Part shown: positions 1 through 64,000 of the stretch, piece after piece | How positions within the stretch are numbered: position 1 is the first letter of the stretch | Layout of the letters: each line of letters starts with the position of its first letter | Assembly (NCBI GenBank): GCA_029863625.1 | Contig: JAOTUY010000003.1 | Coordinates: 16,261 to 80,260, forward strand | DNA from: Acidimicrobiia bacterium | GTDB taxonomy: Bacteria > Actinomycetota > Acidimicrobiia > Spongiisociales > UBA4744 | Direction: 5' to 3' | DNA: 64,000 nt | Notes under the pieces: generated by a model | The model's input: the letters and a program-made list of their open reading frames with translations, nothing else | Database searches by the model: none | What the model was told of the DNA's origin: nothing | Made by a program: the position numbers and the translations under genes

Positions 1-193
1 AAAAACGGGCGATCGCGCCGGTTCGGAGATAGTCGCCGTGGGCAAAACCTCCCGGCAGGACCACTCCGGCGAACTCGCTGAGATCGGTTGCGCGGTGCCA
101 GACCAACGCTGCTTCCACGCCGACGGATTCCAGTGCGTAGACGGCGTCCTGCTCACAGTTGGTGCCCGGGAAAACGACCACGGCCGCCTTCAC
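1..193 (-). CDS. purQ: Phosphoribosylformylglycinamidine synthase subunit PurQ (5' part, runs off window)
   Basis: Manual translation of minus strand from GTG at 193 (overlapping the purS stop): MKAAVVVFPGTNCEQDAVYAL...VVLPGGFAHGDYLRTGAIARF. Contains the PurQ FPGxNC and PGGFxxGDYLR motifs. Not in the ORF track. Confidence 0.95.
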   Translation of the reverse strand, partial: MKAAVVVFPGTNCEQDAVYALESVGVEAALVWHRATDLSEFAGVVLPGGFAHGDYLRTGAIARF

Positions 194-432
194 CGGTGCA
201 CCACCACCTCAAAGTCCTCCATCACCGGGTTGGCGAGCAGCCGTTCACACATCGTCTGGACCTCAGCCTCGATCGCAGCCGGGTCGGTGCCCCGTATCTC
301 GAGTTCAACGGTGCGGTTGATCCTGACCGTCTCGACAGTGTCATGACCGAGGTCGCGCAGGGCCCGCGCCACCGCAGTTCCCTGCGGATCGGCGATGTCC
401 GGTCGTCGTTGCACGTGCACAGTGACCTTCAT
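190..432 (-). CDS. purS: Phosphoribosylformylglycinamidine synthase subunit PurS
   Basis: 80 aa with DPQG and LLANPVMEDF motifs; lies between purC and purQ. Confidence 0.95.
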   Translation of the reverse strand: MKVTVHVQRRPDIADPQGTAVARALRDLGHDTVETVRINRTVELEIRGTDPAAIEAEVQTMCERLLANPVMEDFEVVVHR

Positions 433-1310
433 CCAGTTATCTCCAGATAATGTTCGAAAGGTCTCCCGGAGATGCGCTCGTAGGCCTCCACATACCTGGC
501 CCGGGTGCCGGCGATCACCTCAGCCGGAAGTCGGGGCGGGGGTGGTGAGTGGTCCCACCCGGTCGAGTCGAGCCAGTCGCGGACGTACTGCTTGTCGAAT
601 GACGGGACTACTCGGCCCGGCTCCCACTGATCGGCCGGCCAGTAGCGAGACGAATCGGCCGTCAGAACTTCATCAATGAGAAGGAGTTCTCCTTCCGCCC
701 ACCCGAATTCAAACTTCGTGTCGGCGAGGATTACCCCCCGGCCGGCGGCGGACTCGGAAGCGCGCAGATAGATGTCGATCGATCGGCTGCGCAGTTCCTC
801 GTACAGGGCGCCTCCGAGGTGTTCCCTCGCCTGTGCCTCCGTCAGGTTCTCGTCGTGGCCGGAGGCCGCCTTGGTCGCCGGCGTGAAGATCGGAACCGGC
901 AGCTTTTCCGCCATCTGCAGCCCGGCTGGTAGGTGCTCGGTGGTGGGCCCGCCTCCGTCGCGGTATTCCCGCCAGGAGGAGCCGTAGAGATAGCCACGCA
1001 CGACGCATTCGACGGGGATCACTTCGGCCCGGCGGACCACCATCGCTCGGCCGGCCAATTCCGACCGTTGTTCGTTGGTCAGATCGGGGACAGTTGCCAG
1101 ATCGGCGGTGACCATGTGATGGGGCGTGTCCAGCAGCTCGAACCAGTGCAACGAGAGCCCGGTGAGCACCCGGCCCTTATCAGGGATCGGGTCGTCGAGG
1201 ATGACATCGTAAGCGGAGATGCGGTCCGAGGCGACAAAAAGCAGGCGATCGTCGTCGATGCGGTAGATCTCACGGACCTTGCCTGATCCAACGTGTTCCA
1301 GCGCCAGCAC
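429..1310 (-). CDS. purC: SAICAR synthetase
   Basis: GSGKVREIY, SDRISAYD, PIFTPATKA, LADTKFEFG, DEVLTADSSRYW and SFDKQYVRDWL motifs. Confidence 0.97.
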   Translation of the reverse strand: MLALEHVGSGKVREIYRIDDDRLLFVASDRISAYDVILDDPIPDKGRVLTGLSLHWFELLDTPHHMVTADLATVPDLTNEQRSELAGRAMVVRRAEVIPVECVVRGYLYGSSWREYRDGGGPTTEHLPAGLQMAEKLPVPIFTPATKAASGHDENLTEAQAREHLGGALYEELRSRSIDIYLRASESAAGRGVILADTKFEFGWAEGELLLIDEVLTADSSRYWPADQWEPGRVVPSFDKQYVRDWLDSTGWDHSPPPPRLPAEVIAGTRARYVEAYERISGRPFEHYLEITG

Positions 1311-1415
1311 GGGCGGATGGTAGCTGCTGGTCGAGGGCTCTCTGTGCCTACCGGTGCGTGAGGTGTGGCCAGGGTCGCTCGATATCGGCGTTACCTGCCG
1401 CGTCCCGACCTGATG

Positions 1416-1592
1416 TCAACGGTCGAGACGTTGAAGGGCTTTGATGAGACCGTGCGGATTCTCGAATACCCACCCAACCAAAAATCCAACCAGCCCGAGT
1501 ATCACGGACCAGAGCACAGCATCCCCGCCCAGCCAGTGCCAGATCACGGCCAGCGAGATTCCGAGGATCATTCCAAACGTCTTTGCGCTCAT
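1416..1592 (-). CDS. Small integral membrane protein, DUF2273-like (58 aa, missed by ORF track)
   Basis: MSAKTFGMILGISLAVIWHWLGGDAVLWSVILGLVGFLVGWVFENPHGLIKALQRLDR. ATGA overlap with the upstream stop at 1589-1591, AGGAG SD, two hydrophobic segments, position typical of Asp23 operons. Confidence 0.8.
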   Translation of the reverse strand: MSAKTFGMILGISLAVIWHWLGGDAVLWSVILGLVGFLVGWVFENPHGLIKALQRLDR

Positions 1593-2143
1593 ACTGTCTC
1601 CTGCTCAGGTTGCGCGGCACCGGGAATGTAGTTGAGGTGAATATCGACCGGAATCGCCTCCGTCCCAAGCGAATTCCAAAACTCATCGTTTAGCTGTTGT
1701 CGACCGGCGCTCGTGACGGCTTTGGCATCAACTCCTTGACCTAGCTCGACTCGCATAGTGAGACGTCGCCGATGAGCAACCGGTGACGCCGTGACGACGC
1801 CCGGAAGTTCGCCAAGACGTTGACTCACGGCCCGACGGACGGCTGCGGCATTCACCAGGGTCGATCCGGCTGCGCTTCGGTCTACCACGGAAGAGCGCCC
1901 CGTGAGCTGTACCGGGACGAACTGGGCAGCCAGCACGGCCAGGGCAACCAGTCCGATCAGAACGCCAAGCAGTGCTGCCGCCCAATGAGCCAGGTTGGCC
2001 CGATCGATCGAGGTGGCCAAGTCACCGACGGCCTGCCTCCATCCGCCGCCGGCAATGCCGGTGCCTTCGCCTACCAACAGGAGCCCGGTGGCAAGCATGG
2101 CCAGCCAGGCAAGGAGAGCGGAGATCCGCTGTACGAGCCTCAT
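1589..2143 (-). CDS. AmaP-like membrane anchor protein (two TM helices plus Asp23-like domain)
   Basis: Two N-terminal TM segments followed by GSTLVNAAAVRRAV, resembling alkaline-shock membrane anchors; coupled within the Asp23 operon. Confidence 0.7.
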   Translation of the reverse strand: MRLVQRISALLAWLAMLATGLLLVGEGTGIAGGGWRQAVGDLATSIDRANLAHWAAALLGVLIGLVALAVLAAQFVPVQLTGRSSVVDRSAAGSTLVNAAAVRRAVSQRLGELPGVVTASPVAHRRRLTMRVELGQGVDAKAVTSAGRQQLNDEFWNSLGTEAIPVDIHLNYIPGAAQPEQETV

Positions 2144-2664
2144 GTGACCCTCGTTTCCCGAGCAGACCGGACGTTGACGCTGAACGGAGTATCCGCCAGG
2201 CCCAGCTGGCCGAGGGCCTCGCGAACTCGGCGACTGGCCTCATCGGCCACTTCGAAGCGATCGCCTGATCCCGGCGGAGCGCTCACCCGCAGCCGGTTCC
2301 GTCTGGAGTTGATTTTCACCTTGGGATCAATTGCCCTCAACGACCCCTCGAGGGTGTCCGCCACTGATCCCATATCAATATCGGTTGATCCTGCTGCCGT
2401 TTTCTCCAGGTTCCGGACCCCACGGATCCTGGAGCGAGCCGCCACGATGACGATCGCGATAGCCAGCAGCAGCAACCCGGTGCCGGCGAGGACGGCTGCG
2501 CCCTCCTTCGGCGGGGTGTACACCCAGTCGGCCAACGATCGGATGCCGTCGGATAACCAGGGGATCCGCCGTTCCAGTCCAAACGTGAGCAAACTGGTGG
2601 CCGTCAATCCGAGGGCCGCGGCCACCAGCAGGCCGAGAATTCGCAAAACGAGGGTTCGAATCAT
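2140..2664 (-). CDS. AmaP-like membrane protein
   Basis: Start re-called at MIRTLVLRIL (ATG 2664, overlapping the Asp23 stop). Two TM segments, then GSTDIDMGSVADTLE, paralogous in layout to the next gene. Confidence 0.7.
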   Translation of the reverse strand: MIRTLVLRILGLLVAAALGLTATSLLTFGLERRIPWLSDGIRSLADWVYTPPKEGAAVLAGTGLLLLAIAIVIVAARSRIRGVRNLEKTAAGSTDIDMGSVADTLEGSLRAIDPKVKINSRRNRLRVSAPPGSGDRFEVADEASRRVREALGQLGLADTPFSVNVRSARETRVT

Positions 2665-3083
2665 TTGACGCGGGAGACAGCAGTCGGCTCGCTCTCGTCG
2701 CTGGGCACATAGAGATCGGCCACCTCGATATTCACTTCCTTGACCGCGAGACCCGTCCCCGCTTCGATCTCGGTGATGACCTTCTCGCGCAGGTCTTGCG
2801 CTACAGCAGGAATCGAGTACCCATAGTCGACCACAATGACGAGATCGATCGCCGTTTCCCGCTTTCCGACTTCGACGTTGACGCCCTGAGTCAGTGACTC
2901 GCCCGAGCGCACCCGGCTGACGAGCCGCCGGAAGGTCGTGCCGAGTTCGTGGACGCCTGCCACCTCGCGCGCCGCCATTCCTGCCATCTTCGCCACAACG
3001 ACGTCGGCCACGGTGGTGATCCCCTTGTCGGTCTCCAATACCAAACCTTCGAAGGCACGACTCTCGGTTGCTACGTCTGTCAC
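2661..3083 (-). CDS. Asp23/Gls24 family envelope stress response protein
   Basis: Start re-called at GTG 3083 after a GGGAGG SD. GITTVADVVVAKMAGMAAREVAGV, GVNVEVGKRETAIDLVIVVDYG and VKEVNIEVADL are Asp23/Gls24 hallmarks. Confidence 0.92.
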   Translation of the reverse strand: MTDVATESRAFEGLVLETDKGITTVADVVVAKMAGMAAREVAGVHELGTTFRRLVSRVRSGESLTQGVNVEVGKRETAIDLVIVVDYGYSIPAVAQDLREKVITEIEAGTGLAVKEVNIEVADLYVPSDESEPTAVSRVK

Positions 3084-3199
3084 AGCCTTGTTCCTCCCAT
3101 CGCATCTACTCGCAAGAAACACCGGATCGAGGCGAGACGTCGCGTCGACGCCATATTGTAAGCCCCCATGCGCACCATCCGTAGCGGTCGTCCACCAGG

Positions 3200-3240
3200 T
3201 ATCTGAAACCTGAAAACGTGAAACGTGAATCCTGGAACAT
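3200..3240. repeat. Degenerate heptamer tandem repeat (TGAAACS-type)
   Basis: tgaaacc tgaaaacg tgaaacg tgaatcc tggaaca in the divergent intergenic region. Confidence 0.55.
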
Positions 3241-3268
3241 CGGGAACCGGAGTCGGGTTCCCTCCACC

Positions 3269-4042
3269 GTGGAAACACCGAACCCTTTCCGGGTCGCCTG
3301 GTCGGTCTTCCGGGCGCGCCGCGCGGTTCCACCCGTCCCGCACGGGACGGCTAGCGCCGATCACACCGGTCTCGAACCCATCTTGCAGGCTCTCGCCGAA
3401 GGCGGAACGCCTGCGTTGGCGCTGGTTCAAGGTGACCTGGACCGGTATCTGGCGGGGCGCGCCGCTGTCGATCCGGCCACGCTCAACCGTTCTGAGGAGC
3501 TTGCATTTTGGCTGAATCTCTACAATGCCGGTGCTCTCAGCCTGGCCGCACAGGCGTTCGCCGAGGGTGCCGAGTCGGTCCTTCGCGTTCCCGGTGGGTT
3601 CGCCGCGGAATTGTTTGACATCGCCACAGAGCAGCTGTCACTCGATGCCATCGAGCACGGCAAGATCAGACGCTTCGGCGACCCGCGCATTCATGCCGCT
3701 CTTGTCTGTGGATCCGTTTCGTGTCCGACTCTGCGCTACGAGCCGTATCGCGGCGACCGGCTCGGAGCCCAACTCGACGATCAAATGAGGCGATTTCTCA
3801 CCGGCGGCGGGGCCCACGTCGATAGGGACACCCGGACGGTGCATCTCTCGCGCGTTTTCCTCTGGTATGGAGGTGACTTCACCCGTCCGCACCGCATGCC
3901 CACCTGGATTCCTTCTCGACGCCCCACGCTGGTGCGTGCCCTGCTTCCGTGGCTGGACGAAGCCACAACCTGGGTGGCGTCGGGCAAGACCACGGTCAGA
4001 TTCCAACCCTACGACTGGGGGCTGCGCTGTTCCGTGGGTTGA
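3269..4042 (+). CDS. DUF547 domain protein
   Basis: LAFWLNLYNA, LSLDAIEHGKIR, DPRIHAALVCGSVSCPTL and LSRVFLWYGGDF are DUF547 motifs. Start uncertain (3218 or 3269). Confidence 0.88.
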   Translation: METPNPFRVAWSVFRARRAVPPVPHGTASADHTGLEPILQALAEGGTPALALVQGDLDRYLAGRAAVDPATLNRSEELAFWLNLYNAGALSLAAQAFAEGAESVLRVPGGFAAELFDIATEQLSLDAIEHGKIRRFGDPRIHAALVCGSVSCPTLRYEPYRGDRLGAQLDDQMRRFLTGGGAHVDRDTRTVHLSRVFLWYGGDFTRPHRMPTWIPSRRPTLVRALLPWLDEATTWVASGKTTVRFQPYDWGLRCSVG

Positions 4043-4599
4043 GCCGAACGGAGCCCGATCAACAGCGCGCCGATCGCCATCACCGCGGCCGCCATGTCGA
4101 AGGGTAGGACATACCGCCACAGATCCGGACTTGACACCGACCAGCCGCCGTCCGCTCCAAAACCCACAACGTCGAGGTAACGCCAGATGGACCAGATGCA
4201 GATCACAGCCAGGATGAAGCCGGCCAGCAAGGCCCACCGGTCGCCGGCCATCAATCGGACGCCGAGTATCAACCCGGCGGTGGCCCAGGCGATGTCGAGT
4301 GCTGAGAGCAGCTGAAGGAATTGCAGCGACGGCTGGTATCCGAGGGCCGCAGACGAGGCCAGGGTGACGAGAGCCACGACGCCGGTGGTCAGCGCGACGA
4401 TGGACGCCATCGCTCCGAAGCGCTGCCAGAACCAACTGCCGCCCATGCCAACAAACCAGGGCCCATCGGTGAATCGGGCCAGGTCGAGTGCTACGCCCAA
4501 CCCGAATGTGACGATTGCCCCGAGATGGAACGTGACCACCGGGAGCAAACGGTCTGGGTCGGCTTCCGGAAGGACCACCAGCAGCAGCGAAACGAGCAA
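4009..4599 (-). CDS. Hypothetical multi-pass membrane protein
   Basis: About 6 hydrophobic segments. TTG start without a clear SD, so the start is uncertain. 3' end overlaps the DUF547 gene by 34 nt. Confidence 0.65.
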   Translation of the reverse strand: MLVSLLLVVLPEADPDRLLPVVTFHLGAIVTFGLGVALDLARFTDGPWFVGMGGSWFWQRFGAMASIVALTTGVVALVTLASSAALGYQPSLQFLQLLSALDIAWATAGLILGVRLMAGDRWALLAGFILAVICIWSIWRYLDVVGFGADGGWSVSSPDLWRYVLPFDMAAAVMAIGALLIGLRSAQPTEQRSPQS

Positions 4600-4675
4600 A
4601 CCGGCTGCCAGCCAGTTGAGTGATGAGCGAGGGCTCTTTCTACGGGAGGCACAGCGGAAGCGTAGCTAGAGGCGG

Positions 4676-4758
4676 CAGTTTTCAGTCGGTCGGCCTACGG
4701 CCGAGCTCTCAGTGGTCAGTTGGTGGTGCTAGAAAGTGATGACTGATGACTGATGACT
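4676..4758. repeat. Intergenic repeat family 1 (heptamer arms around GGCCTNCGGCC hairpin)
   Basis: CAGTTTTCAGTCGGTCGGCCTACGGCCG...TCAGTGGTCAG...(TGATGAC)x3 at 4737-4757; homologous to copies at 10952, 44802 and 47036. Confidence 0.85.
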
Positions 4759-4766
4759 TCTCGTCC

Positions 4767-5600
4767 TCAGTCCCCTTGACCTGATCCCCCGTGGTCCGCG
4801 TGCCCGGTGCGGTCAAAATGGCGGTGGCGACCGGCAATGGCTTGATGGTAGGGGTCGTCGAGGACGACCGTACCGTCCTCGGTGGTGATGAGATTGATCC
4901 CGTACGCCTTGGTCAGGCATTGGGCGGTGAGCACCTCCTCTGGCGGGCCCGAGGCGACCACCCGGCCCGATAGCAAAACGACGTGATCCGCATTGGCTGC
5001 TTCGCTCAGATCGTGGGTGGTCATTACAACGGTTACGCCGCGGGCACGCTCGGTAGCGACCGCCTCCAGGATGCGATCGTGCGACACAATGTCCAGGCCG
5101 GTGACCGGTTCGTCGAGGAGCAGCAGGTCGGCTTCCTGCGCCAGACCTTGCGCGACGAAAACGCGCTGACGTTGGCCACCGGATAGCTCATCGAGGTGTC
5201 GTGCGGCGAGATCGAGCACATCAAGGCGTTCCATGGCCGAACGGCAGGCAGCGCGGTCTTCTGGTTGGAACCGACCGAACATCCCGAGACGGCCGTACCG
5301 GCCCATCGACACCACTTCGCGCACCGTGATCGGCATCTCTTCGTGCACCTTGGTGGTTTGCAGAACATAGGCCGTTCCCCGGTGTCTTGGGTAGCTGAGC
5401 AATACACCCAGCTCGCCGCCGACCGGCTCGAGTAAACCGCCGATGGCGTGCAGCAGGGTGGATTTTCCGGATCCGTTTGGCCCGATGACGGCCGTCACGG
5501 TTCCGGCCGGTATGTCGAGATCTGACGCGCCGAGAGCGATGCGATCGCCATGGGCGAGCTGCAACCCGCGGGCGGTGATGGCGATGTCTTTCACCGACAT
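4767..5600 (-). CDS. Metal (Zn/Mn) ABC transporter ATP-binding protein
   Basis: Walker A GPNGSGKS, LSGGQRQR, LLLLDEP; His-rich C-terminal tail; adjacent to the Fur-family gene and metal ABC genes. Confidence 0.92.
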   Translation of the reverse strand: MSVKDIAITARGLQLAHGDRIALGASDLDIPAGTVTAVIGPNGSGKSTLLHAIGGLLEPVGGELGVLLSYPRHRGTAYVLQTTKVHEEMPITVREVVSMGRYGRLGMFGRFQPEDRAACRSAMERLDVLDLAARHLDELSGGQRQRVFVAQGLAQEADLLLLDEPVTGLDIVSHDRILEAVATERARGVTVVMTTHDLSEAANADHVVLLSGRVVASGPPEEVLTAQCLTKAYGINLITTEDGTVVLDDPYHQAIAGRHRHFDRTGHADHGGSGQGD

Positions 5601-6034
5601 TGGCTGCACACTCCTTGCAGGTCCAGGCGGTGACCGGTGACGGTGAAATCGAAACGCCTCCCCACCTCCGAGGCGATGTCGGCGACGGTTGCTTCGAGAT
5701 CACCCGGCACAGCCACGTCACTGGTGGCACCGCACTCGATGCAGGTCATGTGGTGGTGATGTCCGGTCAGCCATTCGGCCAGCTCGTAGCGGGCGATGCC
5801 TGCCTGGTCGGGGAAACGTTCGATTACCTCGGTCTCCTCGAGAACCGAGAGGGTCCGATAGAGCGAGGACATCGGAATGGCGCCGGCGACCGCCACGGCG
5901 AGGTCGGCTGCCGATTGGGGACCGGATGACCCATCGAGCGTTTCGATGACCAAACGCCGGGCGGGTGTGAACCGCGCTTGCTTGGACTCCAAACGGTTCC
6001 TCGCCGCGGTGAGTGTGTCGTTCCGTTGACGCAT
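5591..6034 (-). CDS. Fur-family metalloregulator (probably Zur)
   Basis: SSLYRTLSVLEE, HHHHMTCIECG and GVCSQC (two CxxC pairs). Confidence 0.92.
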   Translation of the reverse strand: MRQRNDTLTAARNRLESKQARFTPARRLVIETLDGSSGPQSAADLAVAVAGAIPMSSLYRTLSVLEETEVIERFPDQAGIARYELAEWLTGHHHHMTCIECGATSDVAVPGDLEATVADIASEVGRRFDFTVTGHRLDLQGVCSQCR

Positions 6035-6061
6035 CGTGCGACCAATGCTACCTTGTAAAGC

Positions 6062-6082
6062 GAATGAGAACCATTCTCATTC
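6062..6082. promoter_or_regulatory. Fur/Zur-type operator
   Basis: Perfect 9-3-9 inverted repeat GAATGAGAA-CCA-TTCTCATTC between the divergent regulator and SBP genes; resembles actinobacterial Zur boxes. Confidence 0.8.
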
Positions 6083-6093
6083 CAAATAGGATT

Positions 6094-7026
6094 ATGAAAC
6101 GCTTCCTGGTTCTCGCAGTCGTTTTCGCCACGGTTGGTTCCGCCTGCCGCGCCCCCGAAGGGGGCAGGGACGATCGGCCATTGGTGATCGCAACGACCAC
6201 GATCCTCGGCGACATTGTTGCCAGTACGGCCGGCGACGCAGTGCAGGTTGAAGTGCTGATGCCGATTGGTGCCGATCCTCACGACTTTGCACCATCGGCG
6301 CGCCAGGCCGCGCGGTTGCGGGACGCAACCCTGGTGGTAGCCAATGGTGTCGGATTGGAAGAGTCTCTGCTGGATGTGATCGACGCCGCCGAGCAGGACG
6401 GTGTCGAAGTGATGAGGGTCGGTGAGCTGGTCGATCCCCAGCCATTTCTCGCCGGGCTGGGCGCCGCAACCCAAGGTAGTGCTTCGTCCGGCAATGACCA
6501 TCAGGGTCTCGATCCCCACGTGTGGATGGATCCGGTCCGCATGGCCGCCGCCGTCGAGGCCATCGCCGATCGTCTCGGTACCAGTGCGGGTGTGGATGTC
6601 ATAGATTCCGCCGCGGCCTACCAAACCCGGATTCTGGATCTAAACGTCGAGATCGTCCGGATGATCGAAGCGGTCCCGCCGGACCGTCGCAAGATGGTGA
6701 CCAACCACTTCTCGTATGGTTACTACGCAGATCGCTACGGGATTACCCTGCTCGGGGCAGTGATCCCCGCTTCTACCACCGGAGCCGAGACCAGCGCCGC
6801 CGATTTCGCCGCGTTGGTCCGACTCCTCAAACGGGAAGAAGTTTCGGTGGTGTTTGGATCAACCACGGAACCAACCACTCTGGCCGACGCCCTGGCCGAG
6901 GAGGTGGGCTACGAGGTTAAGGTGGTCAAGCTCCCGACCGGGTCCCTCGGCGAGCCTGGTTCAGGCGCGGAGACCTATATCGATATGATGCGCTCGAGCA
7001 CTCGTCTCATCGTTGAGAACCTGTAA
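6094..7026 (+). CDS. Metal ABC transporter substrate-binding lipoprotein (cluster A-I, ZnuA/TroA-like)
   Basis: Start MKRFLVLAVV with lipobox GSAC; GADPHDFAPS, DPHVWMDP and TNHFSYGYYADRYG motifs. Confidence 0.93.
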   Translation: MKRFLVLAVVFATVGSACRAPEGGRDDRPLVIATTTILGDIVASTAGDAVQVEVLMPIGADPHDFAPSARQAARLRDATLVVANGVGLEESLLDVIDAAEQDGVEVMRVGELVDPQPFLAGLGAATQGSASSGNDHQGLDPHVWMDPVRMAAAVEAIADRLGTSAGVDVIDSAAAYQTRILDLNVEIVRMIEAVPPDRRKMVTNHFSYGYYADRYGITLLGAVIPASTTGAETSAADFAALVRLLKREEVSVVFGSTTEPTTLADALAEEVGYEVKVVKLPTGSLGEPGSGAETYIDMMRSSTRLIVENL

Positions 7027-7043
7027 ATGACAGAAGGATCCAT

Positions 7044-7895
7044 ATGGACTGGCTGATCGACCCGTTGTCCGAGCCGTTCATGCAACGGGTCCTGGTTGGA
7101 AGTGCCCTGGCCGTGATGACCGCCTCCCTGATAGGCACCTGGATCGTGCTGCGGGGGCTCAGCTTCATGGGTGACGCCCTTGCCCACGGCGTGACCCCCG
7201 GGATTGCCTTGGCCTTCGCCCTGGGTTTCAACCTCACGCTGGGGGCTATCGGCGCAGCAGTTGCCATGACGCTGGGGATCAACCTGGTTCACCGGAAGGC
7301 CCAGCTACGCGAGGACACCGGAATTGGCTTGCTGTTCGTCGGCATGCTGGCTCTGGGCGTCATCATCATGTCCCGGTTGCCTTCGTTTTCCGGCAACCTG
7401 GCCACCATTCTGTTCGGCGATACGCTCGGTATAAGACAAGAAGACATTGTGGTGCAAGCGCTGGCGGCTGTGGTGACCTTGGCGGTCATTGTGATCTTCT
7501 ACCGGGCCTTTATCGTACTGTCCTTCAATGAGGAGAAGGCTGAGATGTTGGGACTGCGACCCAGCCTGGCACATCTCCTCATGCTGTCCCTGCTGACGTT
7601 GGCCATCGTGACCTCGTTTCGGGCGGTGGGGACCCTGCTGGTCTTTGCGTTGATCGTGGCGCCTCCGGCCACGGCCTCGCTGGTGGTTCGGCGAGTACCA
7701 ACGATGATGGTGACGGCGGTTGCTTTCGGCTTTCTCGCTGTTTTGAGCGGTCTCTTGATCAGCTGGCATGCAGACACCGCAGCCGGAGCGACCATGGCCT
7801 TTGTCTCGGTGGCGATCTTCTTTGTAGTGCTGGCCCTTCGTGAGTTTTGGAACATTGGAGTCTTCAGTCCCCAGTCGTCGGTTATCAGTGGGTAG
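7044..7895 (+). CDS. Metal ABC transporter permease
   Basis: LRGLSFMGDALAHGVTPG, ILFGDTLG and VGTLLVFALIVAPPATA. Confidence 0.93.
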   Translation: MDWLIDPLSEPFMQRVLVGSALAVMTASLIGTWIVLRGLSFMGDALAHGVTPGIALAFALGFNLTLGAIGAAVAMTLGINLVHRKAQLREDTGIGLLFVGMLALGVIIMSRLPSFSGNLATILFGDTLGIRQEDIVVQALAAVVTLAVIVIFYRAFIVLSFNEEKAEMLGLRPSLAHLLMLSLLTLAIVTSFRAVGTLLVFALIVAPPATASLVVRRVPTMMVTAVAFGFLAVLSGLLISWHADTAAGATMAFVSVAIFFVVLALREFWNIGVFSPQSSVISG

Positions 7896-7982
7896 CCCGT
7901 CTCCTTTCTCGTGTTCGTGAGCGAGGTTTGCGATGAGTGCTGAGGGCTGGTCACCGAGAACTTGAAACCTGGAATCTGAGAC
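7864..7982. repeat. Degenerate heptamer-arm element overlapping the permease 3' end
   Basis: Left arm CAGTCCC CAGTCGT CGGTTAT CAGT (7865-7889, inside the CDS); right arm with 7-nt periodic CTGA/CTGG/CCGA/CTTGA (about 7936-7982). Confidence 0.55.
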
Positions 7983-8040
7983 GCGCAGCCTTCTCACTGA
8001 CTGGCCCAGCCTCACCCCAACCATCTACCATGCGCCGGAC

Positions 8041-9189
8041 ATGGGTTTTCACCGCCAGACCGATTCCACCCCTGATGTCACCACCAGATTGCGCCGTCTC
8101 GCCGCCCTTTCTGGCGTGAGCGGCGTGATGCTCGTGGCCATCGCGGGATGGAGCGCCTGGAGCGCCATCGAGCGGGTGCCTTTCCAAGACGCTGTGGCTG
8201 CTACGGATGTCTTGGAGACGGTCCCTTCTTCGGAGGTTGACGCTTTGCGCGCTGCCGAGGACGCGACCGAAGAGGCGGCCCGCCTTGCCGAACAAGACGA
8301 ATTGGAGGCGGAACTGCTGGCCGAGTTGGAGGCGCGACGCGAGCGTCTGATCCGGACGCAAGTCGAGATCGAGATACCTTTCCTGACCAGTCCGGAGCTA
8401 CCAGACGACCTGTTCACGTCCTACCTGCTGGTTGGAGTCGAGGGTGGTTTCCGCGCCGACACCATCATCTACCTGCTCCGGCCCTCGGACGGGTCCGCGC
8501 CGATCATGTTGTCGCTTCCGCGCGATCTATATCTTCGGAATCCGTGCACTCAGCGCTACACGCGTATCAATGCCGGTCTGGGGGGCTGTGCCGGCTACGC
8601 CGGTGGTGCCGAGTTGCTCTCTTTGATGGTGAAGGAATTCACCGGCATAAAGGTCGACCGCTTTGCCCGAGTAGATTTCAGCGGCTTCAAGCATGTGATC
8701 GACGCCCTCGGGGGGGTCGAGATCTGTGTCGAGAACGCGGTAAGGGACGACAAAGCCCAATTGGATTTGCCCGCTGGCTGCTCCCGGGCAGGGGGAGACC
8801 AGGCGCTGGCGTGGGTTCGATCGCGACGCACAGAGGAGTTCGTCGACGGCGAGTGGCGACGAATTCCCGGCGTTAGCGACTTCACCCGCCAGCGGAAACA
8901 ACAGGATATGCTGTTCAAAATTGCCGGAAGAATGAACTCGTTTGCGTCTCTTGCATCCTTTTCAGACGTGGCCTCGAGCCTGGCCGGCACCATCGCGTTG
9001 GACGCGGGGTTCTCCTTCGGTGACGCGGTGTCGTTGGCCTGGCAGTTCCGCGGAACGGACGCCTCCGACGTCAAGCGAGTCTCGATCCTGGTCAGGGACT
9101 ATGTGACCAGCGCCGGAGCGTATGTGCTGGTGCCCACTGCTACGTTCAACGAGTCGCTAGCCAAGGTGTACCCGGCCGCGGCCCGCTGA
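8041..9189 (+). CDS. LCP (LytR-CpsA-Psr) family cell-wall phosphotransferase
   Basis: N-terminal TM; RADTII, LSLPRDLY, RINA, VDFSGF, QALAWVRSR and DFTRQRKQQ motifs. Confidence 0.92.
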   Translation: MGFHRQTDSTPDVTTRLRRLAALSGVSGVMLVAIAGWSAWSAIERVPFQDAVAATDVLETVPSSEVDALRAAEDATEEAARLAEQDELEAELLAELEARRERLIRTQVEIEIPFLTSPELPDDLFTSYLLVGVEGGFRADTIIYLLRPSDGSAPIMLSLPRDLYLRNPCTQRYTRINAGLGGCAGYAGGAELLSLMVKEFTGIKVDRFARVDFSGFKHVIDALGGVEICVENAVRDDKAQLDLPAGCSRAGGDQALAWVRSRRTEEFVDGEWRRIPGVSDFTRQRKQQDMLFKIAGRMNSFASLASFSDVASSLAGTIALDAGFSFGDAVSLAWQFRGTDASDVKRVSILVRDYVTSAGAYVLVPTATFNESLAKVYPAAAR

Positions 9190-9193
9190 TTGG

Positions 9194-9288
9194 GAGCTTC
9201 GAGCTTCGGGCTACGAGCCTCCGGATGCCTCCTCCCTGCGAGTGAAGCGAGTCGGCTGCGGGGAGTACCGCCGGAGGCGGGGAGGGGG
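9194..9288. repeat. Heptamer array plus repeat family 2 (CGAG.GAAGCGAGTCGG element)
   Basis: GAGCTTC GAGCTTC GGGCTAC GAGCCTC (9194-9221), then ctgcgagtgaagcgagtcggctgcggggagtacc, closely matching 32725-32760. Confidence 0.75.
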
Positions 9289-9314
9289 ACTGATCCCACC
9301 AACGTCGCTGCTGG

Positions 9315-9642
9315 CTACACCAACTCGAACGTCGTCTCGATCGGTACATAGCCGCGGACGGTGGTGGCCACCGAGCACATTTCGGCATGACTCGGGCGAA
9401 TGGCGTCTTCCGCCCGGGCGGTGGTGAGAGAGGGGCCCGACACTCGGTAGTGAAGCCAGAATCTCTGGAACTTCCAGGGTGATCGGGTTTCTTATTGAAA
9501 GTGACTTCGATGGAGAGGGCGGTGAGACGCTCTCGCCGAGCTATGACACAAGGTCGACACCCGAGCATGAGGCAGAGCCATAGGCAGCAAGTCGGAAGGA
9601 CGCACCCCCCAGTTCCTGGGGGCCATCAATGTCAACGGGCAT
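9315..9642 (-). pseudogene. OsmC/YhfA-like protein pseudogene (N-terminally truncated, about 4 frameshifts)
   Basis: Fragments in alternating frames join to: MPVDIDGPQELG / GVRPSDLLPMAL / ASCSGVDLV / IARRERLTALSIEVTFNKKPD / PWKFQRFWLHYRVSGPSLTTARAEDAIRPSHAEMCSVATTVRGYVPIETTFELV*. Both OsmC-family Cys motifs are present. Confidence 0.8.
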
Positions 9643-9645
9643 TTC

Positions 9646-10944
9646 CTAGTCGAGTTTGAGCGCTTCCAGCCTCTCGAAGACAATGGCGGCATTGGCGAGG
9701 AATCGTTCCACCGAAAAGCAGGCCGCCAGCTGTTGGGGCGATAGGGTGACTTCCGGGTCGACCTTGAGCAGATCGAGGAGATGCTCGCTACCTTCCCAGG
9801 CCGCCAGCGCGTTCCGTTGCACGATCCGGTAGGCCTTGTCGCGACTCAAGCCCTCCTCAACGAGAGCCAGCAGCACGGCTTGACTGAACACCAGGCCGCG
9901 GGTGGCTTCGAGATTGGCAAGCATGCGATCGCCGTCGACTTCGAGACCTTCTGCCAACCCGGCGAATCTCACCAGCATGTAGTGGAGGACGTAGCAGGCG
10001 TCCGGGATGATTACCCGCTCGGCCGAGGAATGGCTGATGTCGCGCTCGTGCCAGAGGGCCACGTTCTCAAGACCGGTCTGGGCGTAGCCGCGCAGGAGGC
10101 GGGCCATTCCGGTCATGCGCTCTGAGAGGATCGGGTTCCGCTTATGTGGCATAGCCGAGGAGCCTTTCTGGCCGGAACGGAAGGCTTCCTGCACCTCACG
10201 TACCTCGGATCGCTGCAGGTGACGGATCTCGGTGGCGAAACGCTCGATCGAAGCGCCGGTGAGTGCGATCGTCTGGAGGAATTCGGCATGCCGATCGCGA
10301 TGCGTGACCTGCGAAGAAGCAGGCTCGATGCCCAGGCCCAGGTGTTCACAGACGTACTTCTCGAGTTGGGGAGGTGTATGGGCGTAGGTTCCCACCGCTC
10401 CGCTGACCTTCCCAACCGCGACGGCCTTGCGAGCCCGGGTCAGCCGTTCGTGATCGCGGGCGAGTTCGAAAGCCCAGGTGGCCAGCTTCAGGCCGAGGGT
10501 GGTTGGTTCCGCCCAGATCCCGTGGGTGCGACCCAGCATGACCGTGTCACGATGTTCGAAGGCCTTGGCCTTCACCACGGCAAAGAGGTGTCCGGTCTCT
10601 TCGAGCAACAAGCCTGCTGCTTCATTGAGCAGCACGCCTTGGGCGCTATCGAGGACATCTGACGAAGTCAGCCCGTAATGCACCCATTCACCACCGGGGC
10701 CGGTGTTCTCGGCCAGGAGGTCGACAAAGGCAGCCAGGTCGTGGTTGGTGATCTCCTCCCGGGCCCTCCAGGCCGCCGGATCGACCGGAGGGGCACTGCG
10801 AACCGCGGTGGCCACTTCCGGGGGGGCGACCCCGAGTTCACTCCAGGCTTCAACGACCAGAGCTTCGACTTCTTGCCATACCGCCAGCTTGCGCTCTTCG
10901 GACCAGATGGCCGACATTTCGGGAAGCGAGTAGCGAGGGATCAT
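9646..10944 (-). CDS. purB: Adenylosuccinate lyase
   Basis: [31 protein letters not shown] and the signature [11 protein letters not shown]. Confidence 0.97.
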
Positions 10945-10951
10945 GGGAGGA

Positions 10952-11044
10952 AGTTATCAGTAATCGGTCATCAGTTGTCAGTTTCGACGGTTCGCTGATG
11001 ACTGAAAGGACGGCCGCAGGCCGACCGACTGATCACTCATGATT
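10952..11044. repeat. Intergenic repeat family 1 (reverse orientation)
   Basis: Reverse complement reads TCAGTCGGTCGGCCTGCGGCCGTCCTTTCAGTCATCAG, with outer heptamer arms (AGTTATC AGTAATC GGTCATC AGTTGTC on the + strand). Confidence 0.85.
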
Positions 11045-11057
11045 GCATAGCCAGCGC

Positions 11058-11519
11058 CTATGCCAGCGTCTGCTCTGCCAGCTGCTCCCGGTATTCGGCC
11101 AGTTGCCCCGCCAGGCCTTCGTCATTGAGGGCCAAGATGGCAACGGCCAGCAGGGCGGCGTTGGCTGATCCATCGACGGCGACCGTTGCTACGGGGATTC
11201 CGGTTGGCATTTGCACGGTGGCGAGCAGCGCGTCGAGACCTTGCAGGGAGGCGCTGAGCGGTACCCCGATCACCGGAAGCAGCGACTTGGCAGCCATGGC
11301 CCCGGCCAGATGGGCAGCCTTCCCGGCTCCGGCGATAATGACCGAGAAACCCTGATCGGCGGCTGTAGCTGCAAACTCAGAAGCGGCATCTGGGGTCTTG
11401 TGAGCCGATAGCACGCGCGTGTTGCACTCGACGCCGAACCGGGCGAGCAGGTCGGCGGCAGCTTGCATCTTGGGTTGATCCTTGGCGGATCCCATCACTA
11501 TGGCGACCTTGCTCATCAT
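11058..11519 (-). CDS. purE: PurE (N5-CAIR mutase / AIR carboxylase family)
   Basis: [50 protein letters not shown]. Confidence 0.95.
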
Positions 11520-12784
11520 GTACCTTTCGATTTTCCGGCGATATCCGGACGATATTGTTTTCCTGCAAACTCGATCGCCTGGGCCGCCGCATAAGCGCGG
11601 TGGCGCGCCTCGGGAAGGCTTGCCCCGGTGCCGACGACGTTGATGACCCGACCGCCGTAGGTCTTCAGTGTTCCCTCCTGGCGGACGGTTCCGGCCTGGA
11701 AGACGAGCACGCCCGGCACAGCGGCCGCGGTGGCTACCCCCGAGATTGGATCACCGCGTCTCGGACTCTCCGGGTAACCGGCCGCTGCCAGCACCACATC
11801 GACCGCTGCATCGTCTGACCAGGTGAGGTCCAGGGTGTGGGCCTTACCATCGAGACACGCCAGGATCACCTCCACCAGGTCGTCCTCGAGTAGGGGAAGG
11901 ACCACCTGGGTTTCGGGATCACCGAGCCGGCAGTTGAACTCGAGCACTCGGGGGCCGGCCTCGGTGAGAACGAGTCCGGCATAGAGAAACCCCCGGTAGG
12001 GGGTCCCTGCTGTTTCCATCTGCTGCAGTACCGGGCCCATGACATGGTCGAGTGTCCAGTCGACCAATCCGTCCGGTAGATCTTCGACCGGCGAGTAGCA
12101 CCCCATGCCCCCGGTGTTGGGTCCCTGGTCACGTTCGCCGAGTCGCTTGTAATCGCGGGCCGGTTGCAGGGGAACGGCCGTTTTCCCGTCGCACAGGGCG
12201 AACACACTCACTTCAGGCCCGGCCAGGTAGTCCTCGATCACGATCGTGTATCCCGCTTCTTCGAAATCTCCGCTCAGACAGCGATCGACCCATGCCCGGG
12301 CCTCGTGAAGGTCCTCGGTGACCAGCACTCCCTTGCCTGCCGCCAGACCGTCGGCCTTGACTACAAAGGGGCCTGTTCGTTTCTCCAGGTATTCGATCGC
12401 CGGTTCCCGGTTGGTGAACACGCCGGCTGCGGCCGTTGGGACACCGGCCCGTTCCATGATGGTCTTGGCAAAGGATTTTGATGATTCCAGTCGGGCGGCG
12501 GCTCGCGAGGGCCCGAAGGCGCGGACTCCCCGGCGAGTCAGCGCATCGATCACACCAGCCGCCAGGGGCGCCTCCGGCCCAACGACTACCAGGTCTATGT
12601 CTTGTTGGTCGGCGATCGCCGCCACCGCGCCAACATCGGTTGCCGAGACCCCTTCAACCACCGGGCCCAACTCGGCCAGCCCGGGGTTGCCGGGCAAGGA
12701 GATCAAGCTGGTCCGGGGGCTCTTGGCCATCTTCCAGCCGATGGCGTGCTCGCGCGCACCGCCTCCTAGCAACAGGACCTTCAC
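11516..12784 (-). CDS. purD: Phosphoribosylamine-glycine ligase
   Basis: Start re-called at GTG 12784 (overlapping the purA stop): [54 protein letters not shown]. Confidence 0.97.
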
Positions 12785-14058
12785 GACGACCGGGTTAGGA
12801 CTTGCAGGCGCTCGGGTCCTACCGATACCCAGCCGATGGGAACCCTGGTCCGCTCCTCGATGAATTCGATGTACTGCTGGGCTTCCTTGGGTAGATCCAC
12901 GAATCGGCGTACGCCGGTGATGTCGGATCTCCAACCGGGGAGTTCTTCGTAGATCGGGGTGCAGTTGTAAAGAACACGTTGCTGGCGGGGCAGCTCCGTG
13001 TAGGTCTCACCGAGCGAGCTATAGGCCACCGCCACCTGCAGGGTGTCGAACTCGGAGAGGATGTCGAGCTTGGTGAGGAACACATCGGTGAGGCTGTTGA
13101 CCCGCGCCGAGTAACGCAAGGCGACGAGATCCAGCCATCCGCAGCGCCGGCGCCGTCCGGTCACCGTCCCGTATTCGCCGCCGACCGTCACCATGGTCTC
13201 GCCGATCTCATCCGAAAGCTCAGTCGGGAAAGGCCCCGTGCCGACCCGCGATATGTACGCCTTGGCGACTCCGACCACCCGATCGATTGCCTTCGGCCCG
13301 ATACCCGAACCCGTCATCGCCCCCCCGGCCGTCGGACTCGACGAGGTAACAAACGGATAGGTCCCATGGTCGATATCGAGCAAGGTCCCCTGGGCCCCCT
13401 CGAACAGGACCGTTTGCTTGGCCTCTATGGCCTCCCATATCAACAAGGACGTATCGGTAACGAACGGAAGCAACGCTTCTGCATAGCCGAGGTACTCGGC
13501 GGCGATGTCTCCGGCGTCCATGGGTAGCTGGTTGTAGACCCTGGTGAGCAGTTTGTTCTTGTCGGCGAGCGCCACATCGAGCTTGTCCCGGAAGATCTTT
13601 GGGTCGAAGAGATCCTGGACCCGGATCCCCTGGCGGGCGTACTTGTCGGTGTAGGCAGGGCCGATGCCTTTCTTGGTGGTACCGATCATCTGGCGTCCCA
13701 GATACCGCTCCATGACCGCGTCGAGTTTGCGGTGATACGGCATGATCAGGTGAGCATTTGAGGAGATGCGAAGCCGAGACGGATCGACGCTCCGCTCGGA
13801 GAGCATGGTGATTTCATCGAGAAGTACCTTCGGGTCCACGACACACCCGGAGGCGATGACCGGCGTGCAGTCCGCGTACATCACTCCGCTGGGGATCAAC
13901 GAAAGAGCGAACCGCTCCTTCCCGATAACAATGGTGTGCCCGGCGTTGTTGCCACCCTGATAGCGCACAACGAGGTCGGCGGTTTCGGCAAAAACGTCCG
14001 TTACCTTGCCTTTTCCCTCATCTCCCCATTGGGCGCCGAGCACAATCGTGGCAGGCAT
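12781..14058 (-). CDS. purA: Adenylosuccinate synthetase
   Basis: Start [18 protein letters not shown] after an AGGAG SD; [36 protein letters not shown]. Confidence 0.97.
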
Positions 14059-14218
14059 GCGATAGCTCCTTGGTGGCCGCGCCCGGCCATAGTAGTGGCG
14101 CCGCACGGAGCCTCTCGGGGGAAGCAGACTGCTCAGCAAAATGCAGTGCGATCGGTCGGGGCTGCTTCGCTGTGTGGTGTCACTAAGCTCAAGCTGCGCT
14201 GAACCCGGAGGGACTATC

Positions 14219-14830
14219 GTGCCGCGCATTCGCGCCGCGAATATTGAAGAACACAAAGAGCAGACCCGCGGGCAGATTCTCGAAGCTGCCCAGGAGCTTT
14301 TCCAGACCGAGGGGTATACGGAAACGTCGCTGGGCGACGTCGCGAATCGCATCGGGATCGGGCGAACGACGCTCTACGAGTATTTCACCGACAAGGAAGA
14401 TCTGCTTTGCTCATTGGTTGAGGCCACCCTGCCGGGCATCATCAGCGACATCATCGCCGCTGTGCCTCGGGGCGTGAGTCCGGCCGAGCAGCTCTCCCAC
14501 CTGGCCATCGGAATGGTCGAGTTCGTTTCCACTGATGCCATGCTGGGGAGGGTCCTGCATACCGATGCCTCGCGACTCTCCCCGTCCGCTCAACTGCGGG
14601 TCCGGGCCACCCACAGCGAATTCGCCAGCGAGTTCATGCGCATCTACGTGGCAGGGGTCGGGTCCGGAACGCTGCGACCGTTTCCCCCCGACCTGGCTGG
14701 TCGGTTCCTCCAAGAGCTGATGATGTCCGCCGCCCGCTCGCTGATCGCCCTCGAGGAACCGACCGATCGTCTTCCCGAGGTGACCCGCAGCATGGTCGAC
14801 TTCATGCTGCATGGCCTCAGCATCAGATGA
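14219..14830 (+). CDS. TetR/AcrR family regulator
   Basis: Start GTG 14219 after a GGAGGGA SD; [12 protein letters not shown]...[25 protein letters not shown]. Confidence 0.92.
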
Positions 14831-16029
14831 CCCGACTCCTGTTTCGGGGCGGTAGCGTCTTCGACGCAACCGATGCGCCTCAAGCCTCCGCCGATGTGGT
14901 TGTCGAGGACGGACGGATTCTCGAGGTTGGAACCGGCCTCGACGGGGACCAGGCCATCGACTGCACCGGGCTCCACCTCTTGCCGGGTCTCTTCGATTCC
15001 CACGTCCACGTGATGCTCAGTCATATCGACATGTGGAGACTGGTCCAGACTCCCTTTTCCTACCGGTTCTTCGAGGCAGCCGGGAACCTGGCGGCGACGC
15101 TCCGGGCCGGGATCACCACGGTGCGGGACGCAGGTGGGGCCGACCTGGGGATAAAACAGGCAGTCGAAGACGGCCTCATTGATGGTCCGCGAATGCAGAT
15201 CTCCTTGAAGATGCTTTCCCAGACCGGCGGTCATGGTGACGGATGGATGGCGTCCGGCGGCACCCTGGCGCTGTTTCCGTCGTATCCGGGGATGCCGGAA
15301 ACCATCGTCGACGGTGTTGAAGAGATGCGACGCAAGGTGAGAGAGCTGATCCGGGACGGTGCGGATGTGATCAAGGTAGCTACTTCCGGAGGCGTCCTGT
15401 CACCGCGGGATGAGCCGACCCATGCTCACTTCCGGCTGGCCGAGCTCGAGGTCCTGGTCGAGGAGGCCACCGCGGCAGGGATCGGTGTTATGGCGCACGC
15501 TCAGGCCACGGTGGGGATCAAGAACGCCATCCAGGCCGGCATCCGCTCCATCGATCACGGGATCTACCTGGACGACCAGGCGATTGAGATGATGCTGGAG
15601 CGAGGTACGTTCCTGGTGCCGACCCTGGTCGCTCCGACCGGCGTGTTGCGAGCCGCCGAAGCGGGCGCGCAGATACCGGAGACGTCGCTGGCTAAGGCGC
15701 GCGAGGTGATCGAGGTTCATCGAGACTCGTTCAACCGGGCCGTACAGGCCGGGGTCAAGATCGCGATGGGCACCGATACCGGCGTCACGCCGCACGGTGA
15801 GAACCTGGCTGAGTTAACTCTCATGGTCGAGGGCGGGATGACTCCGCACCGGGCTCTGGTCGCGACCACCCGCACCGCCGCCGAGCTGATGGGCCTCGAC
15901 AAAGAATTGGGAACCCTCGAGCCCGGCAAACGGGCAGATCTTGTTGTTGTAGATGGAGACCCGTTCGAGGTGGCCGAACTCCCGGAACGCATTACGCAAG
16001 TGTGGAAGGACGGCCACCGGGTCGTGTAA
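14827..16029 (+). CDS. Metal-dependent amidohydrolase (Xaa-Pro dipeptidase-like)
   Basis: PGLFDSHVH, GITTVRDAGG, GADVIKVATSGG, AHA, SIDHG, MGTDTG, GKRADLVVV. Confidence 0.9.
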   Translation: MTRLLFRGGSVFDATDAPQASADVVVEDGRILEVGTGLDGDQAIDCTGLHLLPGLFDSHVHVMLSHIDMWRLVQTPFSYRFFEAAGNLAATLRAGITTVRDAGGADLGIKQAVEDGLIDGPRMQISLKMLSQTGGHGDGWMASGGTLALFPSYPGMPETIVDGVEEMRRKVRELIRDGADVIKVATSGGVLSPRDEPTHAHFRLAELEVLVEEATAAGIGVMAHAQATVGIKNAIQAGIRSIDHGIYLDDQAIEMMLERGTFLVPTLVAPTGVLRAAEAGAQIPETSLAKAREVIEVHRDSFNRAVQAGVKIAMGTDTGVTPHGENLAELTLMVEGGMTPHRALVATTRTAAELMGLDKELGTLEPGKRADLVVVDGDPFEVAELPERITQVWKDGHRVV

Positions 16030-16036
16030 TGCCGGT

Positions 16037-16081
16037 TTTGGTGTCGTAGAAACACACATACGGTGTACCTGCGACGCCAAA
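16037..16081. terminator. Hairpin between convergent genes (probable terminator)
   Basis: TTTGGTGTCGTAG (16037-16049) pairs with CTGCGACGCCAAA (16069-16081), with two G-U pairs. Confidence 0.55.
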
Positions 16082-16124
16082 CGAGCGGAGAGCCTTGTCG
16101 GCGAATACGGGTGGGAGGTTGGTG

Positions 16125-16601
16125 CTAACCCCCGACGGGGCGTGGAGCTCGGCGCAAACCCATGTGACGGACCAACAGGTTGGCGTTGGTGCCAAGCGTG
16201 GTGCCGGCCGCGAAGAACATGGTTACCAGACCGCCCGCCACCCAGACAGCAGTAGCGAATGTGGCGAGTATTTGGGTGACGGCCAGCGAGAAGCCCCAGA
16301 AGACGATGTGCAGCACCGATCGCTTGGCCACGATCGCCTCACCACGGCGGAGGAGGCGCGTAGCCTGTCCCCATGCCACGCCGAACCCGAGCCCAACAAC
16401 CAGAAGCGAGATGCCAAGCAGGCCGGGTGTCGCCTGTCGAAGGATAAGAACATTGACCAACAGCATCACTGTCGCCATCACCATCCCGATGATCGGCGTC
16501 GATGTCCTCATTCGCTGTGGCTTGCGAACCTGGCGGATCAGGCCCCAGATAGCGAAGGCCATCAAGGGGATGGACAGGACGCCGATGATGCGTCCGATCA
16601 T
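16125..16601 (-). CDS. Hypothetical membrane protein (4-5 TM), third gene of the cyclase-like operon
   Basis: Start re-called at MIGRII (ATG 16601; ATGA overlap with the upstream stop; CAGGAG SD). Several hydrophobic helices; loosely DUF1453/CcdC-like. Confidence 0.75.
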   Translation of the reverse strand: MIGRIIGVLSIPLMAFAIWGLIRQVRKPQRMRTSTPIIGMVMATVMLLVNVLILRQATPGLLGISLLVVGLGFGVAWGQATRLLRRGEAIVAKRSVLHIVFWGFSLAVTQILATFATAVWVAGGLVTMFFAAGTTLGTNANLLVRHMGLRRAPRPVGG

Positions 16602-17728
16602 GTCGGATCTCCTGGCCGGATAGCGGTACCGCACGCGGTACAGAACCGCCCACCCGGGGAGGACTCTGCTCCGCAGTTCGGGCATATCGGTGCACCGGTT
16701 GACTCGCGCAGTTGAGGAACAGACACCCCGGCGGCGAGGATCTTCTTGATCATCCCAAGGGCGAAATCGCCGGTCGGTTCGACGATGGTCAGCACTGGGT
16801 CGGCGGCGGTGCCGGTCCAGAGTCCGACGGCGAGCCGCGTCGGCGTGCGGTACACCAGAATCTCCCCGGCTCGGACCAGTCTTCCGTCATGGTCGAGAGT
16901 GAGCGTCAAGCTGCCGACCACAATCGCCTGGGTGATCAGTTCGGCCAGATGCCGGCCAAGTTCGCTGAATCGGAAGACACCGCCGTCAGGTACAACCAAT
17001 TGGAGACTTTCGAGGTGCCCGAGCAGCATTTCACCGTCGAGGGCCCGATCTCGGAGGTTCACGGGCGAGACGGGTAGGGCGGCCGAAACTGCCCAACGCG
17101 TGTCCTTTCCATTCAAACCGGCCGCCAGGTGGACGGAGAGGTCGTCAGAACTGAAGGACCCGGTGGATGGGACTCGGCGCTCCAGTTGTTCCTTGAGGTT
17201 CCATTGCCGCTCGACGTCGACGGCGGCCAGCAGCCCTACCCAGCCTTCCAGAGTGAGGGCGATGTCCGGCTCGAATGCCTGGCTTGCGAATCCGGTGAGC
17301 CGCAATATCTGATCGATAACTGTCAGTGCTTCGAGTTCGGTGGCCAGGATGGTCAGGTCCAGGCCATCTTCGGTCTGGTGGCCGTGCACGTAGGGTCCCC
17401 CGGTCGGCGGGGCAGCGAGGTACAAGTCGGCCCAGTCGTCGGCACCCGGCACCGTTGAGATCACGTGGAAGACCCGAACGGGTTGGGCGATGATGGCGAG
17501 CGCTTCGCGCAGAATCGGCACCACCGTTGAGTCGCTCGAGACGAGGTCGGAGGAAGCGAGCAAGGACCCGGGATCGGCCACCGCCGGCACCGGGGACAAC
17601 AGCCTGCCGGAAGGGGTGATCCCGCCCATGTCAAGAAGCGCGGCTAGTTGCTCACGGCTGAGCCGGTATGAGGTCGTCAAGGGGTAGCCAAACGCCGGTT
17701 CGAGGGTGTCGTTTGGGCGATTGGTCAT
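16598..17728 (-). CDS. Hypothetical protein with C-terminal double zinc ribbon
   Basis: C-terminal CPNCGAESSPGGRFCTACG. AAGGAGG SD favours ATG 17728 (alternative 17734). Starts at the stop of the large upstream gene. Confidence 0.8.
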   Translation of the reverse strand: MTNRPNDTLEPAFGYPLTTSYRLSREQLAALLDMGGITPSGRLLSPVPAVADPGSLLASSDLVSSDSTVVPILREALAIIAQPVRVFHVISTVPGADDWADLYLAAPPTGGPYVHGHQTEDGLDLTILATELEALTVIDQILRLTGFASQAFEPDIALTLEGWVGLLAAVDVERQWNLKEQLERRVPSTGSFSSDDLSVHLAAGLNGKDTRWAVSAALPVSPVNLRDRALDGEMLLGHLESLQLVVPDGGVFRFSELGRHLAELITQAIVVGSLTLTLDHDGRLVRAGEILVYRTPTRLAVGLWTGTAADPVLTIVEPTGDFALGMIKKILAAGVSVPQLRESTGAPICPNCGAESSPGGRFCTACGTAIRPGDPT

Positions 17729-17730
17729 CC

Positions 17731-20700
17731 TCATCCTCCTTGGTCACGGCGCCTCGGGCGCGTGCCGTTCCGGATCGGTTTGTCGGTGTCATCGGTCCCG
17801 AGGACACTTTCGACAGGTTCCGCCACGCCGGGGTCCACCGACTCAGCTGTTGAGTCCGGGTCGGTGGCTTGAAGATCTCCGACGGGATGAGGCGGAACCG
17901 CTGAGGGCACCTCGGGAGAAGACGCAGGTTGGACGAACCCCACTGGCATTTCAGTCGGTGCGCCCGGCGAACCGAGCAATTCCTGTCCGGCACTTGCGAA
18001 TTCTGCACCCGCCGGTGGGAACTCCCGTACCAGGGGCCATACCCCCCGAGTAGGTGTCGACGGGGGAATAACGACGGGCGGCGGCGACGACGGACGCCAG
18101 ATACCGGCGGCGTCGGCGTAGAGATCGATATCGGGCCCCGGTGGGCCCTTGCGGAGGATGCCGTCCGGCCCCATCCGAATGACGACCTCCTTGCCCTCGC
18201 GCAGCACTTGCTGGCGCTGAGCCATGAGGGCCTCCGCTCCCTCGAGCGCCTTTTTGTATTCCGGTGTGCCTGGCCGATAACCGCGGGTGAGGTCTTCGAT
18301 GATGTTGGCTTCGGCGCCGTGCTGGCCGGCCACATTGGCCATCCAGTCGTTCTTGAGCTGCACGTAACGCTGGCCCTTGACTACCTGACCGGTCTTGGCG
18401 TCGATGAACCGTACTGCATCCCAGTCGCCGCCGAAGTACTTGCCGGTTGCCCTCTCGACCAGCATTCCGTTGGGTTTCTTGACTGCCAAGTCACCGTCCA
18501 GCAGCGACTTGATGTCCTTCTGTAGCTTCGGATCAGTCCATTGGTCCATGCGCTGGTTGAAGCGCTTGACCAGGTCGTCGTGCAGGTTGGCAGGCACGTC
18601 ATCGAGGCTTGGCATTTTCGGTTCGAAATAGGAAGCGGCTCCCCGGCAGGTGTCGTCAAGTTCCGGATTCAGGCGCAGGTCGAGGCTGTTCACGGTTTTG
18701 CCTTTGATGTCGGCCCACTTAGGTGTGAACCGGCCGTCTCGAATCCCGGGCATTGAAGTCATGTTGGTGGTGCGGCCCTCGACATACACCCCGTTCCGCT
18801 GGCTGAATTTGCCCGCATCATCGAGTTGGCGAGCGGGTATACCCGTTTCGTTCCAGTACTGCGGCGAGATCTCATCACCTTCCCGCAGAACGTTGCGGAC
18901 CATATCGTCGGGTTCGAGACGGGTGCCGGGTGGAAGTTTGAGTGGCTTTTCGGTCAGGTCTTCCATCGGGAAGCCCATCTCCTTGCGGGCTATCCGGTGC
19001 CGGACCCGGTTGACGAATCTCTGGCTGCTCTCGTCCAAACCCCGACGACTGGCCTGCTCAGCGATCTCGTCGGATGCGCCGGCTCCTCGTCGTGTGGCCG
19101 CCTCCGCGACTTCGTCTATGGCGCCTCCAGCTGGGGTCAGGGCCTTGGCGATGTATTCGCCGCCGATTCTTCCGCCGATTTCCCACAAACCAACCTTGAC
19201 CACTTCCCACGCGACCTCCCCGGTGGAAAGCTCGGCGTTCTGTTCCTTGGCCTTGGCGGCGGCTGCTGCGTCGAGGCCTCGACGGATGTCGAGGTAAATG
19301 AAACCTGCCTCCGATACGCCACCGGTTTTGACGGCCAAGGCGATCCGGAGTGGTACCTCGGGGTTTCGGACCATCCATTCGGCGATGGTGCCGCCTGTCT
19401 CTCCCATCGGGGTCGTTCGACCTAGCTGTCGGGCGCACCACGCAACATCGTCCTGCACGCCGCGAGCGAAGTAGTCGAGATCCGATTCCTGGTAGTAGCT
19501 CCGCATAGCCGCATCGTCGCTCAGGCGCCGACCGAGATAGCGGCGCATTTGTCGAAGCTCCTCCATCCCGGCCACCTGGCCGTTCTCGTACTTTTCATCG
19601 AGATGTTTGACCATGTCCCAGTAGCCGTGGCGGATGGCCACGGTTTGCAGCCGGTCGGCGACCTCCAACAGCTCCAGTCGGCGTTGCCGGTCGAAGGCGC
19701 CTCGTCGCTCTTGTTCAGCCCATTGCTGGTTCCGATCGATCAGATTGTTCCACTGCTCGTCGGACCACTGCTGATGCTCGATCGAGGCGCGTCGTCGCTC
19801 CAGCGCGTGCACACCCTTCCAGTGCTGAGCGTCTCGGATCAGCTCAGCGGCTTGGTCGCGATTCACCCATCGCCACTGGCCGTCGTCGAACTGCTGGTAG
19901 AGACCGTCCTCATTGGGCCAGATCATCTGGCCGTTCTCGTCGAGCAATGGTCCGTCACCACCCAGTTGCAGAGTTCCCAGACGGTCCGGACTTCCAGCCG
20001 CCTCGGCGGCGAGCCTTGAGTTGCGAAGCGCTTCGAGCCACAGCCACCCCCCCAATGTGAGCAGGGTGGCCCCGGCGGCCGCGGCTTGCACAAGTGGTGG
20101 AATGACGTCGTTCCGCCCCCGACGGACGACGGCCGGAGCGGATGCGATCTGCGCGAAATTGGTGGCAGGGTCGACAATCATCGCCTGCACCGCGTGGTCG
20201 CCGGGAGCAGGACGATCGAGTGACCAGTGTGAGCTAGTGCCGGGCGTCGTCTCTTGGGCGGCGACCTGGCCGTCGATCCGCCAGATCGCTCCTAGCGGCC
20301 CGATTTCCTCTCTGTCTCGTTCAAAATTGACTGTGCAGCCGAGGATTTCATCACTGGAGATACCGCTGTTGCAGGCGAGCGAAGTGATGTGAAAGCCGGC
20401 GGTATCCTTGTCCACCACGCCCCCTGCGACCTCGAGGCCCAACCGCGCTGTGGCCGTACGTCCCTCACCACCGGCATCGACCAGTACGTCGTGTTCTCCT
20501 CTGGTGCTCGCGGCCCAATTCCAGGAGGTGCCGCTACCGGATTGCACGCTATCCCCGTCCAAGTACCAGTCGTACACCATTGTCTCGCCCTGATGGATAC
20601 CGGCGACAGTGACGGTGCAGGTCACCGAGTCTTCTGGCATCGGCCGGGCGGGAGAGCACCCGAGCGTCGCGGCAAACTCCGGGCAGCCGTCGTCGCGGGC

Positions 20701-21717
20701 TCCCCACTCGGTGGGGCAAAGGTCCTCATCGTCGGGGACACCATCGTCGTCCCGGTCGCCGGCTCCAACCTGCTCGCTGACACGAATGTCCAGGTATCGC
20801 TCAATGGTCTCCAACCCGTCGGAGACATCGACCCCGATTTCGTGGTCACCGGGTGGCGGCTTCGCCCAGGAAGCTTGGGGCCCTGAAGCCGGATCGATCA
20901 CTCCGTCGAAGTACCAGGTGTAGGTGAGGTCGTCGCCGTCGGGATCGGTTGCCGTCACCGAGAACACCACGGTGTCCTCACTGTTCGGTTCCGCCGGCGA
21001 CGCACCCAGGCCGCCCACTTCTGGAGCGGTGTTCTCTCCCCACACAACTTCGGTCACTTCTGCTTCCCACGCGCCGGCCGTTGGGCATCCTTCTCGTCCC
21101 CAGGTGTTGGCCTCTGGGGTTATCCGGGCGCAGTAGGCGGTATACCAGTCAATCTCACCTTCGTTGATCCCGGTCGGCTGGATGATCCCGGAGACGGTTG
21201 CCGTTTGCTCCGAGACAATCTCCGCATGGGGGCAGGTCGAAACCAAGGCATCGGTGTCGTCTGTGGCGCAGGCGTATTGGGTGCCTGGTGCGCTGCGTTC
21301 GCCGGCACTGTCCACATAAATGTCGGCCTCCAAATCGAATGCACCGGTCTCCTTGTCGAACGGACCGCCGAACTGCCCGTCGATGTTGGAGAGCTCGGCC
21401 GTCCAGGTTTCCAGATGGGTCAAATCGTACTCAGAAGGGTTCTCGGTGTTGCATTCGGCCGGCAACGTGTAGCCGCCCTCACCACCACCGGTGAACCATC
21501 CCACCAGCATGCCCTCGTCGAAGTCGGCTTCGATATGGATGTCGCCGCTTATCAGCGGAGGTATTGCGATCTGGCAAGGATCGTGGAGGCGTCGGTCTAC
21601 TTCCCACTCACCATCTACTTCGACATAGTCAGGAGCAGCCGCCCCGGCCAGTGGAGCACACATGCACAGCAGTCCGACCACAAGCAGGAACGCCCCAACC
21701 TTGGCTCCCATGCACAC
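17731..21717 (-). CDS. Large exported/membrane-anchored protein with PKD/Ig-like repeats and a C-terminal class II (EF/CyaA/ExoY-like) nucleotidyl-cyclase-like domain
   Basis: Signal peptide (aa 1-27); Cys-rich domain; three Ig/PKD-like repeats (aa ~228-530); TSP3-like DRDDDGVPDDEDLCP (aa ~321-335); hydrophobic segment aa 538-561; motifs R982xxN, K1000-x6-K1007-T, D1098xD1100 and H1133GxExN; Pro-rich tail. Confidence 0.8.
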   Translation of the reverse strand: MCMGAKVGAFLLVVGLLCMCAPLAGAAAPDYVEVDGEWEVDRRLHDPCQIAIPPLISGDIHIEADFDEGMLVGWFTGGGEGGYTLPAECNTENPSEYDLTHLETWTAELSNIDGQFGGPFDKETGAFDLEADIYVDSAGERSAPGTQYACATDDTDALVSTCPHAEIVSEQTATVSGIIQPTGINEGEIDWYTAYCARITPEANTWGREGCPTAGAWEAEVTEVVWGENTAPEVGGLGASPAEPNSEDTVVFSVTATDPDGDDLTYTWYFDGVIDPASGPQASWAKPPPGDHEIGVDVSDGLETIERYLDIRVSEQVGAGDRDDDGVPDDEDLCPTEWGARDDGCPEFAATLGCSPARPMPEDSVTCTVTVAGIHQGETMVYDWYLDGDSVQSGSGTSWNWAASTRGEHDVLVDAGGEGRTATARLGLEVAGGVVDKDTAGFHITSLACNSGISSDEILGCTVNFERDREEIGPLGAIWRIDGQVAAQETTPGTSSHWSLDRPAPGDHAVQAMIVDPATNFAQIASAPAVVRRGRNDVIPPLVQAAAAGATLLTLGGWLWLEALRNSRLAAEAAGSPDRLGTLQLGGDGPLLDENGQMIWPNEDGLYQQFDDGQWRWVNRDQAAELIRDAQHWKGVHALERRRASIEHQQWSDEQWNNLIDRNQQWAEQERRGAFDRQRRLELLEVADRLQTVAIRHGYWDMVKHLDEKYENGQVAGMEELRQMRRYLGRRLSDDAAMRSYYQESDLDYFARGVQDDVAWCARQLGRTTPMGETGGTIAEWMVRNPEVPLRIALAVKTGGVSEAGFIYLDIRRGLDAAAAAKAKEQNAELSTGEVAWEVVKVGLWEIGGRIGGEYIAKALTPAGGAIDEVAEAATRRGAGASDEIAEQASRRGLDESSQRFVNRVRHRIARKEMGFPMEDLTEKPLKLPPGTRLEPDDMVRNVLREGDEISPQYWNETGIPARQLDDAGKFSQRNGVYVEGRTTNMTSMPGIRDGRFTPKWADIKGKTVNSLDLRLNPELDDTCRGAASYFEPKMPSLDDVPANLHDDLVKRFNQRMDQWTDPKLQKDIKSLLDGDLAVKKPNGMLVERATGKYFGGDWDAVRFIDAKTGQVVKGQRYVQLKNDWMANVAGQHGAEANIIEDLTRGYRPGTPEYKKALEGAEALMAQRQQVLREGKEVVIRMGPDGILRKGPPGPDIDLYADAAGIWRPSSPPPVVIPPSTPTRGVWPLVREFPPAGAEFASAGQELLGSPGAPTEMPVGFVQPASSPEVPSAVPPHPVGDLQATDPDSTAESVDPGVAEPVESVLGTDDTDKPIRNGTRPRRRDQGG

Positions 21718-21815
21718 CTCGCATGTTCTGGCAAGTCCCTCCCCGCCCTAGGGTGCCGGGTTCACCGTCGCTCGACTAGGGACCAAAGCCCCCAAAATGG
21801 GCAACGTTTGAGTGC

Positions 21816-22859
21816 TCAGCCGGATAGAGGAGCCAGAAAACGATTGCGGGGAGCGTTGAGCAGGTCAGTCGGTGCCTCACGACGCTCGATGCGAACGTCA
21901 TCGGTCCCGATCAGCTCGCCAATTCGTCGGGCCTGCCGGGCCACGTCATCCCAGAGGCGCTTGGGCCACCGGCCGAGCGGCCCGACCGTGATGGTCAGCG
22001 GATCATCGGATTTGCCCAGGTCCCACACCCCGACCACTCGCCCCCGGTCGAGAACCACGGAGGTCGCATTACCGAACCGGTCGTACACGAACCGGGCATG
22101 GGCGGGATCGAGGAGACGGTCCCGATGACGGTAGGCCACCAGCAACACATCCCACACCGGCAGGAGTCGGACTCCGTCCAGGAGTTCCATGGCCCGTCCT
22201 TGCTGCCCGAGGTTGAGATCGGCGGCGGCTTCTTTGGTCTCTGCCTTAGTCCACCCCGCCCACCAGGCGAGGTCCTCCGGGTCGACTGGACCGTAGGCGG
22301 TGGCGTAGTGTTCGGCCAGCCGGCGCCTGGCTTCTCCAGGATCCAGCGACTGCGGGTCGATGTCCGGCAGCCAATCCGACCACCGGGCGTAGGTCAGCCG
22401 GTCCGATCGCCAACCGCCGGTGCGGGTGGCCCGTACGATGCGACCCTCGGCGCCCATCATGCCCAGCAGGATGGTGAACCGGCTGCCGAGCTGTCGATCG
22501 GGGTCAACCCGGGTCCGGATTTCGGCGGCGGAAAGCGGTCCTTCGCTCAGCGTCGCTTCTACCCTGCGGGACAAACCACCGTACACGTCGGCCAGCTGCC
22601 TGCGGTAGGAGTTGGGGTACATTGCCTGCCGCTTGGTGGCCGCCAGTGCGATCGGCAGCAATTCATGTGACAGCGTGTACACGGAATAGCGCATGGTCCG
22701 TACTCGGACCAGGGAGCGGTCGATACCGGTGGCCTGATCGAGGTCATCGAGTTGGAAGTCTGGGACCCTCGCCATGGCCGACAGATACCCGGTCGGCGCG
22801 GTTCCGTAGATGCCAATCGACTGCGTAACGGCAGAAAGAAGATCGGCCCGGCTGCTCAT
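21816..22859 (-). CDS. Winged-helix DNA glycosylase AlkZ/YcaQ-like family protein
   Basis: YLSAMARV, LVRVRTMRYSVY, YGPVDPEDLAWWAGW, VRLLPVWDVLLVAY, VVLDRGRVVGVW. Start re-called at MSSRADLL. Confidence 0.85.
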   Translation of the reverse strand: MSSRADLLSAVTQSIGIYGTAPTGYLSAMARVPDFQLDDLDQATGIDRSLVRVRTMRYSVYTLSHELLPIALAATKRQAMYPNSYRRQLADVYGGLSRRVEATLSEGPLSAAEIRTRVDPDRQLGSRFTILLGMMGAEGRIVRATRTGGWRSDRLTYARWSDWLPDIDPQSLDPGEARRRLAEHYATAYGPVDPEDLAWWAGWTKAETKEAAADLNLGQQGRAMELLDGVRLLPVWDVLLVAYRHRDRLLDPAHARFVYDRFGNATSVVLDRGRVVGVWDLGKSDDPLTITVGPLGRWPKRLWDDVARQARRIGELIGTDDVRIERREAPTDLLNAPRNRFLAPLSG

Positions 22860-23015
22860 CAGACGATGATCGCACAATGCTTGTTCTGAGCCCGAACGGA
22901 AGTGGCGGCCTCGCAAGTTTGAGCACAGATCCCTTGATTGACCCCCGCGGATGTGCCGATAACCAATAGTGCCAGAATGAGGCCGGGAAATCCCGGCGAC
23001 GGGCGCGGAGGTCCG

Positions 23016-24491
23016 ATGCTGGAACGCGAACTAAAACTCAATGTCCCAGCGGACTTTCGCCTGCCGGACTTGTCGGTTGCCGGTCTGGAAGTTATTTCTG
23101 CTCCTCCTCGGCACCTCGATGCCGTCTACTACGACACCGTCGACCTCCGCTTGGTTCGCTGGGGTTGCAGCCTGTTGCATCGCACCGACGAGGGATGGAC
23201 CGTGAAGCTGCCGCCGGTTGAAGATCAGGACCCGAAGGCGCGACGGGAAATCAGATTCAAAGGCCGATGGGATCAGATCCCTCCGGGAGCAGCCGCGTTG
23301 GTGCGCGTTTATGCCCGTCGCGCTCAACTTCAACAGATAGCGAGGCTACGGACGGTACGAAGACCCGTGAAACTGATCGATGGATCGGGCCGGTCTCTGG
23401 CAGAAGTTGTCGACGAAGACGTTTCAACGTACGGCGGACGGGGTCCGGCCGGCCGGTTCCGGGAGATCGAGATCGAGCTCGCGGAAGGCACGGACGAAGG
23501 CCTCCTCGAGGGACTTGCTTCCCGTCTCCGCACCGCCGGAGCCGGGTCCGCAACCCGGATGAGTAGACTCGCCCGGGCCTTGGGCACCCCGGCCTTACAG
23601 GCCCCCGATGTTGTTGTGGTCGAGCCGGGGGATGAGCACAACGCTGGAGACGTGATCAAGGCCGCCATTGCCCGCTCGGTGCTCCGGTTCGTCGTTCACA
23701 TGCCGGCCGTGCAAATCGGCGAAGACACCGAGGCTCTGCATCAGGCCCGGGTGGCGACCCGTCGCCTCCGATCTGATCTGCGCACCTTTGGCCCACTTCT
23801 CGACGAGGGCTGGGTCACGTCCCTCAGGGACGAGCTGCGCTGGATGGGTGACGCCCTCGGCAAGGTCCGAGACGTCGACGTGCTCATGCTGCGGCTGGAC
23901 GCAACATCCACGCACCTTCTCGAGGCCGACCGCTACCCGCTGCGGGTCATGATGACCATGTTGCAGACCGAGCGGGAGAGGCGACGCCGAACATTGCTGG
24001 CGGCGGTTGATGAGGACCGGTACCTCGAGCTGCTCGATCGGATGGTCGACGCCGCCAATCAACCTCGCCTCTTGTCATCGGCGGACCGCCCCTTCCGCGA
24101 GGCGCTGCGGGAGCTGGTCAGAGCCCCTTTCGAGTTGCTCATGCAGACCGTTCTTGAGTTGCCGGACAAGCCGACCGACCCTGATCTTCATCGGATCCGA
24201 ATCCGGGCCAAGCGCGTGCGGTACGCCGCCGAAGCGGTTGCGCCGTTGGCCGGCAAGAAGGCAACCCGGTTTGCGAAGGCGGCCGCCCGGCTGCAAGACA
24301 CGCTCGGCGACCTGCAAGACGCGTCCGTTGCCCATGCCTGGCTGTCGATGTCCGCCCACCATCATCCCGCCGTGGCGTTCACGGCCGGCCAGCTGGCGGG
24401 GTTCGAACTTGCTCGAGCCGATTCGGCCCGGACCGGGTGGGCGGTGGCCTGGCAGGAACTCTCGCGCGACAAGCTGCGGAGCTGGATGTGA
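23016..24491 (+). CDS. CYTH-CHAD domain protein
   Basis: N-terminal ERELK (ExExK CYTH motif), YYDTVDLRL, FREIEIE; CHAD motifs LHQARVATRRLRS, LHRIRIRAKRVRY and LQDTLGDLQD. Confidence 0.93.
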   Translation: MLERELKLNVPADFRLPDLSVAGLEVISAPPRHLDAVYYDTVDLRLVRWGCSLLHRTDEGWTVKLPPVEDQDPKARREIRFKGRWDQIPPGAAALVRVYARRAQLQQIARLRTVRRPVKLIDGSGRSLAEVVDEDVSTYGGRGPAGRFREIEIELAEGTDEGLLEGLASRLRTAGAGSATRMSRLARALGTPALQAPDVVVVEPGDEHNAGDVIKAAIARSVLRFVVHMPAVQIGEDTEALHQARVATRRLRSDLRTFGPLLDEGWVTSLRDELRWMGDALGKVRDVDVLMLRLDATSTHLLEADRYPLRVMMTMLQTERERRRRTLLAAVDEDRYLELLDRMVDAANQPRLLSSADRPFREALRELVRAPFELLMQTVLELPDKPTDPDLHRIRIRAKRVRYAAEAVAPLAGKKATRFAKAAARLQDTLGDLQDASVAHAWLSMSAHHHPAVAFTAGQLAGFELARADSARTGWAVAWQELSRDKLRSWM

Positions 24492-24895
24492 CGGAAGTGC
24501 AGGCGGCAGGTGGCCTGGTTACCCGCCTCGATGCGACCGGCCAATCACAGGTGCTCCTGGTTCACCGGGCTCGCTACGACGACTGGAGTTTCCCCAAGGG
24601 CAAGCTGGACCCGGGAGAGACGTTCGAAGGTGCTGCTCTCCGGGAGGTATTAGAAGAAACCGGTCTGGTCTGCCGCCCGGTCGGAGAGCTGTCTTCGGTC
24701 CGCTATCGGGACGCCGCCGGTCAACCCAAAATCGTTCGCTACTGGCACATGGCCCCGATTGAGGGAGACATCGGTGACTATGTTTTCAACGCTGAGATCG
24801 ACGATCTGCGCTGGTTCCGGACAGATGATGCAGCGGCGCTACTGACCTACGCTCACGATCGAGATCTGCTGGCCGAGCTGGATGCCGGGGGTTAG
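24488..24895 (+). CDS. NUDIX hydrolase
   Basis: HRARYDDWSFPKGKLDPGETFEGAALREVLEETG Nudix box; GTGA coupling to the upstream gene. Confidence 0.93.
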   Translation: MTEVQAAGGLVTRLDATGQSQVLLVHRARYDDWSFPKGKLDPGETFEGAALREVLEETGLVCRPVGELSSVRYRDAAGQPKIVRYWHMAPIEGDIGDYVFNAEIDDLRWFRTDDAAALLTYAHDRDLLAELDAGG

Positions 24896-27093
24896 ATTTC
24901 GATGTTGTCGTCGATAGCCGTTGGCGCGTAGTGAGCGGCTCCGTACGGCATGGGAAACGTGATGCCATCGTCGCTGCGTGTCACGAAGTGCTCCAGCATC
25001 CAGGCTTGAGAATCGAGGGGTTCCTGATCAGGTGCCGGTTCTAATCGCGTATATGTGCCATCTGCCTGCAACAAGCGCGACTGCACATTGTCGGTGAGAT
25101 GCACGAAGAGGACCGCGTCGCGAATCAACTCGAGTACCCTACCGCCGACCGGAAACAACACCTCGACCCGACGGTTGAGGTTGCGGGGCATGAGGTCGGC
25201 GCTGCCCAGCAGCATCTCCTCGTCACCGCCATTGCGGAAGTAGAAGATGCGAGCGTGTTCGAGGAATCGTCCGACGATTGACGTGACCCTGATGTTTTCG
25301 CTCAATCCCGGAACGCCCGGTCGCAGCGAGCAAATGCCACGCACCTGCAAATCGATCTTCACGCCGGCCTGTGATGCGCGGTACAGGGCCTGGATCATCC
25401 TCTTGTCGATCAGGGCGTTCATTTTGAACGCGATGTATCCGTCGCCGTGGCGGCGGTGCTGTTCCACCTCACGTTCGATCCGGGCCGCAACATCGTCGCG
25501 CATGGTGGTCGGGGCTACGAGAAGTCTGCGGTACTCGGTCTGGTGCGCGTAGCCGGTCAGGACGTTGAATAGCTCCGAGACATCCGAGGCGATTGCCTCG
25601 TCGCAGGTGAAGAAACCGAAATCGGTATACACGCGGGCAGTAACGGGGTTGTAGTTGCCCGTAGACATGTGCACATACCGGCGGATTCCGCTGGATTCCC
25701 GACGCACGATCAAGAGAAGTTTGCAGTGGGTTTTGAGCCCGACCAGGCCGTACACCACATGCACGCCGGACTTCTCCAGCCGACGGGCCCACCCGAGGTT
25801 GTTCTCTTCGTCGAAGCGGGCTTTCAATTCCACCAGCACCGAAACCTGGCGGCCGTTCTCACGGGCCTCGAGGAGGGCATCGACAATCGGAGAGTTGGGA
25901 CCGACCCGGTAAAGAGTTTGTTTGATGGCCAGCACCTTCGGATCCCGGGCGGCTTGACGGACCAATTCGACGACTGGGGCGAAACTGTCGTAGGGATGGT
26001 ACGTGAGCACGTCCTGTTGGCGAATCACCAAGAAAAGGTCGTTGGCTCCCCGGAAGGGAGGCGGGGTGGCAGGCAAGAATGGCTCGAACTTGAGGTCCGG
26101 CCGATCGACCTCGGTCAACTCCATGAGATCAGCCAACCCCAAGGGGCCCTCGATGGTGAACACCTGATAAGGAGCCAGCCGGAGGTTCTGGGCAAGCATC
26201 TTGCTTACCCATTCCGGCATGTCGTGATGGATCTCGAGGCGGTCGGCCGAACCGAACGGGCGCATGCCGACTCCCTGTTCGACCGCCACCGACAGGTCGG
26301 ATGCCTCGTCTTCCTCAATTTCGACATCGGCGTCGCGGGTGAGGCGGAACGGGTAGGCGGCCTGCACCTCAACGCCGGGGAACAGAAGGTCGAGATTGGC
26401 AGCAATGACTTCTTCGATCCAGACGAAGGTGTTGGGCGTTTCGACGAGCCCGAGGCTCTCGTAACTGTCGGCGTTCTCCTCGCTGGGAACCCTCAGGAGC
26501 CGTGGAAAGGAAGGCGGCACCTTCAGTCGGGCAAAACGTTCTCCGCGCGTTGGGTCGTTGACCAGCACCGCCAGATTCATGCTGAGGTTCGCGATGTGCG
26601 GGAACGGGCGACCCGGATCGAAAGCCAGTGGAGTGAGCGCCGGGAAAATCTCACGTTTGAAATGGCGACGGATCAGCCGTTTCTGCTTGCCCTTCAGCTC
26701 CTCATAGGAACGAACCGCCAGGTCGGCCTCGCGCAGAGCCTTCTCCAGGTCGGACTGCCAGCAATCCATCTGAGCGGACAGCTGCGGGAGCAATATTCCC
26801 CGAATGGCGGCTAACTGCTCTGAAGGCGTCATGCCGTCCGGGGGTGCCGCCAGCACACCCGATTCCAGCTGACGGCGCAGACCCGACACCCGGATCATGA
26901 AGAATTCATCGAGGTTGCTGGCGAAGATCGACAGGAACTTGACCCGCTCGAGAAGGGGATGCCGGTGATCGAGGGCCTCTTCGAGCACGCGCCCGTTGAA
27001 CTGCACCCAGCTCAGCTCCCGGTTGGTGAACAGGGAAGGGTCGTCGAGGTCGTCGACCAAGGGTGCTTGGCGTTGAACTTCAGCAGTCATCAT
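24892..27093 (-). CDS. ppk1: Polyphosphate kinase 1
   Basis: NRELSWVQFNGRVLEEA, FASNLDEFFMIRV, HHPY-like YHPYDSF, KQTLYR, ELKARFDEENN, KTHCK, TGNYN, GRFLEHAR, GSADLMPRNL. Confidence 0.97.
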   Translation of the reverse strand: MMTAEVQRQAPLVDDLDDPSLFTNRELSWVQFNGRVLEEALDHRHPLLERVKFLSIFASNLDEFFMIRVSGLRRQLESGVLAAPPDGMTPSEQLAAIRGILLPQLSAQMDCWQSDLEKALREADLAVRSYEELKGKQKRLIRRHFKREIFPALTPLAFDPGRPFPHIANLSMNLAVLVNDPTRGERFARLKVPPSFPRLLRVPSEENADSYESLGLVETPNTFVWIEEVIAANLDLLFPGVEVQAAYPFRLTRDADVEIEEDEASDLSVAVEQGVGMRPFGSADRLEIHHDMPEWVSKMLAQNLRLAPYQVFTIEGPLGLADLMELTEVDRPDLKFEPFLPATPPPFRGANDLFLVIRQQDVLTYHPYDSFAPVVELVRQAARDPKVLAIKQTLYRVGPNSPIVDALLEARENGRQVSVLVELKARFDEENNLGWARRLEKSGVHVVYGLVGLKTHCKLLLIVRRESSGIRRYVHMSTGNYNPVTARVYTDFGFFTCDEAIASDVSELFNVLTGYAHQTEYRRLLVAPTTMRDDVAARIEREVEQHRRHGDGYIAFKMNALIDKRMIQALYRASQAGVKIDLQVRGICSLRPGVPGLSENIRVTSIVGRFLEHARIFYFRNGGDEEMLLGSADLMPRNLNRRVEVLFPVGGRVLELIRDAVLFVHLTDNVQSRLLQADGTYTRLEPAPDQEPLDSQAWMLEHFVTRSDDGITFPMPYGAAHYAPTAIDDNIEI

Positions 27094-27212
27094 GAATGGG
27101 TGGGAGGGCCTCATCCCAACAGTTATCGGCGGGCCTCGCCCCTCAATATACAGTTTCCTGGGATCAGGCCGCCGGTAGCATTGCAGCGCCGGACTCGCTC
27201 GGGAGGCTGTTG

Positions 27213-27716
27213 GTGAAGACCGTCATCTTGTTTCGTCACGGTAAGTCCGACTGGCACACATCCTCTGGTTCAGACCATGATCGGCCGCTCGCCGAGCGGG
27301 GCCGCCTGGCTGCCGACCGTATGGGCCGCTTCTTGGCTGATAAGGAAGAGGTTCCCCAGCGCGCTATTAGCTCGACGGCCTTGCGAGCCAGGGACACGCT
27401 CGACCGGGCCGTGCGGGCCGGAGAGTGGTCCTGTGAGGTGGAGCTGCTCGATGACCTGTACCTCCCGTCACCGTACGGACTCCTGGATGTTCTTCGGCAC
27501 CAGGTGGAGCCGGTTTCATCGGTGATGCTGGTCGGTCACGAGCCGGCCTGGTCCGAATCGCTCTCTCTCTTCGTAGGAGGAGGGGAGTATCGATTCCCGA
27601 CTGCCGCCATGGCCCGGGTCGATCTCGCCACGGAGCGATGGGTCGATATCGATTTTGGTCTCGGCGAGCTCCGGTGGCTGGTGACCCCGAAGGAAGTGGC
27701 CAGCGCGGAGCGCTAG
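27213..27716 (+). CDS. sixA: SixA-type histidine phosphatase
   Basis: LFRHGKS (RHG motif), DHDRPLAERG, SSTALRARDT, LVGHEP; GGGAGG SD before the start. Confidence 0.88.
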   Translation: MKTVILFRHGKSDWHTSSGSDHDRPLAERGRLAADRMGRFLADKEEVPQRAISSTALRARDTLDRAVRAGEWSCEVELLDDLYLPSPYGLLDVLRHQVEPVSSVMLVGHEPAWSESLSLFVGGGEYRFPTAAMARVDLATERWVDIDFGLGELRWLVTPKEVASAER

Positions 27717-27719
27717 CCA

Positions 27720-27791
27720 CGTATTTCGTACTTCCTACCTCGTACTGGCAAGTACGAAGTACGGGTTGGCCGGTCATCGACCGGCCAACCC
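27720..27791. repeat. Inverted heptamer arms followed by a 13-bp perfect hairpin (probable bidirectional terminator)
   Basis: CGTATTT CGTACTT CCTACCT CGTACT ... AAGTACG AAGTACG, then GGGTTGGCCGGTC-ATC-GACCGGCCAACCC (27763-27791), between convergent genes. Confidence 0.75.
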
Positions 27792-27800
27792 TCTTGCTGC

Positions 27801-29843
27801 TTACCTGAAGGACACCCAGGCGACGTCGGACAGATCGGTCAGGCTGCTCGCTTTCAGTCCTTTCTCCGACATGGTGTAGACGAGGTCGCCGATCACGATG
27901 GAGCGGTGGATCTGCGCCTGCCAGTCGTACCCGTACTCCTCTTCGGCTCCGCCCGGCTTGGGCCCGATGTGGGTAACCGTGCCGACGTCTTCGATGCCGT
28001 CCCGGTCGGCGATCACTCCGATGGCTCCGGCGAACCAGTCCTCACGACCGGCTTCCCAAGACCAGGCCTGGATCGGCAACATGGTCAGTCCCGTGGCCGG
28101 CCAGTAGAGGAACGCCCGGTGGTCGTATTCAACCTCAGACCATCCATCATCGAAGGTCATCTTGTGGATCCGTTTCGGGTTGGCGGGATCGCTCACATCG
28201 AACACCGCTACCTGGGTGCCCTTGTTTCGGCCTTGCTCGTCGGCGTCCTGGCCGATCCCCAGGAGAAGATCGTCGCCCATCGGATGCAGGTAGGCGGAGT
28301 AGCCGAGGATCTTCAGCTCGCCGAGGACCTTTGGTGCCCTGGGGTTGGAAAGGTCGATGGTGTACAGCGGATCGGTCTGGCGGAAGGTCACGACGTAGGC
28401 CATGTCGCCCATGTAGCGCACGCTGTAGATTCGCTCGCCTTTGCCGAGTTCGCCGATCTCGCCGATCACCTCGAGCACGCCGTCATCCTCCCGGAGAACC
28501 TGAATGAAGCTCTCCGAAACCGAATCGTCGCGCCAACCCCACCATTCTGGTTCGCTGGTGGTGGCCACCCGGAGATCGCCATTGTGCTCCGACATGGCCC
28601 ACTGATTGAGGAGGAAGCCTTCGACTTCACCGGAAGCCAGGTACACGGCCGCCTTCTCGCCCGAGATGTTGAACTGGTGGATCTCGGTAGTAACGCCTTC
28701 GAACTCGTCGGCCGCGTCGGCATCGTCGAGCAGGCTCCAGTCGTGCCAGCGCTGAGTGGCCACGTACAGAGATTCTTGGGAGGCGTAGACCGTGTCGCCG
28801 TCGGCGAACAAACCAACCGCGTCGGTCGGCTCGAGACCTTCGGAGAGATCGATGGTCAAAACGGAGAGAGTTCCCAGGCCGGAAAACTCTCGGGGCGCGA
28901 AGGTCTGCTCACATTCCAATAGTGTTCCCTCGGTGGTGATGGTGCGGTTGCCGCGCTTTTCCTCCATCACGAAGTACGGCAACCAGTTGTCAATGGTCGA
29001 GTCTTCGATCACCTGTCGGTTGGCGCGTTCCGCATCCCGCTCGGCCCGCAGGCCAGAACCCGTTGGGTAGACAAACTCGAGTCCGGTCGGGTAGGAGTCG
29101 ACGACGACCCGGGCGGTATCGCCCACCATCCGCGCACTCAAGTAACTGCCGTCAACGAAGAGAGTTCTGACGACGTGCATGTCATCCGGATCGGAAATGT
29201 CGACCTGAGAGAGAACCGAGATTCCGGCCCCGTAGTAGGGAATATCCGGATTCCAGATCTCAGGGGCCAGGCGCACTGGAACATCCCACTGATTGGTGCG
29301 GGACATGACCAGCAACGTGTCGCCGGACAGGAGCATCTCCTGGGCCCAACTGTTATCGAGTTGCAGGGAACCGGTCAGCTCAGGTTTGCCCCCGCTCACA
29401 TCGACGTAGTAGAGAACGCCCTGGGCGATGGCCAGGATCCTGGTGCCGTCGGTCTTGACTATATCGGGTTCATCGACGCCGACTTCTTGCACATTGGTGG
29501 TCGAGTAGTCAATCCCGGGCTGCAGGGCGGCATTGCGGGTGGCTCCGGAGGTGGCGGGCGTGGCGGTATCTTCCATGGCCATTTCGTCCACCAGCCAAGG
29601 TCCTCCGCCCCAGTACCCGTATCCGAGTCCGTACGGGCCGACCAGCTCGAGAGCATGCTCTTTGACGTACTCGAGCAATGGCTCGCAGGCATCGAATGGC
29701 TGCAAGGCGAATGCCATGCTGGCGGGGGCCCCGAGATGGCGGGTTGTTGTGGTGGTGTGGATCGTGCTGGGATTGACCGCCCCGGTAGTGCAGGCGGTTG
29801 CCAGCATGGTCATGGTCACCAGGATTCCGAATGTCTTTCGCAT
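27801..29843 (-). CDS. Secreted beta-propeller domain lipoprotein
   Basis: Start MRKTFGILV with lipobox LATAC; YSTTNVQEVGVDEPDIVKTDG, GERIYSVRYMGDMAYVVTFRQTDPLY and LGELKILGYSAYLHP are Beta_propel family motifs. Confidence 0.9.
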   Translation of the reverse strand: MRKTFGILVTMTMLATACTTGAVNPSTIHTTTTTRHLGAPASMAFALQPFDACEPLLEYVKEHALELVGPYGLGYGYWGGGPWLVDEMAMEDTATPATSGATRNAALQPGIDYSTTNVQEVGVDEPDIVKTDGTRILAIAQGVLYYVDVSGGKPELTGSLQLDNSWAQEMLLSGDTLLVMSRTNQWDVPVRLAPEIWNPDIPYYGAGISVLSQVDISDPDDMHVVRTLFVDGSYLSARMVGDTARVVVDSYPTGLEFVYPTGSGLRAERDAERANRQVIEDSTIDNWLPYFVMEEKRGNRTITTEGTLLECEQTFAPREFSGLGTLSVLTIDLSEGLEPTDAVGLFADGDTVYASQESLYVATQRWHDWSLLDDADAADEFEGVTTEIHQFNISGEKAAVYLASGEVEGFLLNQWAMSEHNGDLRVATTSEPEWWGWRDDSVSESFIQVLREDDGVLEVIGEIGELGKGERIYSVRYMGDMAYVVTFRQTDPLYTIDLSNPRAPKVLGELKILGYSAYLHPMGDDLLLGIGQDADEQGRNKGTQVAVFDVSDPANPKRIHKMTFDDGWSEVEYDHRAFLYWPATGLTMLPIQAWSWEAGREDWFAGAIGVIADRDGIEDVGTVTHIGPKPGGAEEEYGYDWQAQIHRSIVIGDLVYTMSEKGLKASSLTDLSDVAWVSFR

Positions 29844-30004
29844 GGGTGTCTCCCTCGCTGTTACTCCTCCGACGCAGAGAGTGGTGTCGAAGGTTCCCGG
29901 CTCGAGCGATCCGCTGTCCGCCGTCCGCGATCCGTGCGAAAGGAGCTGCGAGTCAGAGGGCAGTGAGTGGAAGGTGGGAAGCCTGGAACGTTCCATCTCC
30001 CAGC

Positions 30005-30056
30005 GCGAGCGAAGCGAGCGATCACCTTCCACTGCGAGCGGCGCGAGCGATCACCT
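30005..30056. repeat. Direct repeat of 23 nt containing GCGAGCGAAGCGAGC
   Basis: GCGAGCGAAGCGAGCGATCACCT (30005-30027) and GCGAGCGGCGCGAGCGATCACCT (30034-30056). Confidence 0.7.
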
Positions 30057-30084
30057 CGGATGGCGGATAGCTGAGATCTGTTTT

Positions 30085-30759
30085 CTACTCGCGGTCGGCT
30101 TTAGCCTCGTCGTAATAGTCGAGTCGGTCGATCGGCATGACGAGTGACGTGAGGATGTTCATCAGGTGGGCCGTGATCCGCTTGAAGTACCGGTAGAGCA
30201 AAGCTCGGGGCACGGCTTCTCGGGCGGGTTTCTCGGTGTGGAGTTGCTCGTCGATCAGCTTGTCGTATTCGTCCTGCAATTCGTCGCCGGCTTTCAGCAT
30301 GGCGTGGGCCGTTTCGAGGTCCTTCTCTCCGAACACGCGGGCCGTCTCGCCGATCAGCTTCGAGATGCGATCGCGGTAGCGCGTCAACACGTTGATGTCC
30401 TCGGCGTCCGACAGGTCGACTCCGCTGTTGGCGATGTCCCAAATGTTCTTCGAATAGTCGCCGATCCGCTCGGCGTCCTTGACGATGCTCATCGAGGCCA
30501 GAACGAGCGGGATGTCTGCCGAAGTGCCCCGCACGCTGACGTGCACCACCAATTCCCGTCTCACCGCACGCTCAGCCTTGTTGACACCCTTGTCGGTCTT
30601 GCGGATGTCCTTGCCGACCAGGGTCGGGTCGGTTCCTCCGATGAGCGCGTTGATGGCGCTGTCGAATGTATGCCGGTCATCGACGAGCATCTGGCGAATC
30701 TGCGCCTCTATCCGTTCGAGTTGCGCGTCTCCGCCGCCCCGGAAGAAGTCAAGCACCAT
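30085..30759 (-). CDS. PhoU-domain protein
   Basis: DIRKTDKGVNKAERAVRRELVVH and IVKDAERIGDYSKN; follows the Na/Pi cotransporter. Confidence 0.85.
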   Translation of the reverse strand: MVLDFFRGGGDAQLERIEAQIRQMLVDDRHTFDSAINALIGGTDPTLVGKDIRKTDKGVNKAERAVRRELVVHVSVRGTSADIPLVLASMSIVKDAERIGDYSKNIWDIANSGVDLSDAEDINVLTRYRDRISKLIGETARVFGEKDLETAHAMLKAGDELQDEYDKLIDEQLHTEKPAREAVPRALLYRYFKRITAHLMNILTSLVMPIDRLDYYDEAKADRE

Positions 30760-30773
30760 GGTTCACTCCAATC

Positions 30774-31916
30774 TCATTGCAGTAGCAGTATCCCAAGCAA
30801 CGGGACCAATACGAAGGCCCCGACCACGTAGACAATCACCAGCGACTTCCGGACCTCGGCAACCCGAGCCAGCTTCTCCGCTAAATAGACTGGGATTCTT
30901 CTGAGCTGGGGGATGGGATAGAAGACTAGGATGCCGCTGATATTGAACAGCGTATGAACCAGGGCGATCACCAACCCTTCCGGCCGCTCGGTGGCGAGCG
31001 AGGCGAGTAGAGCAGTGACGGTCGTTCCGACGTTCGCTCCCAGGGTGATGGGGTAGGCGTTGGCCAGGGTGAGCACACCGGCGGCAATCATCGGGACCAG
31101 CACCGAAGTCGTGATGCTCGAGGACTGCACCGCAACCGTCATGATCAGACCGATCGCCATGGCCGCTACGCCGCCACCCTTGGCAAGCACGACGTTCATG
31201 GATCGCTCGATACGGCCGGCCACTACCAGTTTCATGTTGCGGGTGATATAGGCGAGAGCCAAGAAGATGAGGGCCAGTCCGGCGACCAACAACAGAATGC
31301 CCAGCAGAGTGTCACCGGCCCCCAGGCCTTCGAAGAGTTTCTCCAGCAACTTGACCGGCGCCGACACGGCGGCCTTGATCGGGCTGTTCGGGCTCTCGAA
31401 GTCGAGATTCGTCGACCTCCCCAATAGCCCCGCCAATGCCTCTGCGGACTTCGATAAGAACTTGGTGGCAAGCTCGAGGGGCAGGAGCACGGCCACCGCC
31501 AGAATGTTGAAGAAGTCGTGCATGGTGGCTCCGGCGAATGCCCGGCGGAATTCCGAGCTGCGGCGCAGGTAGCCAAGCGAGGCGAGGGTATTGGTAACGG
31601 TGGTACCGATGTTGGCGCCCATGATCATGGGGACGGCCAGGGGAACGCTGAGTGTGCCTGCTCCCACCAACCCGACGATGGTCGCGGTCGTCACAGACGA
31701 CGACTGCACGAGGACCGTCGCCAGGGTGCCGACGAAGAGGCCGGCGATCGGGTTGGAAACCCCTGCGAAGAGCGAATCGGTGAAATCTGCTCCGAAGCTC
31801 TTGATGCCACTTTCGAGCGCCTTTACGCCCACCAGGAACAGGTAGAGAAGAAACAACACCAGGATTACCCGGACTCGTACCGGGATGTTGCGTCTGGATG
31901 TGATCTCGTCCGTCAT
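30774..31916 (-). CDS. Na/Pi cotransporter family protein
   Basis: Repeated QSSS motifs (LVQSSSVTT, AVQSSSITT) with MGANIGTT and LGANVGTT. Start re-called at MTDEITSRR. Confidence 0.92.
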   Translation of the reverse strand: MTDEITSRRNIPVRVRVILVLFLLYLFLVGVKALESGIKSFGADFTDSLFAGVSNPIAGLFVGTLATVLVQSSSVTTATIVGLVGAGTLSVPLAVPMIMGANIGTTVTNTLASLGYLRRSSEFRRAFAGATMHDFFNILAVAVLLPLELATKFLSKSAEALAGLLGRSTNLDFESPNSPIKAAVSAPVKLLEKLFEGLGAGDTLLGILLLVAGLALIFLALAYITRNMKLVVAGRIERSMNVVLAKGGGVAAMAIGLIMTVAVQSSSITTSVLVPMIAAGVLTLANAYPITLGANVGTTVTALLASLATERPEGLVIALVHTLFNISGILVFYPIPQLRRIPVYLAEKLARVAEVRKSLVIVYVVGAFVLVPLLGILLLQ

Positions 31917-32017
31917 GATCGCGCCAAATCGCCAGGGAGGTGTGACGCCCGTTGTCGGCTGCAGCATAGATGTTCTCAGGCCCGCACCGGCCGAAGTGGA
32001 TGCGTACGCTTGGAGGG

Positions 32018-32713
32018 GTGGACAACGCTGTACCCCGGGTGGCGGTGACCGCCAGCATCGAAGCATCAGCAGGGATGGCCGCCGAACTGGTCGTGGTTGG
32101 TCTTCGTCCGGTCGCCCTTCCCTGTGTCCGCATTCAGCAGGCTGATGACGCAGATCTGGCGCGTGCCCGCGCCTCGGTAGAAGAGGCCGACCTGGTGGTA
32201 CTGACCTCTTCGCGGGCTCTCGATGTTCTCTGGCCCGGCGGCCCGATTCCCGATACTCCGATTGCTATGTTGACACCGGCCGGGGCGGCCCGGGTTGAGG
32301 AACGTGGGGGCCGGGTGGCGCACGTCGGCACCGGCAACCCCTCCGATTTCACGGCCTATCTCATCCGTAAGGCGGCAGGCAAGCGAGTCGCCTACCCCCA
32401 CGACGAGGGCGTCGACCCGCGGATCATTGTTTCACTGGCGGACGCGGCTGAAGAGCTGGTGGCGGTAGCCGTGTACGGGTGGGTTCCCTTGGCCCCGGCA
32501 TCTGATCCTGTGGAAGCCGTTGTCTTCGAATCCCCGCTGGCGGTGGACGGTTGGATTGCCGCTCGCGATCTGGTGGGGATTGTGGCCGCCGCCATCGGTC
32601 CGGCGACCGCGGCAGCGCTGTGCCGCTACGGCCACGGTCCCGACATCCTGGTCCGCCGTCCCCACTTTGAGATACTGGCCGAGACCCTGGCAAGTGCGTT
32701 GCTGACTGGTTAG
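32018..32713 (+). CDS. Uroporphyrinogen-III synthase (HemD)-like protein
   Basis: RVAVT, DLVVLTSSRAL, VAVYG, VVFESPLAV, AIGPATAAAL; GTG start after a GGAGG SD. Confidence 0.75.
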   Translation: MDNAVPRVAVTASIEASAGMAAELVVVGLRPVALPCVRIQQADDADLARARASVEEADLVVLTSSRALDVLWPGGPIPDTPIAMLTPAGAARVEERGGRVAHVGTGNPSDFTAYLIRKAAGKRVAYPHDEGVDPRIIVSLADAAEELVAVAVYGWVPLAPASDPVEAVVFESPLAVDGWIAARDLVGIVAAAIGPATAAALCRYGHGPDILVRRPHFEILAETLASALLTG

Positions 32714-32715
32714 CA

Positions 32716-32783
32716 CCCTCCCCCCTGACGAGCGAAGCGAGTCGGTTGGGGGGAGTACCCGAGCGCAGTGAGGGGGTGGGGGG
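32716..32783. repeat. Repeat family 2 (palindromic C-run / G-run element)
   Basis: ccctcccccctgacgagcgaagcgagtcggttggggggagtacc...gagggggtgggggg; core matches 9236-9270. Confidence 0.75.
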
Positions 32784-32833
32784 CCGGGGGCTTGGTTCCC
32801 AACAAGATCAAGTTGGCAAGAGCTGGTTGCTGG

Positions 32834-33019
32834 TTACCGGGTATCCACCCGGTCGTTTCCGTTCATATACGGAGTGGGGATTTGTCCGGGCGTCCACCAC
32901 ACCGATTTGGCCTGCGGGTCATGGCGGTAGCCGCGCCGGATTGATGAAGCGTATCCTCCGAGCCAACTTGCCCCTGCAAAGATTGCGGCACCCGTGATCC
33001 AGGTGATCACCGATCCCAT
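32834..33019 (-). CDS. Small single-TM protein (61 aa), paralog B
   Basis: MGSVITWITGAAIFAGASWLGGYASSIRRGYRHDPQAKSVWWTPGQIPTPYMNGNDRVDTR; AGGAGG SD before ATG 33019. Confidence 0.7.
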   Translation of the reverse strand: MGSVITWITGAAIFAGASWLGGYASSIRRGYRHDPQAKSVWWTPGQIPTPYMNGNDRVDTR

Positions 33020-33091
33020 AGTGGTTCCTCCTACTGATTGGCACGGCTGGTGGGAAGGTCGGTCCCGGCCGTGTCGGGGTTGAGCAAACAT

Positions 33092-33122
33092 CAAAAAGCG
33101 GGCCGTTTCCGACGACCCACCG
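33092..33122 (-). terminator. Intrinsic terminator-like hairpin
   Basis: Minus strand GGGTCGT-CGGAA-ACGGCCC followed by GCTTTTTG, between the two small ORFs. Confidence 0.6.
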
Positions 33123-33222
33123 TCAAGGGTGAATGCTACTCGATCCCCGGCCCGATGTACGCTGTTCGCACAACAAGTCGTGGGAATGTCCGGGCGCTGG
33201 AAACGGGCGACAGGCTGCCGTT

Positions 33223-33438
33223 CTACCTGATCTCGTCTTCGGGATCGCGATGCGGGATCAATGGCGGAACCTGTCCGCCCGCTCCACCGTGTGTACCACC
33301 GCCGGCAGTCCACCAAGTTTGTTTCATGTCCTGGGGGTGCCGGTAGTCACCCCGGAGGACAGATCGGACATATTTGAAGAGCCACCAGCCGACCGCAACC
33401 ACGATGCTGGCGACCGCACCGCCGACGATCCATTCCAC
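33223..33438 (-). CDS. Small single-TM protein (71 aa), paralog A
   Basis: MEWIVGGAVASIVVAVGWWLFKYVRSVLRGDYRHPQDMKQTWWTAGG...; GTG start 13 nt after the ABC ATPase stop, with AAGGTG SD. Confidence 0.7.
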   Translation of the reverse strand: MEWIVGGAVASIVVAVGWWLFKYVRSVLRGDYRHPQDMKQTWWTAGGGTHGGAGGQVPPLIPHRDPEDEIR

Positions 33439-33451
33439 TTCTACACCTTAC

Positions 33452-34198
33452 CTATTGGCGCAACACCGCCTGGAGGAACCGCTGGGTTCGTTCGTGCTGG
33501 GGATTGAGCAGCACGTCGTCGGGTGGTCCTTCCTCCACAATGATGCCCTCGTCCATGAACACGACCCGGTCACCGACCTGCCGCGCAAAGCCCATCTCAT
33601 GGGTGACCACCATCATGGTCATGCCTTCTTGGGCCAGTCCGCGCATGACGTCCAGAACTTCGCCGACCAGCTCAGGATCAAGGGCGCTGGTCGGTTCGTC
33701 GAACAGCATCATGTCCGGGTTCATCGACAATGAACGAGCGATGGCCACTCTCTGCTGTTGGCCGCCGGAAAGGCGGATTGGGAACTCGTCGACCTTATCG
33801 GATAGCCCGACGCGCTCAAGGACCTTGCGGGCTTCTTCGTTCGCTTCGTCCTCGGACCGCTTGAGGACTTTCTGCTGGGCGATGGTCAGATTGCGCAACA
33901 CAGTGAGATGTGGGAAGAGGTTGAACTGCTGGAACACCATGCCAATCCGGGCCCGAACCGCGTCAACATCCGTCTCCGGGTCGGTCATATCAATGCCCTC
34001 GACCAGCACCTTGCCTGCGGTTGGCACCTCGAGCAGATTGACACAACGCAGCAGAGTCGACTTGCCGGATCCAGATGGGCCGACCACGCAGACCACTTCT
34101 TGAGCGTCGACCGTGAAATCGATTCCGCGGAGCACTTCGAGTTGACCGAAATGCTTGTGCAGGTCTATCGCTTCGATGGGAGGAACGTTCTCATTCAT
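33452..34198 (-). CDS. Polar amino acid ABC transporter ATP-binding protein (GlnQ-like)
   Basis: [49 protein letters not shown]. Confidence 0.95.
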
Positions 34199-34201
34199 GG
34201 T

Positions 34202-34987
34202 TCACCTCGCCCTCGCTGCCCGCTTCTCGAGCTGGGCTACCAGCCTGGTGAGCGGGAGGGTAATGATCAGGTAAACGAGTGCGATCACGACCAGTGGTGT
34301 TGCATTGAATTTTTGGGTCATGAGGTCACGACCGAACTTAGTGAGCTCTTTGTTCACCGGCGTGCTGCCGAGCACGAAGAACAGGGAGGTGTCCTTAATG
34401 AGCAATACGAGTTCGTTGGTGAGTGGGGGGATGATGATGCGAAAGGCCTGGGGAAGCACAATCGACCGCATCGCCGCACCGCGGCTCATGCCAAGCGAAC
34501 GGGCCGCCTCCATCTGTCCACGCGGGACGGCTTCGATTCCGGCACGGAGCGTTTCAGCCATGTATGCCGCTGCCACCAAACCCAAGCCGACGGTGCCCTG
34601 GCCGAGCAGTCCGCCGGGAATTCTGATATCGAGGGCGATCGGGAGTCCATATGCGACAAAGATGATGGTGACCAGCGCAGGCAGGCCTCGAAACAACTCG
34701 ATGTAAGAGTTGGCCACCCATCGATAGGGTCGTATCTCCGAGCGCTTCATCAATGCGAGGACGAGAGCGAGTACCAACCCGAAGGAGAATGCGGTGAACG
34801 TGTAGACGATCGTGTTCTTGGCGGCAACTGTGAACACTCGAGGCAACATCTCGGCGGCAACGTCGAGATTGAAAAAGGAGGTCTGGATCTGGCCCCAATC
34901 GGCCAGAACTGCGAAGAGGACTACTGCGAGGACAAAAACGAGGTAGAGGATGGCCCGGCGGAGCTTCTGTTTGGTGGTCTTCTTCAT
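34202..34987 (-). CDS. Polar amino acid ABC transporter permease
   Basis: YIELFRGLP, AETLRAGIEAVPRGQMEAARSLG, LLIKDTSL. Confidence 0.95.
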   Translation of the reverse strand: MKKTTKQKLRRAILYLVFVLAVVLFAVLADWGQIQTSFFNLDVAAEMLPRVFTVAAKNTIVYTFTAFSFGLVLALVLALMKRSEIRPYRWVANSYIELFRGLPALVTIIFVAYGLPIALDIRIPGGLLGQGTVGLGLVAAAYMAETLRAGIEAVPRGQMEAARSLGMSRGAAMRSIVLPQAFRIIIPPLTNELVLLIKDTSLFFVLGSTPVNKELTKFGRDLMTQKFNATPLVVIALVYLIITLPLTRLVAQLEKRAARAR

Positions 34988-35007
34988 GGCTCAGACCTCG
35001 AAAGTGT

Positions 35008-35033
35008 GAGGGGGACCCTAGCGGGTCCCCCTC
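35008..35033. terminator. Stem-loop immediately downstream of the SBP gene
   Basis: Perfect GAGGGGGACCC-TAGC-GGGTCCCCCTC between SBP and permease; no U-tract, so probably a stabiliser or attenuator. Confidence 0.6.
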
Positions 35034-35054
35034 GAGCGTGCTCAGCTGTGTTTC

Positions 35055-35825
35055 CTATCCAAACCACTTATCGAATATCGCGTCGAAGGTCCCGTCACTC
35101 TTGAACTTGGCGATTGCATCGTTGACATCACCCAGCAGCGTGTCCATGCCCTCTTCCTGGACGGCCAATCCGTACTCCTCGTTCGTTTCGTATGTCTGAA
35201 CGATCTCGACGCTGGGGTCGGCCTCCGCCCGGAGCTCATTGACCGGCTTGTCCTGGAGGATGCCGTCGATCTGGCCGGCGGCTAGCGCTACGAACAACTC
35301 TCCCCCGGTCGGGAAGTCCAGAATCGTCGCATCTGCGGGTGCGTTCTCCAAGGCGTAGTCCATACCGGTGGTACCGGATTGGACTCCCAGATTCAACCCG
35401 GCAAAACCATCGAGCGATGTGAGCCCGGAGTCGCCCGGGACCAACAGCGATTGGTCGACCTCGAGATACGGCTCGGAGAAATCGACGTTTTCTTCCCGCT
35501 CGGGTTTGATCGTGATGGCCGATGCAGCGATGTCGCAATCACCTGCCACCATCGCATTACCGGTCGTGATGGCCTCGAAACCGGTTCCCACGAAGGCCAT
35601 TTCCAGGCCTAATTCCCCGGCGATAGCGTCCATGATCTCAACGTCGATTCCGACGTACTCACCGCCAACTTCGTCCTCGAAGGGCGGATACGGGATGTCG
35701 GAACAAACCGTCAGTGTTCCTTCAGTCACCAGGCTGTACTCGCCGGACGTTCCACCGCCACAAGCCCCGGCGATCAATGCAAAGGCCAGCACCAGGATCA
35801 GTGCCGCCGCGTTCTTCCTTTTCAT
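35055..35825 (-). CDS. Polar amino acid ABC transporter substrate-binding lipoprotein
   Basis: Start MKRKNAAAL with lipobox AGAC; SDIPYPPFE, GIDVEI, EENVDFSEPY, GVQSGTTG. Confidence 0.93.
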   Translation of the reverse strand: MKRKNAAALILVLAFALIAGACGGGTSGEYSLVTEGTLTVCSDIPYPPFEDEVGGEYVGIDVEIMDAIAGELGLEMAFVGTGFEAITTGNAMVAGDCDIAASAITIKPEREENVDFSEPYLEVDQSLLVPGDSGLTSLDGFAGLNLGVQSGTTGMDYALENAPADATILDFPTGGELFVALAAGQIDGILQDKPVNELRAEADPSVEIVQTYETNEEYGLAVQEEGMDTLLGDVNDAIAKFKSDGTFDAIFDKWFG

Positions 35826-36012
35826 GCCCTTCCTCCTCATGTTTGGTCGGGATTCTCGGCCATCCGATCGTTTCTCCCTGGGGAATGCTAGGCGGTTCCA
35901 GTGGGAGCTGCCCAACCGGGTCCGGGTTGGTCTATTCGCGCCAATCACTATTCTGATAGATCACCGACGCCGCCGTCCGGTTGGGTAGCGTCTTAGGATC
36001 CGAGGTTGATCT

Positions 36013-37887
36013 GTGAGCACAACAGATACCTTGCTTGCTCGGGTGACTGGCCCGGCCGATCTGCGTGAGCTCGATCACGACCAGTTGACGCAACTGGCCG
36101 CCGAGATCCGGTCGTTCATGGTCGACGCCATTTCTCGAACCGGTGGCCATCTCTCCCCCAACCTCGGGGTGGTCGAGTTGACGCTTGCTTTGCACCGGGT
36201 CTTCGATAGCCCGACCGATCGCATTCTCTGGGATGTCGGCCATCAGGCATATGTCCACAAACTGGTCACCGGCCGCCAGGACGAATTCGAGACTCTTCGC
36301 CAGTACGGGGGAATGACCGGCTACCCGAGTCGAAGCGAGAGCGAGCACGATTTCGTCGAGAACAGCCATGCCTCAACCTCGCTCAGCTATGCGCTCGGTA
36401 TGGCGCTGGCCAAACAACGAGTTGGGGATGACAGCTACACCGTGGCGGTGATCGGTGACGGCGCCCTCACCGGCGGCATGGCCTACGAGGCTCTCAACCA
36501 CATCGCCGTATTGCAGCCACCCAACCTCATCGTTGTCGTCAACGACAACGGCCGCTCGTATGCACCTACCGTTGGCGGCATCGCCGCCCTGGGCCATGTG
36601 CGGTTCGACCCCCGGTATGAGTGGACCAAAAAGACGATCGGCAAGATCTTGCGGAGTATCCCGGCCATTGGTGAGGGGGCAGACGAACTGGCCCACCGTC
36701 TCAAAGAGTCGGTCAAGCAGTTGATCGAACCGGGCACGGTCTTCGATGCGCTGGGACTGAAATACTCGGGAGTCATCGATGGGCACGACATCCATCTGAT
36801 CGAGGAGACCTTGGAGCACGCCAAGTCCTTTGACGAGCCGTCCGTAGTGCATGTCGTCACGGAGAAAGGCCGGGGTTACGAGCCGGCGCTGAACAACGAC
36901 GAAGACAAGCTGCACGGCGTCTCCGCGTTCGACGTTGAGTCCGGCCGGCCGGCCAAATCGGAGTTGAAACTCACCGCAGTGGCCGGTCAGGCCCTGGTCC
37001 ACGCCGCTCGCGATCGGGAAGATCTCATCGCCATCAGCGCCGCCATGATCTCACCGACCGGGCTGAGTGCCATGGCGCGGGAGTTCCCCGATCGCGTTAT
37101 CGATACCGGCATCGCCGAACAGCACGCCGTCACCCTGGCAGCCGGATTGGCCATGACCGGTATGCGGCCTGTCGTTGCTATCTATTCGAGTTTCCTGCAA
37201 CGTGCTTTTGACCAGATTGTGACCGACGTCGCCATGCATGAGTTGCCGGTCGTATTCATGATCGACCGGGCAGGTATCACGGGCCCCGACGGTGCTTCCC
37301 ACCATGGTGCCTTCGACCTCTCCTACCTGCGGATGATCCCCAATTTGACGATCGGCGCTCCGGCCGACGCCGACGAACTTTGCCGAATGCTGGAAACGGC
37401 CTGGGACTTCGACGGCCCCATCGCCATCCGCTTCCCCAAAGGCGCGGCCGCTTCGGTTCCAACCTTGCCGGCCGCTCCGCTGGACGTGGGAGTGGCCGAG
37501 GTAGTCCAGGAAGGTGAGGAGGTGTTGCTATTAGCGCTGGGGAGCATGGTCGAACCAGCGGTGAAAGCTGCTGGAATGTTGGCCCAACAGGGTATCTCGG
37601 CTGGGATCGTCAACGCTCGCTGGGTCAAGCCCTTCGATCCGCGCCTGGTGGAGTGGGCCGGCAGTTATCCACAGGTGGTAACCCTGGAGGACAACGTGGT
37701 TTCCGGCGGATTTGGGGCAGCCGTGCTCGAGGAATTGTCCCGGCACGGCTTAGCCGGTCGAGTGTCCGTGCTTGGTCTCCCCGACCGTTTCCTACCGTCT
37801 GGATCCGCCTCCGATGTCCAAGCAGACGTCGAATTGGACCCTGATTCCATTGCCCGACGGGTCACGGAGATAGTAAAGGGCGCCTAA
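36013..37887 (+). CDS. dxs: 1-deoxy-D-xylulose-5-phosphate synthase
   Basis: GGHLSPNLGVVEL, WDVGHQAYVHK, IGDGALTGGMAYEALN, GIAEQHAV, IYSSFLQRAFDQ. Confidence 0.97.
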   Translation: MSTTDTLLARVTGPADLRELDHDQLTQLAAEIRSFMVDAISRTGGHLSPNLGVVELTLALHRVFDSPTDRILWDVGHQAYVHKLVTGRQDEFETLRQYGGMTGYPSRSESEHDFVENSHASTSLSYALGMALAKQRVGDDSYTVAVIGDGALTGGMAYEALNHIAVLQPPNLIVVVNDNGRSYAPTVGGIAALGHVRFDPRYEWTKKTIGKILRSIPAIGEGADELAHRLKESVKQLIEPGTVFDALGLKYSGVIDGHDIHLIEETLEHAKSFDEPSVVHVVTEKGRGYEPALNNDEDKLHGVSAFDVESGRPAKSELKLTAVAGQALVHAARDREDLIAISAAMISPTGLSAMAREFPDRVIDTGIAEQHAVTLAAGLAMTGMRPVVAIYSSFLQRAFDQIVTDVAMHELPVVFMIDRAGITGPDGASHHGAFDLSYLRMIPNLTIGAPADADELCRMLETAWDFDGPIAIRFPKGAAASVPTLPAAPLDVGVAEVVQEGEEVLLLALGSMVEPAVKAAGMLAQQGISAGIVNARWVKPFDPRLVEWAGSYPQVVTLEDNVVSGGFGAAVLEELSRHGLAGRVSVLGLPDRFLPSGSASDVQADVELDPDSIARRVTEIVKGA

Positions 37888-37894
37888 CGGCGCC

Positions 37895-37993
37895 GTATTG
37901 CGGATTTCGTACTTCCGTTTCTCGTTCTTCGTTTTCCCGATTTACGACTGGTGACTGGTTACTGATGACTGGTTACCGCGAGCGAAGCGAGCC
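37895..37993. repeat. Two consecutive degenerate heptamer arrays plus GCGAGCGAAGCGAGC
   Basis: atttcgt acttccg tttctcg ttcttcg ttttccc, then gactggt gactggt tactgat gactggt, then gcgagcgaagcgagcc. Confidence 0.7.
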
Positions 37994-38083
37994 ATTTCCA
38001 GTTGAAACAGACCACGCGCGGTAGCTATGGTCGAGGTATCCCGGGAGTGCTCCCGGTACCCGACCATGCTTGGGAGGAGAGGG

Positions 38084-39181
38084 ATGATCAAACGACTATT
38101 GCTGCTCGTTGTAGTGCTGGCCATGGTGGCTACAGCCTGCGGCGGTGACGGCGCCGAAGAAGAAAGCACAACAACAACGGCCGCTGACGGCGGCAGTCAG
38201 GTGGCTGCCGAAGGCATTCTCAAGACTGTTCAGGACCGCGGCGTTCTCAACTGCGGTGTGAACCAGGAGGTCTTTGGGTTCGGCTTCGTCGATGCCGACG
38301 GTAACTTCGTCGGTTTCGATATCGATTACTGCAAGGCAGTTGCGGCCGCCGTGCTCGGCGACGCCGATGCTGTCGAGTACAAGGCCTTGACGGCCCAGCA
38401 GCGGTTCACCGCTCTGCAGTCGGGCGAGATCGACGTGCTGATTCGGAACACGACTTGGACGGCGACTCGCGATGGCGGCGAGGGAGCGACTTTCCTGACT
38501 ACCACTTTCTACGACGGCCAGGGCATGATGGTCAACTCCGACAGTGGCTACACGACGCTCGAGGACATGGCCAACACCACCGTCTGTGTGCAGTCCGGGA
38601 CCACCACCGAGCTGAACCTGGCCGCTCGGTTCGAGTCAGGTGGAATTCCGTTCACTGCGTTGACCTTCGACTCCAACGACGAGTTGCGACCTGCCTTTGT
38701 GGCCGGTCAGTGCGACGGTTGGACCTCGGACAAGTCGCAGCTGGCGGCGTTCCGCTCCCAGAACCCCCCAGCCGACGGCGGGCCCGAGGCCTGGACCATC
38801 CTGGATGAGACGTTCTCCAAGGAGCCCCTCGGACCGCTGGTCCGAGATGGCGATTCCCAGTGGGCGCAGGTCGTCGATTGGGTTGTGTATGCCACTATTC
38901 AGGCCGAAGAGTTCGGTCTTGATTCGGGCAATATCAACAGCTACTCCGGCGACAACGCCGAGATCAAGCGCTTCCTCGGACAACCGAATGAGGAGGGGAC
39001 GATCTTCGATCCGGGGCTGGGACTTCCCACCGACTTTGCGGTCATGGTGATTGACGCGGTCGGTAACTACGAGGAAATCTACAACCGGAATGTTGGTCCG
39101 GATACGGCGCTGGGTCTGGCCCGCGGCGTGAACGACCTGTGGACCCGGGGTGGCCTGCTCTACGCCCCGCCCTACCGGTAG
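38084..39181 (+). CDS. aapJ: General L-amino acid ABC transporter substrate-binding lipoprotein
   Basis: Lipobox ATAC; GVLNCGVN, GFDIDYCKAVAAAV, LQSGEIDVLIRNTTWT, SKEPLGP, GLLYAPPYR. Confidence 0.9.
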   Translation: MIKRLLLLVVVLAMVATACGGDGAEEESTTTTAADGGSQVAAEGILKTVQDRGVLNCGVNQEVFGFGFVDADGNFVGFDIDYCKAVAAAVLGDADAVEYKALTAQQRFTALQSGEIDVLIRNTTWTATRDGGEGATFLTTTFYDGQGMMVNSDSGYTTLEDMANTTVCVQSGTTTELNLAARFESGGIPFTALTFDSNDELRPAFVAGQCDGWTSDKSQLAAFRSQNPPADGGPEAWTILDETFSKEPLGPLVRDGDSQWAQVVDWVVYATIQAEEFGLDSGNINSYSGDNAEIKRFLGQPNEEGTIFDPGLGLPTDFAVMVIDAVGNYEEIYNRNVGPDTALGLARGVNDLWTRGGLLYAPPYR

Positions 39182-39194
39182 AGGCATTGAACGA

Positions 39195-39220
39195 GGGGGA
39201 CCGGCAGTTGCCGGTCCCCC
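39195..39220 (+). terminator. Stem-loop downstream of the SBP gene
   Basis: GGGGGACCGGCA-GT-TGCCGGTCCCCC followed by CTTCTT. Confidence 0.6.
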
Positions 39221-39238
39221 CTTCTTGAGTGAGGTGAG

Positions 39239-40423
39239 GTGACGGTAGCCAGAGAGACGAAGACCGGTACGGCACGTCCGCCCTTCTGGCGCGACGTCAA
39301 GGTGCTTCGCATTGTCGCCCAACTGGTCGCCGGCGCCGGCTCAGTAGCGCTCCTCTGGTATCTGGGGAGCAACCTGACCACCAACCTCACCGCGCAGGGG
39401 ATCTCTACCGACTTCGGATTTCTCGACCAACCGGCCGGGGTCACCGTGCCAGGTTCTGATTTCAGATCCTCGCAGCCTATTTCGGACATCTTGGTTCTGG
39501 GTATCAAGAACACGTTTGCTCTCGTGATCGTCGGGATTCCCCTTTTGACCATCCTCGGCACGCTGATTGGGATCGGCAGGCTGTCAAGCAACTGGCTGGT
39601 CCGCAAGGCGGCAACGGCCTACGTGGAAACCCTCCGCAACATTCCTCCTCTGCTGGTCATCATCTTTACCAACACCGCCGTAATCCTGGCGTCGCTGCCC
39701 CGCATCCAGGAGGCGTGGCAGCCGTTCGACCTCTTCGTGCTCTCCAACCGTGAGCTGGCGGTGCCGTGGTTCACGGCCGGTGACGGATCCGGGGCGTATC
39801 TGGGAGTCTTGGCCGCCGGCGTGGTTGCATCGATCGCAGTGTGGATTTGGCGAACCCGGCAATTCGATGCCACCGGCACTCCCCACCATCGTTTCTTCTG
39901 GGGTACGGGCGTCTTCCTCCTGTTTGCGGTGGTCGGCTTTTTCGTCATCGGCAATCCTTATTCGCTGTCTCGCCCAGAGCTGGAGGGGTTGGTGATTACC
40001 GGTGGGATCAGCAACATCAGCGCCTACTTTGCGGTACTGCTGGCGCTCGTCATCTACACCGCCAGCCATGTGGCCGAGATCGTGCGGGGCAGCATTCAGG
40101 CGGTTGCGAAGGGTCAGACCGAAGCTGCCAATGCTCTGGCGTTGAGCAGTTTCCAGCGGCTCCGGTTCGTCGTGCTTCCGCAGGCCTTTCGGATTGCCAT
40201 TCCGCCGCTCATCAACCAGTTCCTCAACTTCACCAAGAACTCGTCACTGGCGATTGCCATCGGCTACTCGGAGATCACTCTGGTGGTGTTCCAGGCCATC
40301 GGCAACGGCCAACCAGCTCCGCAGTTGATCATCATTCTCATGGGGGCGTACCTGTTGTTCTCACTGAGCATCTCGTTGTTGATCAACATCCTGAATCGAC
40401 GCCTTCAATTGGTGACCAACTGA
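39239..40423 (+). CDS. aapQ: General L-amino acid ABC transporter permease
   Basis: RPPFWRD, GIGRLSSNWL, YVETLRNIPPLL, EIVRGSIQAVAKGQTEAA, KNSSLAIAIGY. Confidence 0.9.
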   Translation: MTVARETKTGTARPPFWRDVKVLRIVAQLVAGAGSVALLWYLGSNLTTNLTAQGISTDFGFLDQPAGVTVPGSDFRSSQPISDILVLGIKNTFALVIVGIPLLTILGTLIGIGRLSSNWLVRKAATAYVETLRNIPPLLVIIFTNTAVILASLPRIQEAWQPFDLFVLSNRELAVPWFTAGDGSGAYLGVLAAGVVASIAVWIWRTRQFDATGTPHHRFFWGTGVFLLFAVVGFFVIGNPYSLSRPELEGLVITGGISNISAYFAVLLALVIYTASHVAEIVRGSIQAVAKGQTEAANALALSSFQRLRFVVLPQAFRIAIPPLINQFLNFTKNSSLAIAIGYSEITLVVFQAIGNGQPAPQLIIILMGAYLLFSLSISLLINILNRRLQLVTN

Positions 40424-41658
40424 TGGCCGTCCGGACCGAGACCGCCTCCCTTCGAAGACCGAGCCCGGCGCTGCGCTGGGTGCGCGAGAACCTGTTCAAC
40501 AATTGGTACAACTCGGTGCTTACGGTCATCTTCGGGGCGCTCTTCATCTGGGTCGGGTTCAGCCTGCTTCGCTGGGTTTTCTTCCGAGCCGAATGGGAGA
40601 TCGTCAGAGTCAACCTCACTTTGTTCATGGTCGGTCGATTTCCTCGGGACGAATTGGCCAGAATCTGGGTGAGCAACTACATGATCGTCGGAGCCATCGG
40701 CCTCATGGCCGGTGCGGCCACGGCTTCGGCTGCCGCCGCTGCCAAGGAAGCCGGTCTTCCCTTCGTTCAGTCGAAACTGCAAGACTTGATTCAGCGGTTC
40801 TGGCCGGTGCTCCTGCTGGTCGCTGCTCTGCTCCAGTTCAGCCGCACTTGGACACCCACGATCATGACGGTGGGGATGGTCGTCATCGGCGTTGCCGCCC
40901 GCTTCGCGGGTTTGCACCTACCCCGAGTGATCCGCCGGTATGCGTGGGTGCTCGTGGCTCTGCTCCTGATCGGTGCGTATGGAGCCCTGGTGTGGTTCGG
41001 AGGCTTTGGGTGGGATGACTGGGGTGGTCTCCACCTGACCCTATTCGTGACGGTGGCCGGGATCATCCTGGCGTTCCCTTTGGGTTTGTTGTTTGCTCTG
41101 GGCCGCCGATCGACCCTTCCGCTGGTGCGATTGTTGTCCGTCACCTACATCGAGTTCATTCGGGGCGTACCCTTGATCACCCTGCTGCTCATGGGCGCCT
41201 TCGCTCTGAAGTTCCTGCTGCCCCCGGGGATGGACCTCAGTCTGGTGTCTCGGCTGGTCGTGGCGATCATGCTCTTCACCGCCGCTTATGTGGCAGAGAA
41301 TGTCCGAGGAGGGTTGCAGGCGGTACCAAAAGGCCAGACCGAAGCAGGGCAGGCGCTCGGGTTGCCCGCCTGGAAGGTAATGCGCCTCATCGTGCTGCCT
41401 CAGGCGCTGCGGGCGGTGATCCCGGCCATGGTGGGCCAGTTCATCAGCCTTTTCAAGGACACGTCTCTGCTGGTGGTCGTCGGTGTCTTTGAGTTGCTGG
41501 CCGTTTCGTCGATCGCCAACAACCAGCCCGAGTTCCTCGGAAAAGGTCTGGCAGAAGTGACCTTGCCATTTGTGGCGGTGATTTACTGGGTTGGTGCGTA
41601 CACGATGTCGAGAGAGAGCCGGCGACTCGAGAAGAAACTCGGAGTAGGAGAGCGATGA
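40423..41658 (+). CDS. aapM: General L-amino acid ABC transporter permease
   Basis: Start re-called at MAVRTET (overlapping the upstream stop); [40 protein letters not shown]. Confidence 0.9.
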
Positions 41659-42428
41659 CTCAAAACAACGTATATTCCGACGCAACTCAGGCGAGGGGTG
41701 ACGTCATTATCGAGGTGCAGGGCGTGGACAAGTTCTTCGGTGACTTCCAGGCGCTCAAGAACATCAACCTGAATGTCGGGAAACAGGAAGTAATCGTCGT
41801 GATGGGCCCCTCCGGCTCCGGAAAGTCGACGCTCATCCGCTGCATCAATCGCCTCGAGAAACATGACGCCGGTCGGATCGTGGTCGACGGGGTGGAACTC
41901 TCCGACGACATCCGCAACATTCAGGAGATCCGCCGTGAGACGGGCATGGTGTTTCAACAGTTCAATCTATTTCCGCACTTAACGGTATTGGACAACATCA
42001 CCCTCGCCCCCCGCCAAGTGCGCAACATGCCCAAGAACGAGGCCGAGGAGATGGCCATGCTGCAGCTCGAGCGGGTGAAGATCCCCGAGCAGGCGCATAA
42101 GTATCCGGGCCAGCTGTCGGGTGGTCAGCAGCAACGGGTGGCCATCGCCCGATCGCTGGCGATGCAGCCCAAAGTGATGCTGTTCGATGAACCGACCTCA
42201 GCACTCGACCCGGAGATGATCAAAGAGGTGCTTGACGCCATGCAGGAGCTGGCGGAGTCGGGGATGACCATGATTGTGGTCACTCACGAGATGGGCTTCG
42301 CCCGAGCGGTGGCCAACCGGGTGCTCTTCATGGCCGACGGCGAGGTCGTTGAGGTCGGCACCCCCCAGCACATCTTCGAGAACCCGGACGAGGACCGGAC
42401 GAAGCTGTTCCTGAGCCAGATCCTCTGA
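41655..42428 (+). CDS. aapP: General L-amino acid ABC transporter ATP-binding protein
   Basis: [47 protein letters not shown]. Confidence 0.92.
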
Positions 42429-42449
42429 GCGAAGCTCAGAGGATCTGGA

Positions 42450-42498
42450 GTACTCAGTACTCAGTGCCCAGTACCCAGTACTCGGTACCCAGTACCGG
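42450..42498. repeat. Heptamer tandem array, left arm (GTAC[T/C]CA x7)
   Basis: GTACTCA GTACTCA GTGCCCA GTACCCA GTACTCG GTACCCA GTACCGG; preceded by hairpin TCCTCTGAGC-GAA-GCTCAGAGGA (42421-42443). Confidence 0.9.
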
Positions 42499-42525
42499 GA
42501 ATCCGGGTAGTCAGTATCTGCTGTT

Positions 42526-42879
42526 TCAGCTAGTCAGGCTTCGTTCGAGACCATGCAACATTGCTCTGATGTCCCCCAGTTCCTGCAGGAGTTGTCGGTG
42601 CTGGTCGGAAGCAAGGAAGGAGAGGTCGAGGCTCAGGTCGAGCTGGGTTTCGACTTCGCAAGCCGATCCGATAGCCATTCTGATGAAGCGTCCAAAGTCG
42701 CCCGGGCTTGCTCTTCCGGCTCCTTCGGCGATGTTCGATGGGATGGATACGGCGGCTCGCCGGAGCTGTCTCGTCAGGCCGAATCTCTCGTCTGCTGGGA
42801 AGTCATAGGTGGCGTTGTAGATCTCGAGTACGAGATGTCGGCTTCGTCTCCACACATCCAGTCGGCGGTAGTCATGCAT
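42526..42879 (-). CDS. Four-helix-bundle protein (23S rRNA-IVS / S23 / Avd-like family)
   Basis: YRRLDVWRRS and FPADERFGLTRQLRRAAVSIPSNIAEG are hallmark motifs, plus AIGSACEVETQL. Confidence 0.93.
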   Translation of the reverse strand: MHDYRRLDVWRRSRHLVLEIYNATYDFPADERFGLTRQLRRAAVSIPSNIAEGAGRASPGDFGRFIRMAIGSACEVETQLDLSLDLSFLASDQHRQLLQELGDIRAMLHGLERSLTS

Positions 42880-42929
42880 GTCATGTGACTATCACAACTC
42901 GACTCTGATCAGAAGTGCCCTGTCGCTCA

Positions 42930-42990
42930 GTACTGAGTACTAGGTACTGAGTACTAGGTACTGAGTACTAGGTACTGAGTACCAGGTACA
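42930..42990. repeat. Heptamer tandem array, right arm, inverted relative to the left arm
   Basis: (GTACTGA GTACTAG)x3 GTACTGA GTACCAG GTACA; TGAGTAC is the reverse complement of left-arm GTACTCA. Confidence 0.92.
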
Positions 42991-42993
42991 TTT

Positions 42994-43530
42994 CTAGCCG
43001 CTTCCCGTCAGGCTTGCCGCCACCATTCTCGCCTCGTCGGGTCCGGTGGGGGGATAGAACACCAGGTAGTACAGGTCGCATCGATCGAGGCCCTCGTACC
43101 AGGCGACTCCCCAGATCCCTTCACCGAGATCGCCCAGAGCCGCCTTTTCTCCCCGGATTTCGATCGTTTCCGGTGTGTTGATCCAGCGAATGGGAGGTAG
43201 TGCTCCCCGCACCATTGCCAGAACCGGGATCCCGGCTTCGTCCGTCCAGCCGGTGACAATCGTTCCGGGTTGCAGAGTGAACTCGTCGAGGGGTACCGCC
43301 GATACGTCGGGTTGGTCATCGGTCACCCGATCGGGCAGGACCGTCGGCAGAAAGGTCGGAGGGTCACAAGTCTCGGGAGCCGGTTCGGTCGTGAGTGTTG
43401 TGGTGGGGATGGTCGTAGGCGTGATGGGGATCGTGATGGTGGATGCTGTTGTGGTGGAATCGCCTGCGCTGGTGCAGGCGGCCAGCACCAGCGTCATGGC
43501 TATGGCGAGCAGAGACCGATGGGTGAACAC
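42994..43530 (-). CDS. Hypothetical lipoprotein with Thr-rich linker
   Basis: Lipobox LAAC, Thr/Pro-rich segment, two further Cys in the globular part. Confidence 0.8.
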   Translation of the reverse strand: MFTHRSLLAIAMTLVLAACTSAGDSTTTASTITIPITPTTIPTTTLTTEPAPETCDPPTFLPTVLPDRVTDDQPDVSAVPLDEFTLQPGTIVTGWTDEAGIPVLAMVRGALPPIRWINTPETIEIRGEKAALGDLGEGIWGVAWYEGLDRCDLYYLVFYPPTGPDEARMVAASLTGSG

Positions 43531-43643
43531 GGAGGGCAGCGTACCCGACGGAGGCCCGACGTCCGTGAACCTCGTGGCCAGACCGCCCGGGCGGTGGTGG
43601 TACCGTGATTCGGCTCTGCACGGACTAAATAAACGAGGACGTC

Positions 43644-44786
43644 ATGGATCTGAAAGCTCGCGCCGATAAGGCCTTTACGGACGTTGAAACCGCACTGGCC
43701 GGCATCAATCGGTGGATGTACGACAACCCGGAGATCGGATTCGAGGAGCACAACACCTCGGCGCGGCTGGCGAGTTTCCTCGCCGAGCACGGGTTTGCGG
43801 TCGAGTACCCGGCGTACGGCCTGGAGACGGCCTTTGTCGCCCGGGTTGGGTCCGGAGGACCCGAGGTGATCATATGCGCCGAGATGGATGCGCTCCCCAC
43901 CGTCGGTCACGCCTGCGGGCACAACATCATTGCCACGTCCGCGCTCGGTGCCGGCGTGGCCCTAGCTCCTTTGGCAAATGAGCTGGGAATCAGGCTGACG
44001 GTGCTCGGCACACCCGCCGAGGAGAAGATGGGGGGCAAGGTTGATCTCATCAATGCCGGTGCCTTCACCGGAGCCGCCGCCTCGATGATGGTGCACCCTT
44101 CCAACAGCGATGTCGTCGATCCCAATGTGCTGGGGGTCCGGCACATCGACCTAGAGTTCCACGGCAAGGACTCGCACGCAGCTTTCGCCCCTCAGCTCGG
44201 TATCAACGCCTTGGATGCCTTCGTCCAGGCCTACGTCAACGTGTCGATGCTACGCCAGGCTCTCTACCCGACCGACAAGATCCACTCGATCATCACCCAC
44301 GGCGGGGATGCACCAAACATCATTCCTAGCTACACCCGCTCTTCATGGTACGTGCGGGCCGCGACGCGAGAGCGGATGGAGGAACTCTACGACCGGGTGA
44401 CGGCCTGTTTCGAATCCGCCGCCACAGCCACCGGGTGCACATGGAACGTGGAAACCATCGGGCATCCGTTCGAGGACATGGTGAGCAACCCAGTCATGGT
44501 CGAGCTGTTTGCGGCCAATGCCGCGGCCCTGGGGCGGACCATGGGTCGGGGGGCCGATGAAGAACCGGGGGCGGCCGGGTCGACCGACATGGGAAATGTG
44601 AGCCAGGTCGTACCCTCGATCCATCCCTTCCTGACCATCAATCCCGGTGATGCCGTCAATCATCAACCCGAGTTTGCCGCCCATACCGTGACCGCCGATG
44701 GTGAACAGGCCATTCGTGACGGCGCCCTGGCGATGGCCTGGACGGTGATCGACCTGGCAGTTGCAGACCGGTGGGGAGAGCTGTAG
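43644..44786 (+). CDS. M20 family amidohydrolase
   Basis: NPEIGFEEH, AEMDALP, HACGHN, GTPAEE, GSTDMGNVS. Confidence 0.92.
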   Translation: MDLKARADKAFTDVETALAGINRWMYDNPEIGFEEHNTSARLASFLAEHGFAVEYPAYGLETAFVARVGSGGPEVIICAEMDALPTVGHACGHNIIATSALGAGVALAPLANELGIRLTVLGTPAEEKMGGKVDLINAGAFTGAAASMMVHPSNSDVVDPNVLGVRHIDLEFHGKDSHAAFAPQLGINALDAFVQAYVNVSMLRQALYPTDKIHSIITHGGDAPNIIPSYTRSSWYVRAATRERMEELYDRVTACFESAATATGCTWNVETIGHPFEDMVSNPVMVELFAANAAALGRTMGRGADEEPGAAGSTDMGNVSQVVPSIHPFLTINPGDAVNHQPEFAAHTVTADGEQAIRDGALAMAWTVIDLAVADRWGEL

Positions 44787-44801
44787 CCGAGTGACGCTCC
44801 G

Positions 44802-44908
44802 CAGTTGTCAGTTATCAGTCGGATGGCCTGCGGCCGCCCTTTCACTCGTCAGTTCGAGCAAAGAACCGGGTCCCCACAGTGGGGACCCGGCGGTGATGAC
44901 TGATGACT
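44802..44908. repeat. Intergenic repeat family 1 with an extra internal 11-bp hairpin
   Basis: CAGTTGTCAGTTATCAGTCGGATGGCCTGCGGCCGCCCTTTCACTCGTCAG...CCGGGTCCCCA-CAG-TGGGGACCCGG...TGATGACTGATGACT. Confidence 0.85.
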
Positions 44909-44915
44909 CTTCTCA

Positions 44916-45887
44916 CTACTTCTCCGGTGGTGGGACGGGACGCCGGAACACGGTTCGCTCTGGGCGTCTTTCGCCCGTCGCACCCTCCGGGGCGAACAGT
45001 TCGCCGATGGCTCCGATGCTCGACATGATCCCGCTCATCTCCACCGGGAGGAACACCTTGGTGGCCTGGCCGTTGGCGATGCCCTGCAACGCCTCCAGGT
45101 AGCGGATCGCGATCAAGTCGGGGGTTGGGTCACCGGTGTGGATGGCCCCGAATACCCGCTCGATAGCTTGTCCTTCACCTTCGGCCACCGTCAGCTTCTG
45201 GTATTTGTCGGCATCGGCGACCCGCTTGATGGCTTCGGCCTGACCTTCTGCCTCGAGGATCTGGGCTTCCTTCACACCCTCGGCCCTGAGGATGGCGGAT
45301 CGCTTCTGACCCTCGGCCTCAGTGACGACCGCCCGGCGGTCCCGCTCGGCCTTCATTTGGCGGTGCATGGCGTCGGTGACGTCCGGGGGCGGCTCGATCC
45401 TCTGGATTTCGACCCGCACCACCCTGGTGCCCCATTTGTCGGTGGCATCGTCAAGGATCTCGCGCAGCTTGGCGTTGATCAGTTCACGTGAGGTGAGCGC
45501 TTCGTCCAACTGCAGGTCACCGACGACGTTACGAAGGTTGGTCTGGGCGAGCTTGGTGACGGCCAGCACGAAGTTGCTGATGTTGTACTTCAGCTTGACC
45601 GGGTCGGTGGCCTCGAAGTAGATAACTGCGTCGACGGTGACAACCACGTTGTCCTTGGTGATGACTTCCTGGGGCGGAACATCGATCACCTGTTCACGCA
45701 TATCGACTTTGAGTAGTCGCTTGACGAAGGGGAGGACCCAACGGAGGCCGGGGTCGACCGTTCGCTGGTAACGGCCCAGGAATTCGATCAGCCCTTTTTC
45801 GAACGGCCGGACGATCCTAAGCCCGGCCCCGGCAAAGACGATCAGCACAATTGCCAGGACTACGAACAGGATGATTACTGCTTCCAT
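44916..45887 (-). CDS. SPFH/band 7 (stomatin/QmcA-like) protein
   Basis: N-terminal TM; [41 protein letters not shown]. Confidence 0.95.
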
Positions 45888-45920
45888 TCAGACCCTCTCT
45901 TTCGCGCCGTTATCCAACAA

Positions 45921-46367
45921 TTAGGATTTCGGTGCCGTTGCGCGCACTACCAAACGGGTGCCCCGCACCTCGGTGATGGTCACCGGCGTTCCGGGTTCGA
46001 TGACGTCCCCATCGCTGGTGGCCCGCCATTCCTCCGACTCGACCCGGACCCGACCTGCGCCGGAGACAGGATCTACCCGCTCGAGCACGATCGCCTTCAT
46101 GTTCAGGTACCGGTTCGAGCCGATGCTCTTGGTGTCGTCGACGTCCTGTTTGTGGATGAACCGCTGCAGGTACATGAGCGTGCCAATCGATACGACAAAG
46201 AAGGCAACCCACTGCCACCCGACCGCAACTCCCACCCATGCCAGGATCCCGGCGACCGCGCCGCCGATGGCGAAGGGCAGCAGAAAGAATCCTGCAGTGA
46301 ATATCTCCCCAACCGCCAGCACAACTGCCAGCCCTGTCCACAACCAGCGCCAAATATCGTTTTCCAT
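45921..46367 (-). CDS. NfeD-like short membrane protein
   Basis: WLWTGLAVVLAVGEIFT...; C-terminal OB-like GRVRVESEEWRA; canonical partner of SPFH genes. Confidence 0.9.
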   Translation of the reverse strand: MENDIWRWLWTGLAVVLAVGEIFTAGFFLLPFAIGGAVAGILAWVGVAVGWQWVAFFVVSIGTLMYLQRFIHKQDVDDTKSIGSNRYLNMKAIVLERVDPVSGAGRVRVESEEWRATSDGDVIEPGTPVTITEVRGTRLVVRATAPKS

Positions 46368-46509
46368 GGAGTTGATTATCGCAGATGGAACCGTCACTAC
46401 GTCGGGAATTCAATTCGGCGGCCGGCTTCCAGCCTCCAGACCGCTTCGCTCCCAGCGGCTAGCTAGAACCGTGACATGCGGGCGCTGCTCGTCTCCTATC
46501 CTCCCAACC

Positions 46510-47016
46510 ATGGAACGCACGAGAACTGTGACCTGGGACGACACGAGCGGCAGCTTGGAAGCGGCGGCCTCAATGACCGGCCTCGAGTACATGAGGGCGA
46601 TTGCGGCCGGTGACCTGCCGGCCGCGCCCATCGCTCACCTGATCGGGATGGTCATGGAGGAGATCGAGGAAGGGGTGGCCGTATTCTCGATAGAACCGGC
46701 TGAGTACCTGTACAACCCGATCGGGTCGGTTCATGGTGGCGTGGCGGCGACCGTGCTCGACTCGGTTATGGGTTGTGCCATCCACACCACGCTTTCGCAG
46801 GGCGCGGGATATTCGACCGTCGAGCTGAGTGTCAACTACGTGCGCCCGATCACCGCTGAGACGCCGCGTCTCTTCGGTCGTGGACTGGTCGTTCACGCCG
46901 GCCGGCGTTTGGCTACCGCTGAAGCGCGCCTCAGCGACGCCGACGGCCGGCTTTACGCGCACGCCACGACCACGTGTCTCGTGATGAAGGTGGGTTCGGG
47001 TAACCCGGGTGGATGA
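46510..47016 (+). CDS. PaaI-family (hotdog) thioesterase
   Basis: Start re-called at MERTRTVTW; YNPIGSVHGGVAATVLDSVMGCA, TVELSVNYVRP. Confidence 0.9.
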   Translation: MERTRTVTWDDTSGSLEAAASMTGLEYMRAIAAGDLPAAPIAHLIGMVMEEIEEGVAVFSIEPAEYLYNPIGSVHGGVAATVLDSVMGCAIHTTLSQGAGYSTVELSVNYVRPITAETPRLFGRGLVVHAGRRLATAEARLSDADGRLYAHATTTCLVMKVGSGNPGG

Positions 47017-47035
47017 GGGCGAGCTGATGCTCGTG

Positions 47036-47110
47036 GTTGTCAGTTATCAGTCTCCCGGCCTCCGGCCGGGCTTCCAGTCGTCAGTCTTGCTGACTACTGA
47101 TTACTGACAG
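47036..47110. repeat. Intergenic repeat family 1
   Basis: GTTGTCAGTTATCAGTCTCCCGGCCTCCGGCCGGGCTTCCAGTCGTCAG...CTGACTACTGATTACTGAC, between convergent genes. Confidence 0.85.
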
Positions 47111-47119
47111 CTCGGGCTG

Positions 47120-49696
47120 CTAGGCGGCCCGAAACACCAGCCCGCCGTCACGCACATCTGCCTCGACCGTGTCGTCCTCCCGGAAGGTCCCATCCAGGAT
47201 CTGCAAAGCCAGCTGGTCGGCGATTTCGGTCTGAATGAGCCGCTTGAGCGGCCGGGCTCCGTAGGCCGGGTCGTATCCTTCTGCCGCCAGCCAGTCTTTG
47301 GCAGTGTCCGTCAGTACGAGCCGGATCCGGCGTCCGGCCAGGCGACTCAGAACCTGTTCGAGCTGGATGTCGACGATGGCGCGCAGGTTGTCTCTCGTCA
47401 GCCGGTGGAACACGATCACCTCATCGACCCGGTTGAGGAATTCGGGACGGAAGTGGGATTGAACCACCGCCATAACTTGTTGACGGATCTCTTCGTCAGA
47501 ACTGGTCGGCTCGATGTGTTGTGACCCCAGATTGGAGGTCATGATCAGAACGGTGTTGGAGAAATCGACGCTACGTCCGTGGCCATCGGTCAACCGACCA
47601 TCGTCCATGACCTGAAGCAGCACGTTGAACACATCGGTGTGAGCCTTCTCGATCTCGTCCAGCAGGATTACCGAGTAAGGGCGTCGGCGCACGGCTTCGG
47701 TGAGTTGTCCGCCCTCGTCGTAGCCGACGTAGCCGGGCGGCGCCCCGATCAGGCGGGACACGCTGTGTTTCTCCATGTATTCGGACATGTCGATCCGGAC
47801 CATGGCCCGCTCGTCGTCAAACATGAACCAGGCCAGAGCCCGGGCAAGTTCCGTCTTCCCGACGCCGGTGGGGCCTAGGAAGATGAACGATCCGATGGGC
47901 CGTTGCGGGTCAGACAAACCGGCCCGGCTGCGGCGGATGGCGTTGGCCACGGCGGCAACTGCCGCATCTTGCCCGACAACCCGCCGGTGAAGGTGCTCTT
48001 CGAGATGGATCAACTTCTCAATTTCGCCTTCCATCAACCGTGCCACCGGAACGCCCGTCCACCGGCTGACCACCTCGGCGACATCCTCCTCGTCGACCTC
48101 TTCTTTCAGCATCTTCTTTTGCGTCTGGAGCTTCTCAAGCTCGTGTTGTCGATCGACTAGATTTCGTTCAAGTTCGGGCAGGGTGCCGTACGTGATCTCG
48201 GCGGCCCGCTCGAGGTCTCCGCTCCGTTCCGCCCGTTCGGCCTCGGCCTTGGCTTCCTCGGTCTGCTGCTTGACGCTTCTGATCCGGTCGATTCCGTCCT
48301 TTTCGAGATTCCAATGCGCCTGCAGCGCTTCTGATTCTTCCCGCACGTCGGCTAGTTCCTGCTCGAGGGCGGCGAGGCGCGCAACGGAGGCGTCATCAGT
48401 CTCCTTTTGCAGAGCTGCGCGCTCGATCTCGAGCTGTTTGATTCGCCGCACGAGTGCGTCGATCTCTTCCGGCATCGAATCAATCTCGATGCGAAGCCGT
48501 GAGGCAGACTCATCGATGAGGTCGATCGCCTTGTCGGGGAGGAACCGGCCGGTGATGTATCGATCGGAGAGCACGGCTGCCGCCACCAAAGCAGAGTCTG
48601 TGATGCGGACCCCGTGGTGCACCTCATAGCGTTCCTTGAGCCCGCGCAGGATGCCGATCGAATCTTCCACGCTGGGCGCATCCACGAGGACCGGCTGGAA
48701 TCGTCTCTCGAGGGCCGCATCCTTCTCGATGTGCTTACGGAACTCGTCGAGCGTGGTGGCGCCGATCATCCGCAACTCACCGCGGGCCAGCATTGGCTTG
48801 AGCATGTTGGATGCGTCCATTGCCCCTTCGGCGGCGCCGGCGCCGACGATGGTGTGCATTTCGTCGAGGAAGGTGATGATCTGACCTTCCGATGCCTTGA
48901 TCTCACCAAGCACTGCCTTCAAGCGCTCTTCGAACTCACCACGGTATTTGGCGCCGGCCACCATGGCGCTCAGGTCGAGCGCCACGATGCGTTTGCTCTT
49001 GAGGCCTTCGGGAACATCACCGTTTCCGATGCGTTGGGCGAGCCCTTCGACGATGGCCGTCTTGCCGACCCCCGGCTCACCGATCAGGACCGGGTTGTTC
49101 TTGGTTCGGCGTGAGAGCACCTGGATGACCCGCCGGATCTCATCGTCCCGGCCGATAACCGGGTCCAACTTCTGCTGGCGAGCCATCTCGGTCAAGTCCC
49201 GCCCGTACTGCTCGAGAGCATTGAAGGTGGCTTCCGGGTCGGGGCTGTTGACACGTTGATTGCCGCGGATTTCGGTCAACGTTTCAAACATCGCCTGCCG
49301 GCTTGCCCCTTCGGCCCGCAGCAGTCCACCGATCGGTGTTTTCGACTCCGCCAACGCCAAGAGGAGGTGCTCTACGGACAGGTAGTCATCCCGCATCTCC
49401 GTCCGTCGCCTCTCGGCGGTCTGGAAGACATCGAGGAGGCTCTGGGAGATGGCCACCTCACCCCCGAACACCTTGGGGAGGCGCGCCAGTTGCTCATCGA
49501 TCTTGCGGCGCAGGTCGGGCGGTTGGATACCCAGCTTGGTCAGAAGAGGGTAGATAATGCCGTCGGTCTGATCAAGCAGTCCCATCAGCAGATGGGCCGG
49601 CTCCACGTATTGCTGATCATTGGCTTTGGCGATCTCCTGGGCGCGAACCATCGCCTGTTGTGATCGGTGGGTGAACTTGTCGAAATCGACGGCCAT
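47120..49696 (-). CDS. clpB: ATP-dependent disaggregase ClpB
   Basis: Two AAA modules ([16 protein letters not shown]), long middle coiled coil, [23 protein letters not shown]. Confidence 0.97.
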
Positions 49697-49756
49697 GCGG
49701 CGCACTCCTGTAGTGTCGTCTCAGACAACGCGTTTCGTAGTCGATAGATTCCAAGA

Positions 49757-49781
49757 AATCTGAGTCTGATCATATCAGATT
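49757..49781. promoter_or_regulatory. HAIR-like (HspR) operator upstream of clpB
   Basis: TCTGAGT-N7-TATCAGA, within the inverted repeat AATCTGA...TCAGATT. HAIR consensus is CTTGAGT-N7-ACTCAAG; hspR is present in the window. Confidence 0.6.
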
Positions 49782-49792
49782 AGGAGGACGTA

Positions 49793-50272
49793 GTGAACCC
49801 GAAAACGCCTTTTGAGTCACTGACCACTATGGCGCAGGTCATGCAGATCACCGACGCCAACACGGCCGGCTTCGTACATGGTGGTTCAATCATGAAGCTC
49901 GTGGACTCTGCCGCCGGAGTGGCGGCGATGCGACACGCCCAACGAAGGGTAGTCACGGCCCAGGTCGACTCGCTGACCTTCCATGCCCCCGTTCATATCG
50001 GAGACGTGCTCAGCTTGACCGCTTGCGTGACGCAGGCGTGGAAGACGTCGATGGAAATCGAGGTCACCGTCTACCGGGAGGATCCGGTGACCGGCGAAAA
50101 AGACCACACAACGACCGCCTATCTCACCATGGTTGGACTCGACGAGCGTGGGCGCCCGGTGGCCGTCCCGGGGGTGGCGCCGGGAACCGATGAAGAAGCG
50201 CGCCGTCAGCGGGAAGCTGAAACGCGCCGCAAGGCGAGGATTCAATTACGTCAAGACCTCGAGAACGAGTGA
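49793..50272 (+). CDS. Acyl-CoA thioesterase (hotdog, YciA-like)
   Basis: DANTAGFVHGGSIMKLVDSAA, VVTAQVD, TSMEIEV, YLTMVGLDERGRP. Confidence 0.92.
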   Translation: MNPKTPFESLTTMAQVMQITDANTAGFVHGGSIMKLVDSAAGVAAMRHAQRRVVTAQVDSLTFHAPVHIGDVLSLTACVTQAWKTSMEIEVTVYREDPVTGEKDHTTTAYLTMVGLDERGRPVAVPGVAPGTDEEARRQREAETRRKARIQLRQDLENE

Positions 50273-50289
50273 AGACGGGGGAGGGAGCC

Positions 50290-50673
50290 CTAAAGAACGC
50301 TGGCGAGTCTGCGGTTGATAGCGTCGAGGATGGCTTTCACGGTGGCGGCCGAAGGATCGTGCTCGCTCACCAGGGCGCTGCCGACGAGGGACTCGCCCGT
50401 CTCGGTGAGATTCACCTGGACGAGGGCGACCTGCACGATCCCGAGATCCTGAGTAGCAACCGCCTCGAGATCGAGATGGATTCGACCTTCGGCGACCTTC
50501 TCGACCGCGTTGAGGGTTGCTTCGCCGACCAATCGGGCCCGATGTTCGGCACCGGCGGAACCGATTGCCTCCCCGTGGAACACCGTTTCAGCCCACTCAA
50601 GGGTGATCATCACCCGGGCATCGTCCCCGTCCACAGACTCAGAGATACGGATGATTGCCGGTCGTTCAGTCAT
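50290..50673 (-). CDS. Hypothetical protein (127 aa)
   Basis: Start re-called at MTERPAII. Alternating beta/alpha pattern ending ATVKAILDAINRRL, reminiscent of the LeuA allosteric domain. Confidence 0.7.
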   Translation of the reverse strand: MTERPAIIRISESVDGDDARVMITLEWAETVFHGEAIGSAGAEHRARLVGEATLNAVEKVAEGRIHLDLEAVATQDLGIVQVALVQVNLTETGESLVGSALVSEHDPSAATVKAILDAINRRLASVL

Positions 50674-50704
50674 GCCGGGAGGATAGCCGCCCCGGTGGCT
50701 CCGG

Positions 50705-52171
50705 TCAGGCAAACACCGCTCGCCCGTCTGCCCAGGCTCGAAGGCTTGCCACATCTTCCCGGCGGGACACGGAGAGCGGCACGGTTGCTGCGAGCTCCAT
50801 CATCAGGTTGGCCGTTGTGAGGTCGTCCTCATCCGCGAGAGCGCGGTAGAGCGCTCCGACGACCACCGTCTCCAGTTCGGCACCCGAGAATCCGTCGGAA
50901 GCTGCCACCAAGGGTGCGAGATCGAATCCACTAGGGTCCTGTCCTCGCTTGATGAGATGGATGGAGATGATCTCGGCCCGCTCACCCGGGTCGGGAAGGT
51001 CAACGAAGAAGATCTCGTCGAAACGGCCACGTCGTAGCAACTCCGGTGGTAGCGCGGATACGTCGTTGGCTGTTGCCACCATGAAGACATCACCACGGCG
51101 CTCCTGCATCCAGCGAAGGAAGGTGCCGAGCAAACGCCTACTGACTCCACCATCTCCGTCACCCGACGAGGCCAGACCTTTCTCGATCTCATCGATCCAC
51201 AGGACGGCGGGAGCCATTGCTTCGACGGTCGACAGGGCTGCGATCAGTCGTTGCTCAGATTCGCCGATGTACTTGCTGTAGAGCCGGGAGGGGTCCAGCA
51301 GAACCAGAGGGAGCCCCCAGGTTTGGGCGAGAGTTTTGGCCACCAGCGATTTCCCGCAGCCGGGCACGCCGGTTAGCAGCACACCCCGGGGCGGGTCGAG
51401 GCCCGGCAGAGCATCATCGGAGATCATCACCCGTCTGCGTAGTCGTAGCCACGACTTGAGGCCGTTGAGCCCGCCGATGGTTTCGAGAGTACCGACGTCG
51501 GCCGCTACCAACTCGAGGATGCCGTCGGAGTTGAGAAGCTCCGCTTTCGCGTTGCGCAATGCCGGAATGTCGGCCGGCGAAATCTGGCCGTCGCGCAACG
51601 CTTCTCGTTGCACCAGACGTTCGGCCTCGGGGATGGTGAGCCCGAGCAGGGCATCGACCATCTGTTCAACTTCTGCTCCGTTGACGACCACCGGGAACGA
51701 ACGAGCGGCGAAGGTATCAAGGGTCCGTTTTACGAGGGCCGACAGTTCGTCGCGGTCGGGCGGTTTGAGCGACCACTGATGGGCAAGGCTCTCGATTTCG
51801 GGAGGTACTTCGTTGCGGGGTCCCGTGAGCACGAGAGTCTGGCCGCGCCGGCCGGTTTGGGCGATCTCCTTGATGCGGCGGACAACCAGCGAGTCGGAAA
51901 GAAGTGGGTGGACGTCGGTAAAGACAAAAACGCCTGGACCGGACAATTCACCGACGAACTCCAGCGCCACATGGGGGTCGATCGTCTGATACTGCGTGTG
52001 GTGGCCGTCTTTGGCCAGACCGCGGGTAGCCGACCACGTCCACACCGGCAGGTCGAGCCGGTCCGCCGCCTGGCGGATGATGTCGAGCAGACGTTGCTCC
52101 TCCTGCGCCTCAACGAGCAGAAGTGGGTACTGCGAGGCGAGCAGCACCGCCAGATCATTGGTGTTGTCCAT
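50705..52171 (-). CDS. AAA+ ATPase, Ycf46-like
   Basis: N-terminal degenerate ATPase-like region; GVLLTGVPGCGKSL, LWIDEIEK, TANDVSALPPELLRRGRFDEIFFVDLP. Confidence 0.88.
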   Translation of the reverse strand: MDNTNDLAVLLASQYPLLLVEAQEEQRLLDIIRQAADRLDLPVWTWSATRGLAKDGHHTQYQTIDPHVALEFVGELSGPGVFVFTDVHPLLSDSLVVRRIKEIAQTGRRGQTLVLTGPRNEVPPEIESLAHQWSLKPPDRDELSALVKRTLDTFAARSFPVVVNGAEVEQMVDALLGLTIPEAERLVQREALRDGQISPADIPALRNAKAELLNSDGILELVAADVGTLETIGGLNGLKSWLRLRRRVMISDDALPGLDPPRGVLLTGVPGCGKSLVAKTLAQTWGLPLVLLDPSRLYSKYIGESEQRLIAALSTVEAMAPAVLWIDEIEKGLASSGDGDGGVSRRLLGTFLRWMQERRGDVFMVATANDVSALPPELLRRGRFDEIFFVDLPDPGERAEIISIHLIKRGQDPSGFDLAPLVAASDGFSGAELETVVVGALYRALADEDDLTTANLMMELAATVPLSVSRREDVASLRAWADGRAVFA

Positions 52172-52240
52172 CACCTGCGGTTATCGGAAGGGTTGGGAGG
52201 GGTACTTAGGACAATTGACAAGGATGGGCACAATAGAGGT

Positions 52241-52657
52241 ATGAAGCCCCGCTACGAGGTGCTATCCCACACGGCCGACACCGGGGTCGTTGTGCACGGG
52301 TCGACGCTCCGTGAGGTGTTCGAGAGCGCCGCCTTCGCCATGTTTGATCTGATATTTGGGATCGGCGACCTGGCGGGGGTGGACCGGGTCCAGGTCGAGG
52401 TCACGGCGCCAACGGTTGAGGACCTGCTGGTCGACTGGTTGAGCACTCTGCTTTTTGAAGCTGAGACCAACGACCTGGCCTTCTGCTCGTTCGAGATCGA
52501 TACGATCGACGATGGCCACGCGACCGGATGGGCGATCGGGAGTTCGGTCGTCGACCTCGAACTCTCGGGGCCCCCTATCAAGGCTGTCACTTACCACGAT
52601 CTGAGGGTCGAAAAGACGGCCGGCGGGTGGTCGGCACGGGTCGTCTTTGACGTCTGA
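52241..52657 (+). CDS. Archease
   Basis: Start re-called at MKPRYEVLSHTADTG (HTAD motif); IKAVTYHDL; final RVVFDV. Confidence 0.93.
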   Translation: MKPRYEVLSHTADTGVVVHGSTLREVFESAAFAMFDLIFGIGDLAGVDRVQVEVTAPTVEDLLVDWLSTLLFEAETNDLAFCSFEIDTIDDGHATGWAIGSSVVDLELSGPPIKAVTYHDLRVEKTAGGWSARVVFDV

Positions 52658-52807
52658 GGCTGCTCGAAACTTTCCCGACCATGCGGGGTCTAACTGTGCG
52701 GGAGTCCGCAACTTCGGGTTCCTGGTTGGATCGTGCGCCAAGAACATGCGCACGTGAACGCTGCCATTTTGGCACCTGGCAATATCGGGCCTACGAAGGG
52801 AGAGCGT

Positions 52808-53188
52808 GTGCTCAAGGAATTCAAGGATTTCATCAGCAAGGGGAGCCTCATTGACATAGCCGTCGGCTTTGTCATGGGTCTTGCGTTTGCTTCTGTCGTG
52901 TCGACATTCGTCGGCAGGATCGTTAATCCGCTCATCGGAATGATCTTCAACGTGTCGAGCCTCGACACGTCGCTGACATTCGGGAACATCGACGAGGCGA
53001 CCGGCCTGGCGGCCGGCAGCGTTGGAGCGTTCATCGGAGCGTTGCTCAACTTTGTGATCGTTGGCTTCGTCATGTTCATGGTTGTGAGGGCCTACAACAA
53101 GATGAAGGCCGCGGAAGAGGAAGCGCCGGCAGAACCGTCGGATGACATTGTGCTGCTCACGGAGATTCGGGACTCGCTCAAGCGATAG
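52808..53188 (+). CDS. mscL: Large-conductance mechanosensitive channel
   Basis: [40 protein letters not shown]. Confidence 0.95.
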
Positions 53189-53208
53189 TTCCCTCACCGA
53201 TTCGTGAT

Positions 53209-53234
53209 CAGGGCCGGCCTACGGGCCGGCCCTG
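53209..53234 (+). terminator. GC-rich hairpin with C(UACG)G tetraloop after mscL
   Basis: CAGGGCCGGCC-TACG-GGCCGGCCCTG. Confidence 0.6.
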
Positions 53235-53253
53235 GCGCGTACAGTTAGAGGTG

Positions 53254-54678
53254 ATGGAGCTGCGTCGTATTGCCGAGTGCGTGTGGGAGCTACCGGCCCA
53301 TGGCGGCATGCGCGTCCCGGGACGCATCTACGCCTCAGAACAGCTCATTCTGAAAGCCGAGGAGGATCGGGCGGTTCTTCAGGTCGAGAACGTCGCGCAT
53401 CTACCCGGGATCGTTGAGGCCTCGATGGCTATGCCCGACATCCACTGGGGATACGGTTTTCCCATCGGAGGAGTCGCCGCCACCGACGTCGATGCAGGTG
53501 GCGTGGTCTCGCCCGGCGGGGTGGGTTTCGACATCTGTTGTGGGGTCCGCCTTCTGGCCTCCCGCTACACCGAAAAGGATTTCAATCAACGCCGCACCGA
53601 GGTGATGGACGAACTCGACCGCAGGATCCCGCGCGGACTGGGGAAAGGGTCGATCGCCGACCCGGGTCTGCTGAGGAACGTACTCCGGGAAGGCGCCAAG
53701 GCCGTTCGCGCCGCAAGCTTCGGCTGGGACTCCGACCTCGATCGCTGTGAGGAACACGGTACTTCTCAAGGGGCCCGTCCCGATCACATCGGGTCGCGGG
53801 CCCTACAACGAGGCGCCGGTCAGCTGGGATCGCTGGGGTCAGGAAACCATTTCCTCGAAGTGCAGGTGGTTGACTCGATTCACGACGAGACGGCCGCCCG
53901 TGTCTTCGGCCTGACCGAGGGGATGGTGTGTGTGATGATCCACTGCGGAAGCCGCGGCCTCGGGCATCAGACCTGCACCGACGAACTGAAGCTGATGGGC
54001 ACGGCGATGCTCAAGTACGGCGTCGAGGTGCCGGACCGCCAACTCGCATCAGTGCCGGTCGATTCTCCGGAAGGGGAACGATATCTGGGCGCCATGGCCG
54101 CCTCGGCCAATTTCGGCTGGGCCAACCGCCATGTTTTGGCTCACGAAGCTCGCCAGGCATTCGCCGTGGCTTTCGGGACCTCACCGGAGCGCACCGGGAT
54201 GCAGCTCGTCTACGACGTCGCCCACAACCTGGCCAAGATCGAGACCCATGCAATCGATGGCGCACTACGGCGGCTGTGTGTTCACCGCAAGGGCGCGACA
54301 CGCGCCCTCGGGCCCGGCCGCCCCGAGCTCCCCGTAGATCTGCGGCCGGTCGGCCAACCGGTCTTGATCCCGGGCAGCATGGGCACCGCCTCATGGGTGC
54401 TGGTGGGTGCCGCGGGGAATCCGGCCTTTGCCACGGCCGCCCATGGGGCGGGCCGATTGATGAGCCGCAAGAAGGCCAAGCAGCGCGAAACCGGCTATGA
54501 GGTGCGTCGGGGTCTGGAAGCGGACGGAATATCCGTGCGACCCGGCTCGGTGAAGCTCCTTTCCGAGGAAGCTCCCTACGCCTACAAGGATGTCGACGAG
54601 GTCGTCGACGCCTGCGCCCGGGCAGGTTTGGCCAACAAAGTCGCGCGTTTGCGACCCCTCGGGGTCGTCAAGGGATAG
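53254..54678 (+). CDS. rtcB: RNA-splicing/repair ligase RtcB
   Basis: [69 protein letters not shown]. Confidence 0.96.
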
Positions 54679-54747
54679 GAAAACTCGTTTGGCTTCGTGC
54701 ACCCACCTCCACCGTGGTTCCACGACGCCAAAACCGCAATTTGGCGG

Positions 54748-55170
54748 CTACTCAAACAGGTCTTTGAGCCGTCTCCGCACGTCGGGGTGGAGTTGTCTGC
54801 GCAAGATGATGTCCCGGCGGTAGCTGCGGTGCACCTTGGCGATCTCACGATCGACCTGATCTTCGGCGGCGGACAGCTCCACCTTGATCTGGGAAAGCTC
54901 TTTCTCTAGTTTCATGACGCGTTCGCGAAGCTCGAGAACCTTCTTGACTCCCTCCAGGTTGAGCCCCTGGTCGGTCAACTCCTGGATCAAAGCAAGCCGG
55001 TTGAGGTCTTCCTGCGAGTAGCGGCGAGTCCCGCCCGGAGTCCGAAAGGGCATGATCAACCCGCGTCGCTCGTAGATCCGCAAAGTCTGAGGATGCACGC
55101 CTGCCAGTTCCGCGGCGACCGAGATCACGAAAAGCGCCTGGGTCTCTTGGCTGATTCGGCGTTGGGTCAT
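54748..55170 (-). CDS. hspR: Heat-shock repressor HspR (MerR family)
   Basis: FVISVAAELAGVHPQTLRIYERRGLIMPFRTPGGTRRYS; last gene of the dnaK operon. Confidence 0.95.
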   Translation of the reverse strand: MTQRRISQETQALFVISVAAELAGVHPQTLRIYERRGLIMPFRTPGGTRRYSQEDLNRLALIQELTDQGLNLEGVKKVLELRERVMKLEKELSQIKVELSAAEDQVDREIAKVHRSYRRDIILRRQLHPDVRRRLKDLFE

Positions 55171-55171
55171 G

Positions 55172-56311
55172 TCACACCTTCAGATGAGCGCGTGGGTTTT
55201 CGTCGGATTCGAACTGGTCGCGGAAGGCCTGCAACGCCTTCTTTGCGTCATGCGACAGTTTGGTCGGTACCACCACTTCAACGGTGGCAAGGAGGTCGCC
55301 TTTGCGACCACGCGGTCGTTGAACGCCGCGGCCGCGTACCCGAAACGTCCTGCCGCTCTTGGTTCCGGCCGGCACCTTGAGCCGCACCGCACCATCCAGA
55401 GTCGGCACCTCGATCTGGGCGCCGAGGGTGGCCTCGGTGAACGTGACCGGAAGCTTCACGGTGATGTCGTCGCCTTTGCGTTTGAAGATGGGATGACGAG
55501 CAACATGCGTCTTGACAAGTAGATCTCCGGAGGGTGCGCCATTCCGGCCCGGGGAGCCCTTGCCTTTGAGCCGGACGGTGGCACCATCACGAACACCGGC
55601 CGGGATCTTGATATTGAGGGTTCGCGACCGCATCTCGGTGCCGCGGCCTCCGCACGTGTGACACGGCTGCTGGATGACTCGACCCGACCCGGCACAGTTG
55701 CGGCACGGCTGGGTCATCGAGAAGAAACCTTGACTCTGGGCCGTCATCCCGGAACCGCCACACACCGGACACGTCTCAACGGAGGTGCCGGGCTCGGCTC
55801 CGGAGCCGTGGCAGGTGCGACACGATGCCTCGCCCTGGACGGCGACGGAGGTCGTAACCCCGGTGATGGCGTCTTCAAACGAGAGGTGAAGTTCGGTGGC
55901 CAGGTCGGCGCCACGCTGCGGACCGCTTTGAGTGCGGCCGCCAAATCCGAACAAATCCCCAAGGCCGCCGCCCATGCCGCCGAGGAGGTCGCCGAGATCT
56001 TCCACACGCACTCGCTGGCCGCCACCACCAAAGCCGCCTGTTCCGCCGGGGGCACCGAAGCCGCGGAAGCCCCCCGAGTCGACCATTTGACGGACCTGGT
56101 CGTATTCCTGTCGCTGTTCCTGGTCGGAAAGGGTGGCGTTTGCCTCAGAGATGTCTTTGAACTTCTCCTCGGCAGTCTGGTCGCCCGCGTTGGCGTCCGG
56201 ATGGTATTGCTGGGCGAGCTTGCGGTAGGCCTTTTTGATCTCGTCGGCCGACGCTCCTTTCGAAACGCCGAGGACCTTGTAAAAGTCCTTCTCGACCCAG
56301 TCCCTATTCAT
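55172..56311 (-). CDS. dnaJ: Chaperone DnaJ
   Basis: Start [11 protein letters not shown]; J-domain HPD, G/F-rich region, four CxxCxGxG repeats. Confidence 0.97.
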
Positions 56312-56888
56312 GATCGACCGCGACCAGAGCGGCGCGCAGCAAGCGGCCTCTGAGCGTGTAGCCACGCCGCATTTCCTGGGTGACGATCAACCGGCCGCTA
56401 GCGGGCTCGGGGGCCAAAACCGCTTCGTGCAGCTCAGGGTTGAACTCGGATCCGACCGTCGGGACGGTCTCGAGACCTTCCTTGCCCAGCGTGTCGAGCA
56501 GCAGATTCAGTGTGCCGCGGACGCCGTCGAGGAGTTTCTTTTCGGCCGGCGTTTCCGCTTCGGTGGTCAAGGCCGCCTCCAGCGTGTCGAGGGTCGGCAT
56601 CAGGCCGATCACAACACGTTGGGAGGCGCGCTCGATGTTTTCGACCTGATCCCGCAACATCCGCTTGCGAAAGTTGTCGAAATCTGCGGCCACGCGCTGA
56701 AGATCCGCCAGGTATGACCCGGCCTCCTCGCGAGCCGCATCCAGCTCACCAAGCAGAAGCTGGATGGCGCCGGCAGCGTCTCCCGGAAGCTCCAATCCAA
56801 GGGTGTGCGGGTCGATGGAACGAGGCTCCTCGGCGACGACGATCTCGTCGGAACCGGGTTGGGCGCTCACGTCGTTGGGTTCACTCAC
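56304..56888 (-). CDS. grpE: Nucleotide exchange factor GrpE
   Basis: [36 protein letters not shown]. Confidence 0.95.
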
Positions 56889-56917
56889 TGCTCATTGCTC
56901 CTGGGTGATGAGAGCAC

Positions 56918-58759
56918 CTAGCCCTCATCACCCTCGTCGATGATCTCGGCTTCGACGACCTCGTCGTCATCGTCGCCGTCTGCGGTGCCGTCTGCGGTGC
57001 CGTCTGCGGTGCTCTGGGCGGCTTGCTGCTGGTAGAGACGCTGCGCTAGAGCTTGCGATGCTTGCAGCACGGCATCCATCTTGGGCCTCAGTGTGTCTGG
57101 AGTGGCGTCCTTGTTCTCCGTCTCGGTTCGTAGTTCCGCCAGCGCCGAATCGATGGCGGCCTTTTCCTCGTCGTTGAGTTGATCGGCCTGCTCTTCCAAG
57201 AGCTTCTCGGTCTGATGGACAACCTGCTCGGCCTGGTTGTGGGTCTCGGCCGCTTCTCGTCGGATCCGGTCTTCCTCGGCGTGGGCTTCGGCATCCTTGA
57301 TCATGGCGTCGATGTCATCGTCGGCCAGCGCGGTTCCGCCGGTAATGGTCATCGCCTGTTCCTTGCCGGTCCCGAGGTCCTTGGCGGTTACGTGGACGAT
57401 TCCGTTTGCATCGATATCGAAGGTCACTTCGATTTGGGGCAGACCCATCGGCGCCGGCGGTAGGCCGGTGAGGCGGAACTTACCGAGGCTCTTGTTGTCG
57501 TTCGCCATCTGCCGTTCACCCTGGAGAACGTGGATCTCAACTTCCGGCTGGTTGTTCTCAGCCGTGGTGAAGGTCTCTGAGCGTCGGGTAGGGATCGTTG
57601 TATTTCGTTCGATCATCTTGGTTGAGATACCGCCCTTGGTCTCGATGCTGAGGGTCAGGGGGGTAACGTCGAGGAGCAGGATGTCCTTGACATCGCCTTT
57701 CAAGACACCCGCCTGCAGCACCGCCCCGGCGGCAACGACCTCGTCTGGGTTTACGCCCTTGTGGGGTTCCTTTCCTGCGGTCAGTTCGCGGATCAGATCC
57801 TGAACGGCGGGCATACGGGTTGAGCCTCCAACCAAAACGACGTCGTCGATATCGGAGACCTTGATTCCGGCATCCTTGATCGCTTGATGAAACGGTGCCT
57901 TGCACTTCTCGAGCAAACCGTCGGTTAGCTTCTGAAACTCGGAGCGGGTCAGCTTCTTCTGAAGGTGAAGGGGTCCCTCCGCCGTGGCTGTGATAAAGGG
58001 AAGGTTGATCTCGGTTTCGGCCACCGACGACAATTCGATCTTGGCCTTCTCGGCGGCTTCCTTCAGTCGCTGCAATGCCATCCGATCCTTTGAGAGATCG
58101 ACGCCGCTCTCGTTCTTGAACTCGGCGACCAACCAATCCATGACCGCATCGTCCCAGTCATCGCCCCCCAACTTGGTGTTGCCGCTGGTCGACTTGACCT
58201 CGAAGACGCCCTCACCGATGTCGAGCAGTGAGACGTCGAAGGTTCCACCGCCGAGGTCGAAGACGAGGATCGTGTGATCGTGCTGTTTGTCGAGTCCGTA
58301 TGCCAGCGAAGAGGCGGTCGGCTCGTTGACGATGCGGAGTACTTCGAGTCCGGCGATCTGGCCGGCTTCCTTGGTGGCCTGTCGTTGCGCATCGTTGAAG
58401 TAGGCCGGAACCGTGATAACCGCCTCAGTCACTTTGTCACCGAGGAAGGATTCGGCATCCCTCTTCAACTTCATCAGGATGCGCGCCGAGATCTCCTGAG
58501 CCGTGTACATCTTGCCGTCGATGTCAAACTTCTTGTCGGTTCCCATATAGCGCTTGACCGACCGGATGGTCCGGTCCGGGTTGGTGATCGCCTGGCGCTT
58601 GGCGACTTCGCCGACGAGGACTTCGTCGTCCTTGAACGCCACCACCGACGGGGTGGTGCGCTGACCTTCCGCGTTGGGAATGATGGTGGGTTCGCCACCT
58701 TCCAATACGGCGATTGCGCTGTTGGTGGTTCCGAGATCGATGCCTACTACCTTTGCCAT
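56918..58759 (-). CDS. dnaK: Chaperone DnaK
   Basis: [38 protein letters not shown]. Confidence 0.98.
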
Positions 58760-58820
58760 GTGGTCACCTCGCTGTGTGGCTGGCTTGCTGTTCAGAATTT
58801 AGCGTGATCACATTGTATAA

Positions 58821-58841
58821 CCTGAGTGGGGTATTGTCATA
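58821..58841. promoter_or_regulatory. Possible degenerate HAIR site upstream of dnaK
   Basis: CCTGAGT-N7-TGTCATA in the AT-rich dnaK leader; only the left arm matches well. Confidence 0.35.
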
Positions 58842-58891
58842 TTTCATATTTCTTGCCACACGGGTTGATTGCTCGGAGGCGATGCGGTACG

Positions 58892-58915
58892 ATACATAGA
58901 CCAACATCGATATAT
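58892..58915. promoter_or_regulatory. Imperfect inverted repeat before arsM (possible ArsR-type operator)
   Basis: ATACATAGAC-CAAC-ATCGATATAT (7/10 symmetric), immediately before the AGGAG SD. Confidence 0.4.
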
Positions 58916-58925
58916 AGGAGTCGCC

Positions 58926-59651
58926 ATGGCGGATATCAAGGAAGCAGTTCGGAAGCGTTACGCAACTGCGGCGTTGCAGGTTCGTGAAACTGGCTCGTGT
59001 TGTGGGCCCGATCCGGCCGCGGGCGACGGGCTTGGTGCTGAGTTGTACGAAGCTCTCGAGACACAGGGATTGCCCGACACGGCCCGGCTGGCCTCACTCG
59101 GATGCGGAAACCCGACTGCGGTCGCCGCTCTCGCAGCAGGAGAAGTGGTACTCGATCTCGGTTCGGGCGGTGGACTCGATGTGTTCCTCTCCGCTCGCCG
59201 GGTCGGGGCAGGCGGCAGGGTGTACGGACTCGACATGACCGAAGAGATGTTGGAGCTGGCCCGTCGTAACCAGGCGGAAGCGGGTATCGAAAACGTCGAG
59301 TTTCTCAAAGGCGAGATCGAGGCTATTCCGTTGCCGGACGACTCGATCGACGTCATCATCTCCAACTGCGTGGTCAATTTGTCTGTCGATAAGCCGGGCG
59401 TGTTCGGCGAAGCGCACCGGGTGCTCAAACCGGGCGGCCGGTTCGCGGTGACCGACATCATTACGACCCGCCGGTTCACTGAGGAGGAACAATCGGATTT
59501 GGCCGCCTGGACGGGGTGTCTGGCCGGCGCCCTCTATCAGGACGACTTCGTTGCCGGTCTCGAGCAGGCCGGATTCCACGAGGTTCAGGTGGAGGTCACG
59601 CACGAGGTTGCGCCCGACGCAGTCAGCGCCATCATCCGGGCCACTGCCTGA
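58926..59651 (+). CDS. arsM: Arsenite S-adenosylmethyltransferase-like protein
   Basis: [61 protein letters not shown]. Confidence 0.88.
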
Positions 59652-59694
59652 ACCTGATCTCTCCGGGCCCAACCTGCCCTAGATTGAGCGTTCG

Positions 59695-60867
59695 ATGAGC
59701 GATTCTCTGACGATCCATGGCGGGCGGGTTCTGACCTTCGATGGCATGGTTGAGTCCGATCTGGGGAGTGAGGACGGGCTCATCTGCCGCCCGGTACCCG
59801 GCCGGGCGGACGTGATCATCGATGCTGAAGGCCTGTTAGTTGCGCCGGGGCTCATCGACCTTCAGACCAACGGTGGCTTCGGTCACGACTTCACGGCCGA
59901 TCCTTCGGCCATTTGGGAGGTCGGCAGGCAGCTGCCGGTCACCGGCGTCACTTCGTTTCTGCCAACCGTTATCACCTCGCCGGCGGATCAACGAGTCGCT
60001 GCACTTCAATCCATAGCCGCGGGTCCACCGCCCCAATACCGAGGGGCTCGCGTCCTGGGGCTCCACTTCGAGGGGCCCATGCTTGCCCCGGAACGACGCG
60101 GGACTCATGAGCCTGCCCATCTGCGCCTGCCGGACTTGGACGTGGTGGATGGCTGGGGAAGAGCCGAGGGGATTCGCCTCGTGACTCTGGCCCCGGAGCT
60201 GGCCGGGGCGGAGGTGGTGATCCGGGCGTTGCTCGATCGGGGGGTGGTAGTCGCGGCGGGACACTCAGCAGCTACTTACCAGGAGGGAGTGGCCGCGCTC
60301 GAGTCCGGATTGACCCACGGCACGCACCTGTTCAACGGGATGCCTCCACTGGCTCCTCGCGAACCTGGTTTGGTTGGGGCATTGCTGGAAGACCCCGACG
60401 CGTCGGTTGCGGTCATCGTCGACGGGATCCACCTGCATCCGGCCACCATTCGTTTCGTTCGAGCATGTAAACCGGCGCACCGGGTGGTGCTGATCACCGA
60501 CGCCATGGCAGGTATGGGCGCCGGTCCCGGGGCGTATGCGCTTGGCGACCTGGTTATCACCGTTGACGAGACTTCTGCCCGCAGCGCCCACGGGGTCCTG
60601 GCCGGCACCATCCTCACCCTCGACCAGGCGGTGCGCAATTATGTCGCGTTCACCGGGTGCCCGCAGGCGGAGGCGCTGTCGGCTGCTTCGGCCAATCCTG
60701 CCTCGGTAATCGGGGAGTCCGCCCGCGGACGAATCGAAGCAGGAAAAGTGGCCGACCTGATCATTCTGAATGATCAATTGGCCGTTCAGGCGACCATTAT
60801 CGACGGGGTGCTGGCCCACTACGTCGCTGGTTTCGCTGATCGAGTGGCGGGTCGGAAGACGGTCTGA
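59695..60867 (+). CDS. nagA: N-acetylglucosamine-6-phosphate deacetylase
   Basis: PGLIDLQTNG, GLHFEGP, VTLAPE, AGHS, THLFNGM, DGIHLHP, ITDAM, LAGT. Confidence 0.93.
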   Translation: MSDSLTIHGGRVLTFDGMVESDLGSEDGLICRPVPGRADVIIDAEGLLVAPGLIDLQTNGGFGHDFTADPSAIWEVGRQLPVTGVTSFLPTVITSPADQRVAALQSIAAGPPPQYRGARVLGLHFEGPMLAPERRGTHEPAHLRLPDLDVVDGWGRAEGIRLVTLAPELAGAEVVIRALLDRGVVVAAGHSAATYQEGVAALESGLTHGTHLFNGMPPLAPREPGLVGALLEDPDASVAVIVDGIHLHPATIRFVRACKPAHRVVLITDAMAGMGAGPGAYALGDLVITVDETSARSAHGVLAGTILTLDQAVRNYVAFTGCPQAEALSAASANPASVIGESARGRIEAGKVADLIILNDQLAVQATIIDGVLAHYVAGFADRVAGRKTV

Positions 60868-60894
60868 ACAGTCAACGAACGCGGGCAGCAACTG

Positions 60895-60926
60895 GACATA
60901 CTGTCTTGCTAGATAGACAGTATGTC
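60895..60926. promoter_or_regulatory. Tandem TetR-type operator upstream of the ABC exporter operon
   Basis: Perfect 12-8-12 inverted repeat GACATACTGTCT-TGCTAGAT-AGACAGTATGTC; each arm is itself a GACA-N3-TGTC palindrome. Confidence 0.75.
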
Positions 60927-60964
60927 GATACACTCCTGAGGACTAGTAGAGGAGTGATTTCCAC

Positions 60965-61921
60965 GTGACCACATTCACCAAGGGCACCCCGGTCATTGTT
61001 GCTGATGGGTTGTCCAAGTCCTTCGGCGATACCCGGGCCGTTCAAGATGTTTCTTTCGAAGCGTGGGCAGGCAGTGTTTTCGCCCTGCTCGGACCAAACG
61101 GGGCGGGCAAGACCACCACGATCAACATGTTGACGACCTTGTTACCGATCGATGATGGGCGAGCATCCGTTGCCGGATTCGACCTTTCCCGCCGTCCGGA
61201 CGCGGTGCGCCGGGTTATCGGGTTGGCCGGACAGGCTGCGGCTGTCGATGAGAAGCTGACGGCCCGCGAGAACCTTGATTTGTTCGGCCGCTTATACAGA
61301 ATCCCCAAGGCCGAGCGGAAGCTCCGTGTTGAGGAGCTGATCGAGGGCTTCCGCATGGGCGACTACGCCGACCGCACGGTCGGTACCTGCTCGGGTGGGC
61401 AGCGTCGCCGCCTCGATGTGGTAGCCAGTCTGATTGCCAAGCCTCTTGCCCTTTTTCTCGATGAACCGACCACCGGTCTCGATCCGCGCAGCCGGGTCGA
61501 GCTGTGGGACGAGATCCGCGGGTTGGCCGATCGGGGGACCGCTGTTGTATTAACGACCCAGTATCTAGAGGAGGCCGATCGGCTGGCCGACTACATCTTG
61601 ATCATGGACGAAGGCCGGGCCGTGGTCACCGGGACGGCACGTGAACTCAAGGACGATCTGAAGCGGGACGTTCTGGAGGTCCACTTCACCTCGGGGGAGG
61701 AGCTCGAGCGGGCAGTGAAGGCGCTCGGAGGGTTCGCAGACGAATACGGAGCCAACCCGGCTGCCAAGCAACTGACCATCCCGGTCACCGGTGGCTCTGC
61801 GAGCAGTCTGAAGCTGCTCCGTCGCATCGAGGATTCGGGCATTCCCGTAGTCGATTTTCAATACCGGCGGCCGACACTGGATGACGTATTCCTCACCCAC
61901 ACCTATAGCGCGACTGCCTGA
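60965..61921 (+). CDS. DrrA-like ABC exporter ATP-binding protein
   Basis: LLGPNGAGKTT, AVDEKLTARENL, SGGQRRRLD, LDEPTTGLDPRSR, RPTLDDVFL. Confidence 0.92.
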   Translation: MTTFTKGTPVIVADGLSKSFGDTRAVQDVSFEAWAGSVFALLGPNGAGKTTTINMLTTLLPIDDGRASVAGFDLSRRPDAVRRVIGLAGQAAAVDEKLTARENLDLFGRLYRIPKAERKLRVEELIEGFRMGDYADRTVGTCSGGQRRRLDVVASLIAKPLALFLDEPTTGLDPRSRVELWDEIRGLADRGTAVVLTTQYLEEADRLADYILIMDEGRAVVTGTARELKDDLKRDVLEVHFTSGEELERAVKALGGFADEYGANPAAKQLTIPVTGGSASSLKLLRRIEDSGIPVVDFQYRRPTLDDVFLTHTYSATA

Positions 61922-61933
61922 TCGGAGACTGTC

Positions 61934-62731
61934 ATGACTGAGCTTTCATTCCCCACGCCAACCATCTCCGACAAGGTTCGCTGGGCATTGCAGGACACCG
62001 CGACGATTACGTGGCGGGACATGGTGCGTACCTCCCGCCAACCAGAGATGCTCGCCTTCGCCGTGATCATGGGGATGTTTTTCCTGCTCCTCTTCAACTA
62101 CGTGTTTGGGGGAGCGATCGGCGCCGGGACCGGTGTGGACTACATCCAGTTTCTTGTTCCTGGAGTGTTTGTCATCACTGCCCTGCAAGGCGCCCAGCAG
62201 ACCAGCACCGGTCTCGCCCAGGACCTATCAGAAGGAGTGATCAGCCGATTCCGCTCGCTGCCCATGAATCAGGTGGCGGTGATTGCCGGGCGGACCGTTG
62301 CCGATGCGGCTCGCAACGTGATCGGCGTCTTGCTCGTCGCCGGCGTCGGGTATTTGATGGGCTTTCGCTTCGCGTCGCTGGGAGGAGCGGCGGCCGCCAT
62401 CGCGCTCACCATCGCGATCGGTTATGCCTTCTCGTGGCTGGGCGCGGCGATTGCTGCCAAGCTCCGCAACCCGGAGATGGTGGGGATGCTGAGCATGTTC
62501 TGGTTGTTCCCGCTGATGATGGCGAGCAGTGCGTTCACCCCGACCGCCACCATGCCCAAGTGGCTCAAGGCCTTCGCCGACAATCAACCGATCTCGGTCG
62601 CCTCGGATGCGGTACGGGCCCTGGTCGATGGCCGACCGGCCGGATCGGACTCGCTGTACGCCATCATCTGGGTCATCGTGCTGCTGGCCGCCTTCATTCC
62701 CCTGACGACCCACCTCTACAAGAAGGTCTGA
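61934..62731 (+). CDS. DrrB-like ABC-2 permease
   Basis: YIQFLVPG, GVISRFRSLPM, FPLMMASSAF, WLKAFADNQP. Confidence 0.92.
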   Translation: MTELSFPTPTISDKVRWALQDTATITWRDMVRTSRQPEMLAFAVIMGMFFLLLFNYVFGGAIGAGTGVDYIQFLVPGVFVITALQGAQQTSTGLAQDLSEGVISRFRSLPMNQVAVIAGRTVADAARNVIGVLLVAGVGYLMGFRFASLGGAAAAIALTIAIGYAFSWLGAAIAAKLRNPEMVGMLSMFWLFPLMMASSAFTPTATMPKWLKAFADNQPISVASDAVRALVDGRPAGSDSLYAIIWVIVLLAAFIPLTTHLYKKV

Positions 62732-62732
62732 A

Positions 62733-63308
62733 ATGGAGGCAAAGCGCTCAGGACCGACTCCGCAGGAGCAGATTGCCGAGGCGGCGCTGACCTTGATTTC
62801 CGAACGCGGTCTGGCCGGGGTGACCATGTCCGCGGTTGCCCGCGAGGCCGGTGTGGCGCGCCAGACTCTGTACAACCACTATCCCGACCTAGAGAGCATC
62901 GTGACCGCCGCCATCGAGCAGCACGAGCGGTTGGGCCTGTTCCAAGCTCGGCAATTGCTCGAGGGACATGAGGGGGCAGCTGCCAAGCTCGAGCAGCTCA
63001 TCAGGCATGCAGTGGTGATGGGCGCTCACGGACATGCCCCGGCGTCGCTGGAAAGCAGCCTGTCGCCCCGAGCCCAAGAGGGATTGCGCATCCACCGCAG
63101 CCACACCAGGGAGATGGTCATCGAGATCCTCGAGGAGGGAGTAGCGGAGGGGGTCTTCCGCCCGGACCTCGATCCTGAAATCGATGCGATCTTCATTCAG
63201 GAAGTGCTCGTTCCCGGTCCAGATCGAGAGGAAGCAGCTGATTTGTCCCTGGTGGCCGGCGCGACCGTCCGCTTCGTGCTGGCGGCGGTGAAGGTGGCTC
63301 AGGGCTGA
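62733..63308 (+). CDS. TetR/AcrR family regulator
   Basis: IAEAALTLISERGLAGVTMSAVAREAGVARQTLYNHYP. Confidence 0.92.
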   Translation: MEAKRSGPTPQEQIAEAALTLISERGLAGVTMSAVAREAGVARQTLYNHYPDLESIVTAAIEQHERLGLFQARQLLEGHEGAAAKLEQLIRHAVVMGAHGHAPASLESSLSPRAQEGLRIHRSHTREMVIEILEEGVAEGVFRPDLDPEIDAIFIQEVLVPGPDREEAADLSLVAGATVRFVLAAVKVAQG

Positions 63309-63365
63309 GTCTTGGCCTCCTGAGCGCTTGCTAGCTTCAGATCAACACATCCGCGAGGAGGAAGC

Positions 63366-64000
63366 ATGGTCGCGCAGCTCTACATCGATGGAACGTGGAC
63401 CGACGCTGCGGAGGGCGGCACCCTCGAAACCAGAAACCCTGCCACCGGTGAGGTTATCGCCGAATACGCCGCCGGGTCACCTGCTGATGTCGATCGGGCC
63501 GTCGCTGCCGCCCGCAGAGCATTCGACGATGGACCATGGGGGCCCGACTCGCTACCGCGCGAACGCGCAACCATCCTCTTCAACGCTGCCGAGATTATGC
63601 GGCGCGACCGGGAATTGCTGGCCGAAATGGAAACCCGCGACAACGGCAAGCTCTATGGCGACGCTCTGGAAGACATCGATGAAGCGGCGTTCATGTTCGA
63701 GTATTACGCCGGGTGGACCACCAAAGTCATGGGATCGATCCCGCCGGTGGGACCGGATGCGATGAGCCTGATCATCAAGGAACCGATCGGAGTTGCGGCC
63801 CTGATTACGCCCTGGAACTACCCGGCGTTGATGGCCAGCCAGAAGATAGCTCCAGCGCTCGCGGCCGGGTGTACCGCCATCCTCAAACCTGCTTCGCCGA
63901 CGCCTTTGACCTCGCTTGAGCTGGCCCGAATCCTCGCCGAGGCGGGCCTCCCCGCCGGCGTCTTCAACGTGCTGAACGGGCCGGGTTCCAGCATCGGCGA
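63366..64000 (+). CDS. Aldehyde dehydrogenase (5' part, runs off window)
   Basis: Manual translation from ATG 63366: MVAQLYIDGTW...NPATGEVI...AVAAARRAF...EPIGVAALITPWNYP...KIAPALAAGCTAILKPA. Not in the ORF track. Confidence 0.93.
   Translation, partial: MVAQLYIDGTWTDAAEGGTLETRNPATGEVIAEYAAGSPADVDRAVAAARRAFDDGPWGPDSLPRERATILFNAAEIMRRDRELLAEMETRDNGKLYGDALEDIDEAAFMFEYYAGWTTKVMGSIPPVGPDAMSLIIKEPIGVAALITPWNYPALMASQKIAPALAAGCTAILKPASPTPLTSLELARILAEAGLPAGVFNVLNGPGSSIG

Follow-up and report, generated by a model that had tools for sequence, protein, structure and literature searches.

Background

What kind of element is the hairpin-forming repeat that recurs between the genes of this 64,000-nt stretch of DNA (hereafter, the window), and is it a mobile cassette, a functional module or a by-product of replication? 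Heptanucleotide repeats are the most over-represented long simple repeats in many bacteria, and have been recognised as such since the 1990s (STRR) and 2007 (LSSR). The repeats described here, designated family 1, add to the unsolved puzzle of bacterial 7-base repeats. The first-pass annotation of the window had described them as a REP- or MITE-like family in which inverted heptamer arms surround a variable payload, had proposed that autonomous and non-autonomous members exist, and had named a low copy number, positional conservation and behaviour as plain terminators as observations that would speak against its proposal.

Comparison within a single genus reveals that the non-repeat core of these elements outlasts neutral DNA by far and that arms and payload are replaced wholesale at fixed sites; in sister species the family-1 arm type brackets a PF05635 gene. 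What was a vague "repeat family" is thereby turned into testable questions, namely which factor binds the CAGT arms and the block, whether the stem is cut in RNA, and whether payloads are exchanged. The PF05635 link, if true, would join rRNA intervening sequences, Avd-like proteins and heptamer repeats.

Results

Architecture of the four window copies

Four copies had been annotated in the window, and all four were verified at their coordinates:

4676-4758, plus strand: copy 1; block at 4674-4723, right arm of TGATGAC x3 at 4737-4758
10952-11044, minus strand: copy 2; block at 10991-11040, in the spacer between purE (stop at 11058) and purB (ATG at 10944)
44802-44908, plus strand: copy 3; block at 44807-44856, right arm at 44894-44908, between convergent M20 peptidase and Band7/SPFH genes
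47036-47110, plus strand: copy 4; block at 47039-47088, right arm at 47090-47108

The core motif TCAGTCNNNNGGCCTNCGGCCG matches the window four times, exactly at these sites, against an expectation of 0.00 derived from 100 dinucleotide-preserving shuffles, and arm dimers of the ACTGANNACTGA type match seven times against 0.03 expected. The parts of the element follow a fixed order, in which a left CAGTnnT array leads into the block, two more CAGT units, a variable payload and a right nnACTGA array, often with a CT-rich tail behind it. Left-arm units are CAGTTAT, CAGTTGT and CAGTTTT; those of the right arm (TGATGAC, TGATTAC, TGATAAC and TGACAAC) are nnACTGA read in another phase. The conserved block, about 30 nt long, interrupts the left array and comprises CAGTCGG, a GC hairpin and then CCCTTTCAGT. 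Base-pairing between the two arms yields an outer stem, and the copies fold better than shuffled sequence (z-scores of -3.0 to -6.5); the dispersed intergenic family with inverted heptamer arms is real. No ORF was found inside the four window copies, and Rfam returned no family matching the window at gathering thresholds and no match in the payload-carrying loci of five relatives at E values up to 0.1.

Details of the core required revision. Annotated as a C(UACG)G tetraloop, the core of copy 1 is a triloop hairpin, UCGGCC-UAC-GGCCGA, since the tetraloop register would put a C-C mismatch beside the closing pair; the block hairpin of copy 4 is CCCGGCC-UCC-GGCCGGG. The hairpin at 53209-53234, previously taken for the same core, is a true cUACGg tetraloop on an 11-bp stem, has no CAGT arms, is unmatched by the family model and is thus unrelated. 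A 352-aa ORF at 45958-47016, a candidate for the gene upstream of copy 4, was dismissed as a by-product of high GC content that extends across a divergent gene pair; the spacer of copy 4 lies between the convergent genes for a 4HBT thioesterase (46510-47016) and ClpB (47120-49705).

Orientation relative to genes, and resemblance to terminators

Copy 1 sits in a spacer bounded by two minus-strand genes, with the stop of an ABC ATPase gene at 4767 on one side and the start of a membrane-protein gene (about 4599-4652) on the other, and is antisense to both. Copy 2 is oriented in the sense of the purE-purB operon, its right arm running into ACTTCCTCCC just ahead of the purB ATG. Copy 3 contains, as its payload, a 12-bp GC hairpin (44865-44891) with a terminator score on the minus strand.

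That the elements are ordinary intrinsic terminators flanked by slippage-prone repeats is highly improbable. The block does present a GC hairpin followed by CCTTTC, and a tally put three of the four copies directly after stop codons between convergent genes, copies 3 and 4 being those mapped in that position. A consensus scan, however, called the block in no copy, because only 3 T follow the hairpin, a U-tract too short for a terminator, and it called just the separate payload hairpin of copy 3, on the opposite strand. The settings are equally at odds with termination: copy 1 and copies in G001 and G007 are antisense to both neighbours, copies in G002 and G009 occupy a divergent promoter spacer upstream of a gene, and sequence outside the stem is conserved. 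Intrinsic terminators combine a GC stem with a U-tract, downstream of a gene and in sense orientation, and the block does not have this form.

Strand symmetry, covariation and leader position

Selection for a strand-specific RNA was considered and rejected. The more stable fold was that of the sense strand in 13 of 23 copies, G-U pairs numbered 80 versus 64 between strands (p = 0.12), and no asymmetry of the folds (G-U against A-C) reached significance among the 23 copies. Together with the occurrence of copies both sense and antisense to transcription, this symmetry argues against a strand-specific RNA role, and a DNA-level or a purely structural role fits the data equally well. Covariation in the hairpin is weak (double changes in 2 of 8 pairs) because the block is conserved mainly in primary sequence, including that outside the stem.

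Start leaders in the genome of the window (G000) normally carry GGAGG (266 versus 58 for CCTCC). In two clear cases, purB and, in congeners, the thioesterase gene, only a few bases separate the end of the array from a start codon without a Shine-Dalgarno sequence; in those congeners that have a hairpin at purB, the gene is preceded by ACTTCCTCCCATG.

Distribution within the genus and genome-wide heptamer arrays

The genome scan with a covariance model, as advocated in the first-pass annotation, detected 12 copies in G000 rather than four, and 0-21 per genome in nine congeners. Strong matches were confined to one genus of uncultured sediment Acidimicrobiia; matches outside it were marginal, all with an E value of 0.0015 or worse. 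Copies are few and positionally conserved only in part, and this within the one genus.

G000 has 145 strict period-7 arrays, 126 of them non-coding, compared with 13 after shuffling of the genome, and almost no arrays with periods of 8-11. The array units fall into the classes GTAC, CAGT, CCAG, GAAC and AGCT, and family 1 is one genus-specific sequence class among these approximately 145 arrays. Heptamer-array hairpin elements occupy about 6% of the intergenic spacers of G000 and occur in every spacer class (convergent 7.1%, tandem 6.0%, divergent 4.6%), shares that are approximate given the crude gene callers used. Local clustering of family-1 copies was detected in G000 (p = 0.017), G001 (p = 0.004) and G009 (p under 5e-5).

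Inheritance of the block and turnover of arms and payloads

The purE-purB copy is orthologous in G000 and G002, the copy between the ABC-ATPase and membrane-protein genes in G000 and G001, and the M20/Band7 copy in G000, G006, G009 and G002b (G003 has just the hairpin at this site); several more orthologous pairs exist within the genus. Block identity averages 0.81 between orthologous copies (range 0.73-0.90) and 0.73 between paralogous ones, versus 0.40-0.62 for four-fold degenerate positions in the neighbouring genes. The copies are old and have mostly been passed on vertically; given this difference in identity, the block is either under sequence constraint or homogenised by gene conversion among copies, a process that could look like purifying selection.

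The remainder of the element behaves differently from the block. The same spacers in congeners contain hairpins of unrelated units (CCAGCnn, TTTCAGG, CCAGTAG, GGACGGC) or none, arms and payloads at one site differ completely between species, and in G002b CCAG-type arms surround a preserved block at site 3. When all copies and orthologous sites are considered, some have no payload at all and others enclose a GC terminator hairpin, a GC-rich repeat of ~90 nt or a complete 4HBT thioesterase gene; at one site the thioesterase gene is the payload in 4 of 10 genomes and another small gene takes its place in G006. Comparison of the thioesterase site revealed sharp boundaries to the replaced segments. 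A further spacer of the window illustrates the same turnover:

46368-46509, plus strand: divergent spacer between an NfeD-like gene (minus strand, 45910-46367) and the thioesterase ATG at 46510

This spacer houses a family-1 element in G002 and G009, a partial one in G003, and a different, short CCAG-type heptamer hairpin in G000. Arms and payloads thus turn over much faster than point substitution accumulates, whole hairpins being replaced at fixed intergenic sites.

The sequence is present in only six metagenomes, all of them DNA from sediment, and in no RNA run. The presence/absence variation among strains for which the first-pass annotation had suggested looking did not appear at copies 1-3, which are free of indels in same-population contigs of four metagenomes, contigs that cannot exclude minor strain variants. 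A relative of about 85% identity in the metagenomes carries 259 nt in place of 202 nt at site 3.

We give little credence to the possibility that the elements are functionless by-products, in which polymerase slippage generates arrays beside pre-existing GC hairpins, conversion between nearby copies maintains their likeness and the block is a homogenised passenger. Several observations agree with it: arms begin directly after older gene-end hairpins (in several species, for example, GCGGAGC..GCTCCGC at the M20 stop is immediately followed by AGTT), copies are clustered at distances of 1-15 kb, neither strand bias nor spacer-class preference is apparent, covariation is weak, and slippage of heptamers was suggested earlier for repeats of this type (Mrazek 2007, as cited in PMC4679880 and PMC4692102). 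Yet orthologous blocks remain 73-90% identical across species in which neutral sites are near saturation, so that conversion would have had to proceed independently in each lineage toward the same consensus. Moreover, the retention of an invariant CAGT core within variable units, along with the fixed block, suggests from the sequences that a factor recognises them.

PF05635 cassettes

The layout of family 1 had been likened to that of a gene-carrying element in the window:

42449-42989, minus strand: PF05635 (23S_rRNA_IVP / Avd-like) cassette, gene at 42526-42879

The parallel holds for the inverted arrays around a payload and fails for the arm class, which here is GTAC: the cassette is flanked by AGTACCC-type (42449-42496) and GTACTGA/GTACTAG-type (42929-42989) arrays. 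The PF05635 genes of G000, at 42526-42879 and C111, have non-CAGT arm types. In four congeners (G009, G007, G001 and G002), one orthologous PF05635 gene lies between CAGTnnT and nnACTGA arrays. An architecture of variable payloads between inverted 7-mer arrays is therefore supported; the division into autonomous, PF05635-carrying copies and non-autonomous, gene-less ones is unproven.

These cassettes raise a further alternative, unlikely in our judgement, that family-1 copies belong, as non-autonomous cassettes, to a system of mobility or site-specific exchange. Its gene-carrying members would encode the Avd-like PF05635 four-helix-bundle protein which, acting with an unknown catalytic partner, would recognise the arms and move or swap their contents at preferred intergenic sites. 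Besides the PF05635 gene between family-1-type arms, this reading would accommodate the fact that, at all 14 loci of the genus for which flanks were read, the well-matched PF05635 copy is bracketed by inverted heptamer arrays, in five arm classes (CAGT, GTAC, CCAG, CAGG and GAAC) that are also the main classes of gene-less G000 arrays. It would likewise accommodate whole genes among the payloads, sharp replacement boundaries, the repeated appearance of different hairpins at one site and the local clustering of copies. Against it, inspection revealed neither target-site duplications nor clean empty sites, RAYT genes are absent, PF05635 has no known catalytic activity, and many copies are old and orthologous. 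In addition, family 1 is maintained in G000 (12 copies) and G006 (6 copies), where no PF05635 gene has CAGT arms; the conserved GGCC block is missing from PF05635 cassettes; and among 10 genomes, of which several are incomplete, the numbers of family-1 copies and of PF05635 genes are only loosely correlated.

A more specific scheme, in which the heptamer hairpins would be the attachment arms of a transposase-less cassette exchange, strikes us as quite doubtful. Preferred intergenic sites beside gene-end hairpins would be reloaded repeatedly with different arm classes and payloads, an Avd-like PF05635 pentamer would bind the arms, and family 1 would be a gene-less class with the GGCC block as a second recognition module. 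The payloads would comprise nothing, small structured RNAs, the thioesterase gene and PF05635 genes. A full-text search of a paper collection for the intervening-sequence protein or Avd together with heptamers or tandem repeats retrieved no work linking them.

Discussion

We favour, with moderate confidence, the interpretation of family 1 as a genus-specific class of heptamer-array hairpins, kin to the LSSR, STRR and TAACTGA repeats, in which a conserved block is combined with fast-evolving arms. The arms would grow, shrink and drift through replication slippage and could be exchanged by recombination between nearby copies, and the block is a putative binding or structure module for a host factor. 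If transcribed, the long imperfect stem and the GC hairpin may act like REP/BIME or rRNA intervening-sequence stems; the stem is a candidate target of a double-strand RNase, or a barrier to exonucleases, that would set the ends and stability of flanking cistrons. Ahead of purB and some other genes, a Shine-Dalgarno leader might be replaced by the right arm with its pyrimidine tail.

Comparison with known systems

The MITE part of the original proposal was not supported. No flanking direct repeats indicative of target-site duplication were seen at the four copies, orthologous loci offered no precise empty sites, having other heptamer hairpins or diverged sequence instead, and copy number is low. 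Tandem arrays make up the arms, in place of unique terminal inverted repeats; the transposase search covered the RAYT family.

The REP/BIME elements of enterobacteria and pseudomonads resemble family 1 as short extragenic palindromes found in operon and convergent spacers in either orientation, and roles in mRNA stability and end formation common to both are plausible by analogy. A conserved 5' GTAG head is typical of REPs. Family 1 differs in lacking this head (the block starts with CAGTCGG), in its tandem heptamer arms, and in numbering 12 copies in G000 and 0-21 in congeners, that is, tens rather than hundreds. It also differs in having no RAYT partner, which the first-pass annotation had envisaged: no match to the Y1 transposase (PF01797) was found in 10 genus genomes, the control search being positive in 6 of 14 reference genomes.

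Intervening sequences of 23S rRNA and cassettes of the PF05635 (S23p / Avd-like) type (Warrier et al. 2016, PMC4990558) share with family 1 inverted ends, a long stem and a variable insert, and heptamer arrays form the arms of the PF05635 cassettes of the genus, in one case with units of the family-1 type. By analogy with 23S rRNA intervening sequences, the stem would be an RNase III substrate. The defining arrangement there is a pair of inverted ends enclosing a PF05635 ORF, whereas the four window copies enclose no ORF, occupy spacers of protein-coding genes and not rRNA, and contain an extra conserved GC-hairpin block.

Closer in sequence are the TAACTGA direct repeats of marine Beggiatoaceae, Cyanobacteria and Bacteroidetes (MacGregor 2015, PMC4679880). 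Right-arm units here include TAACTGA, TGACTGA and CAACTGA variants, and the array may likewise end near a start codon lacking a Shine-Dalgarno sequence (purB and, in congeners, the thioesterase gene). Those repeats are exact, mostly forward and immediately upstream of starts, features that do not characterise family 1: no exact (TAACTGA)x2 occurs in G000, where 19 of 79 forward nnACTGR arrays are followed by a coding-like start within 45 nt. In BOGUAY, 169 sets of the repeat are direct and one is indirect (PMC4679880), as opposed to the inverted pairs found here.

Among the LSSR heptanucleotides are the cyanobacterial STRR, GGGAATC of Xanthomonas and GGGGATT of Nostoc (Mrazek 2007; Rehm et al. 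2015, PMC4692102). Family 1 differs from them in its host, an uncultured high-GC genus of Acidimicrobiia, and in its units, which are based on CAGT/ACTG rather than on G-runs. Its arrays also form the arms of a composite element with a non-repeat block and a payload, a layout not described in either paper. In their main properties the two agree: the arrays of G000, like LSSR and STRR, are tandem 7-nt units enriched in intergenic regions, belong to several unit families per genome, occur in some cases as inverted pairs, and vary widely in length and sequence between close relatives at the same gene junction.

Results

A conserved core between inverted heptamer arms

The dispersed intergenic repeat designated family 1 is real and confined to one genus. 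Its core motif matches exactly the four places in the window that the first-pass annotation had described, against an expectation of 0.00 in shuffled sequences, and arm-type dimers occur seven times in the window versus 0.03 expected. The genes flanking the four copies were identified by Pfam.

Family 1 copies in the window
4676-4758, copy 1: from ABC ATPase stop to membrane-protein start; antisense to both, because both genes lie on the minus strand
10952-11044 (inverted), copy 2: from purE stop to purB ATG; sense to the operon
44802-44908, copy 3: between convergent M20 peptidase and Band7 genes
47036-47110, copy 4: between convergent thioesterase and ClpB genes

In the predicted fold of each copy (z-scores -3.0 to -6.5) the heptamer arms form an outer stem enclosing two hairpins, one GGCC-NNN-GGCC and the other small or variable. 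The core of the copy at 4676, previously read as a C(UACG)G tetraloop, is in fact a triloop. The hairpin at 53209-53234, thought to carry the same core, does have a true cUACGg loop on a perfect 11-bp GC stem, lacking a U-tract and lying between plus-strand genes 52733-53188 and 53251-54678, but it is armless and was therefore excluded from the family. To the left of copy 1, at 4599-4652, the membrane-protein gene apparently has a 1-nt deletion near its N-terminus relative to seven congeners (GTGATGAGCG vs GTGATCGAGCG), explained by a frameshift, by use of a TTG start further downstream or by an error in the assembly.

The general layout was derived from an alignment of 39 model hits in the source genome (G000) and its congeners (G001-G009).

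Layout of family 1, in order
1: often, an older GC hairpin, specific to the locus, where the upstream gene ends
2: CAGTnnT units
3: the conserved block, CAGTCGG(T/G)CGGCC, a loop, then GGCCGCCCTTTCAGT
4: one or two further CAGT units
5: the payload
6: nnACTGA units
7: often, a CT-rich tail (ACTTCTC, ACTTCCTCCC)

The payload ranges from next to nothing (copy 4) through a 12-bp GC hairpin scored as a minus-strand terminator (copy 3) and a roughly 90-nt GC-rich repeat (G001 and G007) to an entire gene at one site. The GC-rich payload of G001 and G007 (loci L084 and L085) is a second dispersed repeat, GTCCTCTCCCGGCGTGAGCCGGGGGAGGTGGCCGAGCGGAGCGAGGTCGGAGGGGG, with looser variants in family 1 payloads of G001 (L053) and G003 (L041) and three occurrences in G000 (C14:104, C137:7162 and C20(-):29760), one of which adjoins a heptamer array; it had no match in Rfam.

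Distribution of family 1 and of heptamer arrays

The window (C133:16261-80260) belongs to a 3.08-Mb assembly of 138 contigs and 62.8% GC; among named relatives, uncultured Acidimicrobiia/Actinomycetota MAGs are the nearest, and the window sequence is present in sediment metagenomes only. A strict regular expression found six copies in G000, and nhmmer and a covariance model built on the 50-nt block, the kind of genome scan that had been proposed, found 12. Among 40 relatives, strong matches were restricted to the nine same-genus genomes, and those outside the genus were marginal, resembling bare arms (E 0.0015 or worse).

Family 1 copies per congener (E 0.01 or better)
G001: 21
G002: 8
G003: 3
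G004: 0
G005: 0
G006: 6
G007: 17
G008: 2
G009: 14

The copies cluster locally: gaps shorter than 15 kb number 6 versus 1.7 expected in G001 (p = 0.004), 6 versus 1.0 in G009 (p < 5e-5) and 3 versus 0.6 in G000 (p = 0.017), statistics that are not independent since some clusters are syntenic between genomes.

Family 1 is a single class inside a far larger population of heptamer arrays. G000 contains 145 strict period-7 arrays, 126 of which are non-coding, whereas block shuffling of the genome leaves 13; arrays of period 8-11 are nearly absent. Their units fall into GTAC (about 50 arrays), CAGT/ACTG (about 40), CCAG, GAAC and AGCT classes. By crude gene calls, arrays are found in about 6% of spacers and are not strongly biased towards any one type (convergent 7.1%, tandem 6.0%, divergent 4.6%). 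Not every pair forms a hairpin, as the adjacent arrays at 37907-37976, between two plus-strand genes (CGTTTCT/CGTTCTT, then GACTGGT/TACTGAT units), are mutually non-complementary.

Fixed sites, a persistent block and replaceable arms

In the purE-purB spacer, G002 carries an orthologous element (88% identity over its full length), G005, G001, G009, G006 and G007 carry hairpins of other units (CCAGCnn/GCTGGnn, TTTCAGG/GCTGATA, CCAGTAG/GGAACTG), and G008 has no array. The M20/Band7 spacer retains the block in G000, G006, G009 and G002b, in the last between CCAG/CTGG-type arms; only the hairpin is left in G003, with vestigial arms, unrelated heptamer hairpins occupy G001 and G005, and none was found in G008 and G004. 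Family 1 lies in the ABC-ATPase spacer of G000 and G001, and different arrays lie there in G005, G007, G002 and G009.

At the NfeD/ClpB spacer, G000 has the following genes.

45910-46367, minus strand: NfeD-like gene, in an operon with Band7 (44916-45887)
46510-47016, plus strand: 4HBT thioesterase gene

A 352-aa ORF at 45958-47016 was discarded as an artefact overlying these true genes. The thioesterase gene occurs in only 4 of the 10 genus genomes (G000, G002 on two contigs, G009 and G003), without exception in this spacer and with heptamer arrays on both sides, and thus behaves like a cargo gene; G006 has a different small gene. Family 1 lies downstream of the thioesterase gene in G000 and upstream, in the divergent spacer, in G002 and G009 (partially in G003). 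In G001 and G007 the element surrounds the 90-nt payload and is antisense. The two contigs of G002 share conserved flanks, between which a segment of about 100 nt has been swapped with sharp edges. Taken over the genus, the comparisons show that sites are fixed and that the block can persist as arms and payloads are replaced.

Block identity averages 0.81 between orthologous pairs (0.73-0.90) and 0.73 between non-orthologous ones, above the 0.40-0.62 at four-fold degenerate sites of flanking genes (G000 versus congeners), which are near saturation at this GC3; the block is therefore under purifying selection or continually homogenised. Hairpin covariation is weak, so that it is the sequence that is conserved; compensating changes lengthen some stems, e.g. 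CCCGGCC/GGCCGGG and GGGCGGCC-GCAA-GGCCGCCC. The family has a constrained core, and its arms and payloads turn over fast.

Relationship to the PF05635 cassette

The element at 42449-42989, of which family 1 had been read as a possible empty version, carries a minus-strand gene (42526-42879) of the four-helix-bundle family PF05635 (Pfam, E = 4e-36) between inverted GTAC-type arrays, and a second such gene in G000 (contig C111) has CCAG-type arms. The architectural likeness holds genus-wide, inverted arrays bracketing 14 of 14 well-matched PF05635 copies with flanks read, and one orthologous locus (G009, G007, G001 and G002) even has arms of the family 1 type, CAGTnnT and nnACTGA, around a gene without the GGCC block. 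At that site (C20:47765-48000) G000 lacks the gene, and a duplicated module (GGATACTACGTATCCGACGTACCT...) accompanied by GTAC-type arrays stands in its place; a terminator hairpin just outside is conserved in G000 and the four cassette-carrying congeners. Family 1 might take part in cassette exchange with PF05635 as partner, but we consider this unlikely. The mobilisation implied by the earlier reading is not shown: RAYT genes, suggested as companions, occur in 0 of 10 genus genomes, no target duplications were seen at family 1 copies, and G000 and G006 retain copies without any CAGT-armed PF05635 gene. Warrier 2016 (PMC4990558) showed RNase III excision of an intervening sequence with a PF05635-type ORF; in a full-text search of one paper library, no paper linked the intervening-sequence protein or Avd with heptamers or tandem repeats.

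Terminators and strand

The elements are not plain terminators: a consensus terminator scan called the block in no copy, and some copies lie antisense to or upstream of genes. When 23 full elements were folded on both strands, the sense strand was the more stable in 13 (G-U pairs 80 vs 64; p = 0.12). With no asymmetry between strands, nothing points to an RNA role tied to one of them.

Discussion

The role that we infer as likeliest, and towards which we lean, is that of a structural module in intergenic DNA, made of a long stem and a GC hairpin, which would affect transcript ends, stability and translation start, or else serve as a protein-binding platform. Family 1 is a composite variant of the tandem heptamer repeats, a class already known but still without an explanation (Mrazek 2007, as cited in PMC4679880 and PMC4692102). 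Rehm 2015 (PMC4692102) reported inverted pairs with strong between-species variation at conserved junctions.

The purB (10935-10952) and thioesterase (46490-46512) starts have, instead of a Shine-Dalgarno sequence, a pyrimidine tract resembling an anti-Shine-Dalgarno (ACTTCCTCCCATG, TATCCTCCCAACCATG), which is kept in congeners with a heptamer hairpin there and missing in the hairpin-free G008. MacGregor 2015 (PMC4679880) described direct TAACTGA repeats immediately upstream of start codons without Shine-Dalgarno sequences. The right-arm units of family 1 are variants of TAACTGA, and the purB and thioesterase leaders follow that pattern despite GGAGG being the genome-wide norm in G000 (266 vs 58). 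Exact TAACTGA dimers, however, do not occur here, and of 79 arrays just 19 are close to a start codon.

Follow-up and report, generated by a model that had tools for sequence, protein, structure and literature searches.

Among the described systems, the closest are the intervening sequences (IVS) of 23S rRNA from Leptospira and Coxiella burnetii, in which a gene of the four-helix-bundle family PF05635 sits in the loop of a stem built from terminal inverted repeats, within helix 9, 25 or 45 of the rRNA. The fold is shared by Avd (PDB 4DWL; DGR ribonucleoprotein 8UB7), a pentamer that binds RNA in the DGR particle. The Correia elements of Neisseria are short and intergenic with inverted ends, fold in mRNA, are cut by RNase III and affect neighbouring transcripts; they are gene-less, with defined terminal repeats, a TA target duplication and hundreds of near-identical copies. 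In C. burnetii, the 23S IVS forms a 28-bp stem that is cut by RNase III and has a PF05635-family gene in its loop, and its tandem heptamers vary in number between strains (PMC4990558). The Coxiella ORF is reported to be decaying and untranslated (PMC4990558), and a mobility hypothesis of Ralph and McClelland for rRNA intervening sequences is quoted in the same source. Tandem 7-nt units are also known from non-coding DNA near stop codons, typically as 4–5 copies of variable number, including GGGAATC in Xanthomonas, GGGGAYT in Nostoc and the cyanobacterial STRR (PMC4692102), as well as the Geobacter heptanucleotide elements, whose alignments include inverted sets (PMC2700814); no gene family is named with these repeats (PMC4692102, PMC2700814). 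Finally, 23S_rRNA_IVP genes occur inside cas operons, wedged between unrelated co-transcribed genes, with the motif RxxxSxxxNxxE quoted for these members and no flanking repeats described (PMC3936711).

The locus analysed here follows the 23S IVS design but lies outside rRNA, as a cassette in the spacer between a lipoprotein gene and the convergent aapP gene in an uncultured member of the Acidimicrobiia; no publication describing cassettes of this kind outside rRNA was found. The whole stretch of DNA analysed (64,000 nucleotides, hereafter the window) gave zero Rfam families at gathering score, rRNA included, and the flanks of the cassette are protein-coding, in agreement with an initial annotation, made from the sequence alone, which had placed a self-contained stem–loop cassette between these two convergent genes and outside any rRNA gene. 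The gene does occupy the loop between the inverted heptamer arrays, and the features of the locus (window coordinates) are as follows.

41655–42428, plus strand: ABC-transporter ATPase gene, aapP-like; convergent neighbour whose 3′ end forms half of a 15-bp hairpin.
42416–42448, no strand assigned: 15-bp hairpin, CCAGATCCTCTGAGC-GAA-GCTCAGAGGATCTGG, from an inverted-pair search; outer boundary of the cassette.
42449–42496, minus strand: 3′ arm (gene orientation), 7 GTAC-core heptamers (TRF and inverted-pair search).
42497–42525, minus strand: interior 3′ spacer from stop codon to arm, AACAGCAGATACTGACTACCCGGATTCCCGG on the gene strand, conserved in L009–L016.
42526–42879, minus strand: four-helix-bundle gene (PF05635 / TIGR02436), 117 aa, the cassette cargo.
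42880–42929, minus strand: interior 5′ spacer with the box TGTGATAGT at 42888–42896 (upstream alignment by eye).
42930–42989, minus strand: 5′ arm (gene orientation), 8 heptamers (TRF).
42994–43530, minus strand: putative lipoprotein gene, 178 aa, signal peptide ending LAAC; co-oriented with the cassette gene and upstream of it.

Like the 23S IVS, the element is about 430–560 nt long, its arm heptamers vary in copy number and it has been maintained vertically for a long time after an old acquisition. The two designs differ in location (an rRNA helix there, the lipoprotein/aapP mRNA spacer here), in the stem (28 bp in Coxiella; about 46–50 bp here, all of it heptamers) and in the state of the ORF (decaying in Coxiella, under purifying selection here), and RNase III cleavage is demonstrated in Coxiella whereas it is proposed here. 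The intergenic position and inverted ends recall the Correia elements, but the gene-less makeup, TA duplication and many copies of the latter are not seen here. The STRR, Xanthomonas, Nostoc and Geobacter repeats share the tandem 7-nt units, while here a PF05635 gene is bracketed by units with a clade-specific GTAC core. As in the cas operons, a family member with the RxxxSxxxNxxE motif lies between unrelated genes, but CRISPR-Cas genes are absent nearby. Genes called within about 3–4 kb of the cassette encode a Band_7 protein, an M20 peptidase, the lipoprotein (which matched no Pfam or NCBIfam family), the ABC ATPase and permeases. A defence-system role was rejected, as PADLOC gave no match.

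The cargo protein belongs to this family, with the 354-nt gene (stop codon included) matching PF05635 at E = 4e-36 (123.8 bits, cut-off 33.8) and TIGR02436 at E = 6.5e-35 (119.6 bits, cut-off 24), and phmmer against the PDB recovering 2GSC at E = 2e-25. An AF2 model (pLDDT 96) has four helices, and its Foldseek TM-scores (2GSC, 0.94; 2RLD and Avd 4DWL, about 0.8 each) confirm the Avd/23S-IVS fold that had been assigned from the sequence, at only 6% sequence identity to Avd. The solved relatives 2GSC and 2RLD have five chains per PDB entry, and a pentameric assembly, as in these two and in Avd, is probable for this protein. The residues R41, S45, N49 and E52 of the RxxxSxxxNxxE motif are invariant in an alignment of 36 sequences, and dN/dS among orthologues was 0.08–0.28 in 10 of 11 comparisons (0.49 in one very close pair), indicating that the gene is under purifying selection. 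A DGR role was considered and rejected, since no reverse transcriptase is present among the genes called within about 3–4 kb and no template- or variable-repeat (TR/VR)-like sequence occurs in the cassette or its flanks.

The left array (42449–42496) consists of seven units with 82% unit identity (GTACTCA, GTACTCA, GTGCCCA, GTACCCA, GTACTCG, GTACCCA, GTACCGG), giving a consensus of GTACYCA on the plus strand and TGRGTAC on the gene strand. The right array (42930–42989) is a 14-mer, GTACTGAGTACTAG, repeated 4.3 times at 97% identity, which equals eight GTACTGA/GTACTAG heptamers, and the near-identity of the 14-mer copies points to a recent expansion. The word GTACNNNGTACNNNGTAC, allowing at most one mismatch, matched 13 times in the window, 12 of them inside the arms, against an expectation of 0.04. 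The best inverted pair joins 42450–42495 with 42937–42982 (46 nt, 85% complementary, 441 nt apart). In minimum-energy RNA folds of 42410–43000 the arms close a single long stem on both strands, with Z-scores of −6.2 for the gene-sense strand and −7.6 for the opposite strand and none of 100 shuffles folding equally well. The initial annotation's seven left and eight right units are thus confirmed at the places it gave, and its stem of roughly 50 bp around the gene, which it had suggested checking by folding both strands, holds in prediction. The palindrome AGTACT allows each arm to fold on itself, with computed single-arm energies of −30 to −40 kcal/mol, and the long-range stem is therefore best seen as a thermodynamic optimum that is not kinetically assured, as self-folding may pre-empt pairing of the arms during transcription. 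Sub-threshold Rfam miRNA matches on the right arm were discarded as reflecting merely its self-complementarity.

At a moderate level of confidence, these data are best explained by a cassette of long vertical descent that resembles the ORF-bearing intervening sequences of 23S rRNA in its build and occupies an mRNA spacer, with a stem that RNase III would process and a protein that most likely binds the repeats. Between the lipoprotein stop codon and the 5′ arm are 4 nt without a terminator, so read-through RNA would carry the whole cassette; such RNA would contain both arms and could form the long double-stranded stem. By analogy with rRNA intervening sequences, RNase III would then cut the stem, which would detach the mRNA of the four-helix-bundle gene from the mRNA upstream of it and leave structured 3′ ends. 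The protein would most likely bind heptamer-array nucleic acid, by analogy with its relatives, both in its own arms and in gene-less GTAC arrays such as that at 27720–27762.

An additional leaderless transcript lacking the 5′ arm may arise from the box TGTGATAGT. No Shine-Dalgarno sequence precedes the gene, and this box ends 8 nt before the ATG. Alignment by eye recovered TGTGATAG(T/G) or CGTGATA(G/T) at a fixed spacing of 8–9 nt in the window and in L010, L013, L019, L103 and L106, with the variants TGCGATAGT in L008 and TGTGGTAGT in L022. The box is a candidate extended −10 element of an mRNA that is leaderless or has a short leader. A consensus promoter and terminator scan of 42300–43700 called nothing, and the box therefore counts only as a conserved motif. 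A search for a universal upstream motif in 34 distant homologues returned only a weak purine-rich, Shine-Dalgarno-like signal.

The terminator scan also passed over the hairpin at the aapP end because this structure lacks a T-run. The hairpin (42416–42430 with 42434–42448, loop GAA) is perfect over 15 bp and directly abuts the left arm, as initially annotated, and its left half comprises the last aapP codons and the stop codon (42426–42428). It is kept in orthologues with a compensatory change, in which G>A in the non-coding half restores pairing with an altered Ile codon (ATC>ATT), and in L008 the loop is flipped from TTC to GAA. A bidirectional 3′-end or terminator structure is the likely role.

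Position at the aapP 3′ end is common to homologues with 91, 87, 81, 69, 69, 68, 61 and 61% protein identity, that is, to all but one of those examined, and in most lineages the cassette directly follows the lipoprotein gene. These orthologues have GTAC-core heptamer arms of 0–8 units (2–5 in the 3′ arm and 0–4 in the 5′ arm), and a contig of the same species (L003) has exactly one 14-nt unit fewer in its right array. The arms thus behave as microsatellites whose GTAC core and 7-nt period stay constant, and those of the present genome are the longest of the series (46–50 bp) owing to the recent 14-mer expansion. Synonymous distances in the four-helix-bundle gene (0.14 for L010–L013, about 0.4 for the window versus L008, L010 or L013, and at least 1 for the window versus L017 or L019) follow the same order as the M20 tree, which argues for vertical inheritance. 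In the L009–L012 lineage the whole 5′ arm is lost and the gene is intact (dN/dS 0.13 versus the window), indicating that the long stem is dispensable for persistence of the gene. Comparison of these sequences indicates a cassette that is old and vertically inherited, with arms that expand, contract and in some cases disappear.

Three relatives lack the gene, one with a 4-bp junction, one with arms only and one with broken synteny. All three belong to other species and nest among filled taxa in the M20 tree, so that loss is likelier than recent insertion, and the arms-only remnant in L006, CCATCTGG plus GTACTGGGTACTAG, matches the interior/3′-arm junction of the L017 cassette. Loss of the gene or of the whole cassette is thus how these cases look. 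The initial annotation had suggested that comparison with relatives might reveal empty sites, and gene-less sites do exist; its description of the cassette as inserted and possibly mobile, which implies a recent event, is not supported in that form.

It is nevertheless conceivable that the cassette is a selfish element in which gene and arms move together into transcribed spacers through some host-assisted or hairpin-dependent process, the protein serving its own mobility, as had once been suggested for rRNA intervening sequences. The three gene-less relatives, one of them with a clean 4-bp spacer, the very varied contexts and phyla in which the family occurs, and the hypothesis of Ralph and McClelland, as quoted in PMC4990558, would fit such an element. 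So would a 65% homologue (L103/L104) with arms of the same class (GTATGAC / GTACGTY), which lies in an unrelated locus, a pilus operon, between the prepilin peptidase gene and pilMNO, and whose position hints at an old relocation. We regard this reading as unlikely, given the shared aapP position across 91–61% identity, divergence congruent with that of the neighbouring gene, and the nested gene-less sites, one of which retains cassette-derived sequence as expected of a deletion. Moreover, no transposase or recombinase was found within about 4 kb of the cassette, no target duplication or direct repeat flanks the arms, no second copy is present in the 64-kb window, and the joined empty form was absent from four metagenomes holding the organism. 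Searches of sequencing runs returned DNA metagenomes together with a small number of RNA runs that matched 3% of the words, and the contigs yielded no transcript of this organism; the samples that contain it (runs X1–X4) are sediments. GTAC arrays were 10–40 times deeper than their flanks in the metagenomes, which implies that similar GTAC arrays are present elsewhere in those communities.

Heptamer arrays are also in excess in the window, which contains 17 period-7 arrays, compared with 1–8 for each other period not divisible by three, and gene-less heptamer stems occur at 27720–27762 (the GTAC array), 44803–44908 and 47035–47112, none of which was found to contain remnants of a four-helix-bundle gene. 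In relatives, the Band_7–M20 junction has heptamer stems of changing unit type. Such richness would be expected if heptamer hairpins were simply common downstream of genes in this genome and the cassette gene happened to lie in one of them, with no link between protein and repeat. We consider this coincidence of place very improbable, because inverted period-7 arms were detected at 38 of 77 more distant homologues from unrelated metagenomes and at none of 70 neighbouring ORFs (Fisher 9e-14; a single apparent control match proved to be a second PF05635 gene), a result already inconsistent with it and one that bears out the earlier expectation of such arms in other family members. The difference extends to inverted repeats of any kind with a score of 12 or more (64 of 77 homologues versus 3 of 70 neighbouring ORFs). 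In addition, the GTAC core is tied to the protein clade throughout its history and differs from the CAGT-type arrays that are commoner in this genome.

The arrays may alternatively act as DNA, as repeated operator sites on both sides of the gene to which its own four-helix-bundle oligomer binds, in autoregulation or in a local nucleoprotein structure, with arm complementarity a by-product of a palindromic-core unit placed in both orientations. Since the GTAC core is palindromic, arrays on either side of the gene read alike on both strands, and much of the complementarity between the arms derives from this core; neither arm mirrors the spacer pattern of the other, their unit numbers vary independently, and arms are clearly better matched to their own partner than to the arms of other cassettes in only 4 of 9 cassettes. 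Survival of the gene with a single arm, and a solo, non-inverted CGTACYT x4 array in the divergent M20–lipoprotein promoter region of L019, point the same way. We know of no sequence-specific dsDNA binding by solved relatives of the protein, however, and in the family at large the two arms repeat non-palindromic units in inverted orientation, with the AG-rich arm leading in 46 of 47 cases, so that complementarity itself is conserved. The rRNA precedent also acts at the RNA level (PMC4990558). On this evidence a role as DNA operators appears improbable, and RNA-level processing of the stem remains our preferred reading. An order with the AG-rich arm first was rejected as a signal of gene orientation; as an inverted repeat reads alike on both strands, the 46/47 bias reflects an intrinsic handedness of the repeats and not gene direction. 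The GTAC clade is neutral or opposite in this respect.

All relatives with at least 61% identity, including that at the pilus-operon locus, have GTAC or GTAY cores, and other units are found at 41–54% identity. Across the family, unit and protein similarity are correlated only weakly (Spearman 0.15–0.17, permutation p = 5e-4), a relationship confounded by co-inheritance and host GC content. We tentatively put forward, as a rather doubtful generalisation, that PF05635 four-helix-bundle oligomers and heptamer arrays form one cognate protein–repeat system, in which each protein clade recognises, and perhaps helps to create or maintain, its own 7-nt unit, that of the Acidimicrobiia being GTACNNN, kept for the whole history of the clade and carried to the pilus operon. 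If so, the period-7 excess in bacterial spacers (STRR, GGGAATC and others) would represent targets or footprints of the PF05635 family, and the 23S rRNA intervening sequences would be merely the special case noticed first.

The locus therefore bears on two puzzles, namely the function of the 23S rRNA IVS protein, a question 30 years old, and the richness of bacterial spacers in 7-base repeats. A single site offers a natural series, comprising arms of 0–8 units, a one-armed gene, gene-less arms and an empty junction, with selection on the protein and the GTAC core constant, which makes it testable whether a heptamer stem is an RNase III site in mRNA and whether the protein reads its own repeat unit. 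In the cultured Nostoc PCC 7120, plasmid copies of the family have an IS element in place of the upstream arm. The age and vertical inheritance of the present cassette also caution that not all cassettes of this type should be taken for recent insertions.

The four-helix-bundle gene between a lipoprotein gene and aapP is enclosed by inverted heptamer arrays, with a hairpin at the aapP end and no Rfam family, rRNA included, anywhere in the 64-kb window, so the anatomy given in the initial annotation was borne out in every detail. The elements are as follows.

41655–42428, convergent with the cassette gene: aapP
42416–42448: perfect 15-bp hairpin with a GAA loop, adjoining the left arm; its left half is formed by the last codons and stop of aapP
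42449–42496, plus-strand reading, before the gene: left array (3′ arm of the minus-strand gene), 7 heptamers, GTACTCA GTACTCA GTGCCCA GTACCCA GTACTCG GTACCCA GTACCGG
42526–42879, minus strand: four-helix-bundle ORF, 117 aa (PF05635, E = 4e-36; TIGR02436 match)
42930–42989, plus-strand reading, after the gene: right array (5′ arm), 14-mer GTACTGAGTACTAG repeated 4.3 times at 97%
42994–43530, same orientation as the four-helix-bundle gene and upstream of it: putative lipoprotein gene, 178 aa, its stop codon 4 nt from the 5′ arm

The proposed self-contained stem-loop outside rRNA also holds: the arms are 85% complementary over 46 nt and pair into a single long stem in the minimum-energy folds of 42410–43000 on both strands (z = −6.2 and −7.6). 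For three GTAC cores spaced 7 nt apart, the window gives 13 matches where 0.04 would be expected, and 12 of the 13 are inside the arms. Because AGTACT is palindromic, each arm alone is also predicted to self-fold (−30 to −40 kcal/mol), and the spacers of the two arms do not mirror each other. A clade-conserved box, TGTGATAGT, is fixed 8–9 nt before the start codon, upstream of which a Shine-Dalgarno sequence is absent. The hairpin is kept in relatives with a compensatory pair, the last Ile codon of aapP changing synonymously from ATC to ATT and the non-coding half from G to A; in the relative L008 its 3-nt loop is reverse-complemented (GAA instead of TTC), as a hairpin-mediated flip would give.

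The encoded protein matches a solved pentameric protein, XCC0516 (2GSC, E = 2e-25), and the predicted fold, modelled with a 36-sequence alignment, is a four-helix bundle (pLDDT 96). This model superposes on 2GSC with a TM score of 0.94, on 2RLD with ~0.8 and on Avd (4DWL, and 8UB7 from the diversity-generating retroelement (DGR) particle) with ~0.8 at an identity of only 6%, in line with the Avd/23S-IVS-like fold suggested for it. Values of dN/dS were 0.08–0.28 in 10 of 11 comparisons (0.49 in one very close pair), which indicates that the protein is maintained by selection for its coding function.

Four further contigs encode an identical protein in the same gene neighbourhood; their sequence is that of the window at every base, save for exactly one 14-nt unit of the 5′ arm that is missing from one of them. 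The arms behave like microsatellites, and their unusual length in this species is due to recent repeat expansion. Homologues of lower identity occupy the same place at the aapP 3′ end, in most cases with the lipoprotein gene on the other side, and GTAC-core heptamers make up the arms in every member of this series (61–91% identity).

Cassettes at the aapP site in relatives: locus, protein identity to the window copy, position, arm units
L008; 87%; same junction; ~4+4
L009–L012; 91% by tblastn (89% over the shorter called product); same junction; 5′ arm wholly absent, ~5 in the 3′ arm
L013–L016; 81%; same junction; ~3+3
L017; 69%; after the lipoprotein gene, with an AhpC/TSA-like gene intervening before aapP; 4+4
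L019; 69%; same junction; 4+3
L022; 68%; same junction; 4+4
L105; 61%; same junction; short arms, ~3 GTAC/GTAT-core units upstream, 2 downstream
L106; 61%; no lipoprotein gene, cassette between the M20 peptidase gene and aapP; 4 upstream, ~2 downstream

The ORF of L009–L012 is intact, with a GTG start, despite the missing 5′ arm. Synonymous distances in the cassette gene are 0.14 between L010 and L013, ~0.4 from the window to L008, L010 and L013, and at least 1 from the window to L017 and L019; this rank agrees with the tree of the neighbouring M20 peptidase, which indicates that the cassette is old and vertically inherited. One source labels L022 (GCA_033722995.1, a 2.3-kb contig) as Rhodothermales, yet its lipoprotein/four-helix-bundle/aapP order is of the Acidimicrobiia type, and the contig is probably mis-binned rather than a case of horizontal transfer. 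In L019–L021, a solo, non-inverted array (CGTACCT CGTACTT CGTACCT CGTACCG, 1741–1768) lies in the divergent M20–lipoprotein spacer, a position without any array in the window.

The initial annotation had further proposed that the cassette was inserted and possibly mobile, in which case relatives might show empty sites. A lipoprotein search did return three further relatives, all without the gene. In L005, only 4 bp separate the two stop codons and aapP is truncated, its last ~125 bp remaining beside the lipoprotein stop before unrelated sequence (4541–4670), owing to a rearrangement or else to a join introduced by MAG assembly; in L007, synteny with aapP is lost and there is no cassette. L006 retains a small hairpin, GTACCAA GTACCAA ... 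CCATCTGG ... GTACTGG GTACTAG, in which CCATCTGG and an exact 14-mer, GTACTGGGTACTAG, match the junction of interior and 3′ arm in L017 (CCATTTGG GTACTGG GTACTAG), so that it looks like a cassette with its interior deleted. All three gene-less relatives fall among filled taxa in the M20 tree: L007 belongs to a clade with L008, L010 and L013 (support 97/95), L005 is the nearest neighbour of the window, and L017 and L019, both with arms, are set apart by a branch of 100/97 support. With this tree, rooted at the midpoint only, several losses appear more parsimonious than repeated gains.

Among ten homologues looked up for position (61–89% identity in the homologue list), one, of 65% identity (L103/L104), is at another locus, flanked by a prepilin peptidase gene and pilMNO, with arms of GTATGAC x4 (x8 in a second sample) and GTACGCA ATACGTT GTACGTC GTACGTT. 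This position would fit an old relocation of gene and arms as one unit, and would fit equally well a protein clade retaining a repeat type of its own. No recombinase was found within ~4 kb of the cassette, no target duplication beside it, no second copy in the window and no empty form of the site in the four metagenomes containing the organism. The cassette itself is real, and we found no evidence of recent mobility at the locus, in its relatives or in these metagenomes.

The link between PF05635 genes and heptamer arms is family-wide. We fetched 80 metagenome loci with homologues of 41–54% identity and scored the best inverted repeat between 170-nt flanks; inverted arms scoring ≥14 with 7-nt periodicity were present at 38 of 77 loci and repeats scoring ≥12 at 64 of 77, compared with 1 and 4 of 71 neighbouring control ORFs. 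The lone strict control match turned out to be another PF05635 gene, giving corrected contrasts of 38/77 versus 0/70 (Fisher 9e-14) and 64/77 versus 3/70. Units vary widely (AGTGGCC, AGGATTG, CAGTTGT and others); among armed loci, 39 have a period of 7 and 13 a period of 8. Proteins that are more alike show a weak tendency to have more similar units (Spearman 0.15–0.17, permutation p = 5e-4), which co-inheritance or host composition could explain as well as recognition. In 46 of 47 cases the first arm is the AG-rich one; this bias was rejected as a sign of gene orientation, since an inverted repeat reads alike on both strands and the handedness belongs to the repeat itself.

One metagenome contig (L088) carries two diverged PF05635 genes ~800 nt apart (1298–1663 and 2501–2842), the upstream copy having arms of unit AATGRAW and a sequence so diverged that a tblastn search with the window protein misses it. 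An identical four-helix-bundle protein (WP_010994075.1) is encoded on two Nostoc PCC 7120 plasmids, pCC7120alpha (3776–4126, L108) and pCC7120gamma (15088–15438, L109), both copies followed by about six CYTCTGC heptamers and with the upstream arm largely missing. The pCC7120gamma copy lies ~80 nt past an annotated ISL3 transposase gene; near-identical sequence, not annotated as a gene, precedes the pCC7120alpha copy.

The cassette is a real, oriented and ancient element with the design of an ORF-bearing 23S rRNA IVS, its processing being assumed by analogy, but it resides outside rRNA, the residence that defines an IVS. The called genes within ~3–4 kb include no reverse transcriptase and nothing like a template or variable repeat occurs in the cassette or flanks, so it is not a DGR. 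Of the MITE hallmarks looked for (a target duplication, further copies in the window, an empty form in the four metagenomes), none was found. Avd contacts RNA in the DGR particle. Like 2GSC, 2RLD and Avd, the cassette protein is likely a pentamer, and the heptamer arrays are the best candidate for its ligand. In the Coxiella 23S IVS, RNase III cleaves halfway along a 28-bp stem whose loop contains a gene of this family, and the number of tandem heptamers differs between strains (PMC4990558). If the cassette behaves likewise, transcripts running on from the lipoprotein gene would include both arms, and these would pair into a stem of ~46–50 bp for RNase III to cleave, while TGTGATAGT may be a −10 element giving a leaderless transcript without the 5′ arm. 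RNA processing and repeat binding by the protein are plausible predictions; the gene retained in the single-arm lineage, the self-folding arms and the unmirrored spacers count against a strict stem requirement. Published accounts of spacer heptamer arrays describe no associated gene (PMC4692102, PMC2700814) and those of genes of this family between operon genes describe no repeats (PMC3936711), and a full-text literature search for the combination of gene and heptamer arms returned the Coxiella paper only (PMC4990558).

Heptamer arrays are also in excess in the window, with 17 of period 7 versus 1–8 for other periods not multiples of three. Gene-less heptamer stems follow gene ends at three places (27720–27762, 44803–44908 and 47035–47112), within two types of element.

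27720–27790: GTAC-type gene-less hairpin, CGTATTT CGTACTT CCTACCT CGTACT / AGTACGA AGTACGG, starting just past a stop codon
44803–44908 and 47035–47112, also 4676–4762 and 10952–10983: CAGT-type gene-less intergenic elements after gene ends

The first, the only GTAC-type element in the window besides the cassette, precedes a GC-rich hairpin of 13 bp (fold z = −7.9), and its CGTACTT-type unit resembles the arms of the L105 cassette. CAGT-type elements form a 15-bp heptamer stem around small GGCC hairpins; 44803–44908 and 47035–47112 have the exact 17-mer GTTGTCAGTTATCAGTC in common, which has 6 matches with ≤3 mismatches versus 0.08 expected. In metagenome runs X1–X9, the summed contig depth over 42436–42503 and 42946–42979 is 10–40x that of the flanks and loose contig ends at the arms run on into other sequence (e.g. 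TAGGTACGAGGTACTAGG), so GTAC-type arrays are frequent outside this locus in the sediment and soil communities sampled. At the convergent Band_7–M20 junction (window 44787–44915; L005–L017), no heptamer stem is present in L005 and L006, and stems of differing unit type occur in other relatives (CAGT in L007, L008 and L017; GGTGGAA in L013; GAACCAA in L010), a comparison indicating that the unit sequence turns over and that period and position persist.
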